The notes under the pieces are model-generated. The model was not told where the DNA came from. It did no database searches and worked only from the letters and a program-made list of their open reading frames with translations. The position numbers were made by a program, and so were the translations under genes. From an uncultured delta proteobacterium (GTDB lineage: Bacteria > Desulfobacterota > Desulfobaccia > Desulfobaccales > 0-14-0-80-60-11), in assembly GCA_963812015.1 (NCBI GenBank), contig CAWETI010000002.1, positions 608,001-672,000 of the forward strand: a DNA stretch of 64,000 bases, given 5' to 3'. Positions within the stretch are counted from its first letter, which is position 1. Every line of letters begins with the position of its first letter. Positions 1-64,000 of this stretch are shown here, in pieces.

Positions 1-474
1 AATGCCTCCCAACATGACGAAAGCGGCGGCTTCAAAGTCCACTCCTTCTGGAATAGGCACACAGAGATTTTCGGGCACCCAGATCATTTCCGCATGGGAG
101 GCAAACCCCGCCCCAGCCGCGGCCACCCGGTCTCCGGGCTTGAACCCCTGCACCCCGGCCCCCACTTCCAGAACCTCGCCCGCCGCACTATACCCCAGCG
201 GCAACGGCTCATCCATCCGGTTCATGGCCTCCTTTAAGACGCTGATAAAACCCTCTTTCTGAGCCTTAGCCCAGACCTGCCGCACCAAATCAGGCCGTGC
301 CCGGGCCTTTCCCAGCAGACTCTTCTGCCCCATCTCGATCATCAGCTTATCAGTCCCGGGGCTGATAAGAGAGGCCATATTCTGCACCAAAACCCCGCCA
401 GCTTTGCAATATGATTCGGGCAATTCGGATAGGCTAATCTTACCGTTTTTATACGACTGAATGATTTGTTTCAT
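1..474 (-). CDS. Zn-binding dehydrogenase-like (bi-domain oxidoreductase) of polysaccharide loci; 5' part only, runs off the window
   Basis: Hand translation from ATG at 474: MKQIIQSYKNGKISLSELPES...SLISPGTDKLMIEMGQKSLLGKARARPDLVRQV...PLPLGYSAAGEVLEVGAGVQGFKPGDRVAAAG...HAEMIWVPENLC. Open to the window edge; not in the ORF track. Confidence 0.8.
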   Translation of the reverse strand, partial: MKQIIQSYKNGKISLSELPESYCKAGGVLVQNMASLISPGTDKLMIEMGQKSLLGKARARPDLVRQVWAKAQKEGFISVLKEAMNRMDEPLPLGYSAAGEVLEVGAGVQGFKPGDRVAAAGAGFASHAEMIWVPENLCVPIPEGVDFEAAAFVMLGGI

Positions 475-750
475 GCCTATATTCTCCGGGCCACTCCGCC
501 AAGGTTAACCGACCAGGGGCCGGCTGGCAACCATGGGAATCGTAACCAAAAGCGATTTAAGTAAACAATACTCATCACAGTTGCTCTAAATGCAACATTA
601 ATATCTTTCCTTGAGATCGGGATTTAATTTGGTCAAATCTTTTAATCCTGTACAAAATCTCATCAATGAATCAACTTCTTCTGAAAAACTAATTCTAATC
701 TCAGAAGGAATCTCTGTGAGGCTATATTTGCGTTCACCATCTATGTCAAA

Positions 751-1620
751 TTATTTTTTAATATTTTTCTGCAACCCCTTTTTTAACTCAAAATATTTTG
801 CATCACCCAAGAACGGATACCAAAGCCCATGCAAAAAACAGTATATGAGGCCTTCTTTGCCGTCAAGAAAACCAAGTTGATATATATAACGATAGAAAAA
901 GTAGAATAGAGGTCGAATAAACAGTGGCATCATAGCCCAAACGTTGTCACGTAGCCATATCCTATAACTATGTTCTATTTTAGGTTTTTCCAGATAATCT
1001 AATTGTTTCATAAGGCCTTGCTGCGATTCGAGCCTAATGGATTCTTCCGCCTCTAACCTTGCCAATTTATTATGTTTATCAATCCAGAAAGCAAGGTCTT
1101 TTTTATCCTCATGAATCATAGGATTTTTAAGCCGCCCTAATTTTCCCAGAACTGTTACATATTCCCGAGCCCCACTACCAATGCTGCGAGCTTGCTTCCT
1201 CTTTATCAGACGCAAGATGTAGTCTGCCTGATAACCTCCATGTTTGAGCCATCTTCCCAAGAAATAAAAGTTTCTCTTGATATGGTATCCTTCAACTGAC
1301 GGGTTGTTCCCAGCAAAAATATTCACAATCTCTTGCTTTAATCCATCGGTCAAACGTTCATCCGCATCCAGGAAAAGCACCCATTCATAAGATATCGGCA
1401 AGTTATCCAAGGCCCAGTTTCGTTGATGCGCCCAATGCACCCAAGCATTCTGATAAATTTTATCGGTGTATTCTCGACCGATTCCCAGGGTCTTGTCAGA
1501 GCTGAAGGAATCTACGATAAAAATTTCTTCGGTCAGATCTCGGCAACTCTCCAAACAGGCCCTTATGTTGGCCTCTTCGTTATATGTCAGGATAATTACG
1601 GAAACCAGTGCCTTTCCCAT
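751..1620 (-). CDS. Glycosyltransferase family 2
   Basis: VSVIILTYNEE, IVDSFSSDKT, WVLFLDADE motifs; C-terminal GFLDGKEG. Confidence 0.9.
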   Translation of the reverse strand: MGKALVSVIILTYNEEANIRACLESCRDLTEEIFIVDSFSSDKTLGIGREYTDKIYQNAWVHWAHQRNWALDNLPISYEWVLFLDADERLTDGLKQEIVNIFAGNNPSVEGYHIKRNFYFLGRWLKHGGYQADYILRLIKRKQARSIGSGAREYVTVLGKLGRLKNPMIHEDKKDLAFWIDKHNKLARLEAEESIRLESQQGLMKQLDYLEKPKIEHSYRIWLRDNVWAMMPLFIRPLFYFFYRYIYQLGFLDGKEGLIYCFLHGLWYPFLGDAKYFELKKGLQKNIKK

Positions 1621-1624
1621 TATA

Positions 1625-2601
1625 CGCTTATTTCCTTAGCTCCGAAAAGGTAACGGTTTGAGCATTAAGACAAGCGTTCAGCATCCGGTTAAACATTTGG
1701 GGTTCCCAGAAGCGCCGATTGAACCGGTAACAAAATTCCGCCAGATACCGGGGCAGGTGCTTATCACTGACTCCATGATACACTCCACGGATATTGCCTT
1801 TGACGTTGGCGATCAGGGTATGGACCCAGGGAAACAATCTGACAGCGTTTTTCCCCGAACCAGTCACGATGGGTAGATGAAAGCTCGACCTCAGAGTTCA
1901 AGACCCGACAGGCCTGCCAACCATCCGTGCGGGCCACCAACTCTGGTGCCAGGCAAGCCTGAGCCATCGCTTTAATCTCGTCGCCACTTACCCTGGGTAC
2001 CTGGCGCATGGCGGCAAACCGTGGTTTATCTCCTGGGTTTTCCACCGCCACCACGACTTTGTATTTACCGCGGCGCCACGGCCACGTTTGCCTGGTTGGG
2101 GGCTGCCGACATAGGTATCATCCAGTTCGATCAGCCCGGCCAGTTGGCAAGAGGCATCGCGCTGCGCCATGGCCTTGCGGATCTTATGCCCCATGACCCA
2201 CACCGCTTTATAAGTCTGGATCTCCAAGATCCGTTGCAAAGACAACATGGACGCGCCGCTTTTCTGTTGCCCCACCAGGAAGATCATCCAGAACCATTTT
2301 CTCAAGGGTGTTTTGGTCTTATGAAAAATCGTGCCGGCCGTCAGCGAGGTCTGGTAACCACAAGCTTTGCAGGCATATAAATGACGCGTCCGATGAAAGT
2401 AAGCTTGGTCGTGCTGACAGCGGGGGTACCGATAACCCTGAGGCCAACGCAACTCAAAAAGATGTTTCTGACAAGCTTTTGGGTCCTAAACCTTTTTTGA
2501 AATGCCAGGAGACTCAGGCTTTCTTGTTGCACAATATTTGCTCCATTTAGCTAATTATTTTAGTAAATTACAGCTAATTTTAGGAGCATAAGCAATAAGC
2601 G
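1625..2601 (-). mobile_element. IS1595-family element with a frameshifted transposase (pseudogene)
   Basis: Transposase split over ORFs 2341-2532, 1988-2452, 1764-2054 and 1628-1867 (CxxC finger YACKACGYQTSLTAGTIFH, IELDDTY, TDGW, YHGVSDKHLPRYLAEFCYRFNRR). Imperfect terminal IRs CGCTTATTtccttaGCTCC / CGCTTATTgcttatGCTCC. Confidence 0.9.
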
Positions 2602-2634
2602 TTTCCATTATTTCCTTTTCCAAACTTTCTTTAT

Positions 2635-3825
2635 TCACTCATCCGACCAGGATAAGCCGGGACTGCGTCTGCCGACGAGAATGTCTTCATAGGCGGTGGC
2701 CATCTGCCGGGCCACCAGATCGATATCATACCGCCGCCGGGCCGACTCCACCGCGGCCTCTCCCATGACCCTAAGCCCCTCTGGATCGGAAAGTAATTTA
2801 ACAAGCGCCCCCGCTACGGCTTCCACCTCTATGGGCACCACTACTCCTGCACCGTCGGCCAGAATTTCCCGACAAATACCAACATGATCTGAGACCAGCA
2901 CCGGCACACCCGATAGCATAGCCTCCACCGCCGCATTTCCAAAGTTTTCATCTTCACTTGTGAGTACTAATAGATTACTCGCTGCTAAAAGATTGTTTCG
3001 CTCCTTTGCATCTATCATTCCCAAAAATCGGATTTTCCGATCTACCCCCAAGGAAATCGCCAACTGCCTTAAATACCTTTCTTCTCCACCATCTGGGCCG
3101 GCTAACATTAGGACAAAAATTTTATCTTTTAACGCTTCTGTTGATATAGCCTTTATGAGTAAATCAAGCTTTTTTACCTTATGCAATCTACCTAAAAATG
3201 TTATTAATATTTTATCATTTTCAAGATTGTTTTTGAAGTCGTTTTTCGAGGAAGAAAATTCACTAATATCAAAACCATTGGGCACTATAAAACTCGGATT
3301 TTTAAATTTATGTAGCGCGTCCAATTCTTTTTCCATCTGAGTGGTGTAATGAATGGCAGCAGCATGTCTAATTATCCTCCTTTCTATTGTTTGAAAATAA
3401 ATCCATTTTTTTATAGCCTTTTGCCGCAAAGCTGACTTTCTTAAAGTGCCTTTGACTGAAAGCACATAAGGAATGCCCTTTTTTCTGGCGTTATTTGCTG
3501 CCGGAATCCCTGGATAACACCAAAATGAAGTCAGATGCACTATCTCGAAATCTTTCATTAAACGGTGACAAGCCTCACGCAGGTCTCGCGAATAGCAATA
3601 CTTGAAGCTGAAATCAGTTTTGAAATAGTAAACTTTGATTCCTCCCACATCTACCGGCTGATTATTCGGAACCGGCAATCTTCGGTTCCCGCCGCTATCA
3701 GTACTGAAAACTGTCACCTCATGTCCTTGCTGAACTAAGCCTCGGCAGAGATGGCTGATACTGTGGACCACTCCTCCCAAATGCCAGGCCGGTTCAAAAA
3801 AAGGAGTTATGTGGAGGATCTTCAT
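2635..3825 (-). CDS. Glycosyltransferase family 4
   Basis: MKILHITP..GG, VPNG, FLGRLHKVKKLD, SEDENFGNAAVEAMLSGVPV. Confidence 0.92.
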   Translation of the reverse strand: MKILHITPFFEPAWHLGGVVHSISHLCRGLVQQGHEVTVFSTDSGGNRRLPVPNNQPVDVGGIKVYYFKTDFSFKYCYSRDLREACHRLMKDFEIVHLTSFWCYPGIPAANNARKKGIPYVLSVKGTLRKSALRQKAIKKWIYFQTIERRIIRHAAAIHYTTQMEKELDALHKFKNPSFIVPNGFDISEFSSSKNDFKNNLENDKILITFLGRLHKVKKLDLLIKAISTEALKDKIFVLMLAGPDGGEERYLRQLAISLGVDRKIRFLGMIDAKERNNLLAASNLLVLTSEDENFGNAAVEAMLSGVPVLVSDHVGICREILADGAGVVVPIEVEAVAGALVKLLSDPEGLRVMGEAAVESARRRYDIDLVARQMATAYEDILVGRRSPGLSWSDE

Positions 3826-4890
3826 CTAGGCAGAGGTCCTCTGAAAATACGGGAGACAGGCGTTAATTACTTGTTCCGGGGTTATGGTATTAATGCATTC
3901 CTTCGAGTCACACTCCATTTTAAAACAGAATCGGCATGGCAGGGTGTCATTTCTCAAGACGGTGTGGCATTCTCCCCAGGGGTGCCAGGCACCATAAAAA
4001 TCCCGGGAAGAATATATTCCCACGACCGGGGTCTTAACCGCTGCGGCCAAATGAACTGGGCCGCAATCGTTTGCAACCAACAGATCACAGCGCCGGAGCA
4101 ACTCAGCCGATTCCATGTAACTGGTCAACCCTATTAAATTTATTAGCGCATTCTCCCTGCTGGTTAATAAATCTATCCAGGCTTCTCGCTCATTCGGACC
4201 CCCAATAAATAAAATGTGCGCCTGGAAATTTTCTATCAGAAGAGATGCTACGCTAAGGAAGTTACTCTTGTCCCAAAGTTTGACCGGAAATTTTCCCCCC
4301 GGGCAAATGGCCACCAAGGGCGATTTGCCCCACAAATTATACCGGTCCCAAATGGCATCCACTGCCTTTCGGTGCTGATCTCGGATGGGCAGGCAGAAAT
4401 CTACTTCGTGGACCTTGACCTCTGGGGTTAACAACGACAACAAGCGATCGACTTCTTGGGGATAAACTGGGAACTTCAGGCCGTCTTTTACCTGCATCCT
4501 GACGGGCTGGGTTAGCCTGAACCCGAGCAATTTTCCTCCCACTACCAAGCGAAAAAACAGCCAGTCTCGGAGGAGCCTTCTCCGGGTATTTTTAGAGTGC
4601 CCGAAATAAATTAAGAGATCGATGTTTAGGCGACGCAAATCACGGGCCAGATGTAAGATATATCTCCCTTGCCTAATCTTGCCCGAGGAATAACTCATAA
4701 TCGCGTCAAGAAACTCGTTATCCGCCAGAATTGCTTGGGCATCATCGCAGCCATCCTCTCCATTATTGGTCAAAAGGCCAATCCAGGCATGGGGAAAATT
4801 CCGCCTCACCGCCATCATGGCCGGAAGGGAACAGATGATATCCCCCAGATTACCTATGCGATAAATTAAGATTCGGTAATTTTTCTTCAT
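3826..4890 (-). CDS. Glycosyltransferase family 9 (heptosyltransferase-like)
   Basis: ILIYRIGNLGDII, CPGGKFPVKLW, VANDCGPVHLAAAVKTPVVGIY, LPCRFC. Confidence 0.88.
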   Translation of the reverse strand: MKKNYRILIYRIGNLGDIICSLPAMMAVRRNFPHAWIGLLTNNGEDGCDDAQAILADNEFLDAIMSYSSGKIRQGRYILHLARDLRRLNIDLLIYFGHSKNTRRRLLRDWLFFRLVVGGKLLGFRLTQPVRMQVKDGLKFPVYPQEVDRLLSLLTPEVKVHEVDFCLPIRDQHRKAVDAIWDRYNLWGKSPLVAICPGGKFPVKLWDKSNFLSVASLLIENFQAHILFIGGPNEREAWIDLLTSRENALINLIGLTSYMESAELLRRCDLLVANDCGPVHLAAAVKTPVVGIYSSRDFYGAWHPWGECHTVLRNDTLPCRFCFKMECDSKECINTITPEQVINACLPYFQRTSA

Positions 4891-5915
4891 AGATGCCGTA
4901 TAAAATGAATAACTTCTTTAAGCCTATCATGATTGCTGTAACCACTTCTTATGCACCGTTCCCGGCCAGCAAAACCAATACGAACACACTCCTCGCTGTG
5001 AGCCAGGTAATATTTTATTTTATCCGTTAGTTCTTCCTCTGAACCAAAAAACTCGGCCTCCTTGCCTTCTTCAAAAAGTTCCAGGTGTTCTTCGGTTCTT
5101 TCGGCCAGCATAAAGGCCGCACAAGCCGGGATTTCCAAACTGCGGGTCGTGTGTAAGTCGCGGTTGGCCTTTCTTAAGAACGCTAGATTAATTTTAGTTG
5201 CACAAATCGCTTTGGCATAATCTTCTTCAAAGATCCATCCAGGTTTGATAGTAAGATTATCAATTTTTCTTATATATGAATTCCAGCCTGGACCGCGTAC
5301 AGTAATCTTAAAGCCAGCCTGAGATGCAACCCGCATCATTAAGTAACGATCTTGTTCAAACGCGCCAATAAATCCAATATTACTTCCCAATTGGTATTTA
5401 TCTTTAGCCGTTAGATTTATAGGGCGATGAGTAAGTGGGTTAAATCCACTTTTATTAAATAAAACATTTTGTGCTCCCAGTTCCTTAAGCTCGTTCACGT
5501 TATAGCTTTTAGTTGTAACATGGAGATCATATAAAGATAGACAAGCTAAATAATGGGGTGATTGATTTTGCGTATTTAACATATCGTCTGGACTATATGA
5601 TATCATCCGACATTCGGGATATAATTTTTTAACTGCCGTTAAAGTTAGCGGCAAAATAGTTAACCCTTTATCTATCCAAAGTATATCAAAAGAACTCCGG
5701 GATATCAGGTCAATAATCTGACGGTTCACCCCAGCCAAATCCGGAGAATAACCCAAGCGACGGATTATTCGCGAAAATAGCCGGCGTACCTGGCGCGGTT
5801 CCGGCGGCGTGGTGTCCACTGCTACAACCGTATAACCCATTTCTTGCAGGGCTGTCATCCGGTGTTTGGCTGTGCTCCCCTGCCATAGCGGGCCCACGTA
5901 TAAGATGCGCATCAC
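4887..5915 (-). CDS. CgeB-like glycosyltransferase (Glyco_trans_1_2 type)
   Basis: IGFIG, KINLAFLRKANRDLHTTRSLEIPACAAFMLAERT, EELTDKIKYYL. Confidence 0.82.
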   Translation of the reverse strand: MMRILYVGPLWQGSTAKHRMTALQEMGYTVVAVDTTPPEPRQVRRLFSRIIRRLGYSPDLAGVNRQIIDLISRSSFDILWIDKGLTILPLTLTAVKKLYPECRMISYSPDDMLNTQNQSPHYLACLSLYDLHVTTKSYNVNELKELGAQNVLFNKSGFNPLTHRPINLTAKDKYQLGSNIGFIGAFEQDRYLMMRVASQAGFKITVRGPGWNSYIRKIDNLTIKPGWIFEEDYAKAICATKINLAFLRKANRDLHTTRSLEIPACAAFMLAERTEEHLELFEEGKEAEFFGSEEELTDKIKYYLAHSEECVRIGFAGRERCIRSGYSNHDRLKEVIHFIRHL

Positions 5916-6664
5916 TGTTTGATGGCCGTCCCTAAGAAAACTCGAGTGTAGATCCCCGTGCTGCGGCCGCCGGCTTCGGCTAAAATTACTAAGTCCGTGC
6001 CCAAGCTTATGATTTTCCAGAGCACTACCCTTACTAAACTCTTCAGTCCATGGATATGAGGACCGCAGGGCCGGGCCTCATATCCTGCCAGTCCGACCTG
6101 ATCCAGCAAAGTCGCCAAGCTTACTGGGGTAAAGAACCATTCGTGGGAAAAATCTCCGTAGGCCAAGGCCCCCGCCCATGGACTACCGGCATTGGGAGTC
6201 TGGAAAATGACCCGTCCACCTGCTTTTAAGGCCTGGACCACCAGGGTCAGAAAAGGCAGTATTTCTTCCTTTTGAAAATGTTCGATCAGATCAAAACCGG
6301 TGATCAGGCCGAAATGTCCGGGGTTTTCTATGAGCGTATCCCGGACATCCCCCTGAATAACCTTGGCCTGAGGGCACCATTGCTGGGCCAAGTGGATTTT
6401 CTTGGGGCTTAAATCCACTCCGACAATGTCGGAGTATCCCTGCTGTTCCAATAGGTAGAGAAAGTTTCCCGGCCCGCACCCCATATCCAGAATAGGTGTG
6501 CCCCGATCTTCCGGCAGCCAGCCGCGCAGTCGCCCCCTAGTGGCCGCGGCCCAACGCTGATATTCCCTTTCGCCCCACTCCACGCCGGCCCCACTGTTTT
6601 TGTAGGACACCCGGTTTTCATATAATTGCTGTTGGTATCCTGCTTTTTGGTACCAGTCAGTCAT
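5912..6664 (-). CDS. Class I SAM-dependent methyltransferase
   Basis: ILDMGCGPG, DLIEH, FQTPNA. ATG 6664 (MTDWYQ) chosen over 6808 because it avoids a long overlap with the upstream gene. Confidence 0.85.
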   Translation of the reverse strand: MTDWYQKAGYQQQLYENRVSYKNSGAGVEWGEREYQRWAAATRGRLRGWLPEDRGTPILDMGCGPGNFLYLLEQQGYSDIVGVDLSPKKIHLAQQWCPQAKVIQGDVRDTLIENPGHFGLITGFDLIEHFQKEEILPFLTLVVQALKAGGRVIFQTPNAGSPWAGALAYGDFSHEWFFTPVSLATLLDQVGLAGYEARPCGPHIHGLKSLVRVVLWKIISLGTDLVILAEAGGRSTGIYTRVFLGTAIKQ

Positions 6665-7862
6665 GTAAGACTCCCAAGAGTTTGAACAGGTCGGCAAAAC
6701 GGTGCTCCCAGGTGTGATCCCGAAGGCAGCGTTCCCGAACCCTTTGACGAATGAGGGCTCCCTCCTCCGGTTGTTCCAAAAAGTATCTAATTTTTGATAA
6801 ACAATCAACTTTGCTGCGGTATGTTATTATCTCCTTACCCACTTCGTAAACTCTATAGAGATCGGGTTGATCACTAGTGAGATAGAGATGCCCGCACATG
6901 GGCACCTCAAAATCCCTCCCCTTCAAGCACATCTCCTTCATGGAGTAGCCAATCCCGGAAAACCCCAGATTGATCCGGGAACGAGCGTAAATCTCCACCA
7001 TCTCCTGTTCGGTCACCGATCCCCGGGGCCAGCCAGGACCGAAGGCCTCGATCTTTACCCCGTTCTTTCTTAGATACTTTATATAATCGGGTCGCTGGCC
7101 ATAGCAGGCTCCCACAAAGGTTACGTCGAATTCGAAGGGCCGCAGCAAGGGGCGGAAATGGTCTGGATTGGCACCCTCAGGCCAAAAGATTGCCAACCCC
7201 CCTTCCGCAAAATATTTGATTAGCGACGCCGGAGCGTTGGTCAGGTTCAGGTCATAGGCAGCAGCCAATGATGCTGGACCACTCCAGCGGCCCCCCGCCT
7301 GCCTGCCGCGAAAGCTCAGGCGGTCATCCCAATGGAAGGCGCAGGTGATGATGCCCATATGGGTGATGGCCCGGATGGTTTCCGGGGCCACATGCCAGCC
7401 GCTAAGATAAGAGATGAACACATCCACCGGTTGCTTCTTATGCTCAGCCTTAACAAAAGACAGCAAGTCTTTATCAAAATTATCTCTTTGCGCCAGCCAG
7501 CCATCCTTTCCCGTCAAAAAGCCATGTTCTTTTAAGGAATAAACCACATTTGGTCCAAATTTTCCCAAAGCAGGCGGAATCTGATGCGGCTCCCAATTGG
7601 ACATTTCTGAAGCATAAATAGTGCGTAATTGGCCCAGCACGCGATGAAAAGGCTTGATACCGCGTTGCTGTAGACGATATTGCAGCTCTAATTTCACTTG
7701 CTCTTTATCTAAGATTATTATTTTTCGTTGATGTGCCAACCTCTCATAAAATACTTGTTCTTTTTTTATTCGTTTTTCCTGATTTTTTGCCTTTATTATG
7801 CTCCAAAAGTAATTAAATAGCGCCAAACCTTTTAATTGTTGAATTACTGATCGGTTCAGCAT
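6657..7862 (-). CDS. CgeB-like glycosyltransferase
   Basis: DVTFVGACYGQR, SRINLGFS, LKGRDFEVPMCG, DHTWEHR. Confidence 0.82.
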   Translation of the reverse strand: MLNRSVIQQLKGLALFNYFWSIIKAKNQEKRIKKEQVFYERLAHQRKIIILDKEQVKLELQYRLQQRGIKPFHRVLGQLRTIYASEMSNWEPHQIPPALGKFGPNVVYSLKEHGFLTGKDGWLAQRDNFDKDLLSFVKAEHKKQPVDVFISYLSGWHVAPETIRAITHMGIITCAFHWDDRLSFRGRQAGGRWSGPASLAAAYDLNLTNAPASLIKYFAEGGLAIFWPEGANPDHFRPLLRPFEFDVTFVGACYGQRPDYIKYLRKNGVKIEAFGPGWPRGSVTEQEMVEIYARSRINLGFSGIGYSMKEMCLKGRDFEVPMCGHLYLTSDQPDLYRVYEVGKEIITYRSKVDCLSKIRYFLEQPEEGALIRQRVRERCLRDHTWEHRFADLFKLLGVLHD

Positions 7863-8135
7863 TTTATAAAAACTCTAATATTTCTTAAAAGTAAAGTAAA
7901 TCTCTGGCGTTAGGGATAATTCTATGGTTCTTCCTGCTTTGTTTCTGGATGGATAGTTCGTAAAAGGGTTGGATTCGCAATTTACCGAAAATCGCGTGAA
8001 TATCTGGTTTGAGCATACCCCCGGGTCAAAAGGCCTTGCCCTTCAATACGAATAGGAACTGACCTGTCGTAGACCGACCCTAACCTTGGAAAGAGAGGCT
8101 CATGATTTCTCTAGATCGTTGGATTTTATAACAGT

Positions 8136-8534
8136 TCAGGTCTGAAAAAGGGCAATAGTGGTTCCCCGCCGGCGCCGCACCCCAGGATGGGTCAAAGCAA
8201 ACTCCCGAATTGCCCGGATCACCCCGAACCACCAGGCGGTGTGTCGGGAATCATGCCAACCGGTCCAGCCGCCGGGCCGCCATAATTTCAGGTCTTCCTG
8301 GGTGTCCTTCAACACGTAGGCATAGTCATGGCAGGCATCCACCCAGACAAAGTTACACTGCTGATACCAGGGCGAGAAATCGAGGGTCTGGGAATCACCA
8401 TAAAGCTGAGTAATTTTATACGCTTCGGGAGTATTCCGATAAGCGTCGCCAATGTTATGCGCCTCCTGTTCGCCAAGTTGACGGATTCTCTCATGAACTT
8501 TCGGTGAAAGCGAACGGGCATCAACCTGTTCCAT
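8136..8534 (-). pseudogene. 5'-truncated methyltransferase (Methyltransf_24-like) fragment
   Basis: LYGDSQTLDF...VWVDACHDYAYVLKDT...RPGGWTGWHD is the C-terminal half of the family; no N-terminal SAM motif; lies next to IS debris. Confidence 0.6.
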
Positions 8535-8783
8535 GAAAATTAGTTTACAATAATTTCCGCTAAATGAGAACTATTTAATGAACTGGGTAATAAATGCTTT
8601 GAGTAATAACCCTGGATTATGCAACAGAATATAATGGAAATACATATAACTAACTGATATAAAGAGATATATTTAGTAAGAAGGGGGTCTAAGATTTGAC
8701 TAGCCCCCAAATTTGGACTGGAGCTGCCCCCTTTTTTGGACCATTTTGAGTGAGAAAATTTCGCTTTTTGGACTAGCCCCCAA

Positions 8784-10050
8784 TGACCTGCCCCCGATAG
8801 TTGTACCAAGTTTTAAGTTAGAATTGGGGTCAAGTCAAGCCAGAGATCCTGGCGGAGCATAGCGTAGCCAGGATCTCTGGAAATCACCTGGATGGCCTCG
8901 GGTGCGGGTGGCCGATAACCCAAGGCGCTGTGAGGCCTTGCCGTATTGTATTCCCGCCGCCAGCGTTCTATAAGGATCTGGGCCTCCTTCAGGGTGGTGA
9001 AAATCTCCCCGTTGAGCAACTCATCCCGCAGTTTTCCATTGAAGCTCTCGTTGTAGCCATTCTCCCAGGGACTGCCAGGTTCAATGTAGAGCGTTTTGAC
9101 TCCTACTCGGCTTAACCACTCCCGAACCGCCCTGGCCGTAAACTCCGGCCCGTTGTCTGATCGGATATAGTCTGGTGGGCGCCGTGACACAAACAGCTCT
9201 GTCAACCGATACAACACCGCATCTGCATCAAAACGCCGGGACACCTCGATGGCCAGGCATTCCCTGGTGTACTCATCAATGATGGTGAGCATTCGGAAAG
9301 CTTTGCCATCGTGAGTCCGCGCCATCACGAAGTCATAGGACCATACATGGTTCGGCCAGCAGGGCCGGAGACGAACACAAGATCCGTCGCTTAACCACAA
9401 CCTGCCCCGCTTTGGCTGCTTCTGGGGCACCTTCAGCCCTTCCTGTCGCCAGATCCGTTCCATTCTTTTATGGTTCACCACCCAGCCGTCACTTCGCAGC
9501 AACGCCAGGATACGGCGATAGCCGTATCGCCCATACCTGCTGGCATGGCCAATGATGGCCGCAGTCAGCCCCACCTCGTCATCAGGCTCGGTGGCTTGGT
9601 AACGCTGGGTCGCACGCGGTTGCCCAATCACCCCGCAGACACGGCGTTCCGACACCGGCAGAGCCTTCCGGATATGCTCAATGCATTGCCGCCGACGGGT
9701 CGGGCTTAGAAGTTTCCCCTTACCGCCTCCTGGAGGATCAGTTTATCCAGTGTGAGATCCGATACCGCCCGCCTCAGCCGGGTATTCTCTTGCTCCAGGG
9801 CCTTGAGGCGCTTGGCCTGCTCTATCTTTAAACCACCATACTCCCGGCGCCAGCGATAGAAGGTCTGTTCGGCAATACCCAGGGTTCGGCAAACCTGGCC
9901 CACCGTCTCCCCCTGGGCCAAGGCCACCTCTGCTTCCCGCAACTTCCCAATGATCTGCTCCGGCGTATAACGCTTCCTGCTCATCTCCCTGCCTCCCTTC
10001 GATCCACTACTCTAACTTAACATGTGGATCAGTTTTTGGGGGGCAGGTCA
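8784..10050 (-). mobile_element. IS3-family insertion sequence (orfA 9706-9984, orfB 8813 to about 9700), apparently intact
   Basis: Terminal IRs TGACCTGCCCCC at 8784 and at 10050 (reverse). OrfA is an HTH protein (MSRKRYTPEQIIGKLREAE). OrfB has DDE motifs WSYDF / SDNGPEF / [17 protein letters not shown] slippery site at the end of orfA. Confidence 0.95.
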
Positions 10051-10778
10051 CCACTCATGGCGGTAGGGCAAAGCATCCAGAAAGCCATATCCTTGCCAAC
10101 CGTCGGTTTTGACCACCACTTCTTCCACCAGACGCTCCCTTACCAGGGCCTGAATCTCCTGGGCGCTGACTCTCGGGACGATGTGCATAACGGCAAATCT
10201 GGGCTTATTTTTCGGGGTTTCCACCGCCACTACCACTTTGGCCTTGCCGGCGGCGCCGCGGCCGCGCTTCTCGGGCTTGGGAGCCCCGAAGTAAGTGTCG
10301 TTCATCTCAATTAAGCCGGCGAGTTTATAATTAGCATCCCGGTCGGCCAGGGCTTTGCGAATCTTGTGGCCCATGGTCCACACGGTTTTGTAGGTCTTGA
10401 TCTCCAACATCCGTTGCATCGACAGCATGGAGATGCCGCTTTTCTGGCGTCCCATCAGCCAGATCAGCCAAAACCATTTGGTTAAGGGGGTTCTGGTCTT
10501 GTGAAACACTGTGCCTGCGGTCAATGAAGCTTGGTAACCGCAGGATTTGCACTGATATAAGTGGCGCTTACTGTGAAAATAAGCTTCGGCTTGACCACAG
10601 CGAGGGCACTTGAAGCCTTCGGGCCAACGCAACCGAAACAATTGTTTCTGACAGGCTTTCCCAGTACCAAACTTTTTCTGAAATTGCAGCAGACTGAGAG
10701 TTTTCTGTTGCATGATTTTGCTCAAATTTGTTATTCTATTTAATTATAGCATATGGACCGGAGCAAAAGCAATAAGCA
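10051..10778 (-). mobile_element. Second IS1595-family copy, 3'-truncated at the IS3 end
   Basis: ORF 10048-10725 is similar to the 1625-2601 transposase (YQCKSCGYQASLTAGTVFH, KTDGW). End GGAGCAAAAGCAATAAGC at about 10760-10777 matches the end of the first copy. Confidence 0.88.
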
Positions 10779-10928
10779 TATTTATAAATTGACAGAACGT
10801 TTTCTTGCGAAGAAAAGATATGTTTCTTTTTCAAATATTCTTCGATATCCTATGCCCATAGCCACCCCATTTCAACTACGGAATGGACAACCTCGATATC
10901 TAATTCGAGAGACATAGGGAGCTATCAA

Positions 10929-11951
10929 GTGGAAATCATTGCAAAGTCCAAAACCGTTATTAAGAACTATTTTATAAAAATAATTAAGCTTTTGGCTGAC
11001 CCTATTGTTACATTTTTAACAAAACGGGTAACTTATGAGGTTATTCAATTTATACCACCATTAATTGAGTTCTATAATAGTTCAGATAAGGATAAACAGT
11101 CCTACTACGACCACACAAAAAATCCTCTCGATAACCTGCAAGTATATGAAAATTTAAAGCAAAGATTAGTTGCCCTTAATGTTCCCGTAGAAGATTTTAG
11201 CATAGATATATCTGATTTTGAAAATTGGTTAAAATCATTTCCTGAAGTTGCGAATAGTTATAGAGGCATGGGGGATGTATTTATAGAAAAATGTCTGGAG
11301 CATTATTTATCTTATCGTCTTCTAAATATAAAGAATAATGATGTTTATATCGATATAGCAGCTGCGGGAAGCGACTTTGCAGATATTTTACATAGAAGTA
11401 TGGGGGTGAAATCATACGTTCTTGATTTAACTTACCCGGAAGGTGTACATGGCAACAAAATCGGTGCTGATGCGGGAGCCACGAAGTTGCCTGATAAATT
11501 TGCTAACGTTCTTTCTCTTCATTGTGCATATGAATGTTTCATGGGAGATGCTGATATCAGATTTATAAAAGAGGCTTCAAGAATATTGGCCCCAAAAGGC
11601 CGTTATTTAATCGTTCCACTTTATATGGATGATGTATGTTTTGTGGCGACAAGTCCGTTTTGTAATCAAAAGGAAATTACAATAGAAGATGAAGCATTGA
11701 AGGTTTGGCGAGATGATAAATATATTGTACCTTTCTCCCGTCACTATTCTCCAGAAGCCTTTAAGAGAAGAATCTTTTCAGTAATTCCAAGTGACATAAA
11801 TGCAAAAGTAATATATATACAAAACATTGCAGATGTAATTAAATATTTCGGTAATCAAAGGATATACTGCTTTTTCACGTTTTATTGTGAGAAGAAAGAT
11901 ATCAATTATACACAACAGAGCCTTGTAGCTACCCCCTCACCCACTCGATAA
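10929..11951 (+). CDS. Putative SAM-dependent methyltransferase-fold protein (AT-rich, opposite strand to the locus)
   Basis: YIDIAAAGS, LHCAYECFMGDAD, EASRILAPKGRYLIVP. Confidence 0.65.
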   Translation: MEIIAKSKTVIKNYFIKIIKLLADPIVTFLTKRVTYEVIQFIPPLIEFYNSSDKDKQSYYDHTKNPLDNLQVYENLKQRLVALNVPVEDFSIDISDFENWLKSFPEVANSYRGMGDVFIEKCLEHYLSYRLLNIKNNDVYIDIAAAGSDFADILHRSMGVKSYVLDLTYPEGVHGNKIGADAGATKLPDKFANVLSLHCAYECFMGDADIRFIKEASRILAPKGRYLIVPLYMDDVCFVATSPFCNQKEITIEDEALKVWRDDKYIVPFSRHYSPEAFKRRIFSVIPSDINAKVIYIQNIADVIKYFGNQRIYCFFTFYCEKKDINYTQQSLVATPSPTR

Positions 11952-12147
11952 CAGATAAACAAAATAAGCATTATTGTTTATTTGTGCTAAAATCTATAAT
12001 ATCCCCCCTCATTTCACTTGCCATTAAATTCGCCTTTAATGTTAATATATATTTTATACCTATAGTTGTGTTGCAACTATACTTGACAATAAATTAACAT
12101 CCCTTAATGATAACATTATCACGACAACTAATAAGGGGGTGTTCTTT

Positions 12148-12303
12148 ATGTCTAAAGGCTATTTAGTCGATTTCAAGGAATTGAAAGGCAAGATGTCAAT
12201 GGAAATGCTTTTGATACATTATCAGTTGTTTGACAATCTAAAGCTGTCGGCTGGCAACTTTGTCGGTTGCTGTCCGATACACAAGGGGAGTAATGTCCGA
12301 TAA
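12148..12303 (+). pseudogene. N-terminal fragment of a CHC2 zinc-finger (primase-like) protein, cut at an IS end
   Basis: Hand translation MSKGYLVDFKELKGKMSMEMLLIHYQLFDNLKLSAGNFVGCCPIHKGSNVR*; RBS AAGGGGG; the stop falls exactly where the solo IS3 end begins. Confidence 0.6.
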
Positions 12304-12333
12304 CATGTGGATCAGTTTTTGAAGGACAGGTCA
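12301..12333 (-). repeat. Solo IS3 terminal inverted repeat
   Basis: TAACATGTGGATCAGTTTTTGAAGGACAGGTCA matches 10018-10050 TAACATGTGGATCAGTTTTTGGGGGGCAGGTCA except at 3 positions. Confidence 0.85.
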
Positions 12334-12455
12334 GGTCAGCCTTCGGTGGCACTTTTGTCAGCAAATAATCTCTCCGAACTATTTCCGCCTTCTCTCAGCC
12401 ACCCTCGACCCTCCTCCCCTTCAAAAAACCGCTTCGAACCTGGCCCTCTCACATC

Positions 12456-13925
12456 TCATGAATAATGCGGGCTAACTATGTTTGATATTTTAACAATAAC
12501 CCAAACAATAAAAAATACGATCAGACCTTGACGTAAATTCAGGGCGAAGTACATACCCATGAAGCCATTAAAACAAATCAGTCCGTCTAGTATTGAAAAG
12601 AAGGAAAATTTGAAGGCCAGGGAAGTTCCCGTGGCCATATAGCGCCATAAAAGGCCATGACTGAAGCCGATCATCCAAAAGGCCAAAAAAATTCCCCAAA
12701 TTCCGGCATCAGCTAAGGCTGATCCAATCATAGTAGTATTTTGATTAAAGTTTTCCATATGGAAGTGTCTTATAGTTACCAATCCAGGGTGTTCCTTCGG
12801 AAACGGCAGAATTGGTTCGGGGATGGCGGTATATGCTCCCCAAAAAAATTCTTCCCCCCACATATACGGAATCCCTTTCTGTTCGTGTAGGGCAAAGATG
12901 GCCGCTGGCACTTCAATGGCATTGAATCTATAACCAAAATCATTTTCGATCCGATCGGATGTTTTTGTCAACGTGGCCCGATCTTTTAATATATTGGCGG
13001 TCAACTCCATTCTTTCATTAATAGATATGCCTGTTCCCTGCAGATCCTTATTTGACTGATAAGCTGTTCTGACACCAGTTATTATTAAAAAGAGACCAGA
13101 TAAGATAATTATTGACCATTTAAATAAATCCATTAGATTTCTTTTATTTATCAATTGATACGTTAAGATTGCAATAATTCCCATATCCACGCCGAAAATT
13201 CGCGAATTTATCAGGAATAATATCATCACTGCTATAGACGCTGCTACAATCGCAATTATTTTATAGCGATAATCACCTTTATAATAAGTCAGTACAATAC
13301 AACCTATGCATAAGCCAAATAAATTATACCAAAGAAAAAATATTGCTTTCATCGGATAACTATAACTCATCATGGCTTCTGCGTTAAGACCAATCGCAGA
13401 AATGCCAAATTTTATCGAAGTATATAAATATACCCCAGCCACCATTGGAAATAATACAATTAATAAGATATGAGAATAATGCTGTAACTCAGTGACTTTT
13501 GGAAGTCTTAATTGTAGGGGAATATGTCCAATACCCCGGCCATAGCCTAATTCATAGCCGAGGAAGGCTAGGGGGGCGACCAGATAGATTATCCAGTAAT
13601 AATCCAGAGCTCCCCAATTAAAATATAATTGAGTCCCCCCGCTTAAGGTCGGCAAGGAGCCGATAATAATCCAAACAAACGCCGTGGTCTGAAATATTGG
13701 CCTCAGACTTATTAAATATTGTTCCCACGCGTAGCGGTTGCTCCACATCCAACGAAACGCCAGAACTGTGGAGAACAGAACCCCGCTTCCAAGACATAAA
13801 GTTTGGAAAATATTAAAGGGGGAAACCAACATGGCATAGAATGTAATAATTATAGCCACAACCCCAGTAAATACCAAGGACCGGTAGTTAATGGTTAAAA
13901 CATTATTATTTTTTAAAGGTCTCAA
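12456..13925 (-). CDS. Polytopic membrane protein, probable Wzy-type polysaccharide polymerase
   Basis: Many hydrophobic segments, a large periplasmic-type loop, low GC, and position in a wzx/wza/wzc locus. Confidence 0.65.
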   Translation of the reverse strand: MRPLKNNNVLTINYRSLVFTGVVAIIITFYAMLVSPFNIFQTLCLGSGVLFSTVLAFRWMWSNRYAWEQYLISLRPIFQTTAFVWIIIGSLPTLSGGTQLYFNWGALDYYWIIYLVAPLAFLGYELGYGRGIGHIPLQLRLPKVTELQHYSHILLIVLFPMVAGVYLYTSIKFGISAIGLNAEAMMSYSYPMKAIFFLWYNLFGLCIGCIVLTYYKGDYRYKIIAIVAASIAVMILFLINSRIFGVDMGIIAILTYQLINKRNLMDLFKWSIIILSGLFLIITGVRTAYQSNKDLQGTGISINERMELTANILKDRATLTKTSDRIENDFGYRFNAIEVPAAIFALHEQKGIPYMWGEEFFWGAYTAIPEPILPFPKEHPGLVTIRHFHMENFNQNTTMIGSALADAGIWGIFLAFWMIGFSHGLLWRYMATGTSLAFKFSFFSILDGLICFNGFMGMYFALNLRQGLIVFFIVWVIVKISNIVSPHYS

Positions 13926-14095
13926 TTGTTATCGTTTGCCCTTTTTGCAGGAGTGTATTCTTTTAATTTATTGCCAGCCACAGAGTCCACTTGATACTGC
14001 TCCCAAAATTAACCACGCTATAAACGTCTTTCGAACTATCACTTTTTTAAAATAACAATAACATTAGGATCACCCGGATTAGAGGATATCTCTAA

Positions 14096-15271
14096 TTATG
14101 TCTTATTGTATAAATTATTTATGTGTATAAATAAATTATCTAAATATCTATAAATCTTGTAATTATCATTAAATAGATTTATGGCTCTGGATTGATAATA
14201 TGAATAGTTATTTAATAGATCATCAATTTTGTCTTTTATCTGGGTCACATGATTTATGCAAGCCCCACAATGATATTTTTCAATTAGGGACCTCAAACTT
14301 GCCAAATTGGAGGCTATCACTGGAACGCCACATTGGAGATAATGGGCCAATTTACCTGATGACAGGCCAATCGTTTCCACATTTGGCATGAAGGGATCAT
14401 ACAATACCAGGCCGATATCCGCCGAACTATAAACCAAATCGACCTTATCAAAGGGCACGGGGTTGAGAGAAAGCTTTATCCTGCCATTTTTATAATTTTC
14501 ATGTTGCAGTATTTCCTGGACAGCATAGTACTTCTCATCAGATTCATCGCGTTTGACATGAAAGATGAGCACCCAATCATCCGGCCATTGGGAAACGGCG
14601 TCTGCCAGTTCCCGGGATAGCGTATATCCCCCCAAAGCCCCGGCATGCAAGATGATGGTGTGCTCTGGCGGGATGCCAAATTTTTCCCGGAAAAATGACG
14701 ACCTCTGAATTCTCGCCTCCCCTAAAGGGGAATTGGGGATCAGGCAGACCTTGGCCGGATCAGGCCTTAGGCCATTGCTGGCAAAGAGGAGACCCAGGCG
14801 CGTTTCATCCTGGACGATGGTGAGCGCCACCCAGGCATGGGCCCAGCGTTCCAGAAGTTTTAGGGCCTTGGCTTGCGGAGAGTGCAGGTCGTCCCAGGTG
14901 TAGATTTCCAAAGAGAGATAGATCATGGGGGCCCGCAAGGATGGCTGCGCCAGGGCCGCGGCCACCAGTCCCGCTGCATCTGCCGCAATGACCGCATCAT
15001 ATTTTTTCCTTTTAAAGTGTTTCCAGTGTTTTAATACAAATAATACCGGCAATGGCGCCCCGCGGCCGTAAATGCTCTGACCATCTTCCACCCTAAAACT
15101 GTACATCTGGACGTTGGGCTGCTGAAAATGGTACAGGTCACGAGGAAAATAATTATTGTAAACGTGGTAAAAATCGATATTAGCTCCTTTGGCCGCCAAA
15201 AAATCAACCAGGGCGATCAGGGAAGGGATGGTCATGAAGTGACCGAAGGGAAAAAAGATGGCTAAGTTCAT
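14096..15271 (-). CDS. Glycosyltransferase (GT-B, GT4-like)
   Basis: IPNSP, ILHAGALG, ADIGLVLY, SSGKLAHYLQCGVPVIAS. Confidence 0.85.
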   Translation of the reverse strand: MNLAIFFPFGHFMTIPSLIALVDFLAAKGANIDFYHVYNNYFPRDLYHFQQPNVQMYSFRVEDGQSIYGRGAPLPVLFVLKHWKHFKRKKYDAVIAADAAGLVAAALAQPSLRAPMIYLSLEIYTWDDLHSPQAKALKLLERWAHAWVALTIVQDETRLGLLFASNGLRPDPAKVCLIPNSPLGEARIQRSSFFREKFGIPPEHTIILHAGALGGYTLSRELADAVSQWPDDWVLIFHVKRDESDEKYYAVQEILQHENYKNGRIKLSLNPVPFDKVDLVYSSADIGLVLYDPFMPNVETIGLSSGKLAHYLQCGVPVIASNLASLRSLIEKYHCGACINHVTQIKDKIDDLLNNYSYYQSRAINLFNDNYKIYRYLDNLFIHINNLYNKT

Positions 15272-15295
15272 GAACTGTCCTAAATCAGGGTCAGG

Positions 15296-16270
15296 TTAAC
15301 TGTTCAGCCAGTCCGTCTTGGCCAGCAGCCGGCGAAATTTCAGGTCCTTTGCCAGTAGGATAACATAACGCAGCCGTGAGAGGTGTAATGCCAAGCCGAG
15401 GCGGAATCTCAAGGAGGCAGATTTATCCGCGCCCTCAGCCATCTGCTTGGCGCTCAACCATCCCAGCTTGATCATCGACAGGCCGATCCTTCCCAGCCTG
15501 ATGAGTAGCTCCGAGGATTCGGGCACTCTTCCGGAAAAGTGGGAATATTCCGCACTGGCGCCTTGATTGGCCATGCGTCGACAGAAATAGGGGACCGTCA
15601 TCCTTTCCGGGGGAATGTGGTGATAGACCAAGGCTTGTGGAACATAACCGATGAGCAGACCGTGATTGCTGATTTTGCGGTTCAGGCCGCTTTCTCCGTC
15701 GCCTATCCATAAATCTCCGATGGATTCGGGATGAAACCCTCCCATTTCGAAGAGCACCCGGCTTCTGATGGCCATATTCACGCCAAAAAAGGATATGCCC
15801 CGGTCCAGGTGAAATTCCTGGTAGGGTTCCATGAGACTCAAGATACCGAAGCCGGAGTTTGTTCCCATGAAATCGAGCAGCCAGCGGGGAGGCGGAGCTG
15901 CCCACACCGGCCGCACCGGGCCTCCGGCCGCGGCCATCTCTGGATAGTCAGCAAACGCGCGAGCATAAGCTGAAAGCCAATCAGGGGAAAAGGTCGCGTC
16001 GTCGTCGGTAAATACTAAGATTTCTCCAGTCGCTGCTCTCCCTCCTGCATGTCTGGCGTAATGCAGCCCACATTCTGGCTCTGCCAGATAGCGGATAGGG
16101 ATTTTGGCACTGCGATTTAACTTGTCGACCATTTTATCGATTTCAGGGTCGGCGGCATTATCCACTACTAAGATTTCAAACCTGGAGAGGCTTTGCCTCT
16201 GTAGGCTGAGGAGTCCCTGCTTCAGCGTTGCTCGACGGTTGTAAGTGGGGATAATTACCGAGATATCCAG
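15296..16270 (-). CDS. Glycosyltransferase family 2 (start probably upstream of the tracked ORF)
   Basis: The frame extends to LDISVIIPTYNR...FEILVVDNA; also ARHAG, VFTDDD, FGVNMAIR, VYHHIP. Candidate CTG start at 16270 with AAAGGT 6 nt upstream. Confidence 0.85.
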   Translation of the reverse strand: MDISVIIPTYNRRATLKQGLLSLQRQSLSRFEILVVDNAADPEIDKMVDKLNRSAKIPIRYLAEPECGLHYARHAGGRAATGEILVFTDDDATFSPDWLSAYARAFADYPEMAAAGGPVRPVWAAPPPRWLLDFMGTNSGFGILSLMEPYQEFHLDRGISFFGVNMAIRSRVLFEMGGFHPESIGDLWIGDGESGLNRKISNHGLLIGYVPQALVYHHIPPERMTVPYFCRRMANQGASAEYSHFSGRVPESSELLIRLGRIGLSMIKLGWLSAKQMAEGADKSASLRFRLGLALHLSRLRYVILLAKDLKFRRLLAKTDWLNS

Positions 16271-16375
16271 AACAACACCTTTACTTTAAGACCCATAGCC
16301 TATTCCTAATAATCTTTATCAAAATGCATAATTAATAGACCATCTAAGTTAGTTTTATTATAGTAATGACACATA

Positions 16376-17854
16376 TCAATTAAACGCAGCTCTTTTTACC
16401 AGGCGTGCAGTTTGCAATATATGCGAGCAATCCAGGAGCCAAAGAGATAAGCCATAAGTGATAACACCAAGTCCCATCAGAATAATCAACGTAAAGGTCT
16501 GCCCAAGGCCAGTAGATGTTAGTAAAAAGAGATACTTAGTCCCTGCGACAGCCAGTGACATTGTAAGGGTCGAAATGATTAGTCGCCTGCCATCTTGCCA
16601 CAAGTAATAAGGGGAGACGTCCAGCAGGCGGGCGCTGAGATAGCCGTGCAAGGGAATTCCCAGCAAGTGCAAGATGATCTGACAACCAATGAAGACCAAT
16701 AACCCCATGGGAGCGGTAAGTAAATAGACCGGCAGATAGAAAAGGATTGATATGAATAGCAGTTTTGTATTGAGATCGGGGCGGCCCAGGGCCCGATAGA
16801 CTTCGGTATTGATCCCCACCAGCCAGGAGATGCCTTGAGCCAGACCCAGGAGGCTGAGTACCGGGCCCAGGCCTTCCCACTTCTGGCCGAAGAGCACCGT
16901 GGCGATCTGCGGTCCCACCAGGAAGAGCCCGGCGCCCATGGGCAAGGCCAGGGAAATAATCACCCGGTTCACCTTGTGAAAGGTGGCCTTAAGAACTTCG
17001 AGGTCGTCCTGGAGGCGGGAAAAAGTTGGGTAGAGCGCCGGGAGAAAGGGGTTGAGGATAAGGCCGATGGTAACGGCGCAGAGGTTCCAGCCCACGGTGT
17101 AAAGCCCCAGGGCCTCGGGGCCGAGAACGCGGCCCACCACCAGCTTGTCCCCCCAGACGAAGAACCATCCCAGGAGATTTTCCAGCATCACCCAGAGGCC
17201 AAAGCCGAAGAGGCGGCGGGCCAGAGGCCGGTCGAAAGCAAGCCGGGGCCGCCAGGGGCTTTTGAGCCACAACAGGAGCAGGTTCAAGAGGGAGGCGCAT
17301 AGAGAGCCGGCCACCAGGGCCCAGACGCCGTAGCCGGCATAGGCCAGGGGGATGGAAAGACCGGCGGGGAGGACCGCGGTGGCCAGGTTGACCCAAAAGA
17401 GCCAGCGAAAATCCAGCTCTCGGACAAAGAGGTTTTGTTGCGCCGCCACGAAGGAGTTGATCACGATTAGGAGGCCGAGAACCCTGAGCACCGGCAGGGA
17501 GGCGGGGCTGTGAAAGAAGGCGGCGACCCAGGGAGCAGCCAGGAAGAGCCCCGCATAAAGCGGCAGGCTCAGGGCCACGTTGGCCCAGAAGATCACGTTA
17601 GCGGCCTGCTCCGGCGCTTCTTGGGTCTGGATCAAGGCCCGCCCCAGGCCGGCATCCCAGAAATGTTGGGAGAAGCTGACCACGACCATGGCGGTGGCCA
17701 TAACCCCGAAATCATTGGGGGTGAGGAGCCGGGCCAGGATGAGGAAGATTAGGGGCTGGGCGGAGCGGGACACCAGCTGCATCAGCCCCAGCCACTTGAA
17801 GGAGCCCACGGCCTTCTGGAGGACAGAATCCGAAGTGGGCTTGTTCGAGGTCAT
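16376..17854 (-). CDS. wzx: Wzx-type polysaccharide flippase
   Basis: ILARLLTPNDFG, DAGLGRALIQ, GYGVWALV, LGLYTVG, GQKW; multi-TM. Confidence 0.88.
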   Translation of the reverse strand: MTSNKPTSDSVLQKAVGSFKWLGLMQLVSRSAQPLIFLILARLLTPNDFGVMATAMVVVSFSQHFWDAGLGRALIQTQEAPEQAANVIFWANVALSLPLYAGLFLAAPWVAAFFHSPASLPVLRVLGLLIVINSFVAAQQNLFVRELDFRWLFWVNLATAVLPAGLSIPLAYAGYGVWALVAGSLCASLLNLLLLWLKSPWRPRLAFDRPLARRLFGFGLWVMLENLLGWFFVWGDKLVVGRVLGPEALGLYTVGWNLCAVTIGLILNPFLPALYPTFSRLQDDLEVLKATFHKVNRVIISLALPMGAGLFLVGPQIATVLFGQKWEGLGPVLSLLGLAQGISWLVGINTEVYRALGRPDLNTKLLFISILFYLPVYLLTAPMGLLVFIGCQIILHLLGIPLHGYLSARLLDVSPYYLWQDGRRLIISTLTMSLAVAGTKYLFLLTSTGLGQTFTLIILMGLGVITYGLSLWLLDCSHILQTARLVKRAAFN

Positions 17855-18651
17855 GCAGTTGCCTCAGGCCCGGAACGACCGACCACCAGAACATTCCAGG
17901 TGTCCTCGGACGGGCTTCGGGAAAGGTCCGGGAAAGCGGAGACGATCAGTGGCTCCAGGGCGTTCAGACTGAGAAAGAGAAACAATTCCTGGGGAAAGAA
18001 ATAGCGGACGTGGTGGCTTTCCTGGGTCGCACGGACCAGGCGGTCGCCCGCAAGCTGCCAGACGCGGTAATTGACTTCGCAAACTTGCCTGAAGGTGTCC
18101 AGAGAGGCAGAAGTGGCCCGGAGGATTTGACCTTCGGTGGTGGCAATGACCTTGAGGCGGTCGCCGGGACGCAGGGCCAAGACCGCCGGGCCGTACCAGA
18201 CATCGGCCACGAACAGCCCGCCGGGGCACAGGTGGCGGCGTACTCCGGCCAAAGCCGCAAGCACCTCTTCGTTGGACAGCTGGTAACTCAACACGGCAAA
18301 CATCATTAATACAGCATCAAATTTGCGGCCCAAAGCAAATGTGCGGACATCTCCCTGATGGAAAGCAGGGAGATGACCACTTGGTCCTTTGGGGAAGAAC
18401 TCGGCCTTTTGCCGGGCTCCGGCCAGCATTTCCAGGGAGCGGTCCACCCCGGTGACCCGGTAGCCCCGGCGGGCCAGCGGGAAAGCGTGGTTGCCGGTGC
18501 CGCAGCCCAGGTCCAGGATGCTGCGAACCGACCCATTACCGTATCGGCGAAAGACTTCCTCCAGGAGGTCGCACTCAGCCTCATAATCCTTGTCTCTATA
18601 AAACTGGTCATAAAGTTCGGCGTAATGGCCTTGGAAGACGCGCTCCGTCAT
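17851..18651 (-). CDS. Class I SAM-dependent methyltransferase (sugar-modifying type)
   Basis: YAELYDQFYRDKDYEAEC, ILDLGCGTGNH, HLCPGGLFVADVWYGPAV. Confidence 0.88.
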   Translation of the reverse strand: MTERVFQGHYAELYDQFYRDKDYEAECDLLEEVFRRYGNGSVRSILDLGCGTGNHAFPLARRGYRVTGVDRSLEMLAGARQKAEFFPKGPSGHLPAFHQGDVRTFALGRKFDAVLMMFAVLSYQLSNEEVLAALAGVRRHLCPGGLFVADVWYGPAVLALRPGDRLKVIATTEGQILRATSASLDTFRQVCEVNYRVWQLAGDRLVRATQESHHVRYFFPQELFLFLSLNALEPLIVSAFPDLSRSPSEDTWNVLVVGRSGPEATA

Positions 18652-19781
18652 GATAGAGCCCGCCTCACCGCCTGGCAGACCTGTTCAAGCTGGTCCTTGG
18701 TCAGGGTAAGGCCAGAGGGGAGGTAGAGCCCCTGGCGCGATAGACGTTCAGCTACCGGGTAGCGCTCGCCTTTAAACCAGCCGCGCTCCAGAAAAACCGG
18801 TTGTTCGTGCATCCCCAGGAAGAAGGGACGGGTCTCCACCCCCGATGCCTTTAGGCGCTGGGCCAGGTCGAGAGCGGTAAGGCCGGTGGCCTCATCCAGA
18901 ACCACGCCGTACATCCAGTAAACCTGCCGGGCCCAGGACTCTTCCACGGGTAACTGTAAGGCAGGCAGATCCCGCAGATTTTCCGTATAGGCCTGCCCCA
19001 TCCAGCGTTTATGGGAGATAATTTCGGCCAAACGCTCCAGTTGAGCCAGGCCGATGGCGGCCTGGAGGTTGGTCAGACGAAAATTGTGGCCCATTTCGGT
19101 GTGCAAGAAGCGCTGCTCCGGACGAAAACAGAGATTGCGCAAACTACGGGCCTTGGCTGCCAGATCAGGGTCGCGGGTCAGGAGCATCCCCCCCTCGCCC
19201 ATGGTGATTAGCTTGTTGGCGTAGAAGCTGAAGACGCTCAGATCCCCTAATCCTCCGCAACGGCGCCAGGTAGGCTGGTGATCATGGCGGCCAGCAAGAT
19301 ATTCGGCGCCGTGCACTTCGGCTGCGTCCTCAATGACCATGAGGTTATACCGGTGGGCCAGGTCCCTCACGGCATCCATATCCACGGGATGGCCGTAGAT
19401 GTGCACTGGCATGAGGGCCCTGGTTCTATGGGTTATTCTGGCTTCGATTTGATGCACATCCATGCACCAGGTGCGAGGGTCGGCATCCACCAGCACCGGC
19501 ATGCCGCCATTATAGACCACCGCCAGGGCGCAGGAGATAATGGTAAAGGTGGGGATGATCACTTCGTCGCCCGGCTTGAGACTGAGGCAGGCCACGGCTA
19601 CCTGGAGGGCGGTGGTGCCGTTGCTAAGAGCGATACCGTATTTCATGCCGCAGTAGGCGGCCCATTTTTCTTCGAATTCTTGGATGAAGCGCCCCGCGGA
19701 AGAAATCCATCCGGTGCGGAGGCATTCTGTGACATATTGCAGTTCACGGTTACCCAGGAGAGGCTCATTTACTGGGATCAT
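18648..19781 (-). CDS. DegT/DnrJ/EryC1/StrS aminotransferase (perosamine synthase-like)
   Basis: MIPVNEP, GWISSAG, SNGTTAL, PVHIYGHP, IEDAAEVHG, FSFYANKLITMGEGG, GLYLPSG. Confidence 0.92.
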   Translation of the reverse strand: MIPVNEPLLGNRELQYVTECLRTGWISSAGRFIQEFEEKWAAYCGMKYGIALSNGTTALQVAVACLSLKPGDEVIIPTFTIISCALAVVYNGGMPVLVDADPRTWCMDVHQIEARITHRTRALMPVHIYGHPVDMDAVRDLAHRYNLMVIEDAAEVHGAEYLAGRHDHQPTWRRCGGLGDLSVFSFYANKLITMGEGGMLLTRDPDLAAKARSLRNLCFRPEQRFLHTEMGHNFRLTNLQAAIGLAQLERLAEIISHKRWMGQAYTENLRDLPALQLPVEESWARQVYWMYGVVLDEATGLTALDLAQRLKASGVETRPFFLGMHEQPVFLERGWFKGERYPVAERLSRQGLYLPSGLTLTKDQLEQVCQAVRRALS

Positions 19782-20208
19782 TTGCCTGCTCACTTTCTTC
19801 GAATCGCGCTTTGTCATCATACCCGGCATAGGGCCCTTGCTTGATTTCGATCATAGCCGTATCTTCCAGCATCTCAAAAGAGTGGCCACCGCCGCAGAGC
19901 AGGATGACGTCCCCGGTTGTCAGGATGTAAGAGTCGATGAATTGTTTTTCTGAAGAATAGAGATTCACTTTTGTGCGACCGTGACGAATAAGTAAGACTT
20001 CTTGCGTATAAAGGACTTGCCGGGATACCAGATTATGGACATGGGGTGCAATCTTTGTTCCTTTGGGGTGACGCATGAATCCAACTTGTTGCGAAAAATT
20101 GATAGGGGTAAAAAAGTGAACCCCGGGTTCATCATATTTGGCCCGGATGATCAGAGCAATTGGCTCCAAGCCGTGGATGATAGTTTCCATCAAATGATCG
20201 CCACTCAT
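19765..20208 (-). CDS. Cupin-fold protein of nucleotide-sugar loci
   Basis: GVHFFTP, IAPHVH, TQEVL, GDVILL..GGHSF, EIKQGPY. Confidence 0.7.
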   Translation of the reverse strand: MSGDHLMETIIHGLEPIALIIRAKYDEPGVHFFTPINFSQQVGFMRHPKGTKIAPHVHNLVSRQVLYTQEVLLIRHGRTKVNLYSSEKQFIDSYILTTGDVILLCGGGHSFEMLEDTAMIEIKQGPYAGYDDKARFEESEQANDPSK

Positions 20209-20259
20209 AAAATCTCCGATTAAATTTTGTTCCTTATAGGCAATTTTCCATCCATTTAT

Positions 20260-21370
20260 TACTCAGAGCATATAACTGATTAACTTTTTATGCTGCATAT
20301 TGGACATGTTTCCCTTGGAAAAAGTTGGCGACTATGTCCGGTTTACATTGGCGACTCCGTAGGTAGCTCCTGACCTTCCCCATCAACTCCGTTTGATTAT
20401 TAGGCCGTTGACGCCCCAGGGCATTGGTTTTGACATCATGATTGAGCAATTCGTCCGGGTTGATCTCCGGACTATAGCTAGGTAGAAAAACTAACCGACG
20501 GCGCTCCTCATTTTCTTTGACCCAGTTTTTCACCTTGAGGGAGCGGTGGACCGGGTGACGGTCGATGATGAGATATACCCGGCGATCACTCTGACGGAGC
20601 AAGCGCCGGAGAAACTCTAAGAAAACTGGGGCAGTAAAACGCTCTTTGCAAACTATGAAGTTTAAGCGCCCCTGATTGGTAATGGCAGAAATCATGTTGC
20701 AGCCGAAGCGCTGACCCGTGGCCAAGATCACGGGCGTCTGTCCCTTGAGGCCATAAGAGCGCCCCACGGCATGGTCTGACCGCAGCCCCATTTCATCGCC
20801 CCAGTATATTTGGGTCTTCTCTCTCTGTGCCTGGCGGCGAATACTGGGATACTCTTTCTCAAGCCATTGCCGGACCTGCTCCGGATTTTGTTCCCAGGCC
20901 CGCCGCGCCGGTTTTTGCGGGGTGAAGCCCCAGCGTTTGAGATAACGGCCTACGGTCCAGACTGACACCTGTAAGCCAAACCGGCGTTTAATGAGGAGCG
21001 CTACCGCTTCCCGGGTCCAGAGGTAAAAAGGCAATTTGAGTTGTTCCGCATGATGATCAATGACCGTCTTGGCAATTTGTGCAGCCTGCCAAGGCAGGAG
21101 CTTTCCTCCTTTCGGACGGCCTTTCCGTTTCGATTTAAGCGCTCCTTGGCCCTGAAGGCCATACCCTTTCACCCATCCACAGATGATTTGCGGTGCAACT
21201 CCACAGAGCCTGGCAACTTCTCTCTGTTTTTTACCGTCCAATACCGCTTTAACGGCTAATTGGCGTAGATGTTCTTGCGCAGATGATGGAATGGAGCGAG
21301 CATCGACTTTTTGCATGCAATATCTATAGCATAAGCCCCTAAATAGTTAATCTATTTATTGCGTTGAGTA
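20260..21370 (-). mobile_element. IS630-family insertion sequence with a 342-aa transposase (20288-21316)
   Basis: HTH plus DDE motifs (WGDEMG, IIDRHPVH, YSPEINPDE). Imperfect IRs TACTCAgaGCAtatAacTGATTAACT / TACTCAacGCAataAatAGATTAACT with TA ends. Confidence 0.93.
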
Positions 21371-21469
21371 ATAAATACTATCTTTCGAGCTGTTTTTCCC
21401 AATGCTTAACTGCAAATTCCAGCATGATATACATACCTAAGGTTATTGTTGAGAGATTGGCAATCCAAA

Positions 21470-21630
21470 AAATTCCAGATAGCTCTTGACAACGGGGATA
21501 TAGGAAGAGTCTTCCTTGAGTCAGCGGTCCCGGGCTGCCGCGGCGATTTGCCGGCGAGCTGCGTCACGTGATGGATCAAGCCAGTAACTTAGTTTTTCTC
21601 GAAGTTCCCTTGCGAAGCGCCGGAAAAACG
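21470..21630 (-). pseudogene. Remnant of the C-terminus of a CgeB-like glycosyltransferase
   Basis: Hand translation ...ELREKLSYWLDPSRDAARRQIAAAARDR*LKEDSSY resembles the ends of 4887-5915 and 6657-7862. Confidence 0.45.
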
Positions 21631-21919
21631 TCCACAACATTCCCCTTAGGTATTACCCAGATTTCGATGATCTTGCTGCTTATTTACAATTATTAATCAT
21701 AATTATACTTTATTTGTAAAATATTTTCGTCCAAAACTGATTTGGAGAGTCGATTATCTTTAATGGAATGCACATGTGACAAAGGGCCATAATATGCAAC
21801 TCGATATATCCGGAGAAAAACACAGGAAGAGTGCATTTGAAGCCTCTTTAAATATTTTGCCTAAAGTTATGCAGCCGATCTTTTACCCAACCTATGTGTC
21901 CGGTAAGTTGAGAAAATAC

Positions 21920-24199
21920 CTATTTCGTCTCATCCGGATAATATGTGGAATGAGTTTTATTATTGTAGTAATAATATCCTGCGTAGCCATCAGCGGTGTT
22001 GATGCCATTTAATACTGCACCCATTATTGGGGCATTAATCTGACTGAGAAGATGGTGGGACTGGATCACGGCTCTCTTAGCGGTGCAATTATTCTTAGTT
22101 ACCAGTATAACTCCATCGACCAGGACAGATATTATTCGGGCATCGGCAAATGCCAGAATAGGGGGCGTATCGATAATAATGTGGTTAAATTGCTTTCGGA
22201 GTTGCTTGATAAAATCCTTGAAGACCTCGGAATTCAATAGATTAACGGGGTTGGGGGGGTGGGTTCCAGCGCTTATGATCGTCAGATTGGGAATAGAGGT
22301 TAAGCGCAGGACCTCTTCAAGAGTGGCGTTGCCGGTTAGATAATTGGTTAGGCCCGGCTTTAAATCAAGTTGGAAAATTTGGTGCACCCTGGGTTTCCTC
22401 GTGTCACAATCGATCAGGACCACCTGATGTCCAGTCATCGCAAAGGACAGGGCCAGATTAGAGGCGACCATGGTCTTCCCTTCTGCAGGATTGGGGCTGG
22501 AAATCATGATGGCAGATGGGGGCCTTCCTGACATAGAGAACATGATAGAAGTATGCGTGTGGCGAAGGGCTTCGGCGATCCGATGCCTGGGATGTTTATA
22601 GACAACTAAGTCTAAATCTACCACATCCATGGGGCTCTGGTTACCGCGCTGCAAGCGGGGAAAATAACGAAATATTGCCGAAGAATCGGGCTTTCCCTGA
22701 TAGCTGACCATTATTCTGTGGCTGCCGTCTATCTTGGGCAAATTCCCCAGTGAAAATAAATTACAGGCTCGTTCCAAGTCATCGGGGGATTTGATGGAGT
22801 CATCTAAATGTTCTCTCAGCAGGGCCAAGCCAACGCCTAACATCAAACCAAGAAACGCACCCATCATGAGGTCGCGCCTCGTCTTGGGCGAAATCGGTAC
22901 ATCCGGAAGTGGCGCCGAATCGATGACCGAAATGTTGGAAGGCACCATGCTGCTGGCTATGTTGGTCTCTTTGACTCTGGACAACAGCGCCAGGTAGAAT
23001 TGCTCATTAGTCTGCGAATTCCGTTTCAGCATCTGATATTCAGTAAGATTATTCTGCAACTTGGACATCTGTTCTTTTTGGGCCGAGAAACTGTCACTCA
23101 AGAGGTTTTTGGTCCGCTTGGCCGCTTCATAATCAGCCTTTACACTCTCCGTCAGGCGCTGAATCTCAGATTGCAAGCGGCTCTGCAATTCGGCCAGGTG
23201 AGCCTTTGCTGCCTGCATTTCCGGATGGCCGCTAAGAAAAACTTTCTGCATAGATGAAACTTTGGCCTGTTGGGCCACCAACTGCAGACGCAGCGAGGAA
23301 ACTAAAGCATTATTGACAATCAGCGGGGCATTGGGGCCCTTATCCTTAATCTCCTGATATTGCGCCTCCTTCGCCATTTCCTCGGCTTGAGCTTTGGTGA
23401 GCAGAGCGTTCAGATCGATGAATTTATGGACAATTACATTGTCTTTGTCCTCTGAAGTATAAATATCGGTTTGTTGGCCAAATTTATAGAGCTCCTTCTG
23501 ACCCGCGTACACTTTGGCCGCCATTTCCTGGAGTTGTTTATCCAGCCACTTTCTCACCAGGGCAAAAGACTCACCGCGCCGGTCGATGGACAGGTACATA
23601 TATTCATTGGCGATGGCATTGACCACCCTTTGCGTTAGAAACTTGTCCGGAGATTGAAATGAGACTTCCAATAGATAAGAATTGCGTATTGGGGTGACTT
23701 TTAATTTGCTTAGAAAGGAGTTCACCATGCCCTCTTCAATGTCCGTTTCGCTTATGTCATGGTTTTTCACCCTAGCGGGTTTGAAATCCGGATGCTCCTG
23801 CAGCTTCAAAGCCTGGATGACGCGAAGGGCCAGGGAGCGGCTCTGCAGGATCTTGTACTGAGTCATCTGGAACTTCTCTAAGGAATCGTAATCCAGATAT
23901 CTGGACACTGGATCCACGCTCACCTGGGAGCCGGGGTTATCTTGGGTGATCTGCAACATCGCGGAGGTACTGAATATTGGCGTCCGCGTGTAAGTATAAA
24001 ACCCAGTAAAGAAGACTATACTGAGAAAGGTGATAATAATCAACCACTTGTGCTTCAACAGAACGTAGACATAGTCCCGGGCTGTTAATCTACCATAGGT
24101 ATTAAAATTATCATAGCCTAGCGATAAAGGCGTAGATAGAGATGATTGCGGAATAGGGGATTGTCCTACTGCTACAAGAGGCTGATCATGATTTGACAT
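21920..24199 (-). CDS. wzc: Polysaccharide co-polymerase / tyrosine autokinase (Wzc/GumC)
   Basis: Two TM segments flanking a coiled-coil; Walker A SSPNPAEGKT, LIDCDTRKP, IIIDTPP; C-terminal Tyr cluster YAGYYYY...YY. Confidence 0.95.
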   Translation of the reverse strand: MSNHDQPLVAVGQSPIPQSSLSTPLSLGYDNFNTYGRLTARDYVYVLLKHKWLIIITFLSIVFFTGFYTYTRTPIFSTSAMLQITQDNPGSQVSVDPVSRYLDYDSLEKFQMTQYKILQSRSLALRVIQALKLQEHPDFKPARVKNHDISETDIEEGMVNSFLSKLKVTPIRNSYLLEVSFQSPDKFLTQRVVNAIANEYMYLSIDRRGESFALVRKWLDKQLQEMAAKVYAGQKELYKFGQQTDIYTSEDKDNVIVHKFIDLNALLTKAQAEEMAKEAQYQEIKDKGPNAPLIVNNALVSSLRLQLVAQQAKVSSMQKVFLSGHPEMQAAKAHLAELQSRLQSEIQRLTESVKADYEAAKRTKNLLSDSFSAQKEQMSKLQNNLTEYQMLKRNSQTNEQFYLALLSRVKETNIASSMVPSNISVIDSAPLPDVPISPKTRRDLMMGAFLGLMLGVGLALLREHLDDSIKSPDDLERACNLFSLGNLPKIDGSHRIMVSYQGKPDSSAIFRYFPRLQRGNQSPMDVVDLDLVVYKHPRHRIAEALRHTHTSIMFSMSGRPPSAIMISSPNPAEGKTMVASNLALSFAMTGHQVVLIDCDTRKPRVHQIFQLDLKPGLTNYLTGNATLEEVLRLTSIPNLTIISAGTHPPNPVNLLNSEVFKDFIKQLRKQFNHIIIDTPPILAFADARIISVLVDGVILVTKNNCTAKRAVIQSHHLLSQINAPIMGAVLNGINTADGYAGYYYYNNKTHSTYYPDETK

Positions 24200-24284
24200 C
24201 AGTTATACCGCCTAGTTACTTTATTATTGTGTAAAAAAAATGCTATAGTGTATCCGCCCCTGGGAATGGGGATATCAAGATCCT

Positions 24285-24409
24285 GATTTTTACCTCGCCC
24301 ACCAGCGGCATGCCGATCTCTCCCTGCCCGTTGATCCAAAGCGTCGGTCCAGGGTTTTCTGGCCGAGGATCTCGGCTACAAGTTGGTCTCACGGCCCCAC
24401 CTGAAAGTC
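24285..24409 (-). pseudogene. Degenerate fragment of a second wza-like gene
   Basis: DFQVGP*DQLVAEILGQKTLDRR-(fs)-INGQGEIGMPLVGEVKI aligns with DYTVGPEDLLEIGVYGQKELQRFVRVNGSGDITMPLIGLVQV of the adjacent Wza. Confidence 0.65.
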
Positions 24410-24473
24410 TTTATCGTCATCTAGGCTCAGATACGGGTGGCTTGAAAGGGTTTGCTATATCCTGACAGATTGT

Positions 24474-25523
24474 TCAAATTGCGCTTCCCGCGGAATAGCT
24501 GATTCCGCCGCCCACCAACTGTTTCACATCCAACAAGAGCCTTCTTAAGATGCTTTCTGGAACATAGACCACGTCATTCTCTTTGAGGGGGATATCCAGC
24601 TCTTTCTTTGCTAAGATGGCATACAGGTCAAAAGGAATGGTCGTCGGGTTACCTTGCTCATCGATTCGTAGGATGGACGATATCTGGGGCTTGGCCAGCC
24701 CTGCTACAGGGCTACCCGCCACGGCGACGGCCTGGGAGACCGTCAATTTACCTTTGACTGGAACGGTACCCGGCTTATTCACCGAGCCCAGCACATATGC
24801 CAGGCCGCCGATCGGCACATTGATAACATCTCCAGCCTGGATGGGCACATTAAGCCTCCCGTCCTGGGAAAGACGCCGCAGATCAAGGACGATGGTCTCG
24901 GAGTTAAGGGCAAAGGATTGAGGAACGTCAGTTCCAGGCTTTAATTTTCCGCCCTCCCGCCCGGTACGCTGGGAGCGGATGATATGCACATAATCGCCGG
25001 CTTTTTCATCCAAGCCTCCGGCCAAGGCCAGCATCTCCAGGAGCGTGCGCGGCCCGATCATCTCATAGCTGCCCGGTTTTTTTACGGCACCGGTCACTGC
25101 CACTTGCTGGTGGCGATATTCTTTGACGAAGACGCTGACCTGGGGGTTCCTTAAATAATTAGTACCGTATAATTCCTGGAGGTGGCTTTCCACCTGCTGG
25201 GGTGTCAGCCCGGCTACCTGGACGAGCCCAATAAGGGGCATGGTAATATCCCCCGAGCCATTCACTCGGACGAAGCGCTGGAGCTCCTTCTGCCCATAAA
25301 CGCCGATTTCCAGGAGATCCTCAGGGCCCACCGTGTAGTCACGCGGAGTTCTCAGGTTGGCGGCAGCCCCCTGAGCTAAAATTTGCTGGTTGAGATCATC
25401 TTTTTTGTCTTTGGTCTGAAGTTGCGCTGATGCTTTTTGCGGGGTGATGGTTCCGGAAGAACTACAGCCGGCCAACCAGAAAAGGGCCACTAAAGGCATG
25501 AGCAGATATCGACAACGATCCAT
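24474..25523 (-). CDS. wza: Polysaccharide export lipoprotein (Wza/OPX, SLBB repeats)
   Basis: Lipobox LAGC; DYTVGPEDLL, GDITMPLIG, VTGAVKKPG, LGSVNKPG, NDVVYVP. Confidence 0.93.
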   Translation of the reverse strand: MDRCRYLLMPLVALFWLAGCSSSGTITPQKASAQLQTKDKKDDLNQQILAQGAAANLRTPRDYTVGPEDLLEIGVYGQKELQRFVRVNGSGDITMPLIGLVQVAGLTPQQVESHLQELYGTNYLRNPQVSVFVKEYRHQQVAVTGAVKKPGSYEMIGPRTLLEMLALAGGLDEKAGDYVHIIRSQRTGREGGKLKPGTDVPQSFALNSETIVLDLRRLSQDGRLNVPIQAGDVINVPIGGLAYVLGSVNKPGTVPVKGKLTVSQAVAVAGSPVAGLAKPQISSILRIDEQGNPTTIPFDLYAILAKKELDIPLKENDVVYVPESILRRLLLDVKQLVGGGISYSAGSAI

Positions 25524-25679
25524 GATAAATTCCCTATAATTTAAGTTTTTTTAACAGAGATTATGCGGCCGCCGTGGTTGCTTCTGTCTAAAAGAGCTAT
25601 CTGGATTATCTTATTCTGAAGCTTAAATCCGGAAACACTGGCGGCTGGCTACCGCCATAAAGGCCCTGAAAACGCTTAG

Positions 25680-26190
25680 TGGTATGGTTCCAAAGCCTCC
25701 TCGGTCAAATCCACCGCCACCGCCCCGCAAGTCCACTGCCACCACGAGGCGACGCTGGCCGTCTTTTTTCCGCAGGATGAAGCCTGTGGCCCCGGCCAGG
25801 GGGCCCCCGAGGATGGTCACCCGCCTCCCCTTCACCAACTGGGACCACAAGGATCAAGCGTCAGGTTGCTGGTCACCATCCTTTGGAGTGAGTATACCGT
25901 CTCCGCCGGTACCGGGGTGCACTGTCGCTTAAGTCCCAAAATGCGATCACGCCAGTATTTTTAAGAATATCGTAATAGACCGGGGTGCTGAGGTCGGCAT
26001 GGACGAAGAGATAGCCCGGGAAGAGGGGGACTTCCAGGAGGCGGACCCGGTCCTGGCGGTGACTGCGCGCGGTGATGCGGGGGAGAAAGACCTCCAGACC
26101 CTGATTTTGCAGGTGCCTCTCCACCTTAGTTTCCTGGCGGCTGTAAGTGTGGATCACAATACCAGGCAAGGTCTCCGTGGGTAACTGCAC
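25680..26190 (-). pseudogene. Frameshifted UpxY/RfaH-type NusG-family antiterminator
   Basis: AWY-(fs)-VIHTYSRQETKV...FLP...PLFPGYLFV (NGN domain). The KOW motif GRRVTILGGPLAGATG is in a different frame (ORF 25623-25850). Confidence 0.8.
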
Positions 26191-26548
26191 TGCTCTCAAT
26201 AGGCACCTTGGACACTCGCTTCGATTTGTATTCAGCCATTTTCCAAACAAATTGCCGTCCCGTAAATTACATAAGTAGTTTACCAATTACCTCAATAATT
26301 TAATATGTTATGGCTCAAACCATAACGTTCGGCCCCGATGACCTCCCCGAAACCCCTATCGGAAAAGTCGCCCTCCCCGGTTTTGCCCCCCCAACCCTGG
26401 AGCGACTATGGCTTCACCGGCTAACCCCCTGCTCTACCGGGAGGTGATGCGCCGCTCTTTCAATAATCACCACTGATGCCCCCGGCAGGACAATGAGCCT
26501 CAGAAATCTTGGCCCAGCAGCTCAGAATGACAAGAAAGAATTGAGGAC

Positions 26549-27736
26549 TTAAGTATTCCGCAAATATTTATTGTCCGGCGGCCGCCCATAATTGAGAGAC
26601 AAATCCCCTACCCGGGCCATGGCCTCATTCTCGCCGGCAAAGCGGGCTGGGAACTCCACCGACAGCCGCCGGGAAATCTCCCCCAGGGAGCTTTGGCCGT
26701 CCATCAACTCCAGGATGAACCGGTCGATGCGGCCATCCTCTGTCAGAACCGGCACATGGGTAGAGGCCCGTTGCTTCAGGCTAGCTGGAGATACGGGGGC
26801 GCCTAAAAAAGTGGATTGCCGGAACTCGGCCTTTAGCCGCCCCGGCTGGCTCTCGTCCAGGATGCGGGTATCCCAGCGCCAGAGATAATCATCTCCCACC
26901 AGGTTGGCGGCCAGGTCTACCGATACCACATCCCCCGCTTCCAAGTTCATGGGTTCCGGCCAGGGGAAAAAATATTTGGCATAAACCCCGGGGCTTTCGC
27001 CGGGGCGGTTGGAAAAGGATACGCCCGGAGCCAGAAGGGCGTCGAACCAGAGAACGATGCCGTGGGCCGTGCCGGCCCGGTCCGTGGTCCACGCTAATTC
27101 GCACCGGGCATCGGGCTCCGCCACCGTATAAAAATTTAAGGTCCACCAGCATTGGGCCGGGGCCAACATATCCTCCGGCGTTACCCGGGCCGAGTAACTT
27201 TGATTAATGGCCAGTGGCCACGCCGCCCGCAGATCCAGCCCGTAAACATCTTCCTTCCAGGCGGAGGTATGTTTCTCATACACCTCCGGCAATGCCACCA
27301 CCGCGGCCCAGAGGGTATCCTCTTGGGGAATCAAACGCCCTCCGGGAGCCAGAAAACGCTGCCGGGCATCCACAATAGTCGGGATTATTTGTTGAAAAAA
27401 AGGCAGCGACCCGTGCAGGTCGGAAACGATGACGTCCACCGGTTCCGGCAGGGTAATCCGGGTGGAAACGTCCTGGATGAAATGAATCCGCTCCGCGTAG
27501 CCGTTGGCGGCCGCCAGGTCCCGGGCCAGATCGAGGAGATCGCTGGGGTCGATGGCATAAACCCGGGCCGCGCCGCACTGGCAGGCCAACAGGGCGAACA
27601 TTCCGATGCCGGTGCCGATGTCCAGCACCACCGCCCCGGGGCTGACGGCTGAGCGCAGCGCCTCCCGGTAACCGGCCGTCCGCTTGGCATCGAGGATCAT
27701 CTGGCCGTAGCCATCGAGGGAATAAGTATGGGTCAT
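26549..27736 (-). CDS. PRMT-like (protein-arginine methyltransferase fold) SAM methyltransferase with a C-terminal RRE/PqqD-like segment
   Basis: MILDAKRTAGY, VVLDIGTGIG, GAARVYAID, VDVIVSD, RFLAPGGRLIP, HGIVLWFD; tail FILELMDGQSSLGEISRRLSVEF. ATGA overlap with the kinase gene. Confidence 0.8.
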   Translation of the reverse strand: MTHTYSLDGYGQMILDAKRTAGYREALRSAVSPGAVVLDIGTGIGMFALLACQCGAARVYAIDPSDLLDLARDLAAANGYAERIHFIQDVSTRITLPEPVDVIVSDLHGSLPFFQQIIPTIVDARQRFLAPGGRLIPQEDTLWAAVVALPEVYEKHTSAWKEDVYGLDLRAAWPLAINQSYSARVTPEDMLAPAQCWWTLNFYTVAEPDARCELAWTTDRAGTAHGIVLWFDALLAPGVSFSNRPGESPGVYAKYFFPWPEPMNLEAGDVVSVDLAANLVGDDYLWRWDTRILDESQPGRLKAEFRQSTFLGAPVSPASLKQRASTHVPVLTEDGRIDRFILELMDGQSSLGEISRRLSVEFPARFAGENEAMARVGDLSLNYGRPPDNKYLRNT

Positions 27737-28773
27737 ATTGACAGGCTTGATTTTTCCGCCCGATAGTCGCCGCCGGCTTGGAGATGGGAAAAATCCTCCA
27801 GGATGCTCTCGCAGAGTTGGTTCAGGTAGGCGGGTCCGGCCCGGGGAATCAGGCGGCGCACCGGCACCCGCTCCAGCAGGCGGCCCAGGACCTCGAACTC
27901 ACGGGCCCGCAGCTCCTTATCCAAAAACTTCGACCCATAGGTGTTGGCTATCAGCAGCAGCAGCCTTTCCTTCCCCGGGACCTCTTCCACCCGGGGACCG
28001 GCATCCTCCTGCCGCGCCCCCAGGATATAAATGGCCCCTAAGGGGAGAGGCCTAGACTGAAAGCAGTAGCCGGGGGCGGTAAGGTTGAGCCACCGCTTGT
28101 CCCATTCGGGATCCAAGGTATTATCCGAGATGACCGGAGGCAGGGCGGTGGGGGAGCCATAGAGATACACCACCGATTGGGGCCAGAGACAGACATTGGG
28201 GTCCCCCGGGAGCACCCAAAAGGTATCATCCTCCTCCTTAAGAACCGTGAGGTCATCGGTGAGCACCGGGTAGCCCAGGCGGGCAAAGGCCGCGGCGGTG
28301 GTGGATTTGCCGGCGCCCGGAAACCCCAGCACCGTTAGGGCGTGTCCTCCCGCGGCCACGGCGCTGCCGTGCAGACAGGGCGTCCCCCGCCAACGCAGGA
28401 GAATCCCCAGGACCGGGCCCAACAGGTAGGTGGAGAGATATTCCTGGGTCGCGCCTTCGGGCCCCGAGACCCAAAGACGCGACCCCGCAGAGTCCATGAC
28501 GAACTGGCAGCCGTCGCTGTATCTCAGCCGGAAGTATCGGCCTCCGGCCACCTGCCAGGCTCTATAGACGGGTTCGCCGCCCTGGTCATCCTCGAAGCCG
28601 GTTTGCCACAATTCCTGGGGCATCTCCAGGAACCGGCGCCACCATTCCGCCGTGCCCTCATGGCATATTTCCACATCTACCGCCGCTGGCTCCGCCTGGG
28701 CCACTAGACCGGGAATAGGCCGGTCGGACCTTAGCCGCAAGCCGAAGATGTTATAAAACAAAGACGCAACCAT
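27733..28773 (-). CDS. HPr-kinase-like P-loop kinase of the type found in lasso clusters
   Basis: LHGSAV, Walker A GFPGAGKSTT, VLTDD, PLPLGAIYIL; first gene downstream of the precursor. Confidence 0.85.
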   Translation of the reverse strand: MVASLFYNIFGLRLRSDRPIPGLVAQAEPAAVDVEICHEGTAEWWRRFLEMPQELWQTGFEDDQGGEPVYRAWQVAGGRYFRLRYSDGCQFVMDSAGSRLWVSGPEGATQEYLSTYLLGPVLGILLRWRGTPCLHGSAVAAGGHALTVLGFPGAGKSTTAAAFARLGYPVLTDDLTVLKEEDDTFWVLPGDPNVCLWPQSVVYLYGSPTALPPVISDNTLDPEWDKRWLNLTAPGYCFQSRPLPLGAIYILGARQEDAGPRVEEVPGKERLLLLIANTYGSKFLDKELRAREFEVLGRLLERVPVRRLIPRAGPAYLNQLCESILEDFSHLQAGGDYRAEKSSLSI

Positions 28774-28802
28774 GAAAAGCGATGATTCGGCCCTTTGTAA
28801 TG

Positions 28803-28949
28803 CTAAGCTGCAGTTTTATTACGACCAGTCCAACCGCCAGTGTCAGTATTACCATTTCTACCTGTAGCCATGGTAATCTGCTTGACATTGCCGTAATCCA
28901 TCACCTGGGGGGGGTGATAAGCCAGCCGTTCTTTTTTCGTGGATTTCAT
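28803..28949 (-). CDS. Lasso peptide precursor (48 aa): MKSTKKERLAYHPPQVMDYGNVKQITM|ATGRNGNTDTGGWTGRNKTAA
   Basis: AGGAGG RBS 6 nt before the ATG; leader motif YxxPxV..G....T(-2); core starts at Ala with Asp at position 9; lies among B1/B2/C genes. Confidence 0.93.
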   Translation of the reverse strand: MKSTKKERLAYHPPQVMDYGNVKQITMATGRNGNTDTGGWTGRNKTAA

Positions 28950-29157
28950 GATGGTCCTCCTGTCGTGACATGATTTTGGGGTTTAGTCCTGTGAGTTGAT
29001 ATGTTAACATTCCGCATCTGCCGTAAAATTTATGATGATTTCACGGGCCAGATGAAAAAAACCTCTTCCCGAGTTTAACCCCCCAAAGCCTCTCCTTTTT
29101 ATTACCTAATTGCCTTGAAAAAAGCAAGTCTTAATGGTGGTGGCTGTTATCCTAAGT

Positions 29158-31002
29158 TTAGGAGCGAATCACTGATTGCAGAAATTCCTCCAGACCCTTG
29201 ATGCAAGTCATATCGCGGTAGAGCCTGCCCTTAGTTGCTGCAATTTTCTGGCTTATTTGCTCCCGCCAGCTCTCGTCCAGGGCAAGACGCGCGGCCACCG
29301 CCACGTATTCTTCCAAGCTGGTGACGATGGTCTCCGTGACGCCCATCATGGTCAAAAAAGCCATACTGTGCCTTCCCCGCATAAGATTCCCGGGCAGCGT
29401 AACCACGGGCAGGTCACAGGCAAGGGCTTCTAAGGTGGTGTTGCCTCCGGACCATCCAATGCTGTCCAGGAAGATGTCGGACAGGCAATTCAGGGCGTGA
29501 TATTGCGTTGAATCCAGCCGCGGTAAAAGGGTAACATAATCTTCGGAATTTAAGCCATAATTCCCGAATGCCTGATGCAGACGCCGCTGAAATTGGTTAT
29601 TTACGAAAACCGAGTCTCCTTGAATAAAGGCGAATTGACAGTTGCCTACTGCTTTGGCGAGTTGCGGGAAGACGGCATCGTATTGCGGCAGATACTTGAA
29701 TAGGGACTGTGGGCAAAAAAATAAAATACCATTCGACTTAAGGTCGAAACTGGCCCGGCTCAGCCCAGTCTCCGGGAATTCCCGGGGGCTGTAAAATGTG
29801 GAGAGATTGGGCAATTTCACCAGTTTTTCGGTGTAATGCGCTTCAGCTCCCGGAGGCTCCATCAGCTCGCTACTCAGATAGTAGTCCATGGTAGGTAAGC
29901 CTGAGGTAACCGGGTGGCCCCAGGACACGCACTGGATAGGCGCAAGCTTTAATGAAGCCAGCCTGAGAGTCAGGTAATCCATTCCCACTTCAGGATAGAT
30001 CAATATGTGCAGCCGGTCCCCGCGGATCATCCGTGCCAGTTTTGGTAATGAAAAAACGTCTTCCACCAGGCGGACAAAACTCTGCCTCGCCTGCCCGGTT
30101 TCATTGTCCTTTCTAGTTCCTGTGTGGTAGCCGTATAGCTGAAACCGCCGTTTATCTAAATTCTCCCCCCAACCCTTTGCGAGAATCTTCCAAACGGAGT
30201 GTTCCCATAAGAAACCTGAGACAATCCCGACTCGGCAAGGTTCGACCGGATTGGAGGGCGGCATCGAAGGGGCTTGGGCCCATTTCGGGTATCTGGCTGC
30301 CTGAATGCGACAAACCAATTTACCATAGAGACTCTGAAGATCGCGGTCATTGAGTCCCTGATATGCCAAGTAAAAAGGAAAGCAACTCCCCACAGCCTGG
30401 GCCGCCTCCTTAATCTCGGCCGAACTATCTAGCCTGATGGTTTGGCACAGATGCTCCAGTTCCTTTTGATAGCATCTCCGGGTTTGCGCAATCTCGCTCG
30501 CCTGACCGTAAAGAATAGGAGTTTGAGCTATACAAAGATTGAGCCGGGCTCTCACCGAGTCAGGTTTTATAGCCAGGGCCTTTTTTAAACAGTCGAGTGC
30601 CTCTTGCTGTTCTCCTAGGTTAGAGAGAATTGCCCCCAATCTATTGTAATGCTTGGCATTATGAGGATCAAGTTCTATCGCCTTTCTATAGCAAGCGATG
30701 GATAAGCTGGCTAACTTTGGATCTTCGGTTGCCAAAAGAGCCTCCCCTAGTTTACAGTGGGCAGAAACCTTCTTCGGTTTAATTTTAATAGCTTGGCTAT
30801 AACAACGCATAGCCTCAGATAATTTTGCCAGCTCCATTAAAACATCGCCCAGACGAACAAAGGTATCATAGGTTGGTTCTATTTCAATTACTTCGCGGTA
30901 AGTTTTCTCAGCTTCTCGAAAGTTTCCGGATCGGCAGTCTTGCAGAGCTTTTTTTAATCTTTCTCTTATATCAGGTGATAGTTTCCTAATTTCGTGGGAC
31001 AT
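29158..31002 (-). CDS. TPR + GT41-family (OGT/SPINDLY/HMW1C-like) protein glycosyltransferase
   Basis: N-terminal TPRs; RVGIVS..LWEHSV, YPEVGMD, LAPIQCVSWGHPVTSGLPTMDYYLS, QSLFK, DIFLDSIGWSGGNTTLEAL. Confidence 0.88.
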   Translation of the reverse strand: MSHEIRKLSPDIRERLKKALQDCRSGNFREAEKTYREVIEIEPTYDTFVRLGDVLMELAKLSEAMRCYSQAIKIKPKKVSAHCKLGEALLATEDPKLASLSIACYRKAIELDPHNAKHYNRLGAILSNLGEQQEALDCLKKALAIKPDSVRARLNLCIAQTPILYGQASEIAQTRRCYQKELEHLCQTIRLDSSAEIKEAAQAVGSCFPFYLAYQGLNDRDLQSLYGKLVCRIQAARYPKWAQAPSMPPSNPVEPCRVGIVSGFLWEHSVWKILAKGWGENLDKRRFQLYGYHTGTRKDNETGQARQSFVRLVEDVFSLPKLARMIRGDRLHILIYPEVGMDYLTLRLASLKLAPIQCVSWGHPVTSGLPTMDYYLSSELMEPPGAEAHYTEKLVKLPNLSTFYSPREFPETGLSRASFDLKSNGILFFCPQSLFKYLPQYDAVFPQLAKAVGNCQFAFIQGDSVFVNNQFQRRLHQAFGNYGLNSEDYVTLLPRLDSTQYHALNCLSDIFLDSIGWSGGNTTLEALACDLPVVTLPGNLMRGRHSMAFLTMMGVTETIVTSLEEYVAVAARLALDESWREQISQKIAATKGRLYRDMTCIKGLEEFLQSVIRS

Positions 31003-31116
31003 TCAGTTACCTTTTCTATTTAAATTGCATTGAATCTTTTTGCAACATGGGCTGTTAAATAAAGTGCCACCGGAGCTCAATTAGTCTTTTTATGGTCTCC
31101 AACTAGATCAGGATAA

Positions 31117-32949
31117 TCAACACTCAAATTTTGCCAGCCAGTAATTGAGGCTTAAGGGGCGCAGGTTTATCCACAGCCGACCCGGGTCGGTCTCGGTCGT
31201 CGCCGGGGGAACCGCGGCGCGCCGGACATAGGCGGCCAGCCCGTCGCATGGCTCAAAGTTATCCAGCCACCGGGAATCGGGGCGGCGGACCAGGGCCAGT
31301 TCGGGATGGTCGACCATGGGCGTTTTGGGACGGCGGCGGATAAGATCCGGCAGACGCTCCTTGGCCAGTTCCCGGAGCATGATCTTATCCACGCACCAGG
31401 GCAGTGGCGGCAGGCTCAGGGCGTAGGTGAGAAGCCGCACATCCAGCAGGGGATGGCGAAACTCCAGCGGCCCCCCCATAACCCCGGCGTCATACTCCAT
31501 TTCGAAACACCCTTGCAAAAAAGACCCGGCCAGAAAGGCGCAGGCTTCGGGGCGCACCGGGGGCTGGGGCGCCGACCTTCGCTTGAAAAGTTGCCACCGG
31601 GCAGGCAGGTCCAGCCGGGCGCTCAGGTCCGGGTCAAGCCACTGGGGGAACCCGTCCTCAGGCTGGCTCCGGCTGTTGCGAGTGCGCCAGCGATCCAGGG
31701 CGGTCCTGAAACCAACTTGCGGCATATGGCCGTAAAGGAAGAGACTGCGCCCCATTCCCGTTACCAGTGGGGCCAGATGCAGGCTCCGGGCCAACTTGTA
31801 GATATACGATTTGGAGGGGTAAAGAATCTCGTCGCCGCCATGGCCGGTGAGGACTACCCGGCTGTGGATAGCGGCCAGCTTGATCATGTCCAACCCGGCT
31901 GCTGCTCCACGGGGATCGTGGCAGGGCTCCGGTTCGCTCAGGTCGGCCTGGCGCTCAAACAGAGCATAATCATCCTGGGGCAGAAACTCGATAGGGACTT
32001 GCAAATGCCTGGCCACCGCCCCGGCAAAGAAGCGCTCTTCATCTGGGATCAACCGATCGAACACTGCCGTCTGGCAGTGCAGGTCGAAGCGGGGTGACCG
32101 TTCAATCAGCAGTTCCCGGGCCACAGCCGTCACCAGAGGAGAATCCAGCCCGCCGCTGAGATATACCCCTACCCTGTCGGTGCGTAAGCGGTCCGCAACC
32201 GCCTCCCGCAGCAACTCCTGGAACCGGTCCACATAGTCCCGCTGGCGCCGGTAGTGCACGGGGCCTTCCTGAGGCAGGCGCCAGTAGCGCTGCACCTTTA
32301 CGGCGCCCCCTGCCTCCCAGGTCTGGGAGTGGGCCGCGGGCAGGCGCCGGATGTCGACAAAGCTCGTGGTAGCCGGGTCCTGGTTGAATTCAAAGAGGAG
32401 GAAATCGGCGATGACCAGGTCATTGAGCCGGTCGGAAACGTCCGGGTGCTGCCGGATGCAGTTCAGGGTATTGCTGAAAACCAGGCTACGGCCCGTTTCG
32501 GCATAATAGAAGGGCTTGACACCGAAATGATCCCGGGCGCAGAACAGCCGCCGGTGGCGTCCATCCCAGAGGGCGAAGGCAAAATCTCCGATCAGATGTT
32601 GGAGACAGTCGTCCCCCCAGACCTGGTAGGCATGAAGGATCAATTCGACATCGGGGGAATTTTTGGGAACGGCGCAGCCCCGGGCGGCAAGCTGTTTGAC
32701 GAGATCGGCGCGGCCGTCGATACGGGCGTCCGCGGTGATCCACACCTGGCCGTCCAGGGTCAAGGGCTGACAATCCGGCCGGGTGTCATCCACCGTGCGC
32801 AGCAGGGCATGCCCGAGGCCTACTGTGCCCTGGCTCCAGGTCTCCTGGGCATCGGGGCCGCGGAAGGCCAGGAATTCCGTCAGGCGCCCCAGCAACTCCC
32901 GATCCACCGGTTGCCCGTCCAGATTGATGAGGCCCACGATGCCGCTCAT
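31117..32949 (-). CDS. Lasso peptide cyclase (asparagine synthetase-like, protein C)
   Basis: MSGIVG (Ser replaces the Ntn catalytic Cys), RGPD, GDFAFALWD, ARDHFGVKP, LSGGLDS, TGHGGDE, HPLLDVRL. Confidence 0.93.
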   Translation of the reverse strand: MSGIVGLINLDGQPVDRELLGRLTEFLAFRGPDAQETWSQGTVGLGHALLRTVDDTRPDCQPLTLDGQVWITADARIDGRADLVKQLAARGCAVPKNSPDVELILHAYQVWGDDCLQHLIGDFAFALWDGRHRRLFCARDHFGVKPFYYAETGRSLVFSNTLNCIRQHPDVSDRLNDLVIADFLLFEFNQDPATTSFVDIRRLPAAHSQTWEAGGAVKVQRYWRLPQEGPVHYRRQRDYVDRFQELLREAVADRLRTDRVGVYLSGGLDSPLVTAVARELLIERSPRFDLHCQTAVFDRLIPDEERFFAGAVARHLQVPIEFLPQDDYALFERQADLSEPEPCHDPRGAAAGLDMIKLAAIHSRVVLTGHGGDEILYPSKSYIYKLARSLHLAPLVTGMGRSLFLYGHMPQVGFRTALDRWRTRNSRSQPEDGFPQWLDPDLSARLDLPARWQLFKRRSAPQPPVRPEACAFLAGSFLQGCFEMEYDAGVMGGPLEFRHPLLDVRLLTYALSLPPLPWCVDKIMLRELAKERLPDLIRRRPKTPMVDHPELALVRRPDSRWLDNFEPCDGLAAYVRRAAVPPATTETDPGRLWINLRPLSLNYWLAKFEC

Positions 32950-34538
32950 TTTGTGCCCTTTATCGCCCGGTATTTAGCTTTAAAAGCGAGACGTATGTGA
33001 TACCAGGCCCGCTGAACTGCGTTCCCGATATCCCGAGGGATCATCTTAATGGCGGCCCAGACTTCCTGTCTAACCTCGGCCCCTTGCCGCTTTTTCAAGA
33101 AGAGCCGGGCCAAGCGGCTGCGGACCACACAGCCGTCATCACCGGCAGCGATACCCATACGCAGCGATATTATAGCAGTATCAATCTGTCCTTGTGCAGC
33201 ATAAAGCCTACCTAAAATCGTATGTATCCGGAAATGATCGGGGTCCATGAGGAGGGCGCGGTCATTGTGGGAAAAGATGGGAGCCCCTATGGGCAGATAG
33301 CCCCGCAGGCTCAAGTGCAGCGATCTTTCGTACGCCTCAATAGCCTCAGGACCTCGACCTCGCTTCGACAGAACCTTTCCCAAGGTGCGCCAGGCATCCA
33401 CCAGATGGTCGTCAAGTTCCAAGGACTTGCGCAGCCAGGCCTCTGCCTCCTGCCACCGCGTGAAACGGGTCGCCAGTTGTCCCAGGCCGAAATGGGCGTA
33501 AGCGTCTTCCGGATTCAAAGTTAGGGTGCGCCGGTGCTCCTGCTCGGCCTCTGGGTAGCGCCGGTCCCAGTAATACCAGAACCCGCCGCTGCCATAAGCG
33601 GTGCCGTAAGCAGGGTCAAGTTCCCGAGCCCGCCGGTGGCACTCCCGGGCGTCGGTTGGTCTCCCCATATCGGCGTAAGCGCCTGCCAGGAGGAATTCGA
33701 GGGCAGGATTGTCCGGGAGAAACTCTCTGGCCTGAAGATAGGTTTGCACAGCCTGGGGCAGGTTCCCCCCAGTCTTGGCTCGGGCTCCCTCCCGCAGCAG
33801 GGTCATCCCTCGCAGAAATGGCTCGTGATCTCGAACCCCATCCAGGCGCCGGGCCAATTCATCGCCCAGATATTTCCACTGCAATGGGGTAAAGCCTCCT
33901 TCCACCGAATAGGCGATGGTCACCAGTTCGGCCTGGATGCCCATGTCCTTGAGGCCGGTCGCCAAAGCGTCGGGCCAGCACCAGGGAAGTCCCCGATGTT
34001 GGTCGCTGGAGTGGCAGGCCTTGGGAATCACCATATAATCCACGTCGATATCTAATAGGACCTTTTCGGTTATCAGGGGCAGGCCCTGCAACGTGCACAC
34101 CCGCAAGGGCCTCCCCAAAATTGCGCCGGCAATCAGATCTCTTTCCGCCTTGAGGGGATGCGGCTTGCCGGGATATTTTGCCAAAATTTTTTGCAAACTC
34201 CGTACCAAAGGCTTGCGGCTTCCGGCATCCCCCAAGGTCCGATCAGGGACCACCCAAAAGATTTCTCTGACCATGCCTTCCTTCAAGGCCTGGCAGATAA
34301 AGTTGCCAATATTGAGGGAAGACCGGTCTGCGCACCAGCTCAGGTCATCATGGGCGTCCACGTGGACCAGAATTTTCTCACGGACTCCGGCATCCTTCCA
34401 AACAAAATAGGCCTGGTCATGGTTTTCCATGAGATGGACACGCTTCAGAAAGGGTTCTACCTGGCTTAAGGCTGACTTTTGCATATCTTTACTGGTCTGC
34501 TGCCCCGATAATTGTGGCTGCATAATGACCGGCCCCAA
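32946..34538 (-). CDS. UPF0489 / arginase-like metallohydrolase domain fused to TPRs
   Basis: ENHDQAY..W, HVDAHDD (DxHxD), LDIDVDY (DxDxD), VTIAYSVEGGFTP, then TPR repeats. ATGA overlap with the cyclase gene. Confidence 0.75.
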   Translation of the reverse strand: MGPVIMQPQLSGQQTSKDMQKSALSQVEPFLKRVHLMENHDQAYFVWKDAGVREKILVHVDAHDDLSWCADRSSLNIGNFICQALKEGMVREIFWVVPDRTLGDAGSRKPLVRSLQKILAKYPGKPHPLKAERDLIAGAILGRPLRVCTLQGLPLITEKVLLDIDVDYMVIPKACHSSDQHRGLPWCWPDALATGLKDMGIQAELVTIAYSVEGGFTPLQWKYLGDELARRLDGVRDHEPFLRGMTLLREGARAKTGGNLPQAVQTYLQAREFLPDNPALEFLLAGAYADMGRPTDARECHRRARELDPAYGTAYGSGGFWYYWDRRYPEAEQEHRRTLTLNPEDAYAHFGLGQLATRFTRWQEAEAWLRKSLELDDHLVDAWRTLGKVLSKRGRGPEAIEAYERSLHLSLRGYLPIGAPIFSHNDRALLMDPDHFRIHTILGRLYAAQGQIDTAIISLRMGIAAGDDGCVVRSRLARLFLKKRQGAEVRQEVWAAIKMIPRDIGNAVQRAWYHIRLAFKAKYRAIKGTK

Positions 34539-34584
34539 GTAATTGGCAAAGCTCCGGCGACTGTCAAGCCTCCAAAGGGCGAAC

Positions 34585-35088
34585 TTAAGGAGCCGCCGGG
34601 GGGATTATTTCCCGAGGGAAAGGGGGAAACCGCCCGGCCACGTTCGCACCGTCATTCAGCGGCTGGCCCTGGAACTCCACCCAGGCGTGGGCTTCCAGGC
34701 GGCTCGGCTCAGGCTTAACGCCGATGCGCAGCTCTCCGGCAAGCCCCTGGCGGCGCAACAGCCACCAGAGGACCAGGGATCGGGGGAGACAGGTGGGCCG
34801 AAAGAGGCCGTAACGGGCTGCAACCTGCACCAGGCGGGCGGTGGCCCGAGCCTGATCCAAGTCCGACTTTAGGGCAGACAGGTGCGGGGCCAGGGCCTCT
34901 CCCTGGTTCAACCTGGCCTGGAGCCGGCAGAGTCCCCAGCAGCGCAGTCCTAAGGCCACCAGGGGGAGCGCCAGGGAAGCCTGGACCAACAACCACCGCT
35001 CGGCCCCGGAAAGCTGCCATGCTTTCTTTAGATTAATTTTCGTGGAGTTCCAGTAATCCACGCTGCACCATCTTGGACACAAAATCAT
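34585..35088 (-). CDS. Lasso peptide leader protease B2 (transglutaminase-like)
   Basis: TCLPRSL, LRIGV, LEAHAWVE (Cys-His-Glu); true start is probably the GTG near 35062. Confidence 0.92.
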   Translation of the reverse strand: MILCPRWCSVDYWNSTKINLKKAWQLSGAERWLLVQASLALPLVALGLRCWGLCRLQARLNQGEALAPHLSALKSDLDQARATARLVQVAARYGLFRPTCLPRSLVLWWLLRRQGLAGELRIGVKPEPSRLEAHAWVEFQGQPLNDGANVAGRFPPFPREIIPPAAP

Positions 35089-35317
35089 CTAGGTCTTGCC
35101 GCAGCAAAGGTGGGTCAACCTCATAGTCTGCCAGCAACTTCTGGTAGGCCGCCTCGATATTCTCGCTGGAGGTCAGAGCCTGGCACATGCGCGTCCCCAC
35201 GCCATCCAGACCGTGGTAGCATTCGGTGTCGAGATTGAGGAGCACAGATTCGTTTTCGAAGGTGCGCATTAAAACATTCACGGGGAAGGTAACCCGCATG
35301 CTCATGGAAAAAGGCAT
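35033..35317 (-). CDS. PqqD-family RiPP recognition element (lasso B1)
   Basis: ESVLLNLDTECYHGLDGVGTRM...LLADYEVD..LRQDLDDFVSKMVQRGLL. Confidence 0.93.
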   Translation of the reverse strand: MPFSMSMRVTFPVNVLMRTFENESVLLNLDTECYHGLDGVGTRMCQALTSSENIEAAYQKLLADYEVDPPLLRQDLDDFVSKMVQRGLLELHEN

Positions 35318-35534
35318 GGTGTCAATTCCTTATATATATTATGCTTGATGTATAATTGCTGTTTTTTAAATTTTTCCCCTTTTCTCCAAAAAGGCTATCT
35401 AAAATATTGCCTTAGGTCAGGGCGTTAATTATATTATCTAAGTATTTAATATTGCTTGATTTTAATAATAAATTTGGGATATTCAAACAAGTTTTTTATA
35501 ATGCTTTATACTACAGATTTAAGGCCACCTCAAC

Positions 35535-36683
35535 ATGTTTCTACCCATGGGCAGTCTCCCAGAGTCTTGGCTGGCGGCATTTACTCTTCTCCGCCCCTTG
35601 TTGCCAGTGATAGAGGAGAGGGATCCTCCGGGGGGGGTAACCACCCTGCGGACTCTGGATGCCACGTGGGTAGAACATTGGCGTGCCTTGCAACTCACCC
35701 CGTTGCTGTACCGCGAACTGGCGCGCCGAGGCTGGGATGCGCAGATTGCGCCCCCATGGTGGTCCACCCTCCGGGATGGCTACGTCCTGGCCTTACAGTC
35801 TGCCTTCCAAGAAGAAGAAGAGATCAAGGAACTCCTGCGAGCCCTAACCAAAGCGGGGGTCACCCCGATTCTTCTTAAAGGCGCCGATCTGCGCCTGCGA
35901 GTTTACGGCGACCCTGCTGTTCGGCCCATGGCTGACCTGGATATCCTGGTGTCGCCGAGCCAAGTCGACCGGGCTCGGGGGGTGCTCGAATCCATGGAGT
36001 TCAGGCTGCAGGCCCAGTGCTTTGATCCACGTCCCGGCTGGCGGGCTCGCTTTCGCAACGAACTTCACTTCGCTCCCCCCCCGGGTTGGCCTCTCCTGAT
36101 CGACCTGCACTGGCAATTATATTATATCTTCCGCTTTTATCACTTGCCTTATACCCGCTTGCAGGAAAAAGCCATCACTTCTGAGTACCAGGGATACCTC
36201 GTAAAGCTACTTTGCCCAGAACACCTAGTGATCCACCTTGCCCTCCACACCTACGCCGAACCCGACAGCGTCCTAAAAATCATTGATCTAGAAGGGGCAC
36301 TTTCCCTTCCCCTAGACTGGCCCTTTTTCCTGGAAGAAGTTGCTCGTTTCAACTGCCAGAGGCCTCTGTATATTATCCTCCTGGGGATATCCCGGCTTTT
36401 TCCCCAAAAAGTGCCTCCCTTTATCCTTGATCACCTGGGCCAATCCCGGCCCGCGTGGGTTGAAAAACTGGTCCTCCGAGAGTCCCTGGGCTACCTGACT
36501 GTTCATGCCGCCACCCTGTACCACCATAGGCGACTCTCAGACTGGTTTTTTTACCTGAAGGCTTTAACCTGGCCGCAAGAAGAATACCTGACAGCAATGT
36601 ATGGAATGCCTGACCGCATTCGTTTTTTTCAACAAATCCTGGCCCACCTGTTTTCCTACGCCAAAAACTGGGGGCCGCATTAA
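35535..36683 (+). CDS. Nucleotidyltransferase family protein (lasso-cluster type)
   Basis: PILLKGADL, YGDPAVRPMADLDILV, IDLHWQL, PEHLVIHLALH; divergent from B1. Confidence 0.88.
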   Translation: MFLPMGSLPESWLAAFTLLRPLLPVIEERDPPGGVTTLRTLDATWVEHWRALQLTPLLYRELARRGWDAQIAPPWWSTLRDGYVLALQSAFQEEEEIKELLRALTKAGVTPILLKGADLRLRVYGDPAVRPMADLDILVSPSQVDRARGVLESMEFRLQAQCFDPRPGWRARFRNELHFAPPPGWPLLIDLHWQLYYIFRFYHLPYTRLQEKAITSEYQGYLVKLLCPEHLVIHLALHTYAEPDSVLKIIDLEGALSLPLDWPFFLEEVARFNCQRPLYIILLGISRLFPQKVPPFILDHLGQSRPAWVEKLVLRESLGYLTVHAATLYHHRRLSDWFFYLKALTWPQEEYLTAMYGMPDRIRFFQQILAHLFSYAKNWGPH

Positions 36684-37040
36684 ATTCTTTCTTCTTAATT
36701 TCTCGTACGCTCAGATAGTAATGGCCATTACAGTCTGGTGTGGATTTTTTTAGTGTGGCAAGGGCTTGGGGCAGGTCATTTGGACTACTTAGCGAGGCCG
36801 TCGAAAAACCTCTTTGAATCTATTGTGATTTACTTTTGAGAGAGTTTTTAGGCGAAAAATCCCTACGACCTTTCTGATCTCTATCTTCTCTTATCATCGG
36901 TGGCTTCCCTGAGTCTCACCTGCCCCCAGCCTACACATATGCAAGCCCATAGTTCAGGACCTTTGCTATATTATGAACCAGGCAGTACAAGCAGCCAGTG
37001 GATATTCACCTTGATCTTACCTCTTAACGTGAACCGGTCT

Positions 37041-37640
37041 AACAGGATGTTGAAAAACTCGTTTGTTAAGAACCCCAAAGAATCGCTGTCTATAAAACCA
37101 TAAAGCTTTTATAGTTAATGATAACAAAAGGTTATCTGGAGGCAGCGATTATGCGCGGTGACGATATGCAGCAGCAAGCCATGTTCAGCTACCTTTCCCC
37201 TGAAGCTCGAGTGCCCCAGGATCATCCCCTCAGACCCATCCGGAACATGGTGAATCAAGCTTTGGCTGAGCTGGCCGGGGAGTTCCAGGCCATGTATTCC
37301 CGGGAGGGTCGCCCTTCCATCGCCCCGGAGAAGCTGCTGCGCGCCTTATTGCTCCAGGTCCTTTACACCATTCGCAGCGAACGGCTCTTGATGGAGCAGT
37401 TGGATTAAAATCTCCTGTTTCGCTGGTTCGTTGGCCTGTCCATGGACGACAATGTCTGGGACCATTCCGTCTTCTCTAAGAATCGGGAGCGCTTTCTCCG
37501 TTCGGACCTGGCCGCGGCCTTTTTCGGACGCATCCACGAGCAGGCGGCCCAGGCCGGACTGTTGTCGGACGAGCATTTCACCGTGGACGGCACCCTCATT
37601 GAGGCCTGGGCTTCCCTGAAGAGTTTCCGGCCCAAAGACA
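37041..37640 (+). mobile_element. Truncated IS5-like transposase pseudogene
   Basis: MRGDDMQQQAMFSYLSPEARVPQDHPLR...GRPSIAPEKLLRALLLQVLYTIRSERLLMEQLD*NLLFRWFVGL...HFTVDGTLIEAWASLKSFRPKD; in-frame TAA at 37406. Confidence 0.85.
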
Positions 37641-37841
37641 CTCTGATTTTGGGCATACCTCACCCGTCAAGAAGGTGCAGAACGAACGGGAGGGAGATAT
37701 TAACCGGGGCTGGCCCGCAGGCCCGGCCGAGGGCCGAAGCATCTCTATAAGAGTTAATCAGTTCCCATATTTCTGCCATTCTATCAATCCTTGGCACCTG
37801 ACCTGAGTCCCTGGCAGGGATATTATCAACTCCTTTCATTA

Positions 37842-39971
37842 TCAGTTAAATTTAGGATTTAATTTCTGATAACCTTTTTCCAATTCTTGATTCATGAGCT
37901 GGATTTGATTGGTTTTTTGATAACATCGGCAGAGAGAAATATTGATCTTCTCGTCTTCCGGGCTGATTTTTTCGGCTTTTTTCAGTTCAGGGATGGCCCG
38001 CAAATATTCATGGGTCTTTTCGAAGCTCATTCCTAATATCGCATGGACATTGATATCATCTTCCTGACAATTCAGTTCCAAGGACTTATAGACCGCCTTG
38101 ATGGCTTGCCGGTAGTGTTTCTTTTCGAATTGATACCTGGCCATGAAGAGATGAAAGCGGCCGTCATGGGGAACTTTCTTTAAGGCTTTCCGAATAATAG
38201 CCAGGGCCTGACGGCTCTTTTTCTTTTCTTCATAATAGGAAACCAATCCCCTCATTTCTTCTTGACCATCTTTATCTAATAGATAATTACCCAAAACTAA
38301 TATATCCATTTCCGTGCTTAAAAAAACCTCGATCGCGTCAGCAGGTGTTTCGACAATCGGCATCCCACGGATATTAAATGAAGTATTTAAAATGACAGGC
38401 ACACCGGTTATTTGATAGAATTCATTTATCAAATCATAATAAAGTTCATCATCAGCTCTGGTTACGGTCTGCACCCTGGCGGTGCCGTCTACATGAATAA
38501 CCGCAGGTATCTCTTTGCCTTTATCCTCTTTTGTGGTCGCCACCAGCAACATAAAAGGGCTGGGGCAAGAAAGATCAAAGAATTCGGTGGCACATTCCAA
38601 AAGGATGCTGGGGGCATAGGGGCGAAAACTCTCCCGGTGCTTCACCTTTTTGGTTACCGACTCTTTTATCCCGGTCTGCCTGGGGTCGGCCAGAATGCTT
38701 CGGTGACCTAATGCCCTGGGGCCGAATTCAGCACCTCCTTGAAACCAGCCAACGATCTTGCCGGCCGCAATATACTGAGCGGTTCTGCTGAGGAGTTCGT
38801 TTCTGGTCAAAGGGTTTTTTACTATCTTATGCTTGCGCAAAGCGGCCCGAATCTCTCCTTTCTTGTATTTTCTCCCAAGATAAACATTTTTCAGAGGAAA
38901 TCTACTCTTTCCATCGGCTAATTTATGCCAGCCGTATAAGGCGCAACCGATGGCTATCCCATCATCCGTTGCGGCCGGCTGAATAAAAATATTTTTAAAT
39001 GGAGTACTATCCAATATCTTCTTATTCGCAACCGAATTCAGGCCGGCACCTCCGGCTATACAAAGATTCTCTGATCCCGTCATTTCAAACAGCCTATTCG
39101 CCAGGCAAATCATGCCTTTTTCCAGTTCTTCCTGTGCTTTGTAGGCCAGATTTTTGTAAAATTGAGTAAAGTTATCGTTTTTCGGCTTTACGATTGGCAC
39201 CAAGTAGCCTTTGTTGGGCTTGGCAATTTTGAGGTCTAACGCCAGCTGGGCAAATCGGCTATTTTCTATATGGTGATCAGTAATTTCAATGATATCCGGC
39301 CAATCTTTCACAGGTTTGCCGTAGGCGGCCAGTCCCATAGTTTTGCCCGCCTCGGTAACAATAATGCCCGATGACGGATGGTATTTTTCCATTGAAAAAC
39401 CTAATACAATAGAGATGAAATTATATATATAAGCTAGCGAATAATAGGCTTTCATTTGAGGATTTTTGGCCGACCATAACTTCTGATAATTTTTTAGTAT
39501 CTGTTCTATGTTACTGCCTTTGGCGTAGAAACCGCTTTCCGCCTCTGTCCCATTCGATGTTTCACTACCGAATACGTCAGCAACTAGCACCGCACTTTCA
39601 CGAAAAGGAGAGCAAAAATAAGAACTATAGGCATGGGCCAGATGATGTGACGGGTGGGGCAGGCATTTAATTTTAGATTTATCTTTAATCGGTAAGAGAG
39701 ATTTAAGGCTCTCTAAATTGACAGGTTCAACGGCATTATCAGCTACGATTAAATCCACATCATCCAGACCGATATTTGCCGAGTTCAGGCAGTAGGTTAT
39801 GGAGCGCATGGGGGGTATTCTGCTATTCTGGTCTTTCTTGCGTACCTGAAAATATAAGGTTGAGTTCTTGACTCCATCCAGCCGCTCTTCAGCAATGGCA
39901 AATAAGATCCTGCCGTCCTTGAGCAGGCAGGCGCTCCGATCATGACTTAGATTTATTCCTAGGATATGCAT
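37842..39971 (-). CDS. Carbamoyltransferase (NodU/CmcH/TobZ family) with C-terminal TPRs
   Basis: MHILGINLSHDRSA, EERL, HHLAHA, GKTMGLAAYG, AGGAGLNSVAN, EFGPRALGHRSILADP, KHRESFRPYAP, HVDGTARVQ, LNTSFN. ATG 39971 has an AAGGA RBS; the tracked 5' extension is IS sequence. Confidence 0.92.
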   Translation of the reverse strand: MHILGINLSHDRSACLLKDGRILFAIAEERLDGVKNSTLYFQVRKKDQNSRIPPMRSITYCLNSANIGLDDVDLIVADNAVEPVNLESLKSLLPIKDKSKIKCLPHPSHHLAHAYSSYFCSPFRESAVLVADVFGSETSNGTEAESGFYAKGSNIEQILKNYQKLWSAKNPQMKAYYSLAYIYNFISIVLGFSMEKYHPSSGIIVTEAGKTMGLAAYGKPVKDWPDIIEITDHHIENSRFAQLALDLKIAKPNKGYLVPIVKPKNDNFTQFYKNLAYKAQEELEKGMICLANRLFEMTGSENLCIAGGAGLNSVANKKILDSTPFKNIFIQPAATDDGIAIGCALYGWHKLADGKSRFPLKNVYLGRKYKKGEIRAALRKHKIVKNPLTRNELLSRTAQYIAAGKIVGWFQGGAEFGPRALGHRSILADPRQTGIKESVTKKVKHRESFRPYAPSILLECATEFFDLSCPSPFMLLVATTKEDKGKEIPAVIHVDGTARVQTVTRADDELYYDLINEFYQITGVPVILNTSFNIRGMPIVETPADAIEVFLSTEMDILVLGNYLLDKDGQEEMRGLVSYYEEKKKSRQALAIIRKALKKVPHDGRFHLFMARYQFEKKHYRQAIKAVYKSLELNCQEDDINVHAILGMSFEKTHEYLRAIPELKKAEKISPEDEKINISLCRCYQKTNQIQLMNQELEKGYQKLNPKFN

Positions 39972-39989
39972 ACTTTTCCTTTTTCGATG

Positions 39990-41612
39990 CCTTAATCCGA
40001 GATTATGCCGCATACATAGCTGTTTCTGTCTCAACGAGGTTTTGGAGCCTCTTTGGCCGAGCAAAATCTCCCAAACGGTCCTCTTCTCGAGGCCAATTCT
40101 TCTCAGAGGTGGGAAAATAGCACAAATTTGGGCGGAAAGTCAATTTTCCCCAGATTTCGGGCATACTAATCCCTCGGCGACCAGATGCTAACTGGCTGGG
40201 AAGCCTAAGGACCCCAGGCCAGCACTGCCCGACAATAGTGTGCCAGAGGAAAGGCGGAGGCCACATGGACATACCATCTCCGGGCATGGTAAGAAAGCCT
40301 GGCGCCCACTTTGATTAATCGCTTGATCAGCCACTCCATGGACCGTTTCACTTCTTCACCCCAAACATTAGGACTGCCGGATCATATGCAGAAGGTTGTA
40401 GACCAGAACCCCCATCTGTAGCCTGGCCTGGTTGGCCTCGAACCCTTGGCAGCTGGTTTTGTCCCGCCGAAGAATGTTCTTCCCTTCCTTGATACGGTTT
40501 TCTATCTCGGCCCGGCCATTATAGACCTTGATCACCTTGCCGGCAGGTAGCCTGGAGTTGTTGATCACAAAGCCGATCCTGGGGAAAAGCTCGCCCCGGT
40601 GCCACTCGATCTTGGCCACTACCCGGCGAGGCCGGCTCCAACTCTTGGCCTGGTAGTGGAGGTCAACGATTTTGACCTGAATGCCGCTCTGGGGCGGTCG
40701 CCCGACCGGACGACCAAGATGAGGCGCCACCAACCTATCCAGGTTCTTATTTGACGGCAACCGAATGAAATATGTCATACGGTGTTCTTCGCAATACTCG
40801 TAGGCCTCCGGGTTGGCAAAGGCAGCATCGCTACGCAGCCAAAAGAGCCGGAACCAGGGGGGGTAACGCTCCACCAGGGGAGTAATAAATGGCAGAGTGC
40901 CGTCGGCGGAATGGACGTTCCCCGATCTCAGCTTTGCCATCAGACAAACGCCCTCGCTGGCAAAGCAAAAAAGCGGATGGAAACAGTTCTTGCCAAAGTG
41001 GCCATTGTAGGCGACGCCCTCCTGATTGCCATGCACCGGGTCCTCGGTGGAATCCAGGTCGATGATCAACCGCTTTTTGTTCTTCCTCCTTAACAAGGTA
41101 TCAGTGGACCGGGGCAGGGCGGCTTCCAAGACCTGAAGCCCAGCCTCGTTACCCAGGATGTCATTCTCCAACCGGGAGAGCATGGACTGGCTGGCTCCAG
41201 TCTCATGGCCCTTATCAAGAGTAAGCCTGAGGGCTGGATCGATGCGGAGAAAATCTGCATCGTTACAATCTTCATAGCCCGCAGCTATTTGGTAGACTCT
41301 TTGACGCACCATCTAAACCAATGAGTGTTTCGTATGAGTAGGTGATCTCAAATCTTCCAGATAATCTTTCATGGGGTCAATGATCATGAAACGTTCATCT
41401 ACCTCACGCAGTAGGATGAACCCAGTGTGGGAGGATATGGTGGCGCCCTGGAAATCTATCATGATGGCTCGGTTAAAATCCGGCCGGATCACCTCATTCC
41501 GGCTTTCACCACTATCGAGCATCTTTGCGACCCCCGATTTGCTAATATTTGCTGCTTATATCATATAGTTAGGTTGATTTCTATCAGTTTTTGCCGAATA
41601 ATCCAGGTTAAA
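39990..41612 (-). mobile_element. IS1380-family element, transposase with in-frame stops
   Basis: DFQGATISSHTG.LLREVDE...HSLV*MVRQRVYQIAAGYEDCNDAD...DLDST.DP.HG.QEG...YNGRAEIENRIKEGK; related ends TTAATCCGAGATTAT / TTAACCTGGATTAT. Confidence 0.88.
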
Positions 41613-41675
41613 ACTATCTAAATTTCAGAGGGAGAGACTTTGGGAATTCTTAGAAAAGTCATAGCGGATTTATTG

Positions 41676-41924
41676 TCAAGGCTTTGATCTCTTTGCCCAT
41701 CTAGCCTGGACAGCTTTGCGGGCAATCTCGCTACGCTGTTCGGGAGTCAATTTTTCGGCTCGAGCTTTGCCGCCTTTTTTTCCCCCAAGGCGACCTAACG
41801 CCACAGCATGTGGGTTCTTGACCTTTTCTTCTTTATCAAGCTCGCCTTCCGGAATGGGGTCGGGTGCACCGGACCCCATATTATCTTGATCAGATGACCG
41901 ATTCTCCGTTCTTCGCCGAGGCAT
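41676..41924 (-). CDS. Small basic protein with a KGG-like motif
   Basis: KNPHAVALGRLGGKKGGKARAEKLTPEQRSEIARKAVQARW; a motif often seen next to mobile elements; function unknown. Confidence 0.65.
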   Translation of the reverse strand: MPRRRTENRSSDQDNMGSGAPDPIPEGELDKEEKVKNPHAVALGRLGGKKGGKARAEKLTPEQRSEIARKAVQARWAKRSKP

Positions 41925-42342
41925 AACTATTTAATGCCATAACCGAAAGAAAAATTCATCTTAAATTTTTTGCGGCATCACCCCCTCTTTTCTTCACAGA
42001 CCATGGTCATCCCTATTTGGCCTGTTAGGATATTCTGCTACCGCAAACCGGCGTAGGCTAAGAAACTTCATTGAATGTCCAAATATTAATAAGGAGATGT
42101 CCAAAAGCTAATGAAGAAAGGGCACGGACTAAGAAAAAAACAATGTTCATGATTATGTCCTGGACAAAACTGCCATAATTGGATACTAATTATGTAATAG
42201 TATGATTGGTTGTCGAAATGGAGGCCAAGGCTCTTCACAGAGAAAGACAAGCGATTGTATGGGAGTGGCTTCCTGCTAAAAAGTTTCGTTCCCTAATGAT
42301 AATGTAACATTAATGCAGACCTGAGGGACTGGAAACCTCGCA

Positions 42343-42705
42343 ATGAATGCCCGGAATCGTGGAAAAGCTAGTGTCCGCCTTCGATTTAACGGGAGCAAGC
42401 TGAGGATCTTCCGGCGACGAGCTAAGCTTTCGTTAAGTCAGGTGTCTGAAATGACAAGCATCTCCACTTCGTCCCTCAGCGATTATGAATGTGGCCTCAT
42501 AGTGCCTCAACTGCATCAACTTAAGAAGCTTTGCGAGATATATGAGCTTGACCCAATTGAGGTTTGTGAGCTCTTATGGCTTAAATTCGTTGACACCTCT
42601 TTCCTTAAAAGCTTTCGCGCCGCTTGTCAGCAGGCAGGACATACTCCACTCCAAGTTTACAGAAGTCTCATAATAAATTATAAGAATTGGGTTAAAAAGG
42701 AATAA
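42343..42705 (+). CDS. XRE-family HTH transcriptional regulator
   Basis: GSKLRIFRRRAKLSLSQVSEMTSISTSSLSDYECGLIVP..LKKLCEIY. Confidence 0.8.
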   Translation: MNARNRGKASVRLRFNGSKLRIFRRRAKLSLSQVSEMTSISTSSLSDYECGLIVPQLHQLKKLCEIYELDPIEVCELLWLKFVDTSFLKSFRAACQQAGHTPLQVYRSLIINYKNWVKKE

Positions 42706-43120
42706 TCAATTTTGTAGCGAATAACCTGTTGAAAATTGGATATTTTAGAATTAATTTTTGAGAAATTATAAATTCACCTAATTAAAATTATGGGAAATAA
42801 TTTAATAACATAATATATTGATATTAATGGATAATTTAATTTTAATTTAATTAATCGAATTTAAATTTAAATATTTCATCATTTTAGCCAAAAAGTCTTC
42901 CGGTCTCACCGGAAATTATGGCAATGGACATTGGATATCATATTAGTATCTTTATAAACTCAAAACCAAAAATCTTTTTATAAGATTTCCCGTTAAAATC
43001 GCAAATTAAAAATAATTTCCGGTGGTAACGAAAATCATCTCATTTATCCTTCCGTATTCATTGTAAAATCATATAATTGAATACTACTTTCTGATGATTT
43101 GTTACCCTTGGTAATCTCTT

Positions 43121-44938
43121 TTATCGATAAGAACTCGCCTGCATTTCAAATAACCGCGCATACTTACCGGCCATCTGAATCAACTCGTTATGCGTGCCGC
43201 TTTCGAGTATCCGCCCATTTTCCATGACAAAAATATAATCCGCCAGCCTGACCGTCGAAAAACGATGGCTGATGAGCAGAACCATGCGGTCTATAAACAT
43301 TTTCCGGAAGGATTGAAAAACCTCGTATTCCGCCCGGGCATCCATCCAGCTGGTGGGTTCATCCAAAATGATCAATTGGGCTTTGCGCAAGAAGGCCCGG
43401 GCCAGAGCCACTTTTTGCCATTCGCCCTGGCTGAGTTCTCCCTGGTCCTCAAACTCATGGCCCAAAACGGTCTCGTAGCCCCGGGGCAGCTTCTGAATAA
43501 AAATATCGGCTTGGGTCTGTCGGGCGGCACTGATAATCTTATTGTCGTGAGCAGGTAAACTGATGTCTCCCAGCCAGATATTTTCCCGCGCCGTCAGGCA
43601 GTAGCGGGCGTAATCTTGAAGGATAACGCTGATCTCTCGCCTTATGGCATCGGGATCAAACTGGCGCAAGTCAATACCGTCAATGGCTATATTGCCGCTT
43701 ACCGGATCATAGAGACGGCAGAGGAGCTTGATAAGAGTCGTTTTTCCCGACCCATTCTCTCCCACCAGCGCTACCATCTGGCCCGGCAAAATCTGAAGGT
43801 TGATATCCTCCAGGACGGTTCTCTCCGCTGTGGGGTAGTGAAAATTGACCCGTTCTAGCAAGATGCCTTCCTTTATGGGCCGCGGGAAAGCTGCCGGCGT
43901 GCGAGGCTCCACCAGCTTAGGCTTGAGATCGAGGAACTCGTTAAAGTTGGCGAGAAAGAGGTTATCCTCGTAGAGACTGGTCAGGCCGGTCCAGATCTCC
44001 TGGAGAGCCCCCTGACCCCGCTGAAAGGCCCCGTAATACATGACCATATCCCCGATGGTAATCATCCCCTCGACCGTCTGGTAGGCAACGAAAGCGAGGG
44101 CCCCAAAAATTGCCAACGTGGCGCTGGCTTGGGTGACCAAATCCGCCAGGGACCGTTTGGCCGAAATGTGCAGCTTTTCGATCCGGAGCTTCTTTCTTAA
44201 CTCCCGGAACCAACCCATGAAGAGCGGACCCAGGCCAAAGAGCCGGATCTCCTGAGCATGGCCGCCGTCGGTGAGCATCCAATGATAATAATGGGCCCGC
44301 CTTTCAGCCTGGGTGTGCTGGCTCTGCCAATCGTACATCTGCCTGGCGTATTTCAAGCGCATCAAAACCCCGGGGACCGTAGCCACAAACAGCATGGCGG
44401 CAACCCACCAGCGAAATGAGACCAGCAAACCGGCCAGGGCTAAAAGCGAGATGCCGCTTTGCCCCAGTTGCATCAGGCTGTCCATTATCCTCGTCGGCCT
44501 GTAGGTGGCCTCCTGCTGGGCCCGGTGCAGGGTGTCATAGTACTTGGGGTCTTCATAATATTCCAGGTCTACCGCCACCGACTTGCCATGGATGACATCG
44601 GCAACATGATCGGTGACCACCTGGGTCTGGGCTTCCTTGGCAATCTCAGTGAGAGAGCGGCAACAGGCGGCAAACAAGGCCACGGCAGCCGCCAGAACGA
44701 TGAGCAGGGTTACTTTTTTGAGGGAGTCGGTTTTGTCTGGCGAGAGCAGACCAGAGGTGACCGCATCGACAATCAGTTTCATCAGGTAGAGGGAGACCAG
44801 GGGGAGCAAGCCCTGGATCAGAATGAGCCCGAAATTTGCGACCGTCCATCCCGGGGCGCTTTGCCAGACTAGGCGCAAGGCCCGCTCCAGGTGCAGGCTG
44901 TGCCTGATCCTCTCTTTAAGGGTTTTGGCTGGTTGCAT
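43121..44938 (-). CDS. ABC exporter (TMD+NBD), candidate lasso peptide exporter
   Basis: N-terminal TMs; ALVGENGSGKTT, LSQGEWQKVALARAF, ILDEPT, ISHRFSTVR. Confidence 0.9.
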   Translation of the reverse strand: MQPAKTLKERIRHSLHLERALRLVWQSAPGWTVANFGLILIQGLLPLVSLYLMKLIVDAVTSGLLSPDKTDSLKKVTLLIVLAAAVALFAACCRSLTEIAKEAQTQVVTDHVADVIHGKSVAVDLEYYEDPKYYDTLHRAQQEATYRPTRIMDSLMQLGQSGISLLALAGLLVSFRWWVAAMLFVATVPGVLMRLKYARQMYDWQSQHTQAERRAHYYHWMLTDGGHAQEIRLFGLGPLFMGWFRELRKKLRIEKLHISAKRSLADLVTQASATLAIFGALAFVAYQTVEGMITIGDMVMYYGAFQRGQGALQEIWTGLTSLYEDNLFLANFNEFLDLKPKLVEPRTPAAFPRPIKEGILLERVNFHYPTAERTVLEDINLQILPGQMVALVGENGSGKTTLIKLLCRLYDPVSGNIAIDGIDLRQFDPDAIRREISVILQDYARYCLTARENIWLGDISLPAHDNKIISAARQTQADIFIQKLPRGYETVLGHEFEDQGELSQGEWQKVALARAFLRKAQLIILDEPTSWMDARAEYEVFQSFRKMFIDRMVLLISHRFSTVRLADYIFVMENGRILESGTHNELIQMAGKYARLFEMQASSYR

Positions 44939-45349
44939 GATTGATCGATAGAAGAAAGAAAGCCAACAATTTATTTAACCTGATGGGCGGCGGAGCTCAA
45001 TGGATCCGCCGATTGGAGCCGCATAGCAAGAATCGTAACCCGGATTGGAAAGAGTCGCCGGAAGTCGAAGAAAAAAAGCGGCTCGGAAAGTGGAACGGAC
45101 CTCTCAGTGATTCGCCCACCGCCAGCGACTGGTTATTCTCTATGCACCTCAATTCAGTTTTATCGGCTCTCTTTCCCCTGGCCCCAGGCCGTCTTGGTTT
45201 TTGTCGGTGGATTAAAATTATAAATTTAACCTATGGGTTGGCAAAAGCAAAGCGTCATGGTAACTGACGGAGGGACGAGGGGGGAAAGGCGGGAATGATA
45301 AGACCTTACTCTGTAGCAAGCCGGTCCCATCTGGAACCTGGTCTTGCCG

Positions 45350-45435
45350 CGACAGACCCAAAAACGCTGAAACGAACAGCGGCCACCGATGGTCTCTTCC
45401 AGCCCGCGATCGGACAACCCATACTACTGCTGCAA
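45350..45435 (-). pseudogene. Short IS5-family transposase remnant
   Basis: LQQ*YGLSDRGLEETIGGRCSFQRF resembles the IS5 motif LQQWYxLSDxxLEExxxDRxSFxRF. Confidence 0.5.
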
Positions 45436-45733
45436 GGGCAGGGCGTTACCCATTACCCAGGGCGGATGGCTGGGCGAAAGCCGGCGCCACTTTTTTGATG
45501 GCGACTTGTTGTCAGGCGCCCTGGGGAATAAAGGTTACACCAGGCAAAAGCGCCGGACTGGCCCGGAGGGGTCTCCGGCCGGACGAGGTGGCCGCGCCAC
45601 TGCGCCGGGCTTCGGGTAGTTCAAAGATCGGAACATTTCTTTATTGATTTCACGAAGCGATGGACTTATGGTAAAATTATCCGGTAAAAAAGAGCCAGGG
45701 CGCTCCCGGCGTTTTTGTTACTGAATATATGTT

Positions 45734-46246
45734 TTGAATTTGCTACATTATATGTTCGTGAATTTAAAAGGAATCGATTTGGAAATTAAGATTTTAGGCG
45801 TGATTTGCCGACCCTTGGAGCTTTATAACGATCAACGCGGCTGGCTGGCGGAAATTTTCCGCCAGGATGAAGTGGCGCCGGAACATATCCCGGTGATGGC
45901 CTATATGTCCGTGACCAAACCGGGCGTGGGTCGTGGCCCCCATGCCCACCGGGATCAGACCGATATGTTCTGTTTTGCCGGGCCGGGCGACTTCCGGGTG
46001 GTCCTGTGGGATAACCGGGCCGACAGCCCCACGTTCGGGCTCCGCCAGGATTTCCACCTGGGCGAATCTTGCCCGGCGGTGCTTATCGTGCCGCCGGGAG
46101 TGGTGCATGGTTATCGGAATGTGGGCGCCGGGCCTGGTTTCGTCTGCAACTTTGCCAACCGCCTTTACCGTGGCCCCGGGCGCGCCGAGGCGGTGGACGA
46201 GGTGCGTTTTGAGAACGACCCTGATTCCCCCTTCCGGCTGGAATAG
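45734..46246 (+). CDS. rfbC: dTDP-4-dehydrorhamnose 3,5-epimerase family
   Basis: DQRGWLAE, GVGRGPHAH, WDNRADSPTFG, VPPGVVHGY; start uncertain. Confidence 0.8.
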   Translation: MNLLHYMFVNLKGIDLEIKILGVICRPLELYNDQRGWLAEIFRQDEVAPEHIPVMAYMSVTKPGVGRGPHAHRDQTDMFCFAGPGDFRVVLWDNRADSPTFGLRQDFHLGESCPAVLIVPPGVVHGYRNVGAGPGFVCNFANRLYRGPGRAEAVDEVRFENDPDSPFRLE

Positions 46247-46273
46247 GATGACGGGCAGGGCAGGGAGGTCGCC

Positions 46274-47140
46274 GTGGCCGGGAAACTCTTGATTACCGGC
46301 GCGGCTGGGCAATTGGGTCAGGCCCTGGTTATGGAGGCCGGCCGGCAGGGCTGGGAGGTGGTGCCCACCGATGCCCATGACCTGGACATCACCGATTCCC
46401 AGGTGGTGCGGCGCGAGCTGGCCCGGCAGCGTCCGGAGGTGGTGATCAATGCCGCCGCGGCCACCCGGGTGGACGAGTTGGAGTCGGACCAGGACGGGGC
46501 GCTGCGGGTCAACGGCCTGGGACCCCGGAACCTGGCGGTGGCCTGCCGGCGCCTGGGAATGAAATTGATTCACCTGTCCACGGACTATGTCTTCGATGGG
46601 GCCAAAGCGGAGCCTTACGTGGAATGGGACGCCACGGGCCCCCTGTCGGTCTATGGCCGGAGCAAGCTCCTGGGCGAAGAGTGGGTGCGGCAGCAGTGCC
46701 CTGACCACTTCATTGTGCGCACGGCCTGGCTCTATGGCCTTCCCGGCCCCAATTTCGTCACGGCCATTCTGGCCCGGGGCCGCAGTCTGACCCCGGCCGG
46801 GGAACTGAAGGTGGTGCAGGATCAGCGGGGGACCCCCACCAGCGCTCTGGCCCTGGCGCCCCAGCTCCTGGCCCTGGCCGCGACCGAGGCCTTCGGCACC
46901 TATCATGCCACCTGCCAGGGGGAGACCACCTGGTATGAATTTGCCGGCCTGATCCTTGCGGCGGCCGGGATCCCGGTGCGGCTAACTCCTTGCACCACCG
47001 AGGAATTTCCCCGTCCTGCCCCCCGGCCGGCCAACTCGGTATTGGCAAACCGGCTGCTCCAGGTGGCCGGACTGGACCTCATGCCCACCTGGCAGGTAGC
47101 CTTCCAGGAGTTTTGGGCAGCCTATAGGGACCGATTATGA
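46274..47140 (+). CDS. rfbD: dTDP-4-dehydrorhamnose reductase
   Basis: LITGAAGQLG, HLSTDYVFDG, YGRSKLLGE, VQDQRGTPT, APRPANSVL. Confidence 0.95.
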   Translation: MAGKLLITGAAGQLGQALVMEAGRQGWEVVPTDAHDLDITDSQVVRRELARQRPEVVINAAAATRVDELESDQDGALRVNGLGPRNLAVACRRLGMKLIHLSTDYVFDGAKAEPYVEWDATGPLSVYGRSKLLGEEWVRQQCPDHFIVRTAWLYGLPGPNFVTAILARGRSLTPAGELKVVQDQRGTPTSALALAPQLLALAATEAFGTYHATCQGETTWYEFAGLILAAAGIPVRLTPCTTEEFPRPAPRPANSVLANRLLQVAGLDLMPTWQVAFQEFWAAYRDRL

Positions 47141-48234
47141 GTTATGTCTTGGTAACCGGCGGGGCGGGGTTCATCGGCGCCAACTTCCTCTATTTTCTGC
47201 GGCAGGCCCGGCCGGACTGGCACATCCTCAACCTGGACCTGCTGACCTACGCCGGCAACCCGGAAAGCCTCAGCGGTTTTCAGGGCGATACCCATTATAC
47301 GTTTATCCAGGGGGACGTGGCCGACCGGGATCTGGTCCAGGGCTTGTTTTCTCGGTATCCCATTAACCGGGTGGTGCACTTTGCGGCCGAATCCCATGTG
47401 GACCGCTCAATTTTGGACCCGGGCGTCTTTGTCCGCACCAACGTGGTGGGGACCTTCACTCTGCTGGAAGCGGCCCGCCAGGCCTGGAAACCGCCGGCCG
47501 AGGAAGCGGCCCCCCGGTTTTTGCATGTTAGTACGGATGAAGTGTACGGCTCGTTGGGATCCCACGAGCCGCCGGTCACCGAGGCGGCGCCCTACGCCCC
47601 CCGGAGCCCCTATGCGGCCTCCAAGGCCGGAGCCGACTTTCTGGTGCGCTCCTATTTTCACACGTATCAGATGCCGGTGCTCATCACCAACTGTTCCAAC
47701 AATTATGGCCCTTACCAGTTCCCGGAAAAGCTGATTCCCTTCAGCCTCAGCCAGGCCCTGGAAGGTAAGCCCATCCCCATCTACGGGCAGGGCGCCAATG
47801 TGCGGGACTGGATCTTTGTGGCGGATCATTGCCAGGCGCTGCTGCAAGTGTTGGAGCAGGGCCGCCCCGGGGAGACCTATAATATCGGCGGCCGCCAGGA
47901 GGTCCCCAACCTGGAGCTGGTGCGCCGGTTGCTGCGCCTGCTCCGGGAGATGCGGCCGGATTTGGGCGACCTGGACCAGTTAATCACCTTGGTTCCGGAC
48001 CGTCCCGGCCACGACTGGCGTTATGCGCTGAATATCGGTAAAATTGAGGCTGAACTCGGTTGGCGTCCCCAGGTGGGTCTGGACGAGGGGCTGAGGCGCA
48101 CCATCTCCTGGTATCTCACCCATCAGGACTGGTTAAACCGGGTACGGTCCCAGGCCTACCGCACCTTTATGAAGGAACAATATGGCGCCGGGGTGGTGGG
48201 CTCAGGTTCGCCCCTGGAGAGCCCAAGCCTTTAG
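47137..48234 (+). CDS. rfbB: dTDP-glucose 4,6-dehydratase
   Basis: VTGGAGFIG, LTYAGN, AAESHVDRSI, HVSTDEVYG, YAASKA, CSNNYGPYQFPEKLIP, DRPGHD. Confidence 0.96.
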   Translation: MSYVLVTGGAGFIGANFLYFLRQARPDWHILNLDLLTYAGNPESLSGFQGDTHYTFIQGDVADRDLVQGLFSRYPINRVVHFAAESHVDRSILDPGVFVRTNVVGTFTLLEAARQAWKPPAEEAAPRFLHVSTDEVYGSLGSHEPPVTEAAPYAPRSPYAASKAGADFLVRSYFHTYQMPVLITNCSNNYGPYQFPEKLIPFSLSQALEGKPIPIYGQGANVRDWIFVADHCQALLQVLEQGRPGETYNIGGRQEVPNLELVRRLLRLLREMRPDLGDLDQLITLVPDRPGHDWRYALNIGKIEAELGWRPQVGLDEGLRRTISWYLTHQDWLNRVRSQAYRTFMKEQYGAGVVGSGSPLESPSL

Positions 48235-48487
48235 GGGGGCGATCGGCGCCAACCCCGGAGGCTCAAAGGCAAGGGTGGCTGCGGGCCGGAAATTCCTGAC
48301 CCGCCGGCCCGGTTCCCCTTTCCCTTCTCTGGTGAAAGGGGGGCAAAGCGGTGAGATACTTCGATGAGGCATAAGGGGGTATTTCATCCGGGTTATGAAA
48401 AAATCAAGTTATTGATAAGAATGCCCGAACAAGTCCAAAAGGGACGCCAGGCTGTCGTAGAGCCATGGAACAGGCCAAAGGTTAGGC

Positions 48488-50512
48488 ATGCAAGAGCAAC
48501 CGATTATTCTGGTAGTGGACGATGACCCTGCCATTCTGGAGCTGGTAACAGATATTCTGCAGCCATCCGGTTACCTGGTGAACACCGCCGCCAACGGGAA
48601 GGAAGCCTTGGCGGCCCTCCAGGCCCATCCCTATGATCTGGTCCTCACCGATATGATCATGCCCCAGATGGGGGGCATGGAATTAGTGCAATACCTGCGT
48701 CTGAACCATCCTGAGACCCTGGTTCTCGTGTTCACCGGTTTTGCCAGTTACCAGGACGCGGTGGATGCCGTGAAGCTCGGGGCGTTTGACTACCTCCCCA
48801 AGCCCTTGCAGCCCGAAATCTTGCGCCATGCCATCGAGCGGGCCCTGGATTATCAACGGGTGTGCCGGTCGCAACGGGATTTGGAGACGGTGTTCCAGGG
48901 GGCCGAAGCCTTGGGTTGGCAGGCCCTGGAACTAGTTTCCACCACTCCCGAGGCCGCCATCCTGGGAGAGTTGCGAGAGCAGGCCTGGCAGCAGAAAGAC
49001 CTCAAAGAGGTGGGGGGCCTTTTCCTGGAAGCCGCCCAGGCATTGCTGCACGTGACGAACAGCTCCATTTTCCTCTATGACCCCGTCCGGGGCCAGTTTT
49101 CCGGCCTGGCGGCTTTGGGTCACGACTCCGAAGGGAAGGCCGGGGCCATGATCACCGCCTCAGGGGTCATGGGTTACGTGGCCACGCACCGGCGTCCTTT
49201 GCTGGTCCCCGATCTCAGCCGGGACTCCCACTTAGCCCTGATGCCCCGGCGCACCACCTACCGGACTAACAGCTTCATGGTTATCCCCCTCACGGGATAT
49301 AAATTCTGGGGGGTGATCAACCTCGCCGATCGGCAGGACAAAAATCCTTTTGGCTCCCGGGATCTCTTCCTGGGCTGGCTGATAGGCCGGTTGCTGGTGG
49401 AGATTTTAGAGGCCAGGGAAGCCCCCGAGGAGATGAGCGTCCCGTCCCTGACAACCTGGATCACCAAAGAGATCCCCATGGGCATGGCGGTTCTGGACCA
49501 GGATCTCTCCGTCATCCAGGCCAACCCGGCCCTGGAGCGGATGGTGCATTTAACCAAAGGGAGTCTGGTGGGACGGAATCTTTTATCCTGCCTGAGATTA
49601 AGCCTCGCCGACCAGGATCTTCTCGGGCAAGCCTTCCAACAAGTCCTGGCCAGCCAGGAGCCCCGGGAATTGTCTTCCCTGAAATCGACTGGCAAGAATA
49701 ACGAAATCCGTTACCTCGGTATCAAAATGTTAACGGTGCCGGATGAACGCACCCCCCGCCGGGGATTGCTGCTGGTTGAGGATGTGACCGAATCGGAACA
49801 GCTCAAACAGCGGCTGGAACTTTACGAGCATCTGGCCATCATGGGCAAGCTCACCCTCTGCGTAGCCCACGAGCTGAACAATCCCCTGGACGGCATCCGA
49901 CGCTACCTGTCCCTGGCTATTTTGAAGAAAGAGGACGCCTCGAGTGTGGAACGCTACCTCACCGAGGCCCAGAAAGGGCTCCAGAAAATGTCCATGAGCC
50001 TCAAGTCATTGATGTTTTCGGCCAATCCGTTTAAAGCGCCGCCCCGAGCCAGCGACACGCTCCTCAACCTTCTCCAGGACGCCATCAAGATCATGATGTT
50101 CCAGGCCAGCGACCAACGGGTGCAGATCGATTTCCATCCGCCCCCGGAGTTTGAAAAAATTGTCACCGAGGCCGACCTCTATTACGTGTTCATCAATCTT
50201 ATCAAGAATGCCCTCCAGGCCATGCCTCAGGGAGGCCGCCTGGAGATGAGCGGCACGCTGAATGCGCCCGGTTTGGAGATTTCCTTTCATGACACCGGAG
50301 CCGGCCTCACCTCCGAGGAGATGAACCACATCTTCCAGCCGTTCTATTCCACCAAAGAGGGGATCCAGGGCTTGGGGTTGGGTTTACCCATTTGCCAGAA
50401 GATCCTGGAGCGCTACGGTGGCCGCTTAGCGGTGGAAAGCCAGCCCGGCCAGGGCACCACTGTCCGGGTGCTGTTGCCCTATGGTGAATCGGGAGTATCC
50501 CATGGCCAATAA
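48488..50512 (+). CDS. Hybrid sensor histidine kinase (REC-GAF-PAS-HisKA-HATPase)
   Basis: ILVVDDD/TDMIMP; VAHELNNPL; NLIKNA, DTGAG, FQPFYSTK, GLGLGL. Confidence 0.92.
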   Translation: MQEQPIILVVDDDPAILELVTDILQPSGYLVNTAANGKEALAALQAHPYDLVLTDMIMPQMGGMELVQYLRLNHPETLVLVFTGFASYQDAVDAVKLGAFDYLPKPLQPEILRHAIERALDYQRVCRSQRDLETVFQGAEALGWQALELVSTTPEAAILGELREQAWQQKDLKEVGGLFLEAAQALLHVTNSSIFLYDPVRGQFSGLAALGHDSEGKAGAMITASGVMGYVATHRRPLLVPDLSRDSHLALMPRRTTYRTNSFMVIPLTGYKFWGVINLADRQDKNPFGSRDLFLGWLIGRLLVEILEAREAPEEMSVPSLTTWITKEIPMGMAVLDQDLSVIQANPALERMVHLTKGSLVGRNLLSCLRLSLADQDLLGQAFQQVLASQEPRELSSLKSTGKNNEIRYLGIKMLTVPDERTPRRGLLLVEDVTESEQLKQRLELYEHLAIMGKLTLCVAHELNNPLDGIRRYLSLAILKKEDASSVERYLTEAQKGLQKMSMSLKSLMFSANPFKAPPRASDTLLNLLQDAIKIMMFQASDQRVQIDFHPPPEFEKIVTEADLYYVFINLIKNALQAMPQGGRLEMSGTLNAPGLEISFHDTGAGLTSEEMNHIFQPFYSTKEGIQGLGLGLPICQKILERYGGRLAVESQPGQGTTVRVLLPYGESGVSHGQ

Positions 50513-51911
50513 AGACATCCTGATCGTGGATGACGAGGCTCTGGTAGGTGAGTCCCTCAAAGAGATGCTCACCCTGGAAGGTTTCAGCGCCGATGCGGTG
50601 CTGGATGGCCAGGCCGCCTTGGCCAAGATCAAGGACGATCACTACGATTTGATTCTCTCCGATATCCAGATGCCCGACCTCAACGGCATCGAGTTACTCA
50701 AGGAGTTGAAAGGCCGGTCTCCCGATACGGCAGTCATTTTCATCACCGGCCACGGCCACATTGCCGGGGCCGTGGAGGCCATCAAACTGGGGGCTTACGA
50801 CTACATTACCAAGCCCATCGACGATCTGCGTCTCAAACTCACCATCGGCCACGCCCTGGAGCAGAAAAAGCTGCGGGCTTCTTACGACTCCCTGAAACAG
50901 CGCATCAAGCCCTGGAGCCTGGATGAGACCCTGGTGGTCGGGGACCGGAAGATGGACCAGCTCCTGGAACTGGTCCACACCATCGCCGACACCATGGCCA
51001 CGGTGCTGATCACCGGGGAATCGGGGACCGGCAAATCCATGCTGGCCCACTACATTCACCTGCACTCGCATCGCCGGGACAAGCCCTTTGTCAAAATCAG
51101 CTGCGGGTCCCTGTCCGAAACCCTTCTGGAGAGCGAGCTGTTCGGCCATGTCCGGGGTTCTTTTACCGGGGCCATCCGGGATAAAAAGGGGAAATTCGAA
51201 GAAGCCAGCGGCGGCACCATCTTTCTGGACGACATCAACTCGGCCTCCCCCAATTTACAGATTAAACTTCTGCGCGTCCTCCAGGAAAAGGTCATTGAAC
51301 GCGTGGGGGGAAATGTCCCCATCCATACGGATGTGCGGATCATCACGGCTACCAATGCCTCCCTCCAAGAAGAGGTAGCCAAGCAGAGCTTCCGGGAAGA
51401 CCTGTACTACCGCGTCAACGTGGTCTCGTTCACTATTCCGCCCTTGCGGGACCGATTGAGTGACATTGAACCCCTGGCAACCTTTTTCATCAAACAATTC
51501 AATCAGATCCACCATCGGGAGATCAAGGGCATCTCCAAGAGCGCCCTGCAATTCTGTCTCCAATACCCCTGGCCGGGAAATGTCCGGGAGTTGGAGAATG
51601 TCATGGAACGCGCCGTCATCCTGAGCCAGGGAGAGTTCATCGTCCCGGAATCCCTGCCAGCCAATATCCGGGAAAACCAGGCGGCCACCTTCCGGGAAGA
51701 TCTCAAGCACCTGACCCTGGAAGAAGCCATGGACCGGGCCGAGAAGCAGATCATCCTGGAGACCCTCCATGCGTTTAGCTGGAACCGCAAGCTCAGCGCC
51801 CGGACCCTGGGAATCAGCCGCACCACCCTGTTCAACAAGATGCGGCGGTTTCAACTGGTCGATCCCCGGCGGTCGGCGTCGAACAGCTTTAGCGAATTCG
51901 CCTCCACTTAA
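50502..51911 (+). CDS. Sigma-54-dependent response regulator (NtrC family)
   Basis: REC domain; GESGTGKS, LFGHVRGSFTGA, FREDLYYR, WPGNVRELEN; Fis-type HTH. Confidence 0.95.
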   Translation: MANKDILIVDDEALVGESLKEMLTLEGFSADAVLDGQAALAKIKDDHYDLILSDIQMPDLNGIELLKELKGRSPDTAVIFITGHGHIAGAVEAIKLGAYDYITKPIDDLRLKLTIGHALEQKKLRASYDSLKQRIKPWSLDETLVVGDRKMDQLLELVHTIADTMATVLITGESGTGKSMLAHYIHLHSHRRDKPFVKISCGSLSETLLESELFGHVRGSFTGAIRDKKGKFEEASGGTIFLDDINSASPNLQIKLLRVLQEKVIERVGGNVPIHTDVRIITATNASLQEEVAKQSFREDLYYRVNVVSFTIPPLRDRLSDIEPLATFFIKQFNQIHHREIKGISKSALQFCLQYPWPGNVRELENVMERAVILSQGEFIVPESLPANIRENQAATFREDLKHLTLEEAMDRAEKQIILETLHAFSWNRKLSARTLGISRTTLFNKMRRFQLVDPRRSASNSFSEFAST

Positions 51912-52133
51912 CCTTCCTTAAGGCCTTCGGGACGCGGGCACGATGCATCAGCCCCGCCAGGCATGGCGATGGCCTGGCTTAAGGCCACGGCCGGCCGTGC
52001 TCCCCGCCGGTCTGATAAAATGTCGGGGGGATGATTTTCCTTCCCGGCTGCTTTTTGCAGAGAGGAGCGGTGAGGCCGGAAGGCCGCCGTGAGTTTGCGG
52101 CGCCCGGTCGCCGCCAGGTACGCGAGGGACATT

Positions 52134-53483
52134 ATGGGTTACGACCCCGAGACTTTGGTGCAGTGGGACCGGGAGCATCTCTGGCATCCCTTTACCCAGA
52201 TGCGGGGCTTTAAAGAAGAAGCCCCCCTGATTATCAGCCGGGGAGAAGGGGTTTACCTCTATGACCTCCAGGGCAACCGCTACCTGGACGGGGTTTCTTC
52301 CCTGTGGGCCAATCTCCATGGGCACCGGCGCCCAGAATTGGACCGGGCCCTGGTGGCGCAGGTTTCCCTGGTGGCCCACAGCACCATGTTGGGGATCGCC
52401 CATCCCCCCGCCATCCTCCTGGCCCGCCGCCTGGTGGAAATCGCCCCGCCGGGCCTGAACAAGGTGTTCTTTTCGGACAACGGCTCCACCGCGGTGGAGG
52501 TGGCCCTGAAGGTGGCCTTCCAATTCTGGCGGAACCGGGGCCAGAGCCGGAAACAGCGCTTCCTGAAGCTCAGCGGCGCCTATCACGGCGACACCCTGGG
52601 GGCGGTGTCGGTGGGCGGCATCCCCTTATTCCATGAGATTTACCAGCCGCTCTTGTTTGACACCCTGGAGGCCCCGGCGCCCTACTGCTACCGGTGTCCC
52701 CACGGACAAGATTGTCGGGAGCAGTGTCTCGCCGGGCTGGAAGAACTGGTGGCCGCGCACCACCAGGAACTGGCCGCGGTGATCGTCGAGCCGGTGATGC
52801 AGGGCGCCGCGGGCATGATCCCCCAGCCCCCCGGTTATCTGGCGAAGGTCAGGGACGTGACCCGGCGCCATGACGTGCTCCTCATCGCCGATGAGGTGGC
52901 CGTGGGCTTCGGCCGCACCGGGAAGATGTTCGCCTGCGAACATGAAGGGGTGAGCCCCGATCTGCTCTGTCTGGCCAAAGGCATCACCGGGGGCTACCTG
53001 CCCCTGGCCGCCACCCTGGCTACCGACGACATCTACCAGGCTTTTTTGGGGGAATACCAGGAATTCAAGGCGTTCTTCCACGGGCACACCTATACCGGCA
53101 ACCCCCTGGGCGCCGCAGTGGGCCTGGCCAGCCTGGATATCTTCGTACAAGACCGGGTGCTGGAGGGGCTCCCGGCCAAGATCGAGCTCCTGGCCCAACG
53201 TCTGGCCCAGATGGCCGGCCAGCCCCACGTGGGGGATATCCGGCAGCGGGGCCTGATGGTGGGCCTCGAGTTGGTGGCCGATAAGGGCACCCGGGAACCC
53301 TTCCCCATGGCGCGGCGCACCGGGCACCGGGTGATTCTGGCGGCCCGGGAGCTGGGGGCCATCTTGCGCCCCCTGGGGGATGTCATCGTGCTGCTGCCGC
53401 CCCTGTGCATCACCGCGAGAGAACTGGACACCCTGTGTGACATCACCGCCGCGGCCATCGCCCAGGGCACGTCAGGGGATTAG
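52134..53483 (+). CDS. bioA: Adenosylmethionine-8-amino-7-oxononanoate aminotransferase
   Basis: HLWHPFTQM, DGVSSLW, SDNGSTAVEVALK, AYHGDT, IADEVAVGFGRTG, AKGITGGYLP, HGHTYTGNP, LRPLGD. Confidence 0.93.
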   Translation: MGYDPETLVQWDREHLWHPFTQMRGFKEEAPLIISRGEGVYLYDLQGNRYLDGVSSLWANLHGHRRPELDRALVAQVSLVAHSTMLGIAHPPAILLARRLVEIAPPGLNKVFFSDNGSTAVEVALKVAFQFWRNRGQSRKQRFLKLSGAYHGDTLGAVSVGGIPLFHEIYQPLLFDTLEAPAPYCYRCPHGQDCREQCLAGLEELVAAHHQELAAVIVEPVMQGAAGMIPQPPGYLAKVRDVTRRHDVLLIADEVAVGFGRTGKMFACEHEGVSPDLLCLAKGITGGYLPLAATLATDDIYQAFLGEYQEFKAFFHGHTYTGNPLGAAVGLASLDIFVQDRVLEGLPAKIELLAQRLAQMAGQPHVGDIRQRGLMVGLELVADKGTREPFPMARRTGHRVILAARELGAILRPLGDVIVLLPPLCITARELDTLCDITAAAIAQGTSGD

Positions 53484-53592
53484 GCAGTAAAGGTAGGGTG
53501 GGCCCTGCCCACCACATGGTTTTTTCGTTCCCAGGCAGGAGCTTGGAAATGAGTTGAGCTCAATTCATTGAATTCGGTGAGAACCGGAAAAT

Positions 53593-53859
53593 ATGCTCTA
53601 TACCACCCGCAGAGGCGAATCATTTGACGTGGGAAAAGATTTTTCCTCGCCGGAACGCCACATCCTCCAGAAGTTGTTTTTATGGAGAGACATGGCTGCC
53701 AGTGTGGAGGAATTCCGACTGAAGAAGCAGGAGGCCTTGCACAAAGGCTGGGGCGATTCCGGCCCCATTCAGGAAAGCCGCAATCTGCAAAGTATCACCC
53801 AAGATTTTGAAGAGCAGGTCGCCCGGCGACTACGGTCGGCGACGCCGGACCAGGGATGA
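53593..53859 (+). CDS. Hypothetical protein
   Basis: Plausible 88-aa ORF between co-oriented genes. Confidence 0.6.
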   Translation: MLYTTRRGESFDVGKDFSSPERHILQKLFLWRDMAASVEEFRLKKQEALHKGWGDSGPIQESRNLQSITQDFEEQVARRLRSATPDQG

Positions 53860-53930
53860 CGGAGGGGTGAAAGACATCAACCTATTGATTTTTCAAGTAA
53901 CTTATCTCATTTTATTCTGAGAGGACCACC

Positions 53931-54122
53931 ATGAAAACCTGGTCTTGGTTGCTCTTGGCCATGCTTGCGCTTATGGTGGGCTGCGCTCCGGGATACGAGG
54001 CCCCAAAGCCGGCCTACCCAACCGAGGCTCCCGCTTTTCGGGATACCGGGATGTGGCATCAAAACCCCGAGACCGAGTCCGAGCGGGAGCTGCGGATATG
54101 GCGTGAAGAGTCCGGCCGCTGA
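53931..54122 (+). CDS. Small lipoprotein
   Basis: GAGGA RBS; MKTWSWLLLAMLALMVGC signal peptide with lipobox. Confidence 0.7.
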   Translation: MKTWSWLLLAMLALMVGCAPGYEAPKPAYPTEAPAFRDTGMWHQNPETESERELRIWREESGR

Positions 54123-54363
54123 CCGCATGGTTGGCGATCCCCGGCTTAAGTAATGGAGGGCGGGCCTTGCCTGCCATATATGGTGCGCCGTGTGCACCCG
54201 ACACCAAGCCCAGGCCGGACGCCTGTGCCACCAATGCATCATAATGCTTCAGGGCAGTTATTCATGGGCCTTTGGCCCACCCGTAAATTATGAAAAGTTT
54301 ATGATTTGCATACCCCTGACTTTGAACCTTGAACCTGGAACTTTTCGGAACAGAGACAAAACC

Positions 54364-55461
54364 TTGGACCAGCTTCTTGCCGTAGCCGAGCAGTTTACCC
54401 CGCCGGGGCAGGTCCTGGGCCTCCGGGAATATGGCTCCGGCAATGTCAATGACACCTTCCTGGTAACCCTGGAGGGCGCGGCAGAACCGTACTTTATCCT
54501 GCAACGCCTCAATCCCCGGGTATTTCGCCGGCCCGAACTGGTCATGGGAAACCTTCGCACCGTGAGCGACCATGTGCGCCGGCGTTTAGCAGTTGCCCCC
54601 CTCAGCCCCGGACGCCGCTGGGAGGTGCCGCAGGTTAGGTTGACCCGGGACGGCCAGGACCATTTTATTGATCCCGAAGGGTCGTTCTGGCGGGCCCTCA
54701 GCTTTATTGAGGCCGCCGAAACCTTTGACATCATCAAAGATGTGGGGCAGGCGAAGGAAGTCGGCTATGCTCTGGGCATGTTCCATGGCTTCTTGAGCGA
54801 TTTGCCCCCGGAAAGACTGGCCGACACCCTGCCCGGGTTCCACCAGACGCCGGGGTATCTTAAGCACTATGACGAGGTCCTGGCGCAACCTGGGCCCCGC
54901 CAATCCCCCGAAGTGAATTATGCTTTACGGTTTGTTGAGGAGCGCAGAACCTGCGCGGCCGTCCTGGAGCAGGCCCGGGCCCAAGGTCGGCTCGCACTCC
55001 GCCCGATCCACGGCGACCCCAAGGTCAACAACGTCATGATGGACATCGCCACCGGGCAGGCCGTCAGCATGGTGGACCTGGACACCGTCAAGCCCGGCCT
55101 GGTGCATTATGATATCGGCGACTGCCTCCGGTCGGGCGGCAATCCCCTGGGCGAAGAAACCGGGGACTGGGAGTGGGTGCGCTTCGAGGCGGAACTCTGC
55201 CGGGCTATCCTGACAGGCTATCTCTCCCTGGCGAAAGGCTTCCTCACCGAGGACGACTATGCCCATCTGTACGATGCCATCCGCCTCATCACCTTCGAGT
55301 TGGGGCTGAGGTTTTTTACCGACTATCTGGCCGGCAATGTCTACTTCAAGGCCAGGCGCCCGGAACACAATCTGGCCCGGGCCCTGGTCCAATTCAAGCT
55401 GACCGAGAGCATTGAAGCCCAGGCCGCCGCCATTCATGCCATTATCCGGGAACTGAAATGA
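54364..55461 (+). CDS. APH-family phosphotransferase (N-acetylhexosamine kinase-like)
   Basis: GSGNVNDTF, ILQRLN, IHGDPKVNN, VDLDTVKPG, YDIGD, RFFTDYL.G..YFK; TTG start inferred. Confidence 0.85.
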   Translation: MDQLLAVAEQFTPPGQVLGLREYGSGNVNDTFLVTLEGAAEPYFILQRLNPRVFRRPELVMGNLRTVSDHVRRRLAVAPLSPGRRWEVPQVRLTRDGQDHFIDPEGSFWRALSFIEAAETFDIIKDVGQAKEVGYALGMFHGFLSDLPPERLADTLPGFHQTPGYLKHYDEVLAQPGPRQSPEVNYALRFVEERRTCAAVLEQARAQGRLALRPIHGDPKVNNVMMDIATGQAVSMVDLDTVKPGLVHYDIGDCLRSGGNPLGEETGDWEWVRFEAELCRAILTGYLSLAKGFLTEDDYAHLYDAIRLITFELGLRFFTDYLAGNVYFKARRPEHNLARALVQFKLTESIEAQAAAIHAIIRELK

Positions 55462-56003
55462 ACGGCCGCAACTTTTCCCTCCAGCCATTTTCCCCAATCA
55501 GCCCGCGCCTCGATATTACGATGAGCGGCAGCATCATTCGGCGCGCCCATAAACTTGCCATCCGCTATGAACTCAGCGGCCAGTTGGGGAAACTCGTCAT
55601 TCCGGCCCCGGCCTCCACGCCGGCCCGCCGGCACGGGCTTTGGCAAGCAACTTGTTTCGAGTTTTTTCTTGGGGTCAAGCAGGCGCGGCGATATTGGGAA
55701 TTCAACCTGTCCCCCGCCGGGGATTGGAACGTCTATCGCTTTGCCGCGTATCGACAGGGGGTTAAAGAGGAAATGGCCTTTACCTCACTCCCAGTGAGCC
55801 TCCGGCCCGAACCGGACTCGGTGCGGCTGGCCCTGGAAGTGGATTTGGGCAGCATCATCCCGGCGGACCAGCCCCTGGAGGTTGGCATTGCGGCAGTCAT
55901 CCAGCTCGCCGGCGGCGGGCTGACTTACTGGGCCTTGACCCATGGCGGCCTCCAGCCCGACTTTCACCGGCGGGACAGTTTTATCGTCGCCTTGTCAGCC
56001 TGA
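55458..56003 (+). CDS. DOMON-like domain protein
   Basis: LWQATCFEFF, YWEFNLSPAGDWNVYRF, YWALTH..PDFH; ATGA overlap with the kinase gene. Confidence 0.75.
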   Translation: MNGRNFSLQPFSPISPRLDITMSGSIIRRAHKLAIRYELSGQLGKLVIPAPASTPARRHGLWQATCFEFFLGVKQARRYWEFNLSPAGDWNVYRFAAYRQGVKEEMAFTSLPVSLRPEPDSVRLALEVDLGSIIPADQPLEVGIAAVIQLAGGGLTYWALTHGGLQPDFHRRDSFIVALSA

Positions 56004-56061
56004 ACCCGGGCGGAGGGTGCGCCTCTAAAATAATTTGGCAAGATACTTCCGGAATATAACC

Positions 56062-56850
56062 CTAAGGTCCGCCGCCCCGGGCGTTTTTGAGCATGGCGAT
56101 GGGCTTGGCCATATCGAGGATGTGTTGATGAATCGCGGCCAGGAGGTTACCGGGGACGCCCATCATGAGGTGGCAGGCGTCCAGGGCCGACTTCAGGCGG
56201 CACCCCAGGCCCAGAAAGGTGACGTTGGGGACCCCCTGCAGCAGGGGCAGAGCGGTGATATCCGCACAGCCCCCCAGGGCCCCCCCCGACTGGGGCAGGT
56301 CCATTCTCCCGCCTCGCTCGTAGTTCACCGCATAGAGGAGCCACATGACCTGCTCGCTGTCGGCCGCGAACACCACGACCTGGGGCTGGTCCCGGAAGGC
56401 GGATAGGGGTGCAATCAGGACCGCCCGGGTCTTGCCCTTTTCCAGGTAGGTGGAGTTGAGGATGGTGGCGGCGGAAGCCTCTTCGGAGCCATAGAGGCCC
56501 ACGCCGTATTTTTCCAGGACGCCGTCATCCAAAAAGGCCTCCGGGTCGGTCTCGAGCCCCAGCACCGAGGTGCCCAGCTTGCAGCCCATCTGGTCTTTCT
56601 TTAAGAGCAGGGTGCGGCCTTTCCCGGCCAGGACCAGGGCCTGGCAATAGCTCTTCAGCTTATCCGTGGCGAAGGGCAGATCGGGCGGGAGGGGGTCGGT
56701 TTCCCGGTAGAGGGTGACGCCCACGGGTTCATAGGTGAGGTCCAGGCCGGCCACCAGGTCATGGGACATGGCCTTGAAAGGGCTCATAAGGCACTCCATC
56801 TTGTCAAGATACTCAGAGTTTGTGGGTCCCTTGTAGCACAATTTTCCCAA
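56062..56850 (-). CDS. DUF169-like protein
   Basis: EPVGV, YCQAL, CKLG..LG, GGCAD, LGCR; true start probably near 56787-56799. Confidence 0.7.
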   Translation of the reverse strand: MGKLCYKGPTNSEYLDKMECLMSPFKAMSHDLVAGLDLTYEPVGVTLYRETDPLPPDLPFATDKLKSYCQALVLAGKGRTLLLKKDQMGCKLGTSVLGLETDPEAFLDDGVLEKYGVGLYGSEEASAATILNSTYLEKGKTRAVLIAPLSAFRDQPQVVVFAADSEQVMWLLYAVNYERGGRMDLPQSGGALGGCADITALPLLQGVPNVTFLGLGCRLKSALDACHLMMGVPGNLLAAIHQHILDMAKPIAMLKNARGGGP

Positions 56851-57055
56851 CCGGGCAACCGGCCGGGGCTGACCGAGGGCGGCTCACTCTGCGCCCCAGG
56901 ATTATGGGGCCGGTCTCCTGAGGGTCGGGCTGAATTCCCCGCATTTCTTCTTGGCGGGGGTTTTTTCATCTTGACGGCTTCGCTGAAAATCATATGGTGA
57001 GAATAGCTTATCTCAGGTAACCGGCCAACGAAGGGCGAAGCAGCGGGGGTAAAGG

Positions 57056-58072
57056 ATGGCAACGCCAAAAACGATGCGGGCCATGGTGCTGGAGCAGCCT
57101 GGGCAGCCCCTTAAGTGGTTGGAAGTGCCGGTGCCGACGCCGGGGCCGGAGCAGGTGCTTATTCGCGTCCATACCTGCGGGGTCTGCCGCACCGACCTCC
57201 ACGTGGTGGACGGCGAACTGCCCCATCCCAAACTGCCCCTGATCCTGGGCCATGAAATTGTGGGCACGGTGGTGGAGACCGGCAGTGCGGTCCGGCAGTT
57301 TCAGATCGGGGAGCGCCTCGGGGTGCCGTGGCTGGGTTATACCTGCGGCCGGTGCCGTTACTGTCGCCGGGGCCGGGAGAACCTGTGCGATCACCCCCGG
57401 TTCACCGGTTACACCCTGGACGGGGGATACGCCGAATACGCCGTGGCCGACCAGCGCTACAGTTTCTCCCTGCCGCCGGCCTACGGCGACGCTGAGGCGG
57501 CGCCGCTGCTGTGCGCCGGGCTCATCGGCTACCGCTCCTACCGCATGGCCCGGGACGCCGGGGAGCGGTTGGGGATTTACGGGTTTGGGGCCGCGGCCCA
57601 CATCGCCATCCAGATCGCGGTGTACCAGGGGAAAAAGGTCTATGCCTTCACCCGGGCGGGGGACGCCGAGACCCAGGAGTTTGCCCGCCGGCTGGGGGCG
57701 GTGTGGGCCGGGAGCTCCGAAGTGCGGCCCCCGGAGGAACTTGACGCCGCCATCATCTTTGCGCCGGTGGGCTCCCTTATCCCCGCGGCCCTCAGGGCTT
57801 CGGCCAAAGGTGGGGTCGTGGTCAGCGGCGGCATCCACATGAGCGACATCCCGTCGTTCCCCTACGACATTCTCTGGGGGGAGCGGATGGTGCGTTCGGT
57901 GGCCAACCTGACCCGCCGCGACGGCGAGGAGTTTCTTCAGCTCGCTCCCCAGGTGCCGGTCAAGACCGAAGTGCAGACCTTTCCCCTGGAGCAGGCCAAT
58001 GAGGCCCTAGATCAGTTGCGCCGGGGCCGGATCCAGGGGGCGGCGGTGTTGGTGGTGGGGGAAAAAGAATAG
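57056..58072 (+). CDS. Zinc-dependent alcohol dehydrogenase
   Basis: CGVCRTDLH, LGHE, CGRCRYC...ENLC, APLLCAGLIGYR, GIYGFGAAAH. Confidence 0.93.
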   Translation: MATPKTMRAMVLEQPGQPLKWLEVPVPTPGPEQVLIRVHTCGVCRTDLHVVDGELPHPKLPLILGHEIVGTVVETGSAVRQFQIGERLGVPWLGYTCGRCRYCRRGRENLCDHPRFTGYTLDGGYAEYAVADQRYSFSLPPAYGDAEAAPLLCAGLIGYRSYRMARDAGERLGIYGFGAAAHIAIQIAVYQGKKVYAFTRAGDAETQEFARRLGAVWAGSSEVRPPEELDAAIIFAPVGSLIPAALRASAKGGVVVSGGIHMSDIPSFPYDILWGERMVRSVANLTRRDGEEFLQLAPQVPVKTEVQTFPLEQANEALDQLRRGRIQGAAVLVVGEKE

Positions 58073-58188
58073 TTGAGGAGAGGGCTGGGGGAACCAGTTT
58101 CCCCACCCTCCCCTCAAACTCATCTCCCAGTCGCCTGTAAAGGAAGATTGGTGGCGCAGGCGTCTCGCCTGTGCAGGAAACCAGCGTC

Positions 58189-58632
58189 ATGCCGACACCC
58201 AAGGTCCTGTTCATCTGTTTGGGAAACTCCTGCCGCAGCATCATGGCCGAGGCCCTGACCCGGCACCGGTGCGGGGATCGCTGGGCCCCGGCTTCCGCCG
58301 GTCTCAACCCCCTGGGGTGGGTGGCCCCGGAGACCCTGGAGGTTTTGACGGAGATGGGGGTGAGCACCGCGGGGCTGCGCTCCAAGGGCCTGGAAGAGTT
58401 CGACCTTGGGGAGTTTCATCTCCTGGTCAACCTTTCCGACCATTCCCTGGGAGGGCGCCTCTCGCCCGTTTCCCCTGACCGATTGATCCACCGCCCGGTG
58501 CTTGACCCCTTCGGTGGCAGCCTGACGGTTTATCGCCGCAGCCGGGACGCCATCATGGAGGTAGTCATCCGGGAACTCTGCCGGGTGAAAAGGGGCAAAG
58601 ACCAGGCGCTGCCGAGGTGCTCTGATGGATAA
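58189..58632 (+). CDS. Low-molecular-weight phosphatase / ArsC-like protein
   Basis: VLFICLGNSCRSIMAEA, SAG, DPFG. Confidence 0.85.
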   Translation: MPTPKVLFICLGNSCRSIMAEALTRHRCGDRWAPASAGLNPLGWVAPETLEVLTEMGVSTAGLRSKGLEEFDLGEFHLLVNLSDHSLGGRLSPVSPDRLIHRPVLDPFGGSLTVYRRSRDAIMEVVIRELCRVKRGKDQALPRCSDG

Positions 58633-58854
58633 AATTCGGATGGGGCCGGCTGGCCGGCGGTGGGCCAGCCATCAGGGCGACAGCCATGAAGTGTAATTGT
58701 TAGGACTGGGGATTTCCGAAGCGATACCGCGCTCAGACTGAAAGCTCTTGGCGCCGGCGCCCGCCGGTTTCAGGTTGGACCGTTCTCTGAAGGATTTTCT
58801 TCAAACCCGGATATCTTGAGGAACGCCGGGGCCTTTTGAGGGAGCACCAGTTCT

Positions 58855-59778
58855 ATGCAAGCGGAAAAACACCAGATGTGGGGCAAATACCTGGGTTGTA
58901 TGCTGGGCGGCGCCCTGGGAGATGCCATCGGCGAACTGGCCTTCCGCTTTGCGGAAGAGGGCCGGCTCCGGGCCGCCATTGCCGCCACCCCCCTGTTGCG
59001 CTACACCGACGACACGGCCATGGCCATTGGTGTGGCCGAATCCCTGATCGAGAGGGGGGACTTGGATCCTCCCCACCTGGGCCGGACCTTTCACCGCCAT
59101 TTCAACCGGGAACCTTGGAGAGGGTACGCTTCCGGTCCCCCCAGCATCTTTCAACAGGTGGAAACCTCTGGTCTCACTTACGAGGAGGCGGCCCGGCATC
59201 TGTTCGGGGGCCAGGGCTCCCTGGGTAACGGGGCGGCCATGCGGGTGGCCCCCCTGGGGTTGTTCTATCACGACGCTCCGGACCTGTATACTAAGGCCGT
59301 GGCATCCGCCGCGGTCACCCACGCCCATCCCCTGGCCCAGGATGGGGCCGCAGTCCAGGCCGACGCCGTGGCCATGGCGGTTCACCTGGACCCGGGGGAC
59401 CCCTTCCCCCGAGCCGCCTTCGTGAAGCGGATGCTCTTGCTGGCCAAAACTCCGGAGCTCAAAGAGAAATTATCCCTGGTCAGAGCATTGTTGAAGAGTA
59501 GGGTTCCCGGTCCGGAGGCGGCTAGAATCTTGGGCAAGTCGGTCATGATCCACGAGTCCCTGCCTTTTGCCCTCTATGCTTTTCTGGCCTGGCCCCATTC
59601 CTTTGAAAACTGCCTCCTGAACGCAGTGCTGAGCGGCGGGGACCGGGACACCCTGGGCGCCATGGCGGGGGCTATATCCGGCGCTTACTTGGGCGCGGCG
59701 GCCATCACCGCGCTCTGGCGGGAAAAACTGGAAAACCAAGACCTCATTGCAAAGCTGGCTCTGGCTCTCCTGGTGTAA
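58855..59778 (+). CDS. ADP-ribosylglycohydrolase family protein
   Basis: GALGDAIG, YTDDT, GNGAAMRVAP, THAH, GGDRDTLGAMAGAISGA. Confidence 0.93.
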   Translation: MQAEKHQMWGKYLGCMLGGALGDAIGELAFRFAEEGRLRAAIAATPLLRYTDDTAMAIGVAESLIERGDLDPPHLGRTFHRHFNREPWRGYASGPPSIFQQVETSGLTYEEAARHLFGGQGSLGNGAAMRVAPLGLFYHDAPDLYTKAVASAAVTHAHPLAQDGAAVQADAVAMAVHLDPGDPFPRAAFVKRMLLLAKTPELKEKLSLVRALLKSRVPGPEAARILGKSVMIHESLPFALYAFLAWPHSFENCLLNAVLSGGDRDTLGAMAGAISGAYLGAAAITALWREKLENQDLIAKLALALLV

Positions 59779-59975
59779 TCGCCTGCTTCTACGGCGCTCT
59801 GCGGCCGGCGCGGCGCCAGTGATTCGACGGTCATCCGGTGTGACAATCTTACGGGAAGTATGGGTGGCAGAAATCATCGTGAGCTTAGCAATCGATTCCC
59901 GATGAAGATTCTCCCGGGGAACTGTAGTGAAAGGTTGGCAAATTTGGGTAAGAAGTGTAAAATTTTAACGATAAA

Positions 59976-60050
59976 GCCGGCATAGCTCAGTGGTAGAGCA
60001 GCTGATTCGTAATCAGCAGGCCCGGGGTTCGACCCCCCGTGCCGGCTCCA
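59976..60050 (+). tRNA. tRNA-Thr(CGT)
   Basis: GCCGGCA acceptor stem, TAGCTCAGTGGTAGAGC D-arm, CTGAT-TCGTA-ATCAG anticodon arm, GGTTCGA T-loop, encoded CCA. Confidence 0.97.
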
Positions 60051-60864
60051 ATGAAATCAATGGGTTAGCTGAAGCGGCTAACCCTATAATTATTCTGGGC
60101 TACCAATCGGGCTACCAAAAATGTGGGGGCTGGGAGCCTGAAATAAAAAAGGGCAGGAAGATAATAGAGGTATCCCCCCAGACCGCAACCCTCTAACGCC
60201 CCGTCCCTGGCCCCGTTTCATAATCATACGGCCCGGAAGGTTGGGATGGGCGCCAGGTACAAGTAGCCCTCCTTTCTACCCCAGGCCTCTCGACCTGGCC
60301 CCGTGGGCCAGAGCCAGGTCAGAGCATCTGGACCCGAGCATGGCGAAGGACATTCCTTTCTTATGGCCGCCGCCCCTCGGCGCCCACGCTCATGCCTCTA
60401 ACCGGGACTGCCGCCTGCCCGCGTCCCTTCCCCGAATCGCACCCAGCTCCAACCCCGAAACCCAAACCCCGGGACCCGGGACTCCCCCCCCCCATACTAT
60501 AAATGCCACGGTGGCACCTGACTTGACAAAACCATTCAAGCCGTTTTCATCTCAGGAAAACCCCGGCAGAAATCACCTCCCCCTTTCTTCCGGTTCCCCA
60601 AAATTTTTAAAACCCAAAATCCGGCCTGGGTACCGGGCGGCGTTGGTCTGGGGGATGGTTCCGGCGGACCCCTGGCCGCGTGGCAAGGCTACTCATGCCC
60701 CTTTCTTCCCTTGGGTGCCCCCTTTGTGGACCGTGGTGGGGCTGTGAGTGGTCCTGAGAGCAGTTGATTTATCGTTCCCGGGGACGGTTTAAGGGTGCGT
60801 TTTGGTGTAGGTGCCTTCACCGGGCGGGTTCGGTCAGGAGCGAGGCGACGGACTCTTTGAGGGG

Positions 60865-61120
60865 CCCACTGGTGCACCATTAACGGGCGGTGCTGACTTG
60901 ACGTCCTTAGGCTTACCAGCCAGATAGCATCTGGTCGCCGAGGGATCGGTATGATTGACATTTGGGGGAAATTGATTTTCCGCCCAAATTTGTGCTATTT
61001 TGTCACCTGTGAGAAGAATTGGCTTCGAGAAGAGGACCGCTTGGGAGATTTTACTCGGGCAAAGAGGTTTCAAGACCTCGTTGCGAAAGAAATAGCATGG
61101 ATGCCGCATAATCTTAGTTT
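60865..61120 (+). repeat. 3' end remnant of an IS1380-like element; inverted homologue of about 39993-40250
   Basis: Shared blocks such as TTTCCGCCCAAATTTGTGCTATTTT, GAGAAGAATTGGC, CGAGAAGAGGACCG and GCATAATC. Confidence 0.85.
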
Positions 61121-61149
61121 TGATATGCAGTTTTAGGGGGATTAAGGCG

Positions 61150-61752
61150 ATGGAAAAAAATGAGCTGACGATTATAGCTTATCACGAGGCGGGCCATGCT
61201 GTTATGTATTATGTAACAAAAAAGAAACATATGGGTGTGTCAATAATACCAGATGGAAGCAATTTGGGTATTGTTAAAGAGGCTCCGATCGACACTCATA
61301 GTCTAAGCTATAATCACTATCGAGAGGCAATTATAATGATGGCTGGTAGAATAGCTGAAAGTATATATAGGGCAGAAGAAATTGATTTTTCTGGCTGTAT
61401 AATGGATGCCGCAGATTATGGTGTTGGATTTTACGATCCAGGCGAAACTCTCGATGCTTTTTTAAATTATATATTCCATTATACACACGATTTAGTGAAG
61501 AAATGGTGGCCTGAAATCGAAATGTTAGCAAAAGAACTTTTGGATAAGAAAGAGCTTAGTTATGTAAAGGCATACAAATTGATAAAAGAAACTCATAAGC
61601 GCAGAATACTTGGTGAAAGATATGAAGAGGAAAAAGATAAGGATAAATTAATGAGAAAGAAATTGATGGAGTATGGCAGAAAACATAAAATTCAAGAATT
61701 AAAGTTTAAAATAGAAAGCTTACAAAAGAAGTTAGAAACGCTAATAGCTTAA
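61150..61752 (+). CDS. HExxH zinc-metallopeptidase-like protein (M41/FtsH protease-domain-like, standalone)
   Basis: IAYHEAGHAV, MAGRIAE, LAKELLDKKELS; AT-rich. Confidence 0.7.
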   Translation: MEKNELTIIAYHEAGHAVMYYVTKKKHMGVSIIPDGSNLGIVKEAPIDTHSLSYNHYREAIIMMAGRIAESIYRAEEIDFSGCIMDAADYGVGFYDPGETLDAFLNYIFHYTHDLVKKWWPEIEMLAKELLDKKELSYVKAYKLIKETHKRRILGERYEEEKDKDKLMRKKLMEYGRKHKIQELKFKIESLQKKLETLIA

Positions 61753-61823
61753 TAATAATATCTCAGGCTTGGTAATCATTATAGATCTAAAATAATTCTA
61801 AGAAGCTTATACTCCAATCTTGG

Positions 61824-62798
61824 TCAATAATTCATTTTTGCAGGGATCACGCCTCTAACTCCGCCTCTCGGATTAGGAGTATCACCATCCCTTCGGGGAA
61901 TTAAGTGTAAATGTGCATGGTCTATGGTTTGCCCTGCAGAAATCCCACAATTTGCACCAACGTTGAATCCAGAAACTAATCTGTCATCTTGTAAGATTCT
62001 TTTCCGTAGTAATCTTAGCAAACCTTCGGCATCTTCTCTCTCTTTGGCAGTCATCGTGAAAAAATCTGCTGTGTGCCTGAAAGGGATTATGAGATGATGT
62101 CCTGGGGATACTGGGAAATTGTCTTCTATGGCAAAGACGGAATCGAATTCTTCAATTTTTCGAGATTTGATGTCATCTGAGCAAAATGGGCACCTGGGAT
62201 CTGTCTCCCGAACCCCAAATTTTCTAAAGTCGGTTTCGTCCTTGTTCCCTTTTGATCGGTTGCATTTGGCGCATAAAACCTGGAGGTTTTCTTCATTGTT
62301 TTTTCCCTTTCGGGACCTTGGTTTGATGTGGTCAATATCCAAAGGTTGCTCATTCTTCGTCGCCCCACAGAGAGCACAGCGTCCTCCCGCCTCTTTAAGG
62401 AGCTTAAACCGCATACTATCTGGCACCGGTTCTGTGTCCAGCATACGATAATCCCATATTCCAAGACCTTTCTTTTGAATAAAATCTTGTAGACGCCTTT
62501 CACATGCCATCTTTATCTGGGCTTTTTGGACGTAGGTCATTTTCGGAGTGGTCAGCGAAATGAGTTCTCCATCTCGCAAAACGACACCATGTTTTAAGAG
62601 CACGGGCAAGGGCATATGCTTAATTTTCTTTTCATAAAAGGTTAGCTGGCTTTCATCTTGGAGAAGAAAAGCCTGGGCTAATTGACGCAGGGTAGCAGAA
62701 CCATCAGATTCTATGAGTGCTCTTATCAATAGCGGTTGATAGATATGGCTCATGGTCATTCGTTTTTCGATAAATTCAACCAGGTCATTAAATTCCAT
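61824..62798 (-). CDS. HNH endonuclease-HIT hydrolase fusion protein
   Basis: RCALCG...DIDHIKP....G.N.EENLQVLCAKCNRSK; then CPFC, D.FPVSPGHHLIIP.RH, FNVGANCG..AGQTIDHAHLHLIPRR.GD. Confidence 0.9.
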   Translation of the reverse strand: MEFNDLVEFIEKRMTMSHIYQPLLIRALIESDGSATLRQLAQAFLLQDESQLTFYEKKIKHMPLPVLLKHGVVLRDGELISLTTPKMTYVQKAQIKMACERRLQDFIQKKGLGIWDYRMLDTEPVPDSMRFKLLKEAGGRCALCGATKNEQPLDIDHIKPRSRKGKNNEENLQVLCAKCNRSKGNKDETDFRKFGVRETDPRCPFCSDDIKSRKIEEFDSVFAIEDNFPVSPGHHLIIPFRHTADFFTMTAKEREDAEGLLRLLRKRILQDDRLVSGFNVGANCGISAGQTIDHAHLHLIPRRDGDTPNPRGGVRGVIPAKMNY

Positions 62799-64000
62799 GA
62801 TGAGGATCCCTTTCCACTCCCTTATCTCACAGGTCTGGGGAACAAGGCAAGAGTTGATCATCGACTATATGTGTGCCCCACTATGACGCCGGCCATACTC
62901 TCCCCGGCGCCCACCCTGGGGTGCCCTGCCTGCCAAAACTCAAAATGGAAACCAGGAGTGGGTCCCATAACCCCCCCTATGCTCAATTACCAGTACGGAC
63001 ACCACCTCAAAAAAATCGTTTATACCGGTTCCCACTGGCAGGAATGCCCCCCCTTATGGAGCCATCCCCAAAAATTTTTATACGAAAATCTTTTCCTGGC
63101 CTGGATGGATATGCTTCACTCCCTTGCCCACCTTCAAAGGCTAGGGGCAACACGAAGCCCAGGAGCTACCCGCAGGGGAAACTCCCTGGAGTTCGCCTTA
63201 AAGGTGCCTCTGGCCTCCCTTAGAAGGGCCCTGTGGGGCCTCTGGGGCTAGCCTGTAGGGGGGGGGTGGCGGTGTCATGAGGTTGCCCCACCCTCCATGG
63301 GCTTTAGGATGGATCGCCTTGACCTTGCCCTGAGCACATGCGGATGAGGCAGGTCGAGGGGCGCCTTGCCCCCGGCGCCCCCCCCTCTTGCGAGCCGTGG
63401 CGGGGCCGTGGTGGGTCTGTACGCATTGGAAGGCAGGCCTAGGGGAGGGTTGGGCTATGCATTTTACCCCGGCGGGCGGTGTCGGCCAGGAGAAGGGCGA
63501 CGGCACCATGTGGTGATTTCTTAATGCCTGCTGCTCCCAGTCGATATGACCGCCCCAGAAGATTTCCGATTTTTCTGGAGGATTCCCAATTCAAGGTCTA
63601 TTTGCAAGGTCACGATAAACGAACGATATGGAAAAATTGACCAAAGGGCGGATAGTGGCAAGATATTTGCGATTCTTTGATCAGCCCCTATATCGTGCCC
63701 GAAGTGGAATGTGGACGTGGCTTTTGGTTTTCTCCTGGCGTACCTTAACCGGCTGTGTTTGCCTGGTCTCCTATGTCTGGAATTTGTTAAAAAAGTGATT
63801 ACTTGATAAATATATTATCCCACGAGAAAATTTGCCTACGAAGAAGAAATTCTTTTTAGGGGTTAAACTCGGGGATAGTTCCCAAAACAATTTTTGACTG
63901 CTGTGGCCAAGGTTACCGCATAATTTCAGGAAATAGGAAGAAATCAAGGGCAACCAAAAAACTTGACTTATGGCGAACTTTATGTTGGATTAGGTAAAAG

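Follow-up and report, generated by a model that had tools for sequence, protein, structure and literature searches.

Our analysis revealed a genuine lasso-peptide gene cluster at positions 26549–36683 of the window, the whole 64,000-nucleotide stretch of DNA that was analysed. We regard it as probably a class II lasso cluster, functional in appearance, of the kinase-bearing, paeninodin/pseudomycoidin-like kind, placed in a widespread, uncharacterised subfamily whose hallmark is a TPR-fused peptide arginase, with a nearby carbamoyltransferase gene lying outside the pathway. The predicted product would be an ornithine-bearing, phosphorylated, sugar-decorated and methylated lasso peptide, of a kind that still awaits characterisation; its enzyme set is found again in many uncultured bacteria. 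The host is a member of the Desulfobaccales and therefore a probable anaerobe, as the first-pass annotation had supposed. That annotation was borne out in its reading of a complete cluster of the kinase/nucleotidyltransferase type with recurring tailoring genes, but not in assigning the carbamoyltransferase to the pathway, in suggesting an arginine methyltransferase, in placing the cluster head-on to an EPS operon, or in calling it unique.

Gene order and recurrence

Domain and family searches recovered all ten genes in the order first proposed; none of the ten ORFs is broken, and all have the length of their homologues. Family matches support a complete A, B1, B2 and C set. B1 (35033–35317, minus strand; 94 aa) is a PqqD-type RiPP recognition element that matches PF05402 at 48.8 bits (cutoff 23.4) and the NCBIfam lasso PqqD models at 32–33 bits, under their cutoffs. 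Its 3′ end shares 56 nt with the start of B2 (34585–35088, minus; 167 aa), a lasso leader peptidase matching PF13471 (79.6 bits) and NF033537 lasso_biosyn_B2 (81.2 bits; cutoff 33). The asparagine-synthase-like cyclase C (31117–32949, minus; 610 aa) scores 111.6 bits against PF00733 and 362 bits against the lasso cyclase model NF033535, under the cutoff of 525. The 48-aa precursor A (28803–28949, minus) is encoded between the GT41 and kinase genes, with an AGGAGG ribosome-binding site 7 nt 5′ of its ATG. Both ATGA overlaps reported earlier are present, one joining the kinase stop to the methyltransferase start and the other the arginase-TPR gene to the cyclase start. Of the six core lasso genes measured, five have a GC content of 0.57–0.64, and B1 has 0.52. 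The strands and coordinates also agree with a divergent nucleotidyltransferase gene, and with carbamoyltransferase-TPR and ABC exporter genes further out.

The gene set recurs in three Desulfobaccales genomes (loci L001–L003), whose cyclases are 56–72% identical to that of the window. All three keep B1-B2-C-A-kinase and the nucleotidyltransferase, two keep the arginase-TPR and methyltransferase genes, and one keeps GT41. Metagenomes contain at least 302 arginase-TPR relatives, which argues against uniqueness. Among the 80 metagenome loci retained from the 302 relatives, 63 carry B1, B2 or C, and 12, each of at most 4.3 kb, carry no lasso-linked gene. In the 17 well-flanked loci, where the arginase gene has 3 kb or more of sequence to either side, core lasso genes were found in 16 and the kinase in all 17, together with the nucleotidyltransferase (10/17), the methyltransferase (9/17) and GT41 (1/17). 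The arrangement is far beyond chance; it recurs in all three related genome loci and in 16 of the 17 well-flanked metagenome loci. Kin are not independent of one another, so that co-occurrence counts of this sort make the support look stronger than it is. As first proposed, the genes for the arginase-like, PRMT-like and GT41 proteins belong genuinely to the cluster and recur in the lasso loci of relatives. No characterised lasso cluster combining these enzymes was found in the literature searched, in agreement with the earlier statement.

The paeninodin (pade) and pseudomycoidin (psm) clusters, with their kinases PadeK, ThcoK and PsmK, share with the window the split B1/B2, the order C, A, kinase, an HprK-like kinase with conserved H, K, D and D, a PF14907 nucleotidyltransferase (PsmN) and an ABC exporter. 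In contrast to these systems, the window adds the arginase-TPR, the PRMT-fold methyltransferase and the GT41-TPR, and its precursor lacks a C-terminal Ser. The cores of the window's subfamily also differ in being Gly/Thr/Arg/Ser-rich and mostly devoid of aromatic residues, and they come from Desulfobaccales and Acidobacteria-type hosts instead of Firmicutes.

Precursor, predicted phosphorylation and glycosylation

Precursor A (sequence MKSTKKERLAYHPPQVMDYGNVKQITMATGRNGNTDTGGWTGRNKTAA) consists of a canonical leader of residues 1–27 and a predicted core of residues 28–48 (21 residues), and scores 21.5 bits against NF033528 lasso_cyano, under the cutoff of 33. The leader residues Y11, P14, G20 and T26 are invariant among 18 precursors. 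In the window precursor, Thr occupies position −2, the core starts with Ala, and its ninth residue is Asp. The chemical steps, sites and order that we infer for the pathway begin here: B1 would bind the precursor through its Y-x-x-P...G...T-x leader, B2 would cleave after residue 27, and the cyclase would link Ala1 and Asp9 of the core.

A C-terminal Ser is called “extremely conserved” in kinase-bearing lasso clusters in the accessible text of a review (PMC9266682). This paeninodin-type Ser is absent from the window precursor, which ends in Ala; across the subfamily, 3 of 35 cores end in Ser and 4 of 35 in Thr, and 29 of 35 lack any aromatic residue. The HprK-like peptide kinase (27733–28773, minus; 346 aa) is encoded 3′ of the precursor in the window and in all relatives. 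It matches TIGR04352 HprK_rel_A in the P-loop region only (33 bits; cutoff 200) and PDB HPr kinases no better than E 0.37. Its residues H135, K156, D173 and D174 are invariant among 12 homologues, and the same portion of the review names an H, K, D, D motif for lasso kinases. The enzyme may phosphorylate a Ser or Thr hydroxyl close to the C-terminus; the likeliest site is the Thr of the K-T pair.

The PsmN-like nucleotidyltransferase (35535–36683, plus strand, divergent from B1) matches PF14907 at 131.2 bits (cutoff 31.2) and has homologues in L001, L002 and L003. The proposed kinase/nucleotidyltransferase pair of paeninodin/pseudomycoidin type is supported. In pseudomycoidin, PsmN is described as required for the hexose on phosphoserine (PMC6993621, available part). 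The second sugar-transfer candidate, a GT41 protein with N-terminal TPRs (29158–31002, minus; 614 aa), matches PF13844 (66.2 bits; cutoff 25) and TPR families, and its catalytic half matches SPINDLY (E 1.5e-26) and bacterial OGT homologues. GT41 copies 54% identical to that of the window lie in the L002 lasso cluster, and further GT41 genes lie at the lasso loci L020 and L036. The gene is rare (3/80 metagenome loci), and its GC content of 0.496 is under that of its neighbours. A sugar would be added by the PF14907 enzyme, by GT41-TPR or by both. IgtG, which glycosylates a lasso peptide on Ser according to the accessible portion of PMC11912497, offers a likeness in the glycosylated product; IgtG is a membrane GT2/deacetylase that modifies the mature lasso, whereas the window candidate is a soluble GT41 (OGT/SPINDLY-like) with TPRs.

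Arginase-TPR and PRMT-fold proteins

The arginase-TPR protein (32946–34538, minus) contains an arginase-like domain at approximately residues 30–235 and a TPR domain at approximately residues 240–530. It matches NF052474 pept_arginase at 47 bits (E 1.8e-12; cutoff 350) and the peptide arginase of PDB 8brp by sequence at E 4e-8; PF12640 gave no match at E ≤0.01. The AlphaFold model (pLDDT 87) has OspR (8brp_A) as its top structural match (Z 16.7, rmsd 2.5 Å over 171 residues). Across 21 sequences, none of the His and Asp residues of the two metal motifs (H59, D61, H63, D65, D163, D165 and D167) varies. Of the 32 distinct cores at arginase-bearing loci, 29 contain Arg, as does one of the four from arginase-free loci; three arginase-bearing loci have Arg-free cores, and L002 has no arginase, yet carries Arg in its core. 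The window core has two Arg, at core positions 4 and 16, one or both of which the arginase-TPR would turn into ornithine.

The score far under the curated cutoff, the missing PF12640 match and the three Arg-free cores would fit a protein that forms no ornithine and serves as a scaffold, or as another hydrolase of the ureohydrolase/deacetylase fold acting on a different peptide or sugar group. We consider such a role decidedly unlikely, since OspR is the best structural match, all seven metal-motif residues are invariant and Arg is present in most cores of arginase-bearing loci. The TPR-containing arginase PbsE, moreover, is reported from experiment to form ornithine from Arg in another RiPP (available text of PMC12257519). 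We retain ornithine formation as the predicted function.

The window enzyme shares its fold and metal-binding motifs with OspR, of the landornamide system, and a TPR-bearing arginase domain with PbsE, of biphenomycin-like peptides, a likeness drawn from the available description. An Arg-containing RiPP substrate is common to all three; the window enzyme differs in sitting in a lasso cluster and in scoring under the NCBIfam cutoff. Citrulassin, in the available accounts, is likewise a lasso peptide with an enzymatically altered Arg side chain, namely citrulline. In citrulassin, the citrulline arises by deimination, and the responsible enzyme is encoded away from the cluster, whereas the arginase-fold enzyme of the window lies inside the operon and predicts ornithine. 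The literature searched yielded no report of an ornithine-containing lasso peptide, and the searchable literature none of a peptide arginase within a lasso cluster.

The SAM methyltransferase (26549–27736, minus; 395 aa) matches PRMT1 by sequence (E 1.3e-27) and PRMT2, CARM1 and PRMT1 in Foldseek (E 2e-27, TMt 0.78–0.86), and also matches Pfam PrmA, a Lys/N-terminal amine methylase family (E 9e-8). It carries an extra C-terminal three-helix domain; this tail shows weak PqqD matches in 7 of 10 homologues and stands as a separate 117-aa ORF in L017, L019 and L020. The methyltransferase occurs without the arginase in two genomes (G002 and G071), both with cores that contain Lys but no Arg, and the arginase occurs without the methyltransferase in G019 and in 8 of the 17 well-flanked loci. 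Thus, the presence of the methyltransferase does not track that of the arginase.

The first-pass annotation called this enzyme arginine-methyltransferase-like; a true arginine methyltransferase would place methylarginine in the core, independently of the arginase or shielding one Arg from it. The fold is that of a PRMT, the top sequence and structure matches are type I PRMTs throughout, all 12 homologues keep D or E as the first acidic residue of the double-E loop, and the window core offers two Arg. However, just 3 of the 12 homologues carry the second Glu of that loop, their THW loops show no conservation, and the window enzyme lacks both features. Together with the Arg-free, Lys-containing cores and the PrmA match, this makes arginine methylation unlikely. 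We favor a PRMT-fold enzyme that would N-methylate the basic side chain of Lys or ornithine instead of that of arginine. The enteropeptins, in which N-methylornithine derives from Arg (accessible part of PMC9811515), give a precedent for an arginase followed by N-methylation, albeit in another RiPP class (sactipeptides), and in the window's kind of cluster the two enzymes do not strictly co-occur.

Exporter, inserted segment and EPS genes

The ABC exporter (43121–44938, minus; 605 aa; ABC_tran and ABC_membrane) shares 75% identity with the ABC gene that immediately precedes B1 in L002. It is probably the transporter of the cluster, displaced by an insertion, and would export the product. Between it and the nucleotidyltransferase, Pfam and NCBIfam matches delimit an inserted segment of 6.4 kb (36684–43120), which holds a DUF772 transposase fragment (37118–37408), a split IS1380 transposase (40368–41522), an 82-aa ORF, an HTH gene and the carbamoyltransferase-TPR gene (37842–40064, minus). 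The last encodes a 740-aa NodU/CmcH-type protein with C-terminal TPRs (PF16861, 235 bits; PF02543, 126 bits).

The first-pass annotation had counted this carbamoyltransferase as a sixth tailoring enzyme, and all six extra enzymes would then modify the lasso peptide, for example by carbamoylation of ornithine or of a sugar. Its TPR tail does resemble those of the arginase and GT41, and TPR-less carbamoyltransferases lie near lasso genes at L049, where such a gene and one for a GT4 protein lead straight into B2-B1-arginase-C, all on one strand and with an overlap of 4 nt, and at L066, approximately 8 kb away. These are, however, only 2 of 80 metagenome loci. The carbamoyltransferase gene is probably outside the cluster because it is flanked by insertion sequences, low in GC (0.435) and missing from L001–L003. 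Within the order, 56 of 83 genomes (G000 included) encode relatives; these share no more than 50% identity with it, do not extend over the TPR tail and all lie away from lasso loci. We thus regard membership as quite unlikely; most likely, the gene came with the insertion sequences and stands outside the pathway.

Directly 3′ of the lasso operon, at approximately 750–26286, lie a NusG-like gene, Wza, Wzc and glycosyltransferase/flippase genes. This capsule/EPS operon had been described as head-on; both operons are on the minus strand and hence co-directional. Three further transposase genes inside it, the insertion-sequence remnants between the nucleotidyltransferase and the exporter, and an in-frame TAA in the methyltransferase gene of the related G002 could point to a decaying or silent cluster, with its exporter separated and no product made. 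We consider this very unlikely, as the ten ORFs of the window are intact and full length, translational coupling is retained, and a ribosome-binding site stands in front of the precursor.

The lasso gene run and its surroundings

Judged from its genes, the lasso cluster in the window is real and complete, with a precursor (A), a PqqD-type RRE protein (B1), a leader peptidase (B2) and a lasso cyclase (C), and it belongs to a large lasso subfamily, so far uncharacterised, whose clusters bear a kinase and a peptide arginase. The ORF listing and profile searches bore out the minus-strand run of eight genes described in the first-pass annotation. This run consists of B1 (35033–35317; PqqD, PF05402, 48.8 bits), B2 (34585–35088; PF13471, 79.6 bits; NF033537, 81.2 bits against a cutoff of 33), a 530-aa protein with an N-terminal arginase-like domain and a C-terminal half of TPRs (arginase-TPR; 32946–34538), the cyclase (31117–32949; PF00733, 111.6 bits), a GT41-TPR glycosyltransferase (29158–31002; PF13844), the 48-aa precursor (28803–28949; leader motif and ribosome-binding site), an HprK-like kinase (27733–28773; P-loop match and H-K-D-D residues) and a PRMT-fold methyltransferase (26549–27736; PRMT sequence and structure matches). 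The top NCBIfam model for the cyclase was the lasso cyclase NF033535, with a profile-search score of 362 bits, below the cutoff of 525. Two ATGA overlaps, also reported previously, exist at the kinase/methyltransferase and arginase/cyclase junctions. A PF14907 nucleotidyltransferase (35535–36683, plus strand; 131.2 bits against a cutoff of 31.2) is divergent from B1, and an ABC exporter (43121–44938, minus strand) is separated from it by a 6.4 kb segment containing a carbamoyltransferase-TPR gene.

The description of the lasso operon as "head-on" to an exopolysaccharide (EPS) operon was wrong. The EPS/capsule genes lie directly downstream, starting with a NusG-like gene (25873–26286, minus strand) and reaching down to approximately position 750, and they include Wza, Wzc, a flippase, a DegT aminotransferase, methyltransferases and glycosyltransferases; since they share the minus strand, the two operons are co-directional. 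Three further transposase or integrase genes, of rve, IS1595-like and DDE_3 types, interrupt the EPS operon (8813–9655, 10048–10725 and 20288–21316), and the GC content is approximately 0.40 across the 10–14 kb stretch. On the other side of the cluster, RmlD-like and dehydratase genes run on the plus strand from 46274. The ABC exporter and the RmlD gene are separated by a 370-aa ORF (45794–46906, minus strand; GC 0.66) that had no match in Pfam or NCBIfam. Near the window end are an ADP-ribosylglycohydrolase gene (58855–59778, plus strand) and a gene whose product joins an HNH endonuclease and a HIT domain (61824–62861, minus strand).

Recurrence of the family and the inserted segment

A scan with the cyclase as query, using one genome per species, found three loci (L001–L003), all in Desulfobaccales or "delta proteobacterium" MAGs; gene orders were determined by tblastn and Pfam. 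The order in L001 is B1, B2, arginase-TPR, C, A, kinase, methyltransferase, nucleotidyltransferase, Wza and Wzc, and that in L003 is nucleotidyltransferase, B1, B2, arginase-TPR, C, A, kinase, methyltransferase, Wza and Wzc. L002, the closest arginase-free relative, has the order ABC, B1, B2, radical SAM, C, A, kinase, nucleotidyltransferase, GT41, unknown ORF, GT41 and Wza; its 483-aa radical SAM enzyme (L002:8074–9525) lies between B2 and the cyclase, the slot of arginase-TPR in the window. The gene set, which had been proposed as a new lasso family, recurs in part: the lasso core, kinase and nucleotidyltransferase are found in L001–L003, but tblastn and Pfam detected the carbamoyltransferase in none of them. 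Among 83 genomes of the order, the window's own included, the kinase was matched in 11, the methyltransferase in 6 and the arginase domain in 4. At G002:C2:77685–78830 (L088), a genome from the window's genus encodes B1, B2, C, A, the kinase and the methyltransferase, with no arginase and an Arg-free core.

With the arginase domain as query, a search of proteins returned 533 matches at E 0.001 or better. Almost all among the best 120 were approximately 500 aa long with TPRs and bore no name other than "tetratricopeptide repeat protein"; the organisms given were Desulfobaccales, Bryobacterales and Acidobacteriia. A metagenome scan with a 21-sequence arginase-TPR alignment found 302 relatives, from which 80 loci were kept and scored with profiles built from our own alignments. 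B1 was present in 56, B2 in 49, the cyclase in 43, the kinase in 33, the methyltransferase in 24 (19 near full length), the nucleotidyltransferase in 17 and GT41 in 3 of the 80 loci. At least one of B1, B2 and C was found in 63, and none of the 12 loci devoid of any lasso-linked gene exceeded 4.3 kb. In the 17 loci where the arginase gene has at least 3 kb of flank on both sides, core lasso genes occurred in 16, the kinase in all 17, the nucleotidyltransferase in 10, the methyltransferase in 9 and GT41 in 1. Because many of the loci are related to one another, and some duplicate each other (L019/L020, L045/L046, L068/L070 and L085/L086), these figures are counts and not independent trials. The GT41-TPR enzyme is an extra of the cluster in the window's genome. 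The family is large (533 proteins; 302 metagenome stretches) and resides in poorly studied soil and sediment bacteria, so that one successful expression would open many sequences.

Other cassettes in the metagenome loci include PhyH, 2OG oxygenases, a multicopper oxidase, GT4 and a fusion of a PF14907 nucleotidyltransferase with a methyltransferase domain (L025:12926–14656). One cluster carries two PRMT-fold paralogues (L047:4231–5400 and 10320–11339), and another locus, L050, has two precursors, two cyclases and two kinases. The family also adjoins NusG-like/Wza/Wzc export genes in the window (21920–26286), in 3/3 related genomes and in 9/80 metagenome loci (L001, L002, L003, L032, L042, L065–L072 and L085/L086 being named for Wza/Wzc adjacency).

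Besides the carbamoyltransferase-TPR gene, the 6.4 kb segment between the nucleotidyltransferase and the exporter contains a DUF772 transposase fragment, a split IS1380 transposase, a small ORF and an HTH gene. The GC content of the carbamoyltransferase gene is 0.435, as against 0.57–0.64 in five of the six core lasso genes measured and 0.52 in B1. Relatives of the enzyme were found in 56/83 genomes of the order, the window's own counted, with identities of at most 50%; none of these spans the TPR tail and none is at a lasso locus. Carbamoyltransferases lie near lasso genes in 2/80 metagenome loci (L049 and L066), both TPR-less. A repeat search for IS ends around the gene gave no convincing terminal inverted repeats. 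The view of this NodU/CmcH carbamoyltransferase as a cluster member was not sustained, as it shows no conserved co-occurrence with lasso genes. Most likely, an IS-borne insertion split the cluster from its exporter and carried in a carbamoyltransferase unrelated to the pathway. That the window exporter is a cluster member displaced by the insertion is supported by the ABC protein of L002, which is 75% identical to it and located directly upstream of B1. Carbamoylation may nevertheless be a genuine option in some family members, even if not in the window. At L049:172–5613, genes for a TPR-less carbamoyltransferase and a GT4 enzyme lead directly into B2-B1-arginase-C, all on the same strand, and the GT4 stop overlaps the B2 start by 4 nt.

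Predicted tailoring enzymes

The arginase-TPR protein resembles known peptide arginases in sequence and in predicted structure. The sole PDB sequence match of its N-terminal 250 residues is the peptide arginase OspR (8brp; E 4e-8), and its H-V-D-A-H-D-D and L-D-I-D-V-D-Y stretches align with the OspR metal motifs (H-x-D-x-H-x-D and D-x-D-x-D). Residues H59, D61, H63, D65, D163, D165 and D167 are invariant in 21 sequences. The AlphaFold model has a pLDDT of 87 and a pTM of 0.83, and its top structural match among 48,161 chains was OspR (8brp_A; Z 16.7, rmsd 2.5 Å over 171 residues, model residues 30–235); this match came from an exhaustive VIA search only, and Foldseek on the whole model gave TPR proteins only. 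The score against NF052474 was 47 bits, below the curated cutoff of 350. PF12640 did not match the window protein at E 0.01 or better, and it is recorded for 2 among the best 120 of the 533 homologues. According to PMC12257519, the TPR-containing arginase PbsE turns Arg into Orn, both in vivo and in vitro, when biphenomycin-like peptides are made. Arg is present in 29/32 distinct cores from arginase-bearing loci, and among the arginase-free clusters L002, G002, G023 and G071 only L002 has an Arg-containing core (1/4); in G071, whose genome is 98% complete, a genome-wide search for the arginase was negative. Taken together, we infer that arginase-TPR most likely makes ornithine from core Arg, the product being predicted. 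The three TPR-carrying enzymes of the window suggest substrate docking other than by the usual RRE.

Ornithine in a lasso peptide is unreported in the literature searched, outside which most subscription papers lie; within it, only reviews mention lasso peptides and peptide arginase or ornithine, each separately. The same literature contained no paper combining "lasso peptide" with UPF0489, or lasso with Acidobacteria and tetratricopeptide; "lasso" with PF12640 returned only a general review, "TPR" with "lasso peptide" nothing relevant but the PbsE paper, and "arginine methyltransferase" with "lasso peptide" one unrelated paper. A term search of a June 2026 review of interlocked peptides (PMC13352647) found none of "ornithine", "arginase" and "carbamoyl". 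The modifications named in a 2022 review of lasso modifications are disulfide formation, phosphorylation, methylation, acetylation, hydroxylation, epimerisation, citrullination, succinimide formation and linearisation.

The methyltransferase, as far as sequence and modelled structure can tell, has a type I PRMT fold. It matches PRMT1 (E 1.3e-27) and PF22528 (38.6 bits) by sequence, and Foldseek on its model returned PRMT2, CARM1 and PRMT1 (E 2e-27, TMt 0.78–0.86); these matches show both a Rossmann SAM domain and a PRMT beta-barrel. The fold of the PRMT-like methyltransferase named in the first-pass annotation stands, but the double-E and THW loops of a type I PRMT do not. PRMT1 has a double-E loop, whose two Glu residues hold the guanidinium, and a THW loop. 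HMMER aligned the double-E loop with S-D-L-H-G-S-L-P-F-F-Q-Q of the window protein, in which the first Glu is Asp (D/E in 12/12 homologues) and the second is Gln (Glu in 3/12 homologues). The THW loop is unconserved, and THW aligns to unrelated residues.

The distribution of the enzyme also bears on its substrate. Its gene directly follows the kinase gene in the window, L001, L003, G002 and G071, and in 7/14 metagenome loci with both genes. G002, where the methyltransferase gene has one in-frame TAA, and G071 have the methyltransferase without the arginase, and their cores are Arg-free and Lys-containing. Conversely, G019 and 8/17 of the well-flanked loci have the arginase without the methyltransferase. 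Given the altered loops and the occurrence of the enzyme in these Arg-free, Lys-containing, arginase-free clusters, the favoured prediction is that it methylates the primary amine of a Lys or ornithine side chain close to the C-terminus. The rival reading, arginine methylation by the PRMT-fold enzyme, agrees with the fold and is less readily reconciled with these two observations. An obligate arginase-methyltransferase pair making methylornithine was rejected as a rule by order-wide searches, with G002 and G071 on one side and G019 on the other.

The last approximately 90 residues of the methyltransferase are predicted to form three helices, and weak PqqD matches were found in this tail in 7/10 homologues (best E 8e-4). 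Since the hhalign comparison of the tail with the B1 alignment gave a probability of 3%, the idea of an RRE in the tail draws on these weak matches and helices only. In three loci (L017:3087–3437, L019:8491–8841 and L020:1476–1826), a separate ORF of 117 aa lies between the B1 and arginase genes and matches only the methyltransferase tail (profile positions 299–383; E ~1e-24). The tail is therefore a separable module, and it is perhaps a second peptide-recognition element.

The kinase matches known families around the P-loop only, and its PDB matches by sequence are weak and confined to the P-loop. H135, K156, D173 and D174 are invariant in 12 homologues, and these residues fit the His-Lys-Asp-Asp motif of lasso kinases as named in the review PMC9266682. 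The same review describes the C-terminal Ser as extremely conserved in kinase-bearing lasso clusters, and this Ser is the phosphorylation site in the paeninodin/pseudomycoidin type. In contrast, the window precursor ends in Ala. Among 35 distinct family cores, Ser is C-terminal in 3 and Thr in 4, while 30 have Ser/Thr within the last five residues; the predicted target is therefore probably a near-terminal hydroxyl. If true, this would be a departure from the known lasso-kinase type.

The window shares a PsmN-like PF14907 nucleotidyltransferase with the pseudomycoidin type; PsmN is described in PMC6993621 as required for a hexose on phosphoserine. A sequence search of the PDB gave no useful relative of the window enzyme. 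The GT41 protein (PF13844, 66.2 bits against a cutoff of 25) has TPRs at residues 25–160, and its catalytic half matches SPINDLY (E 1.5e-26) and bacterial OGT homologues, with weaker HMW1C-like matches (E 1e-8 to 1e-9). O-glycosylation is predicted as the better guess from these matches, because the enzyme is closer to SPINDLY/OGT than to HMW1C-type N-glycosyltransferases, even though the window core contains an N-K-T sequon. The only lasso glycosyltransferase found in the literature searched was IgtG, which PMC11912497 describes as GT2-type. With a PRMT-fold and an OGT-like GT41 enzyme, lasso tailoring would gain two new types of enzyme.

Precursors, cores and threading

The window precursor has an AGGAGG sequence 7 nt before its ATG. 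Leader residues Tyr11, Pro14, Gly20 and Thr26 do not vary across 18 aligned precursors and correspond to the canonical lasso pattern Y-x-x-P...G...T-x, with Thr at position -2. Predicted cleavage after residue 27 gives a 21-residue core with Ala first and Asp at position 9. The precursor scored 21.5 against the NCBIfam lasso precursor model, below the cutoff of 33. The L002 precursor has one extra residue at the leader-core junction, and its core therefore has no Asp at position 7–9 by the usual rule.

Bulky residues are needed to keep a lasso peptide threaded. In this family, the 35 distinct cores span 13–22 residues and are composed to approximately 60% of Gly (21.5%), Thr (10.9%), Arg (10.2%), Ala (9.5%) and Ser (9.5%). 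An aromatic residue is absent from 29/35, a scarcity that is unusual for threaded peptides, and Lys/Arg lies within the last six residues in 31/35. As the cores are small, hydrophilic and nearly free of bulky residues, groups attached close to the C-terminus could be all that holds the thread. We put forward, as a speculative and rather unlikely explanation, that the family makes lassos with enzymatically installed plugs, namely phosphate and sugar on Ser/Thr and methylated Lys or ornithine near the C-terminus. Arg-to-Orn trimming would then tune what passes through the ring. The suggestion made for pseudomycoidin in PMC6993621, that a C-terminal phosphate and sugar serve as a lock, fits the aromatic-poor cores of the arginase-TPR family, and this idea is directly testable here because the cores nearly lack bulky residues. 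A weaker strand than the installed plugs is that the cell's exopolysaccharide may be what the product acts on or is attached to; this role is proposed because the family adjoins Wza/Wzc genes in at least five different arrangements, including same strand downstream, upstream and divergent, and several kb off.

Follow-up and report, generated by a model that had tools for sequence, protein, structure and literature searches.

A PRMT-fold methyltransferase with a rebuilt acceptor pocket in a kinase-bearing lasso peptide cluster

The PRMT fold is known from the arginine methylases of eukaryotes. We describe here a bacterial enzyme of this fold, encoded by a minus-strand gene in a 64,000-nucleotide stretch of DNA from an uncultured delta proteobacterium (the window), whose relatives are a regular part of kinase-bearing lasso peptide clusters. 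The gene is genuine, and its product is apparently an uncharacterised version of an established fold within an established class of pathway. The pocket that holds arginine in other PRMTs has been rebuilt, and judging from sequence patterns it is close to an even call that the enzyme N-methylates the side-chain amine of Lys18 in a Lys-Thr (K-T) motif of the neighbouring precursor.

The gene, its cluster and its relatives

The cluster reads, in minus-strand order, B1, B2, an arginase-TPR protein, cyclase C, a TPR-GT41 protein, the precursor, an HprK-like kinase and the methyltransferase. Its features, and those of the enzyme, are as follows.

35535 to 36683, plus strand: nucleotidyltransferase (NTP_transf_5; domain match), divergent from B1
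35033 to 35317, minus strand: stand-alone RRE, lasso B1 (PF05402, E 8.9e-13, above cut-off)
34585 to 35088, minus strand: lasso leader peptidase B2 (NF033537, above cut-off)
32946 to 34538, minus strand: peptide-arginase-like domain plus TPR (metal ligands; motifs as given in excerpts of PMC12703449)
31117 to 32949, minus strand: lasso cyclase C, asparagine-synthetase-like (NF033535, E 4.5e-108, 362 bits, below the cut-off of 525)
29158 to 31002, minus strand: TPR plus GT41 (OGT/SPINDLY-like) glycosyltransferase (domain matches)
28803 to 28949, minus strand: lasso precursor, 48 aa, with an AGGAGG site upstream (NF033528, E 1.6e-4, and NF033521, E 0.011, both below cut-off)
27733 to 28773, minus strand: HprK-related lasso kinase with a His-Lys-Asp-Asp motif (TIGR04352, E 3e-8, below cut-off; motif as given in excerpts of PMC9266682)
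26549 to 27736, minus strand: PRMT-fold SAM-dependent methyltransferase, 395 aa (Pfam, PDB, AlphaFold2 and Foldseek matches)
26807 to 27736, minus strand: methyltransferase residues 1-310, a Rossmann domain, a dimerisation-arm segment and a PRMT-type beta-barrel (PDB alignment, model, Foldseek)
27386 to 27427, minus strand: residues 104-117, rebuilt double-Glu loop with D106, H108, Q115 and I117 at PRMT1 E144, M146, E153 and M155 (Hmt1 alignment)
26978 to 26989, minus strand: residues 250-253, THW-loop position, G-V-Y-A (I/V-Y in the type A family; alignment)
26588 to 26740, minus strand: residues 333-383, three-helix PqqD-like tail without the RRE beta wing (models, profile and structure searches)

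A lasso cluster is indicated by B1 (the RRE), the B2 peptidase and the C cyclase, the last under its curated cut-off. The precursor has the marks of its class, a YxxP leader, Thr at -2 and an Asp/Glu at core positions 7-9 (Asp9); its 21-aa core also holds Arg4, Arg16 and Lys18-Thr19. The methyltransferase ATG overlaps the kinase stop codon (ATATGA). All cluster genes except C are single-copy in the genome, and the cluster is patchy because only 6 of 83 genomes of the class match, its own genome counted. A promoter and terminator scan returned terminators at chance level.

The preliminary description, made from the letters alone, had placed the gene in a lasso cluster and assigned its N-terminal ~310 aa to the PRMT layout. 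Both assignments stand: B1, B2, C and a precursor lie alongside, and the motifs it quoted are all in place in the open reading frame, at residues 13, 36, 100, 129, 225 and 340. Pfam PRMT_C matches the protein above cut-off (E 1.4e-9), yeast Hmt1 is the top PDB sequence match (E 1.3e-27, residues 8-276), and the best 60 of 73 PDB sequence matches are PRMTs throughout. An AlphaFold2 model from a 117-sequence input reached pLDDT 94, and among the Foldseek matches listed for it there are only PRMTs (TM 0.64-0.71, 21-25% identity). The Rossmann SAM domain, the beta-barrel and the dimerisation arm are all present, together with SAM-binding motif I, the M-x-x-D-x-x-R helix (M13/D16/R19) and the arm motif W-x-x-x-Y-G-x-D.

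A homologue search scored 7,998 candidates, of which 1,556 passed, at least 120 of them at 50% identity or more, so the family is large. Its members carry the automatic names 'PrmA' or 'protein arginine N-methyltransferase'. The first arises because the SAM motif alone matches: against the L11 methyltransferase PrmA the protein scores 23 bits, compared with an equivalog cut-off of 183 (TIGR00406). PIMT and StspM identities were ruled out on score or fold. We examined the loci of 80 of the 219 relatives found in genome contigs, and 52 are of the window's type (type A); 47 of these 52 have a lasso gene and 46 a kinase.

The lasso cluster lies directly upstream of a minus-strand block at 12456-26286 that encodes Wza, Wzc and Wzx along with glycosyltransferases and a NusG/RfaH-like protein. 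A Wzc gene also occurs close by in 8 of 80 related loci, and the NusG-like frame at 25873-26286, only 137 aa long, appears truncated. Upstream of the cluster, amid transposase pieces, lies a NodU/CmcH-like carbamoyltransferase with TPRs (37842-40064, minus strand), which has two more copies in the genome and occurs in 2 of 80 methyltransferase and 2 of 80 arginase loci. Transposase genes of the DDE_3, integrase-core and IS1380 types surround the region (20288-21316, 8813-9655 and 40368-41312). The TPR-GT41 gene, between C and the precursor, recurs in a few related loci (L200, L212, L233, L158); its product possibly glycosylates the lasso at Ser/Thr or Asn.

The acceptor pocket and the C-terminal tail

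The arginine pocket of PRMT1 consists of the double-E motif SEWMGYCLFYESM (E144, E153) and the THW loop (excerpts of PMC8619983). In the Hmt1 alignment the window stretch SDLHGSLPFFQQI falls on the double-E motif, which puts D106, H108, Q115 and I117 at its key positions, and the loop itself reads SDLHGSLPFFQQ. As the preliminary description had suspected, the canonical loop is altered: D106 and Q115 replace both glutamates. The THW loop is likewise absent, G-V-Y standing in its place, with Tyr at the position of the THW Trp in 102 of 117 close relatives. Across these 117 relatives position 106 is Asp in 109 and Glu in 8, position 108 is Arg in 82 and His in 31, Glu is found at position 115 in only 21, and position 117 is His in 68. 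The type A rows of the alignment agree, with an acid at 106 in 69 of 71, Glu at 115 in 13 and Tyr in place of the THW Trp in 62; the acid at 106 is retained in all three subtypes described below. PRMT position 146, the counterpart of residue 108, lines the substrate channel. From the rebuilt double-Glu and THW positions and the kept SAM motifs it follows that the fold is that of a PRMT but that the guanidinium clamp is gone.

The C-terminal ~70 aa had been described as an RRE-like domain fused to the enzyme, a claim of which the PqqD-like helices stand and the winged helix, or complete RRE, does not. Both the whole-protein model and a model of the tail alone (pLDDT 94 and 91) have two short helices, a coil and three helices, and neither has a beta strand between the barrel and the tail helices, so that the tail fails the strict RRE definition because it has no three-stranded sheet. 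PqqD ranks first at weak scores, by sequence profile (3G2B, E 0.011) and in Foldseek with the tail alone, at E 1.0 and with no match at E 0.001 or better. In a VIA structure search PqqD 3G2B again came first, with Z 6.3 (rmsd 6.2, 66 aligned) and lasso B1 6JX3 reached Z 5.2 (rmsd 3.3, 57 aligned), scores in the range of common helical arrangements. Family tails match TIGR03859 in 37 of 56 cases at E 0.1 or better and PF05402 in 24 of 56 (best E 1.3e-4, weak), and the window's own tail scores below both cut-offs. Compared with the clusters' own B1 profile, the tail profile gives a probability of only 17%.

The tail is carried by 46 of 52 loci of type A and by all 7 of type B, and almost all of these are lasso clusters. 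Among 18 E..E/HW-type loci it is found in 1, and lasso genes likewise in 1; the E..E members that are located in lasso clusters do carry it (L142-L144). Natural members without a tail comprise a supported clade of five (L026, L029-L031, L133) plus L022 and L271. In none of the six frames did a tail remnant follow these genes, and the members of the clade adjoin normal K-T precursors. Searched alone at E 1e-10 or better, the tail matches 811 clusters at 50% identity, many of them fragments. Of its best 150 matches, 39 are complete members of the family and 98 are fragments to which the family profile aligns from the first residues on. In the remaining 13, all short gene calls, the tail comes after family barrel sequence or unrelated N-terminal residues; these 150 include no convincing fusion to another enzyme. 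Apparent stand-alone copies, the 103-aa pieces of L197, L199 and L200, were rejected as start-less remnants overlapping B1. In these three loci a remnant of the methyltransferase's last 85 residues lies between B1 and the arginase, a deletion trace.

We read the tail as a PqqD-related accessory piece and not an essential RRE, B1 being encoded separately; it is possibly a docking piece. The leader may guide the enzyme through the tail, given that the tail is restricted almost wholly to lasso clusters.

Precursor cores and candidate acceptors

Precursors were collected by a leader pattern from the methyltransferase loci and from three other sets: 20 loci and 6 short ones chosen on B1 in the window's own phylum, 60 loci chosen on the kinase in two other phyla, out of 66 matches, and 80 metagenome loci chosen on the arginase. 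Duplicates were removed, spurious matches at L019 and L180 were dropped, and partial methyltransferase genes (L073, L136, L138, L192, L069, L166) were typed by hand. Trees were built with FastTree or quick IQ-TREE without a mixture model; many of their forks are unsupported and no order of events is inferred from them.

Our leading, tentative reading places the methyl group on Lys18, which directly precedes Thr19, the predicted phosphorylation site of the neighbouring kinase. The enzyme would use SAM and would act on the linear precursor, because StspM and the lasso kinases do so (excerpts of PMC9266682 and PMC8498205). Asp106 would hold the amine where Glu144 of a PRMT holds the guanidinium, and the basic residue 108 may read the adjacent phospho-Thr. 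Cores with Met in place of Lys would yield either a sulfonium, with longipeptin A as a lasso precedent for Met S-methylation (excerpts of PMC10664482), or no product. In clusters with an arginase, an Arg-Thr pair would be turned into Orn-Thr, as a substitute for Lys-Thr.

The cores carry most of this argument. Type A clusters without an arginase gave 57 cores from 49 loci, and 43 of the 57 end in [K/M][T/S/C]x0-4 (32 with Lys, 11 with Met), a motif defined after inspecting these same type A cores. Such an end is found in 0 of 30 cores (24 loci) from clusters in which neither methyltransferase nor arginase was seen. When only loci chosen on the kinase or B1 are counted, it is found in 8 of 9 type A cores and again in 0 of the 30 without the enzyme. 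One locus (L171) has a K-T core but no methyltransferase gene in the cluster, the type A enzyme being on another contig, and was counted as type A. Among the 57 type A cores, 14 do not carry the motif, and 5 contain no Lys and no Arg. In arginase clusters with a type A enzyme only 4 of 12 cores have it.

Close to the window the pattern is similar. Four of the six nearest clusters, the window counted, have K-T and a fifth has R-T and an arginase: the core ends are K-T-A-A in the window, K-T-A in L278, K-T-H-A in L275 and K-T in L111 and, with an arginase in the cluster, R-T in L276 and G-T-R-V in L192. The L278 enzyme is 73% identical over 329 aa, and the L278 core has no Arg; L111, of the same genus, has neither Arg in its core nor an arginase. 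L192 has the closest N-terminal half (82% over 147 aa), yet its core has no K-T. In the kinase tree the window's clade includes four loci on three branches without a type A enzyme (L134, L135, L140/L141), whose cores have a Thr near the end preceded by Tyr, Gln or Arg; of their genomes, which may be incomplete, two have no match and two have E..E-type proteins only. Too few pairs were informative when motif was tested against enzyme by independent pairs on the kinase tree (median p 0.5), so common descent with a kinase subfamily may underlie the association; many control loci have distant kinases. Three clusters (L036, L039, L131) have two precursors, one ending in K-T and one in M-T, beside a single methyltransferase. 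Four cyanobacterial loci (L172-L175) have a close kinase, B1, B2 and nucleotidyltransferase; within 16 kb they have no cyclase match and no pattern-found precursor.

It is unlikely that the enzyme instead O-methylates the phosphate added to Thr19 by the kinase, giving a methyl phosphodiester, with the Lys or Met at -1 serving only as an aliphatic recognition element. Such a reaction would account for the interchange of Lys and Met, and it agrees with the frequency of the kinase in type A loci (46 of 52), its translational coupling in the window and the Thr within the last three positions of all six nearest cores. The family pocket also bears on it, having lost one acid and gained Arg108 (53 of 71 type A rows) and His117 (44 of 71), a shift towards a more basic pocket that counts against the lysine reading. 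Arg/His-rich pockets bind phosphate or carboxylate acceptors, and a pocket of this kind, with a geometry that we assume from the CARM1 and PRMT1 structures, would suit an anionic acceptor better than an amine. In the window enzyme, however, both basic residues are weakened or gone because it has His108 and Ile117, and the acid at 106 persists across the three subtypes. In addition, 7 of 57 type A cores have no Ser/Thr in their last five residues, and the phosphate may already be the target of the nucleotidyltransferase, as it is in pseudomycoidin (excerpts of PMC9266682).

Quite unlikely is a route in which the arginase-TPR protein converts Arg4 or Arg16 to ornithine and the methyltransferase then methylates this ornithine, so that the lasso peptide would carry N-methyl-ornithine. 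Peptide arginases have the metal motifs EEH(N/H)EAF, DXHXD and LDIDLDYF (excerpts of PMC12703449), and the arginase-TPR protein has all three, as MENHDQAY, DAHDD and LDIDVDY. Its ligands H40, D61, H63, D65, D163, D165 and D167 are intact and invariant in 84 relatives. OspR (8BRP) is the best PDB match of the arginase domain (E 1.9e-6), NF052474 matches the protein under its cut-off (E 1.8e-12), and the domain alone has no Pfam match at 0.001. Of the 80 arginase-chosen metagenome loci, 53 have B1, 42 have C and 24 have some methyltransferase sequence; in this set (L191-L270) cores are Arg-enriched, often at ring position 4-5. From these sequences arginase-TPR lasso clusters are predicted to make ornithine lasso peptides.

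As to the methyltransferase, Arg is found in 25 of 27 cores of arginase clusters compared with 19 of 56 in type A clusters without an arginase, and Arg108 has given way to another residue in 11 of 14 type A enzymes encoded in arginase loci compared with 7 of 56 others. Column 108 differs most of the whole alignment, and 106, 107 and 117 shift too. N-methyl-ornithine is known from enteropeptins, through a different enzyme class (excerpts of PMC12703449). Nevertheless, independent pairs were uninformative for the shift at 108 (median p 1) and too few for ring Arg against arginase, and Arg108 is kept in 5 of 10 further, loosely matched pairs. All 52 genome loci of type A are without an arginase, the DNA available for 13 precursor-bearing arginase loci revealed no methyltransferase, and the window core retains K-T. 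Ornithine remains a live rival because the window enzyme has His108 and Ile117. The preliminary description had named Lys18 or an ornithine as its fallback acceptor, a guess that is supported.

Another acceptor altogether, be it the C-terminal carboxylate, the Thr hydroxyl, a backbone amide, or a pathway protein or sugar instead of the peptide, is improbable. C-terminal methyl esters of lasso peptides are known from StspM (excerpts of PMC9266682), polysaccharide genes adjoin the cluster, and lasso genes are missing from 5 of 52 type A loci, of which two span 21 kb. Winged-helix tails are also found on bacterial protein lysine methyltransferases, and the corresponding PF21782 matches 10 of 56 family tails (8HKR, Z 4.8). 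Against these acceptors, anywhere from 0 to 4 residues separate K/M-T from the C-terminus, and the pocket type follows the core type across subfamilies.

Very improbable is the reaction first proposed, canonical Arg N-methylation guided by a fused RRE: the fold, the core residues Arg4 and Arg16 (the latter in a G-R context) and tail-bearing relatives with an intact E..E loop beside Arg-rich cores speak for it, but in the window enzyme both Arg-binding loops are rebuilt, with the second Glu and the THW loop missing, the tail has no beta wing, the cluster's own arginase would strip the guanidinium, and Arg methylation is unlikely because 38 of 57 cores beside a type A enzyme, that of L278 among them, have no Arg.

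Two further subtypes bear on how pocket and core are related. In a tree built without the pocket columns, type B enzymes (D-Q-I-G, with Arg-Arg at the THW place; loci L047, L049, L052, L069, L080, L160 and L235) form a supported group, and 7 of 11 type B cores have Cys among the last three residues, mostly as Cys-Leu; by sequence they are candidate Cys S-methyltransferases or C-terminal carboxyl methyltransferases. The near-identical L142-L144 enzymes, encoded at about 11300-13400 (plus strand) of their loci, combine an S-E-T-I-G-N-Y-G-A-E-E loop and S-W with neighbouring Arg-rich cores that end in S-R, and are the strongest candidates for genuine methylation of Arg in a lasso peptide. From subtypes A, B and E..E it follows that pocket and core vary together, in few independent events. 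A possible but doubtful generalisation is that a bacterial PRMT-fold family, equipped with a truncated PqqD tail, was taken up by lasso clusters and had one pocket retuned three times, to Glu-Glu for Arg, to Asp-Gln plus Arg-Arg for C-terminal Cys-Leu and to Asp-x-Arg for K/M-phospho-Thr; in its boldest version phospho-Thr19 would be capped as a methyl phosphodiester, or an arginase-made ornithine methylated, on a phosphorylated and glycosylated lasso.

Comparison with known systems

No description of the family was found in the open literature searched on lasso tailoring, arginine methyltransferases with lasso peptides (one unrelated paper), bacterial PRMTs, RREs, RiPP lysine methyltransferases and arginase with lasso. 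There is no mention of a PRMT-type family in the main text of the RRE-Finder paper (PMC7470986), and no description of a PRMT-fold lasso family was found in the excerpts of PMC9811515 and PMC13622209. The family predicts lasso peptides bearing methyl-Lys, methyl-Orn, S-methyl-Cys, methyl-Arg or methyl-phosphate, none of which was found in the open literature searched. It also ties a large bacterial PRMT-fold branch, usually labelled PrmA, to short, easily made substrates, and because pocket residues change with core sequence, acceptor choice on the PRMT scaffold becomes directly testable.

With the eukaryotic type I PRMTs (Hmt1 1G6Q/9VKF, PRMT1, PRMT2, CARM1) the window enzyme shares the Rossmann domain, arm, barrel and SAM motif I. 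It differs in E144 to D, M146 to H (R in the family), E153 to Q, M155 to I (H in the family) and THW to VY, and in its extra three-helix tail, bacterial host and location in a lasso cluster. The tail has three helices with a D-G turn in common with RRE/PqqD (3G2B) and lasso B1 (6JX3, 5V1U); unlike these it has no beta1-beta3 sheet in either model, and it is absent from some natural members.

Known lasso methyltransferases are, like the window enzyme, SAM-dependent tailoring enzymes: StspM and LasF form a C-terminal ester and are mitomycin O-MT-like, TceM and LihM act in aspartimide formation and belong to PIMT (excerpts of PMC9266682, PMC10664482 and PMC8498205), and LopH, MTHFR-domain-like, is proposed to S-methylate Met in longipeptin A (excerpts of PMC10664482), a side-chain sulfonium precedent. 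By their descriptions in these excerpts they belong to other families, none described as PRMT-fold. In the enteropeptin pathway the KgrD arginase and then an Fe-S methyltransferase convert Arg to ornithine and N-methyl-ornithine, the same sequence of steps as in the ornithine alternative, but with a different arginase family (PF00491), a different methyltransferase and no lasso (excerpts of PMC12703449).

The closest parallel in gene content is with the paeninodin and pseudomycoidin clusters (PadeK, ThcoK, PsmK, PsmN), which likewise have an HprK-like kinase with His-Lys-Asp-Asp, a nucleotidyltransferase and split B1/B2. Their kinases phosphorylate a C-terminal Ser, whereas the candidate site in the window is a Thr at -1 to -5, and the window cluster further encodes a methyltransferase, a peptide arginase and a GT41 enzyme.

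Follow-up and report, generated by a model that had tools for sequence, protein, structure and literature searches.

The stretch of DNA analyzed here (the window; 64,000 nucleotides from an uncultured delta proteobacterium, GCA_963812015.1 CAWETI010000002.1:608001-672000) contains a 48-codon open reading frame (ORF) on the minus strand at positions 28803..28949. Its translation, MKSTKKERLAYHPPQVMDYGNVKQITMATGRNGNTDTGGWTGRNKTAA, confirmed the ORF proposed in an earlier note on this DNA. The frame starts with an ATG at 28949..28947 (-), ends with a stop codon at 28803-28805, and contains no ATG, GTG, or TTG between the preceding stop and this ATG. The perfect Shine-Dalgarno (SD) sequence AGGAGG named in the same note was found at 28961..28956 (-), separated from the ATG by a spacer of 6 nt. 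Codons 1-27 (28869-28949, minus strand) were assigned to a predicted leader and codons 28-48 (28806-28868, minus strand) to a predicted core, as expected for the precursor gene (A) of a lasso peptide. The core has a single acidic residue, Asp9 (codon 36, 28842-28844, minus strand), and carries Trp13, Arg16, and Lys18 in its tail. Its C-terminus is Lys-Thr-Ala-Ala, in which Thr19 is encoded at 28812-28814 on the minus strand. Ser is absent from the core, and so is Cys, as had been claimed. The calculated monoisotopic mass of the core was 2104.9998 in the linear form and 2086.9893 as the lactam, i.e. 18 Da less. A promoter and terminator scan around the gene gave nothing above shuffled expectation, and an Rfam scan of 26000-37000 gave zero matches. 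Homologues of the ORF are annotated by public gene callers as unnamed hypothetical proteins.

The genes around the ORF were examined by profile searches. On the minus strand, they lie in the order B1, B2, arginase-TPR, C, TPR-GT41, the 48-aa ORF, an HprK-related kinase, and a PRMT-fold methyltransferase, and B1, B2, and C fall within 6.4 kb on the one strand. A genome-wide search for B2 located one B2-containing lasso cluster, the one around the 48-aa ORF. B1 (35033..35317, minus strand) is a PqqD-like leader-binding protein (RRE) that matched Pfam PqqD above the cut-off (8.9e-13) and NF033536 below it (3.8e-8). B2 (34585..35088, minus strand), a transglutaminase-like leader peptidase, matched NF033537 with 8.1e-23 (81 bits, cut-off 33) and PF13471 with 2.2e-22. 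It is followed by a TPR-repeat protein whose N-terminus is arginase-like (32946..34538, minus strand; NF052474 1.8e-12, and TPR families). C (31117..32949, minus strand), an Asn-synthetase-like macrolactam cyclase, matched NF033535 with 4.5e-108 and PF00733 with 8.5e-32; its score on NF033535 was 362 bits against a cut-off of 525. The gene between C and the ORF (29158..31002, minus strand) encodes TPR repeats and a GT41 glycosyltransferase of the OGT/SPINDLY-like type (PF13844 2.3e-18). On the other side of the ORF, the gene for a putative HprK-related P-loop kinase (27733..28773, minus strand; TIGR04352 3e-8) begins 29 nt past the precursor stop codon. The last gene (26549..27736, minus strand) encodes a PRMT-fold methyltransferase (PDB PRMT1 1.3e-27) with a C-terminal extension of about 95 aa.

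Three further genes were considered in connection with the cluster. An NTP_transf_5 nucleotidyltransferase-like protein (35535..36683, plus strand; PF14907 6.5e-38) is encoded divergently from the minus-strand cluster; homologues were found in the related loci L009, L010, and L019, and it takes a PsmN-type position in related clusters. An ABC exporter (43121..44938, minus strand; PF00005) is probably the D gene of the cluster, judging from its 75% identity over 605 aa to an ABC gene located about 420 nt upstream of B1 in L010. In the window, the ABC gene and B1 are set apart by transposase genes and fragments (IS material) and by a gene for a carbamoyltransferase-TPR fusion (37842..40064, minus strand; PF16861, PF02543, TPR). 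Transposase genes and fragments flank this fusion gene, no homologue of it was found in any related locus, and its membership in the cluster is uncertain. Compared with one another, the arginase, GT41, and carbamoyltransferase proteins showed no more than generic TPR-level likeness in their TPR parts (identity at most 28%). Downstream of the cluster lie NusG/RfaH-like, Wza-like, and Wzc-like genes together with many glycosyltransferase genes; the lasso cluster thus lies within a locus for polysaccharide export.

The ORF is short and without any Pfam match, as a chance open frame would be, and a plus-strand 63-aa ORF overlaps it at 28782..28973. As a chance control, the leader motif [YW]xxPx[LVIFA]xxxGxxxxxTx was searched in the six-frame translation of the entire 3.96-Mb genome (7.9 million residues). 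The motif occurred 19 times. Three further features, namely a Met upstream, a core 12-35 aa long, and Asp or Glu at core position 7-9, came together in only one of these occurrences, the 48-aa ORF. A genome-wide profile search for the precursor also gave one match, the same ORF. Among nine homologous genes, pairwise differences in codons 14-26 numbered 8, 32, and 110 at codon positions 1, 2, and 3, respectively; counted by codon, the differences were synonymous in 99 cases and non-synonymous in 40, and a purine-rich SD-like run preceded the ATG in all nine. The codon-aligned antisense frame was open in eight of these nine genes, which would suit the plus-strand ORF as the true gene, but its third codon position (the first in the sense frame) is the one that varies least. 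The plus-strand ORF is therefore a shadow, and the earlier note was right on this point. That the 48-aa ORF is a chance frame, or that the plus-strand ORF is the real gene, is contradicted by this substitution pattern, by the precursor geometry in just one of 19 motif matches, and by the 126 profile matches of similar length described below; we regard either alternative as scarcely credible. The 48-aa ORF exceeds chance expectation and, by its predicted leader and core, is the only ORF in the genome with the geometry of a lasso precursor; the cyclase region lies on one side of it and the kinase gene on the other.

A word-indexed protein search with the window peptide gave nine small proteins, 45-55 aa long and without a name in every case, at E 6.5e-25 to 1.3e-7, and contig scans with the same query gave three true loci in genome_contigs and seven in metagenome_contigs. 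Together, these searches yielded 18 distinct close peptides. Two other hits in genome_contigs, L012 and L013, were spurious, with the motif lying inside long unrelated ORFs, and were kept outside all counts. A profile of the 18 close peptides was then searched against 1.84 billion representative proteins; there were 126 matches at E <= 1e-3, of which 124 were 40-133 aa in length, and all 124 were anchored by the leader motif for position counts.

Y11, P14, V16, D18, Y19, G20, I25, and T26 were invariant in 18/18 close homologues. When the core starts at residue 28, these include Y(-17), P(-14), V(-12), G(-8), and T(-2), in agreement with the canonical leader Y-x-x-P-x-(L/V)...G...T(-2) read from the window in the earlier note. 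In the accessible text of two reports, YxxPxL spans -17 to -12 and was used to fix core position 1 (PMC10368454), and the RRE-binding leader motif is given as [Y/W]xxPx[L/V/I/F/A] (PMC13381572). Cleavage after Met27 was predicted because Thr at -2 and, independently of it, the YxxPxV stretch spanning -17 to -12 both lead to that site. The earlier note had proposed homologues with a conserved T(-2) and D9 as a check, and such homologues were found: T26 is kept in all 18, and the first acidic core residue is Asp9 in 15, while it lies at position 10 in two and at position 11 in one. Exactly one acidic core residue was present in 17/18. In the larger set, Thr occupied -2 in 124/124 sequences. The first acidic core residue was at position 9 in 91, 10 in 19, 8 in 7, 7 in 6, and 11 in 1 (positions 7-9 together, 104), and it was Asp in 116/124 and Glu in 8/124. 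Core position 1 was unusually variable across the family (Ala 45, Thr 28, Ser 16, Asn 11, Gly 9, Lys 7), and the Asp9 subset showed the loose consensus x-V-G-x-x-G-x-x-D-G-G. As aligned, the precursors form a conserved family in which the leader is invariant and the core varies.

The relation of this family to named lasso precursor families was investigated with NCBIfam models. NF033528 (lasso_cyano) matched 18/18 close peptides and NF033521 (lasso_leader_L3) 14/18. In a wider scan of 124 sequences, comprising the window peptide and 123 profile relatives, 97 matched NF033528 (E <= 0.01; best 6.3e-15), 61 matched NF033521, four matched the rhodolasso family, and one matched the albusnodin family; none of the 124 matched a non-lasso NCBIfam family. 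The window peptide itself scored 21.5 bits on NF033528 (E 1.6e-4; curated cut-off 33) and 15.7 bits, against a cut-off of 19, on the second lasso precursor HMM. By sequence, it is a divergent relative of NF033528 and not a member under the curated rule, which would explain why annotation pipelines leave it unnamed.

Gene order was compared among the related loci. The precursor ORF was immediately upstream of the kinase gene in 10/10 related loci, C was upstream of the precursor in 8/8 of those with upstream sequence, and in L009 the ATG of the precursor ORF overlaps the C stop codon. The earlier note had named the absence of this ORF from homologous loci as a point that would speak against its reading; all 10 loci found with the peptide carry the ORF before the kinase gene. 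Because these 10 loci had been found with the peptide itself, a second search was anchored on the kinase and run on 401 genomes sampled across the phylum (E <= 1e-10). A kinase homologue was found in 22 of the 401. The closest kinase-anchored locus belongs to the same genus (kinase 50% identical) and shows the order B1-B2-C-A-kinase-methyltransferase; its own, much diverged precursor stands in the same place, with a predicted core that has Gly1, Asp9, and a C-terminal Lys-Thr. Of the 26 kinase-anchored loci, 12 had a motif-bearing small ORF no more than 1 kb away from the kinase gene.

Several of the kinase-anchored loci showed no C or B2 inside the stretch examined. In addition, modules of kinase, NTP-transferase, and RRE are found where lasso enzymes are missing, frequently within polysaccharide loci, in the accessible part of the report on linear polyphosphorylated peptides (LPP; PMC13381572), and the window cluster is likewise inside a polysaccharide export locus. 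The peptide might hence be mainly a substrate of the kinase and the nucleotidyltransferase that ends as a linear phosphorylated or glycosylated product, with the lasso enzymes irrelevant or inactive. The LPP systems described in that text share with the window cluster a YxxP leader, an RRE, a kinase resembling HprK, an NTP-transferase, and an exporter of the MsbA-like kind, as well as the polysaccharide-locus setting; they differ from it in having a signal-peptidase-like leader peptidase and no cyclase, whereas the window cluster has B2 and C. No signal-peptidase-like family was found among 19 ORFs scanned around the cluster. Furthermore, B2 is above its curated cut-off, C is full length and adjoins the precursor in related loci (here the GT41 gene alone intervenes), and the sole conserved acidic residue stands at the ring-forming position. 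A linear end product is therefore very unlikely in our judgment, and the reading of the ORF as a lasso precursor was retained.

The most likely and best-supported ring of the window peptide is that between Ala1 and Asp9. This is the best reading because the leader register, the single Asp9, the synteny, the coding pattern, and the lasso_cyano matches all point to it. The earlier note had gone further and described a 9-residue macrolactam as the only option. Asp9 is indeed the sole acidic residue of the core, but the statement hinges on the predicted cleavage site. Across the family, Asp10 in 19/124 and Asp11 in 1/124, counted in the same register, suggest that register or ring size is not fully fixed; and since rings of known lasso peptides have 7-9 residues according to the accessible text of PMC6993621, rings closed at Asp10 or Asp11 would exceed that range, and the cleavage register may not be universal.

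The same counts bear on a reading in which the ORF is a true precursor with a different product, either cut by B2 at a site shifted by one residue to give an 8- or 10-residue ring, or left as a branched-cyclic, unthreaded peptide. The variability of core position 1 bears on it as well. Bulky tail residues are scarce in the family, with any aromatic residue after position 9 in 25/124 cores; and pseudomycoidin made without its kinase and NTP-transferase came out unthreaded in the accessible account (PMC6993621). In the window peptide, by comparison, the YxxPxV anchor (-17 to -12) predicts the same cleavage as the Thr anchor (-2), the resulting Asp9 is the modal position of the family, and the tail does hold Trp13, Arg16, and Lys18. 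On balance, we consider such a product rather improbable, and keep the Ala1-Asp9 ring. Threading of the window peptide nevertheless cannot be assumed, because in that account unmodified pseudomycoidin was purified in the unthreaded form (PMC6993621).

Trp13 and Arg16 had been put forward as the obvious steric plugs, which the alignments did not bear out. Neither residue is conserved among the close homologues or the 124 family cores, and the idea is therefore unsupported: Trp13 is restricted to the window peptide and its 98%-identical homologue P0001, in which Arg16 is replaced by His, and Trp occurs in 6/124 family cores. In their place, the most conserved core feature after Asp9, which the earlier note had passed over, is a Thr near the C-terminus. 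It stands at -2 or -3 from the C-terminus in 16/18 close homologues and within the last four residues in 97/124 family cores; the core of the same-genus relative ends with it. In these 97 cores, the preceding residue is Lys in 60 and Arg in 22 (82 together). Since most family tails lack bulky residues, a modified Thr has no weaker claim to the role of lock than Trp13 or Arg16. The conserved [K/R]-Thr site should thus replace these two residues as the first feature of interest.

We consider this Thr (Thr19 in the window peptide, in the context [K/R]-Thr-x-x) the likely target of the kinase, taking as the model the C-terminal Ser in paeninodin and in pseudomycoidin (PMC8498205, PMC6993621, in their accessible text), and a phosphate on it, perhaps extended with sugar, could act as a tail lock. 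In the accessible text of the respective reports, the acceptor of characterized lasso kinases is a C-terminal Ser (PMC8498205), BsfA is phosphorylated on Ser3 (PMC10368454), and LppK did not phosphorylate an S3T variant (PMC13381572). Phosphorylation of Thr would depart from this precedent, because the characterized kinases are Ser-directed and the window core has no Ser; a C-terminal Ser acceptor of the paeninodin or pseudomycoidin type is accordingly missing from the window peptide. The assignment of the 27733..28773 protein as an HprK-related kinase draws on weak, P-loop-centered matches to TIGR04352 (3e-8, below the cut-off), Pfam PF07475 Hpr_kinase_C (0.079), and PDB HprK (0.37). Its P-loop GAGKST was invariant in nine homologues. 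An AF2 model computed from a nine-row alignment was poor (mean pLDDT 37.7). An Atlas lead also pointed the window kinase to HprK.

The unusual tailoring genes of the cluster, which had likewise gone without comment in the earlier note, were analyzed individually. The N-terminus of the arginase-TPR protein (approximately residues 30-240) matched the peptide arginase of PDB 8BRP with 1.7e-7 in four colinear stretches. In the accessible text on OspR, the ligands of its binuclear Mn site are His12, Asp39, His41, Asp43, Asp165, and Asp167 (PMC10028609); they align to His40, Asp61, His63, Asp65, Asp165, and Asp167 of the arginase-TPR protein, 6/6 being identical. The protein is below the family cut-offs, with 12.4 against 27 bits on PF12640 and 47.4 against 350 bits on NF052474. 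Since all six metal ligands of OspR are kept, an ornithine-bearing lasso peptide from this cluster is plausible. The loci with an intact arginase-TPR gene have core Arg at positions 4 and 16 (window), 13 (L009), and 5 and 19 (L016). In L010, L014, L019, and the same-genus locus, the gene is absent or a remnant, and core Arg is absent or directly precedes the conserved Thr. This association of the arginase with core Arg, in three loci against four, is suggestive only. No arginase domain was found in the 26 kinase-anchored loci from 400 sampled genomes of the phylum.

The methyltransferase matched PDB PRMT1 over residues 8-276 (1.3e-27) and PRMT_C with 1.4e-9, by which it is clearly a PRMT homologue, predicted to combine a class I methyltransferase core with the PRMT beta-barrel. 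In PRMTs, the glutamates of the double-E loop hold the guanidinium group. The window protein has Asp and Gln at these positions in place of the glutamates, and in six homologues the first position was invariably Asp and the second Gln, Gly, or Arg. The methyltransferase gene was also present in clusters with Arg-free cores (L019, L020, and the same-genus locus). Because of this occurrence and the altered double-E loop, its target is probably other than simply arginine. The C-terminal 95 aa gave a negative result (probability 0.8%) in an hhalign comparison with the cluster B1 alignment and a sub-threshold match to Pfam PqqD (E 0.07).

The TPR-GT41 protein has GT41 architecture, with TPR repeats preceding a catalytic part that scored 66 bits on PF13844 (cut-off 25) and was closest to SPINDLY (PDB, 4.5e-51) and OGT. 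Its gene lies between C and A in the window genome only, being absent from that place in eight related loci with C; elsewhere, L010 carries it twice, downstream, and it is missing from L009 and from the same-genus locus. Asn17-Lys18-Thr19 forms a sequon, and N-glycosylation there was set aside and kept as a lead, the GT41 protein being nearer to the O-transferases SPINDLY and OGT (E 1e-51); against N-glucosyltransferases it scored 46 bits on NF049992 (cut-off 1000) and 3e-9 with the adhesin-type enzyme in PDB. A GT41 gene and a C-terminal N-x-T occurred together in two loci, and neither occurred in two others.

Here, we propose a biosynthetic route in which, by analogy with characterized lasso systems, B1 would bind the leader through Y11-x-x-P14-x-V16 (-17 to -12) and B2 would cut after Met27, with Thr26 at -2. 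C would close the ring between the amine of Ala1 and the side chain of Asp9, so that a tail of 12 residues follows a 9-residue macrolactam. The predicted product would be of the class II type, without disulfides, with a ring as in pseudomycoidin. The tailoring steps are less certain. The HprK-like kinase may phosphorylate Thr19 in [K/R]-Thr-x-x on the linear precursor, and the NTP_transf_5 protein and/or the OGT-like GT41 may add sugar at the Thr19 site. The arginase-TPR protein may turn Arg4 and/or Arg16 into ornithine, the PRMT-fold methyltransferase may methylate the product, and the ABC protein may export it. We consider it probable that the 48-aa ORF is the A gene of a split-B lasso cluster whose product has an Ala1-Asp9 ring, and less certain that it is tailored as proposed here. 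The precursor reading of the earlier note therefore stands on gene context, leader, Asp9, synteny, coding pattern, and HMM matches, and what falls away is the pair of plugs and the exclusiveness of the 9-residue ring. A more far-reaching version, that of a novel lasso type combining the Ala1-Asp9 ring, conversion of Arg to ornithine, and a phospho-Thr, possibly sugared, that locks the tail in place of a bulky side chain, is speculative, and we give it limited credence.

By itself, the window gene would lengthen the list of lasso precursors by one; what makes it valuable is what it is tied to. It would identify the substrate for a cluster that includes four tailoring enzymes, and this cluster points to a new variant among the kinase-type lasso peptides, for which exact product masses follow from the core sequence. 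The peptide also joins a large, semi-conserved, experimentally uncharacterized precursor family related to NF033528, with at least 124 clusters at 50% identity. If the novel type were real, this family (x-V-G-x-x-G-x-x-D-G-G ... K/R-T-x-x) would represent a large class of modification-locked lasso peptides. Full-text searches of open-access main texts and bioRxiv found no paper that, judged by title and abstract, ties an arginase or ornithine to a lasso pathway; the words 'ornithine' and 'arginase' are absent from the text of a 2026 review (PMC13352647), and 'lasso' and 'TPR' are absent from that of a 2025 peptide-arginase survey (PMC12703449). Within the open-access literature covered, a lasso link was found for none of the arginase-TPR protein, the PRMT-fold methyltransferase, the OGT-like GT41, and a Thr-facing kinase.

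Comparison with known systems, as described in the accessible parts of the cited papers, places the window cluster near several of them. At the level of the precursor, the window peptide and the 18 peptides closest to it matched two families, NF033528 lasso_cyano and NF033521 lasso_leader_L3, although NF033528 would not name the window peptide at 21.5 bits against 33. The peptide arginases OspR, FlmR, and OhkR (PF12640; PMC10028609, PMC9811515, PMC12703449) are comparable in that the arginase-TPR protein has the metal ligands of OspR in common; it is unlike them in its sub-cut-off score, its TPR fusion, and its setting in a lasso cluster. Paeninodin and the proteobacterial polyphosphorylated lasso peptides (PadeK, ThcoK, SyanK; PMC8498205) come from lasso clusters with an HPr-kinase homologue, whose action on the linear precursor comes ahead of ring closure. 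PadeK, ThcoK, and SyanK recognize a C-terminal Ser, which is absent in the window peptide, and the tailoring set of the window is much larger. Paeninodin-like leaders of Bacillota usually carry WxxP (PMC13381572), whereas the window leader carries YxxP. The BsfA/BsfK system of Bradymonas sediminis (PMC10368454) is comparable as a kinase lasso cluster of deltaproteobacterial type whose leader carries YxxPxL across -17 to -12, but has Ile at -2, a Gly1-Asp8 ring, and phosphorylation of Ser3 inside the ring.

A further parallel is pseudomycoidin (psm, Bacillus pseudomycoides; PMC6993621). In the accessible text of that report, its Ala1-Asp9 ring is documented by an NOE between Ala1 HN and Asp9 Hb, and its cluster combines a split B1/B2 with a kinase of the HprK type, an NTP-transferase, and an ABC exporter. 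The window cluster has a possible counterpart of PsmN in its PF14907 NTP_transf_5 protein, at the level of a family match. In pseudomycoidin, a C-terminal hydroxyl residue is modified, as proposed for the window peptide, and few bulky residues occur in the tail, for which reason the modification was put forward as its lock. It differs in its acceptor, which is the C-terminal Ser, where the window peptide, without Ser, would use the Thr at -3. Moreover, the psm cluster comes from another phylum, and an arginase-TPR protein, a PRMT-fold methyltransferase, and a GT41 are not listed for it in the accessible text. Modification as a tail lock was hypothesized there for pseudomycoidin, and the window cluster, with a predicted ring of the same kind and a conserved near-C-terminal Thr, offers a direct test of this idea.

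One homologue, P0001, was 98% identical to the window peptide, and the single difference was a change of Arg16 to His. The substitution means that one of the two Arg residues, which are candidate arginase targets or plugs, varies in nature. Among the 124 cores of the wider family, aligned in the same leader register, the first acidic residue was located at position 10 in 19 and at position 11 in one. These position-10/11 cores lacked the G3/G6 pattern and contained many Ser and Thr residues; the precursors at L010:10001-10147 and L019:1170-1316 (both in related loci) and the peptide P0003 were noted alongside them. Either the leader peptidase B2 would cut one residue further on in such precursors, or their rings would be bigger than the 7–9 residues so far described. 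In L010, which has an Asp11 core, a radical-SAM gene occupied the place held by the arginase-TPR gene in other loci.

In several family precursors (P0005, P0012, P0013, P0016, P0018, P0028, P0043, and P0057), the 8-residue leader motif Y-x-x-P-Q-V-x-D was tandemly duplicated, and thus the motif predicted to bind the PqqD-like protein B1 is present twice. The final approximately 95 residues of the PRMT-fold methyltransferase (26552-26836, minus strand) form a conserved extension. Since its sole Pfam match was a sub-threshold one to PqqD (E 0.07), this extension could be a built-in leader-recognition domain. Profile comparison of the extension with the cluster's own B1 was negative.

A carbamoyltransferase of the NodU/CmcH type fused to TPR repeats (37842-40064, minus strand) brought the number of TPR-fused enzymes near the lasso cluster to three. 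No counterpart was found in the related loci, which makes it an uncertain member of the peptide pathway. The polysaccharide and lasso region of the window was broken up by transposase/integrase genes and fragments of the rve, DDE_3/IS630-like, and DDE_Tnp_1_4 types (8813-9655, 20288-21316, 37118-37750, and 40368-41312), and such material parted the ABC exporter from B1. In the metagenome locus L019 (1-7062), C (the cyclase gene), the precursor, the kinase, and the methyltransferase shared one strand, while the other strand carried B1, B2, a shortened arginase-TPR, and the truncated remnant of a second C (residues 1-231). This locus appears to be a cluster that is composite or has been rearranged.

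Wza-like and Wzc-like polysaccharide export genes came after the lasso cluster in all three long loci, namely the window (21920-26286) and the related loci L009 (14266-17855) and L010 (19293-20141), and a NusG/RfaH-like gene was located ahead of them in the window. In Bacillota, as reported in PMC13381572, kinase-type RiPP clusters sit within capsular polysaccharide loci; the association of a kinase-type cluster with a polysaccharide locus recurs across phyla.
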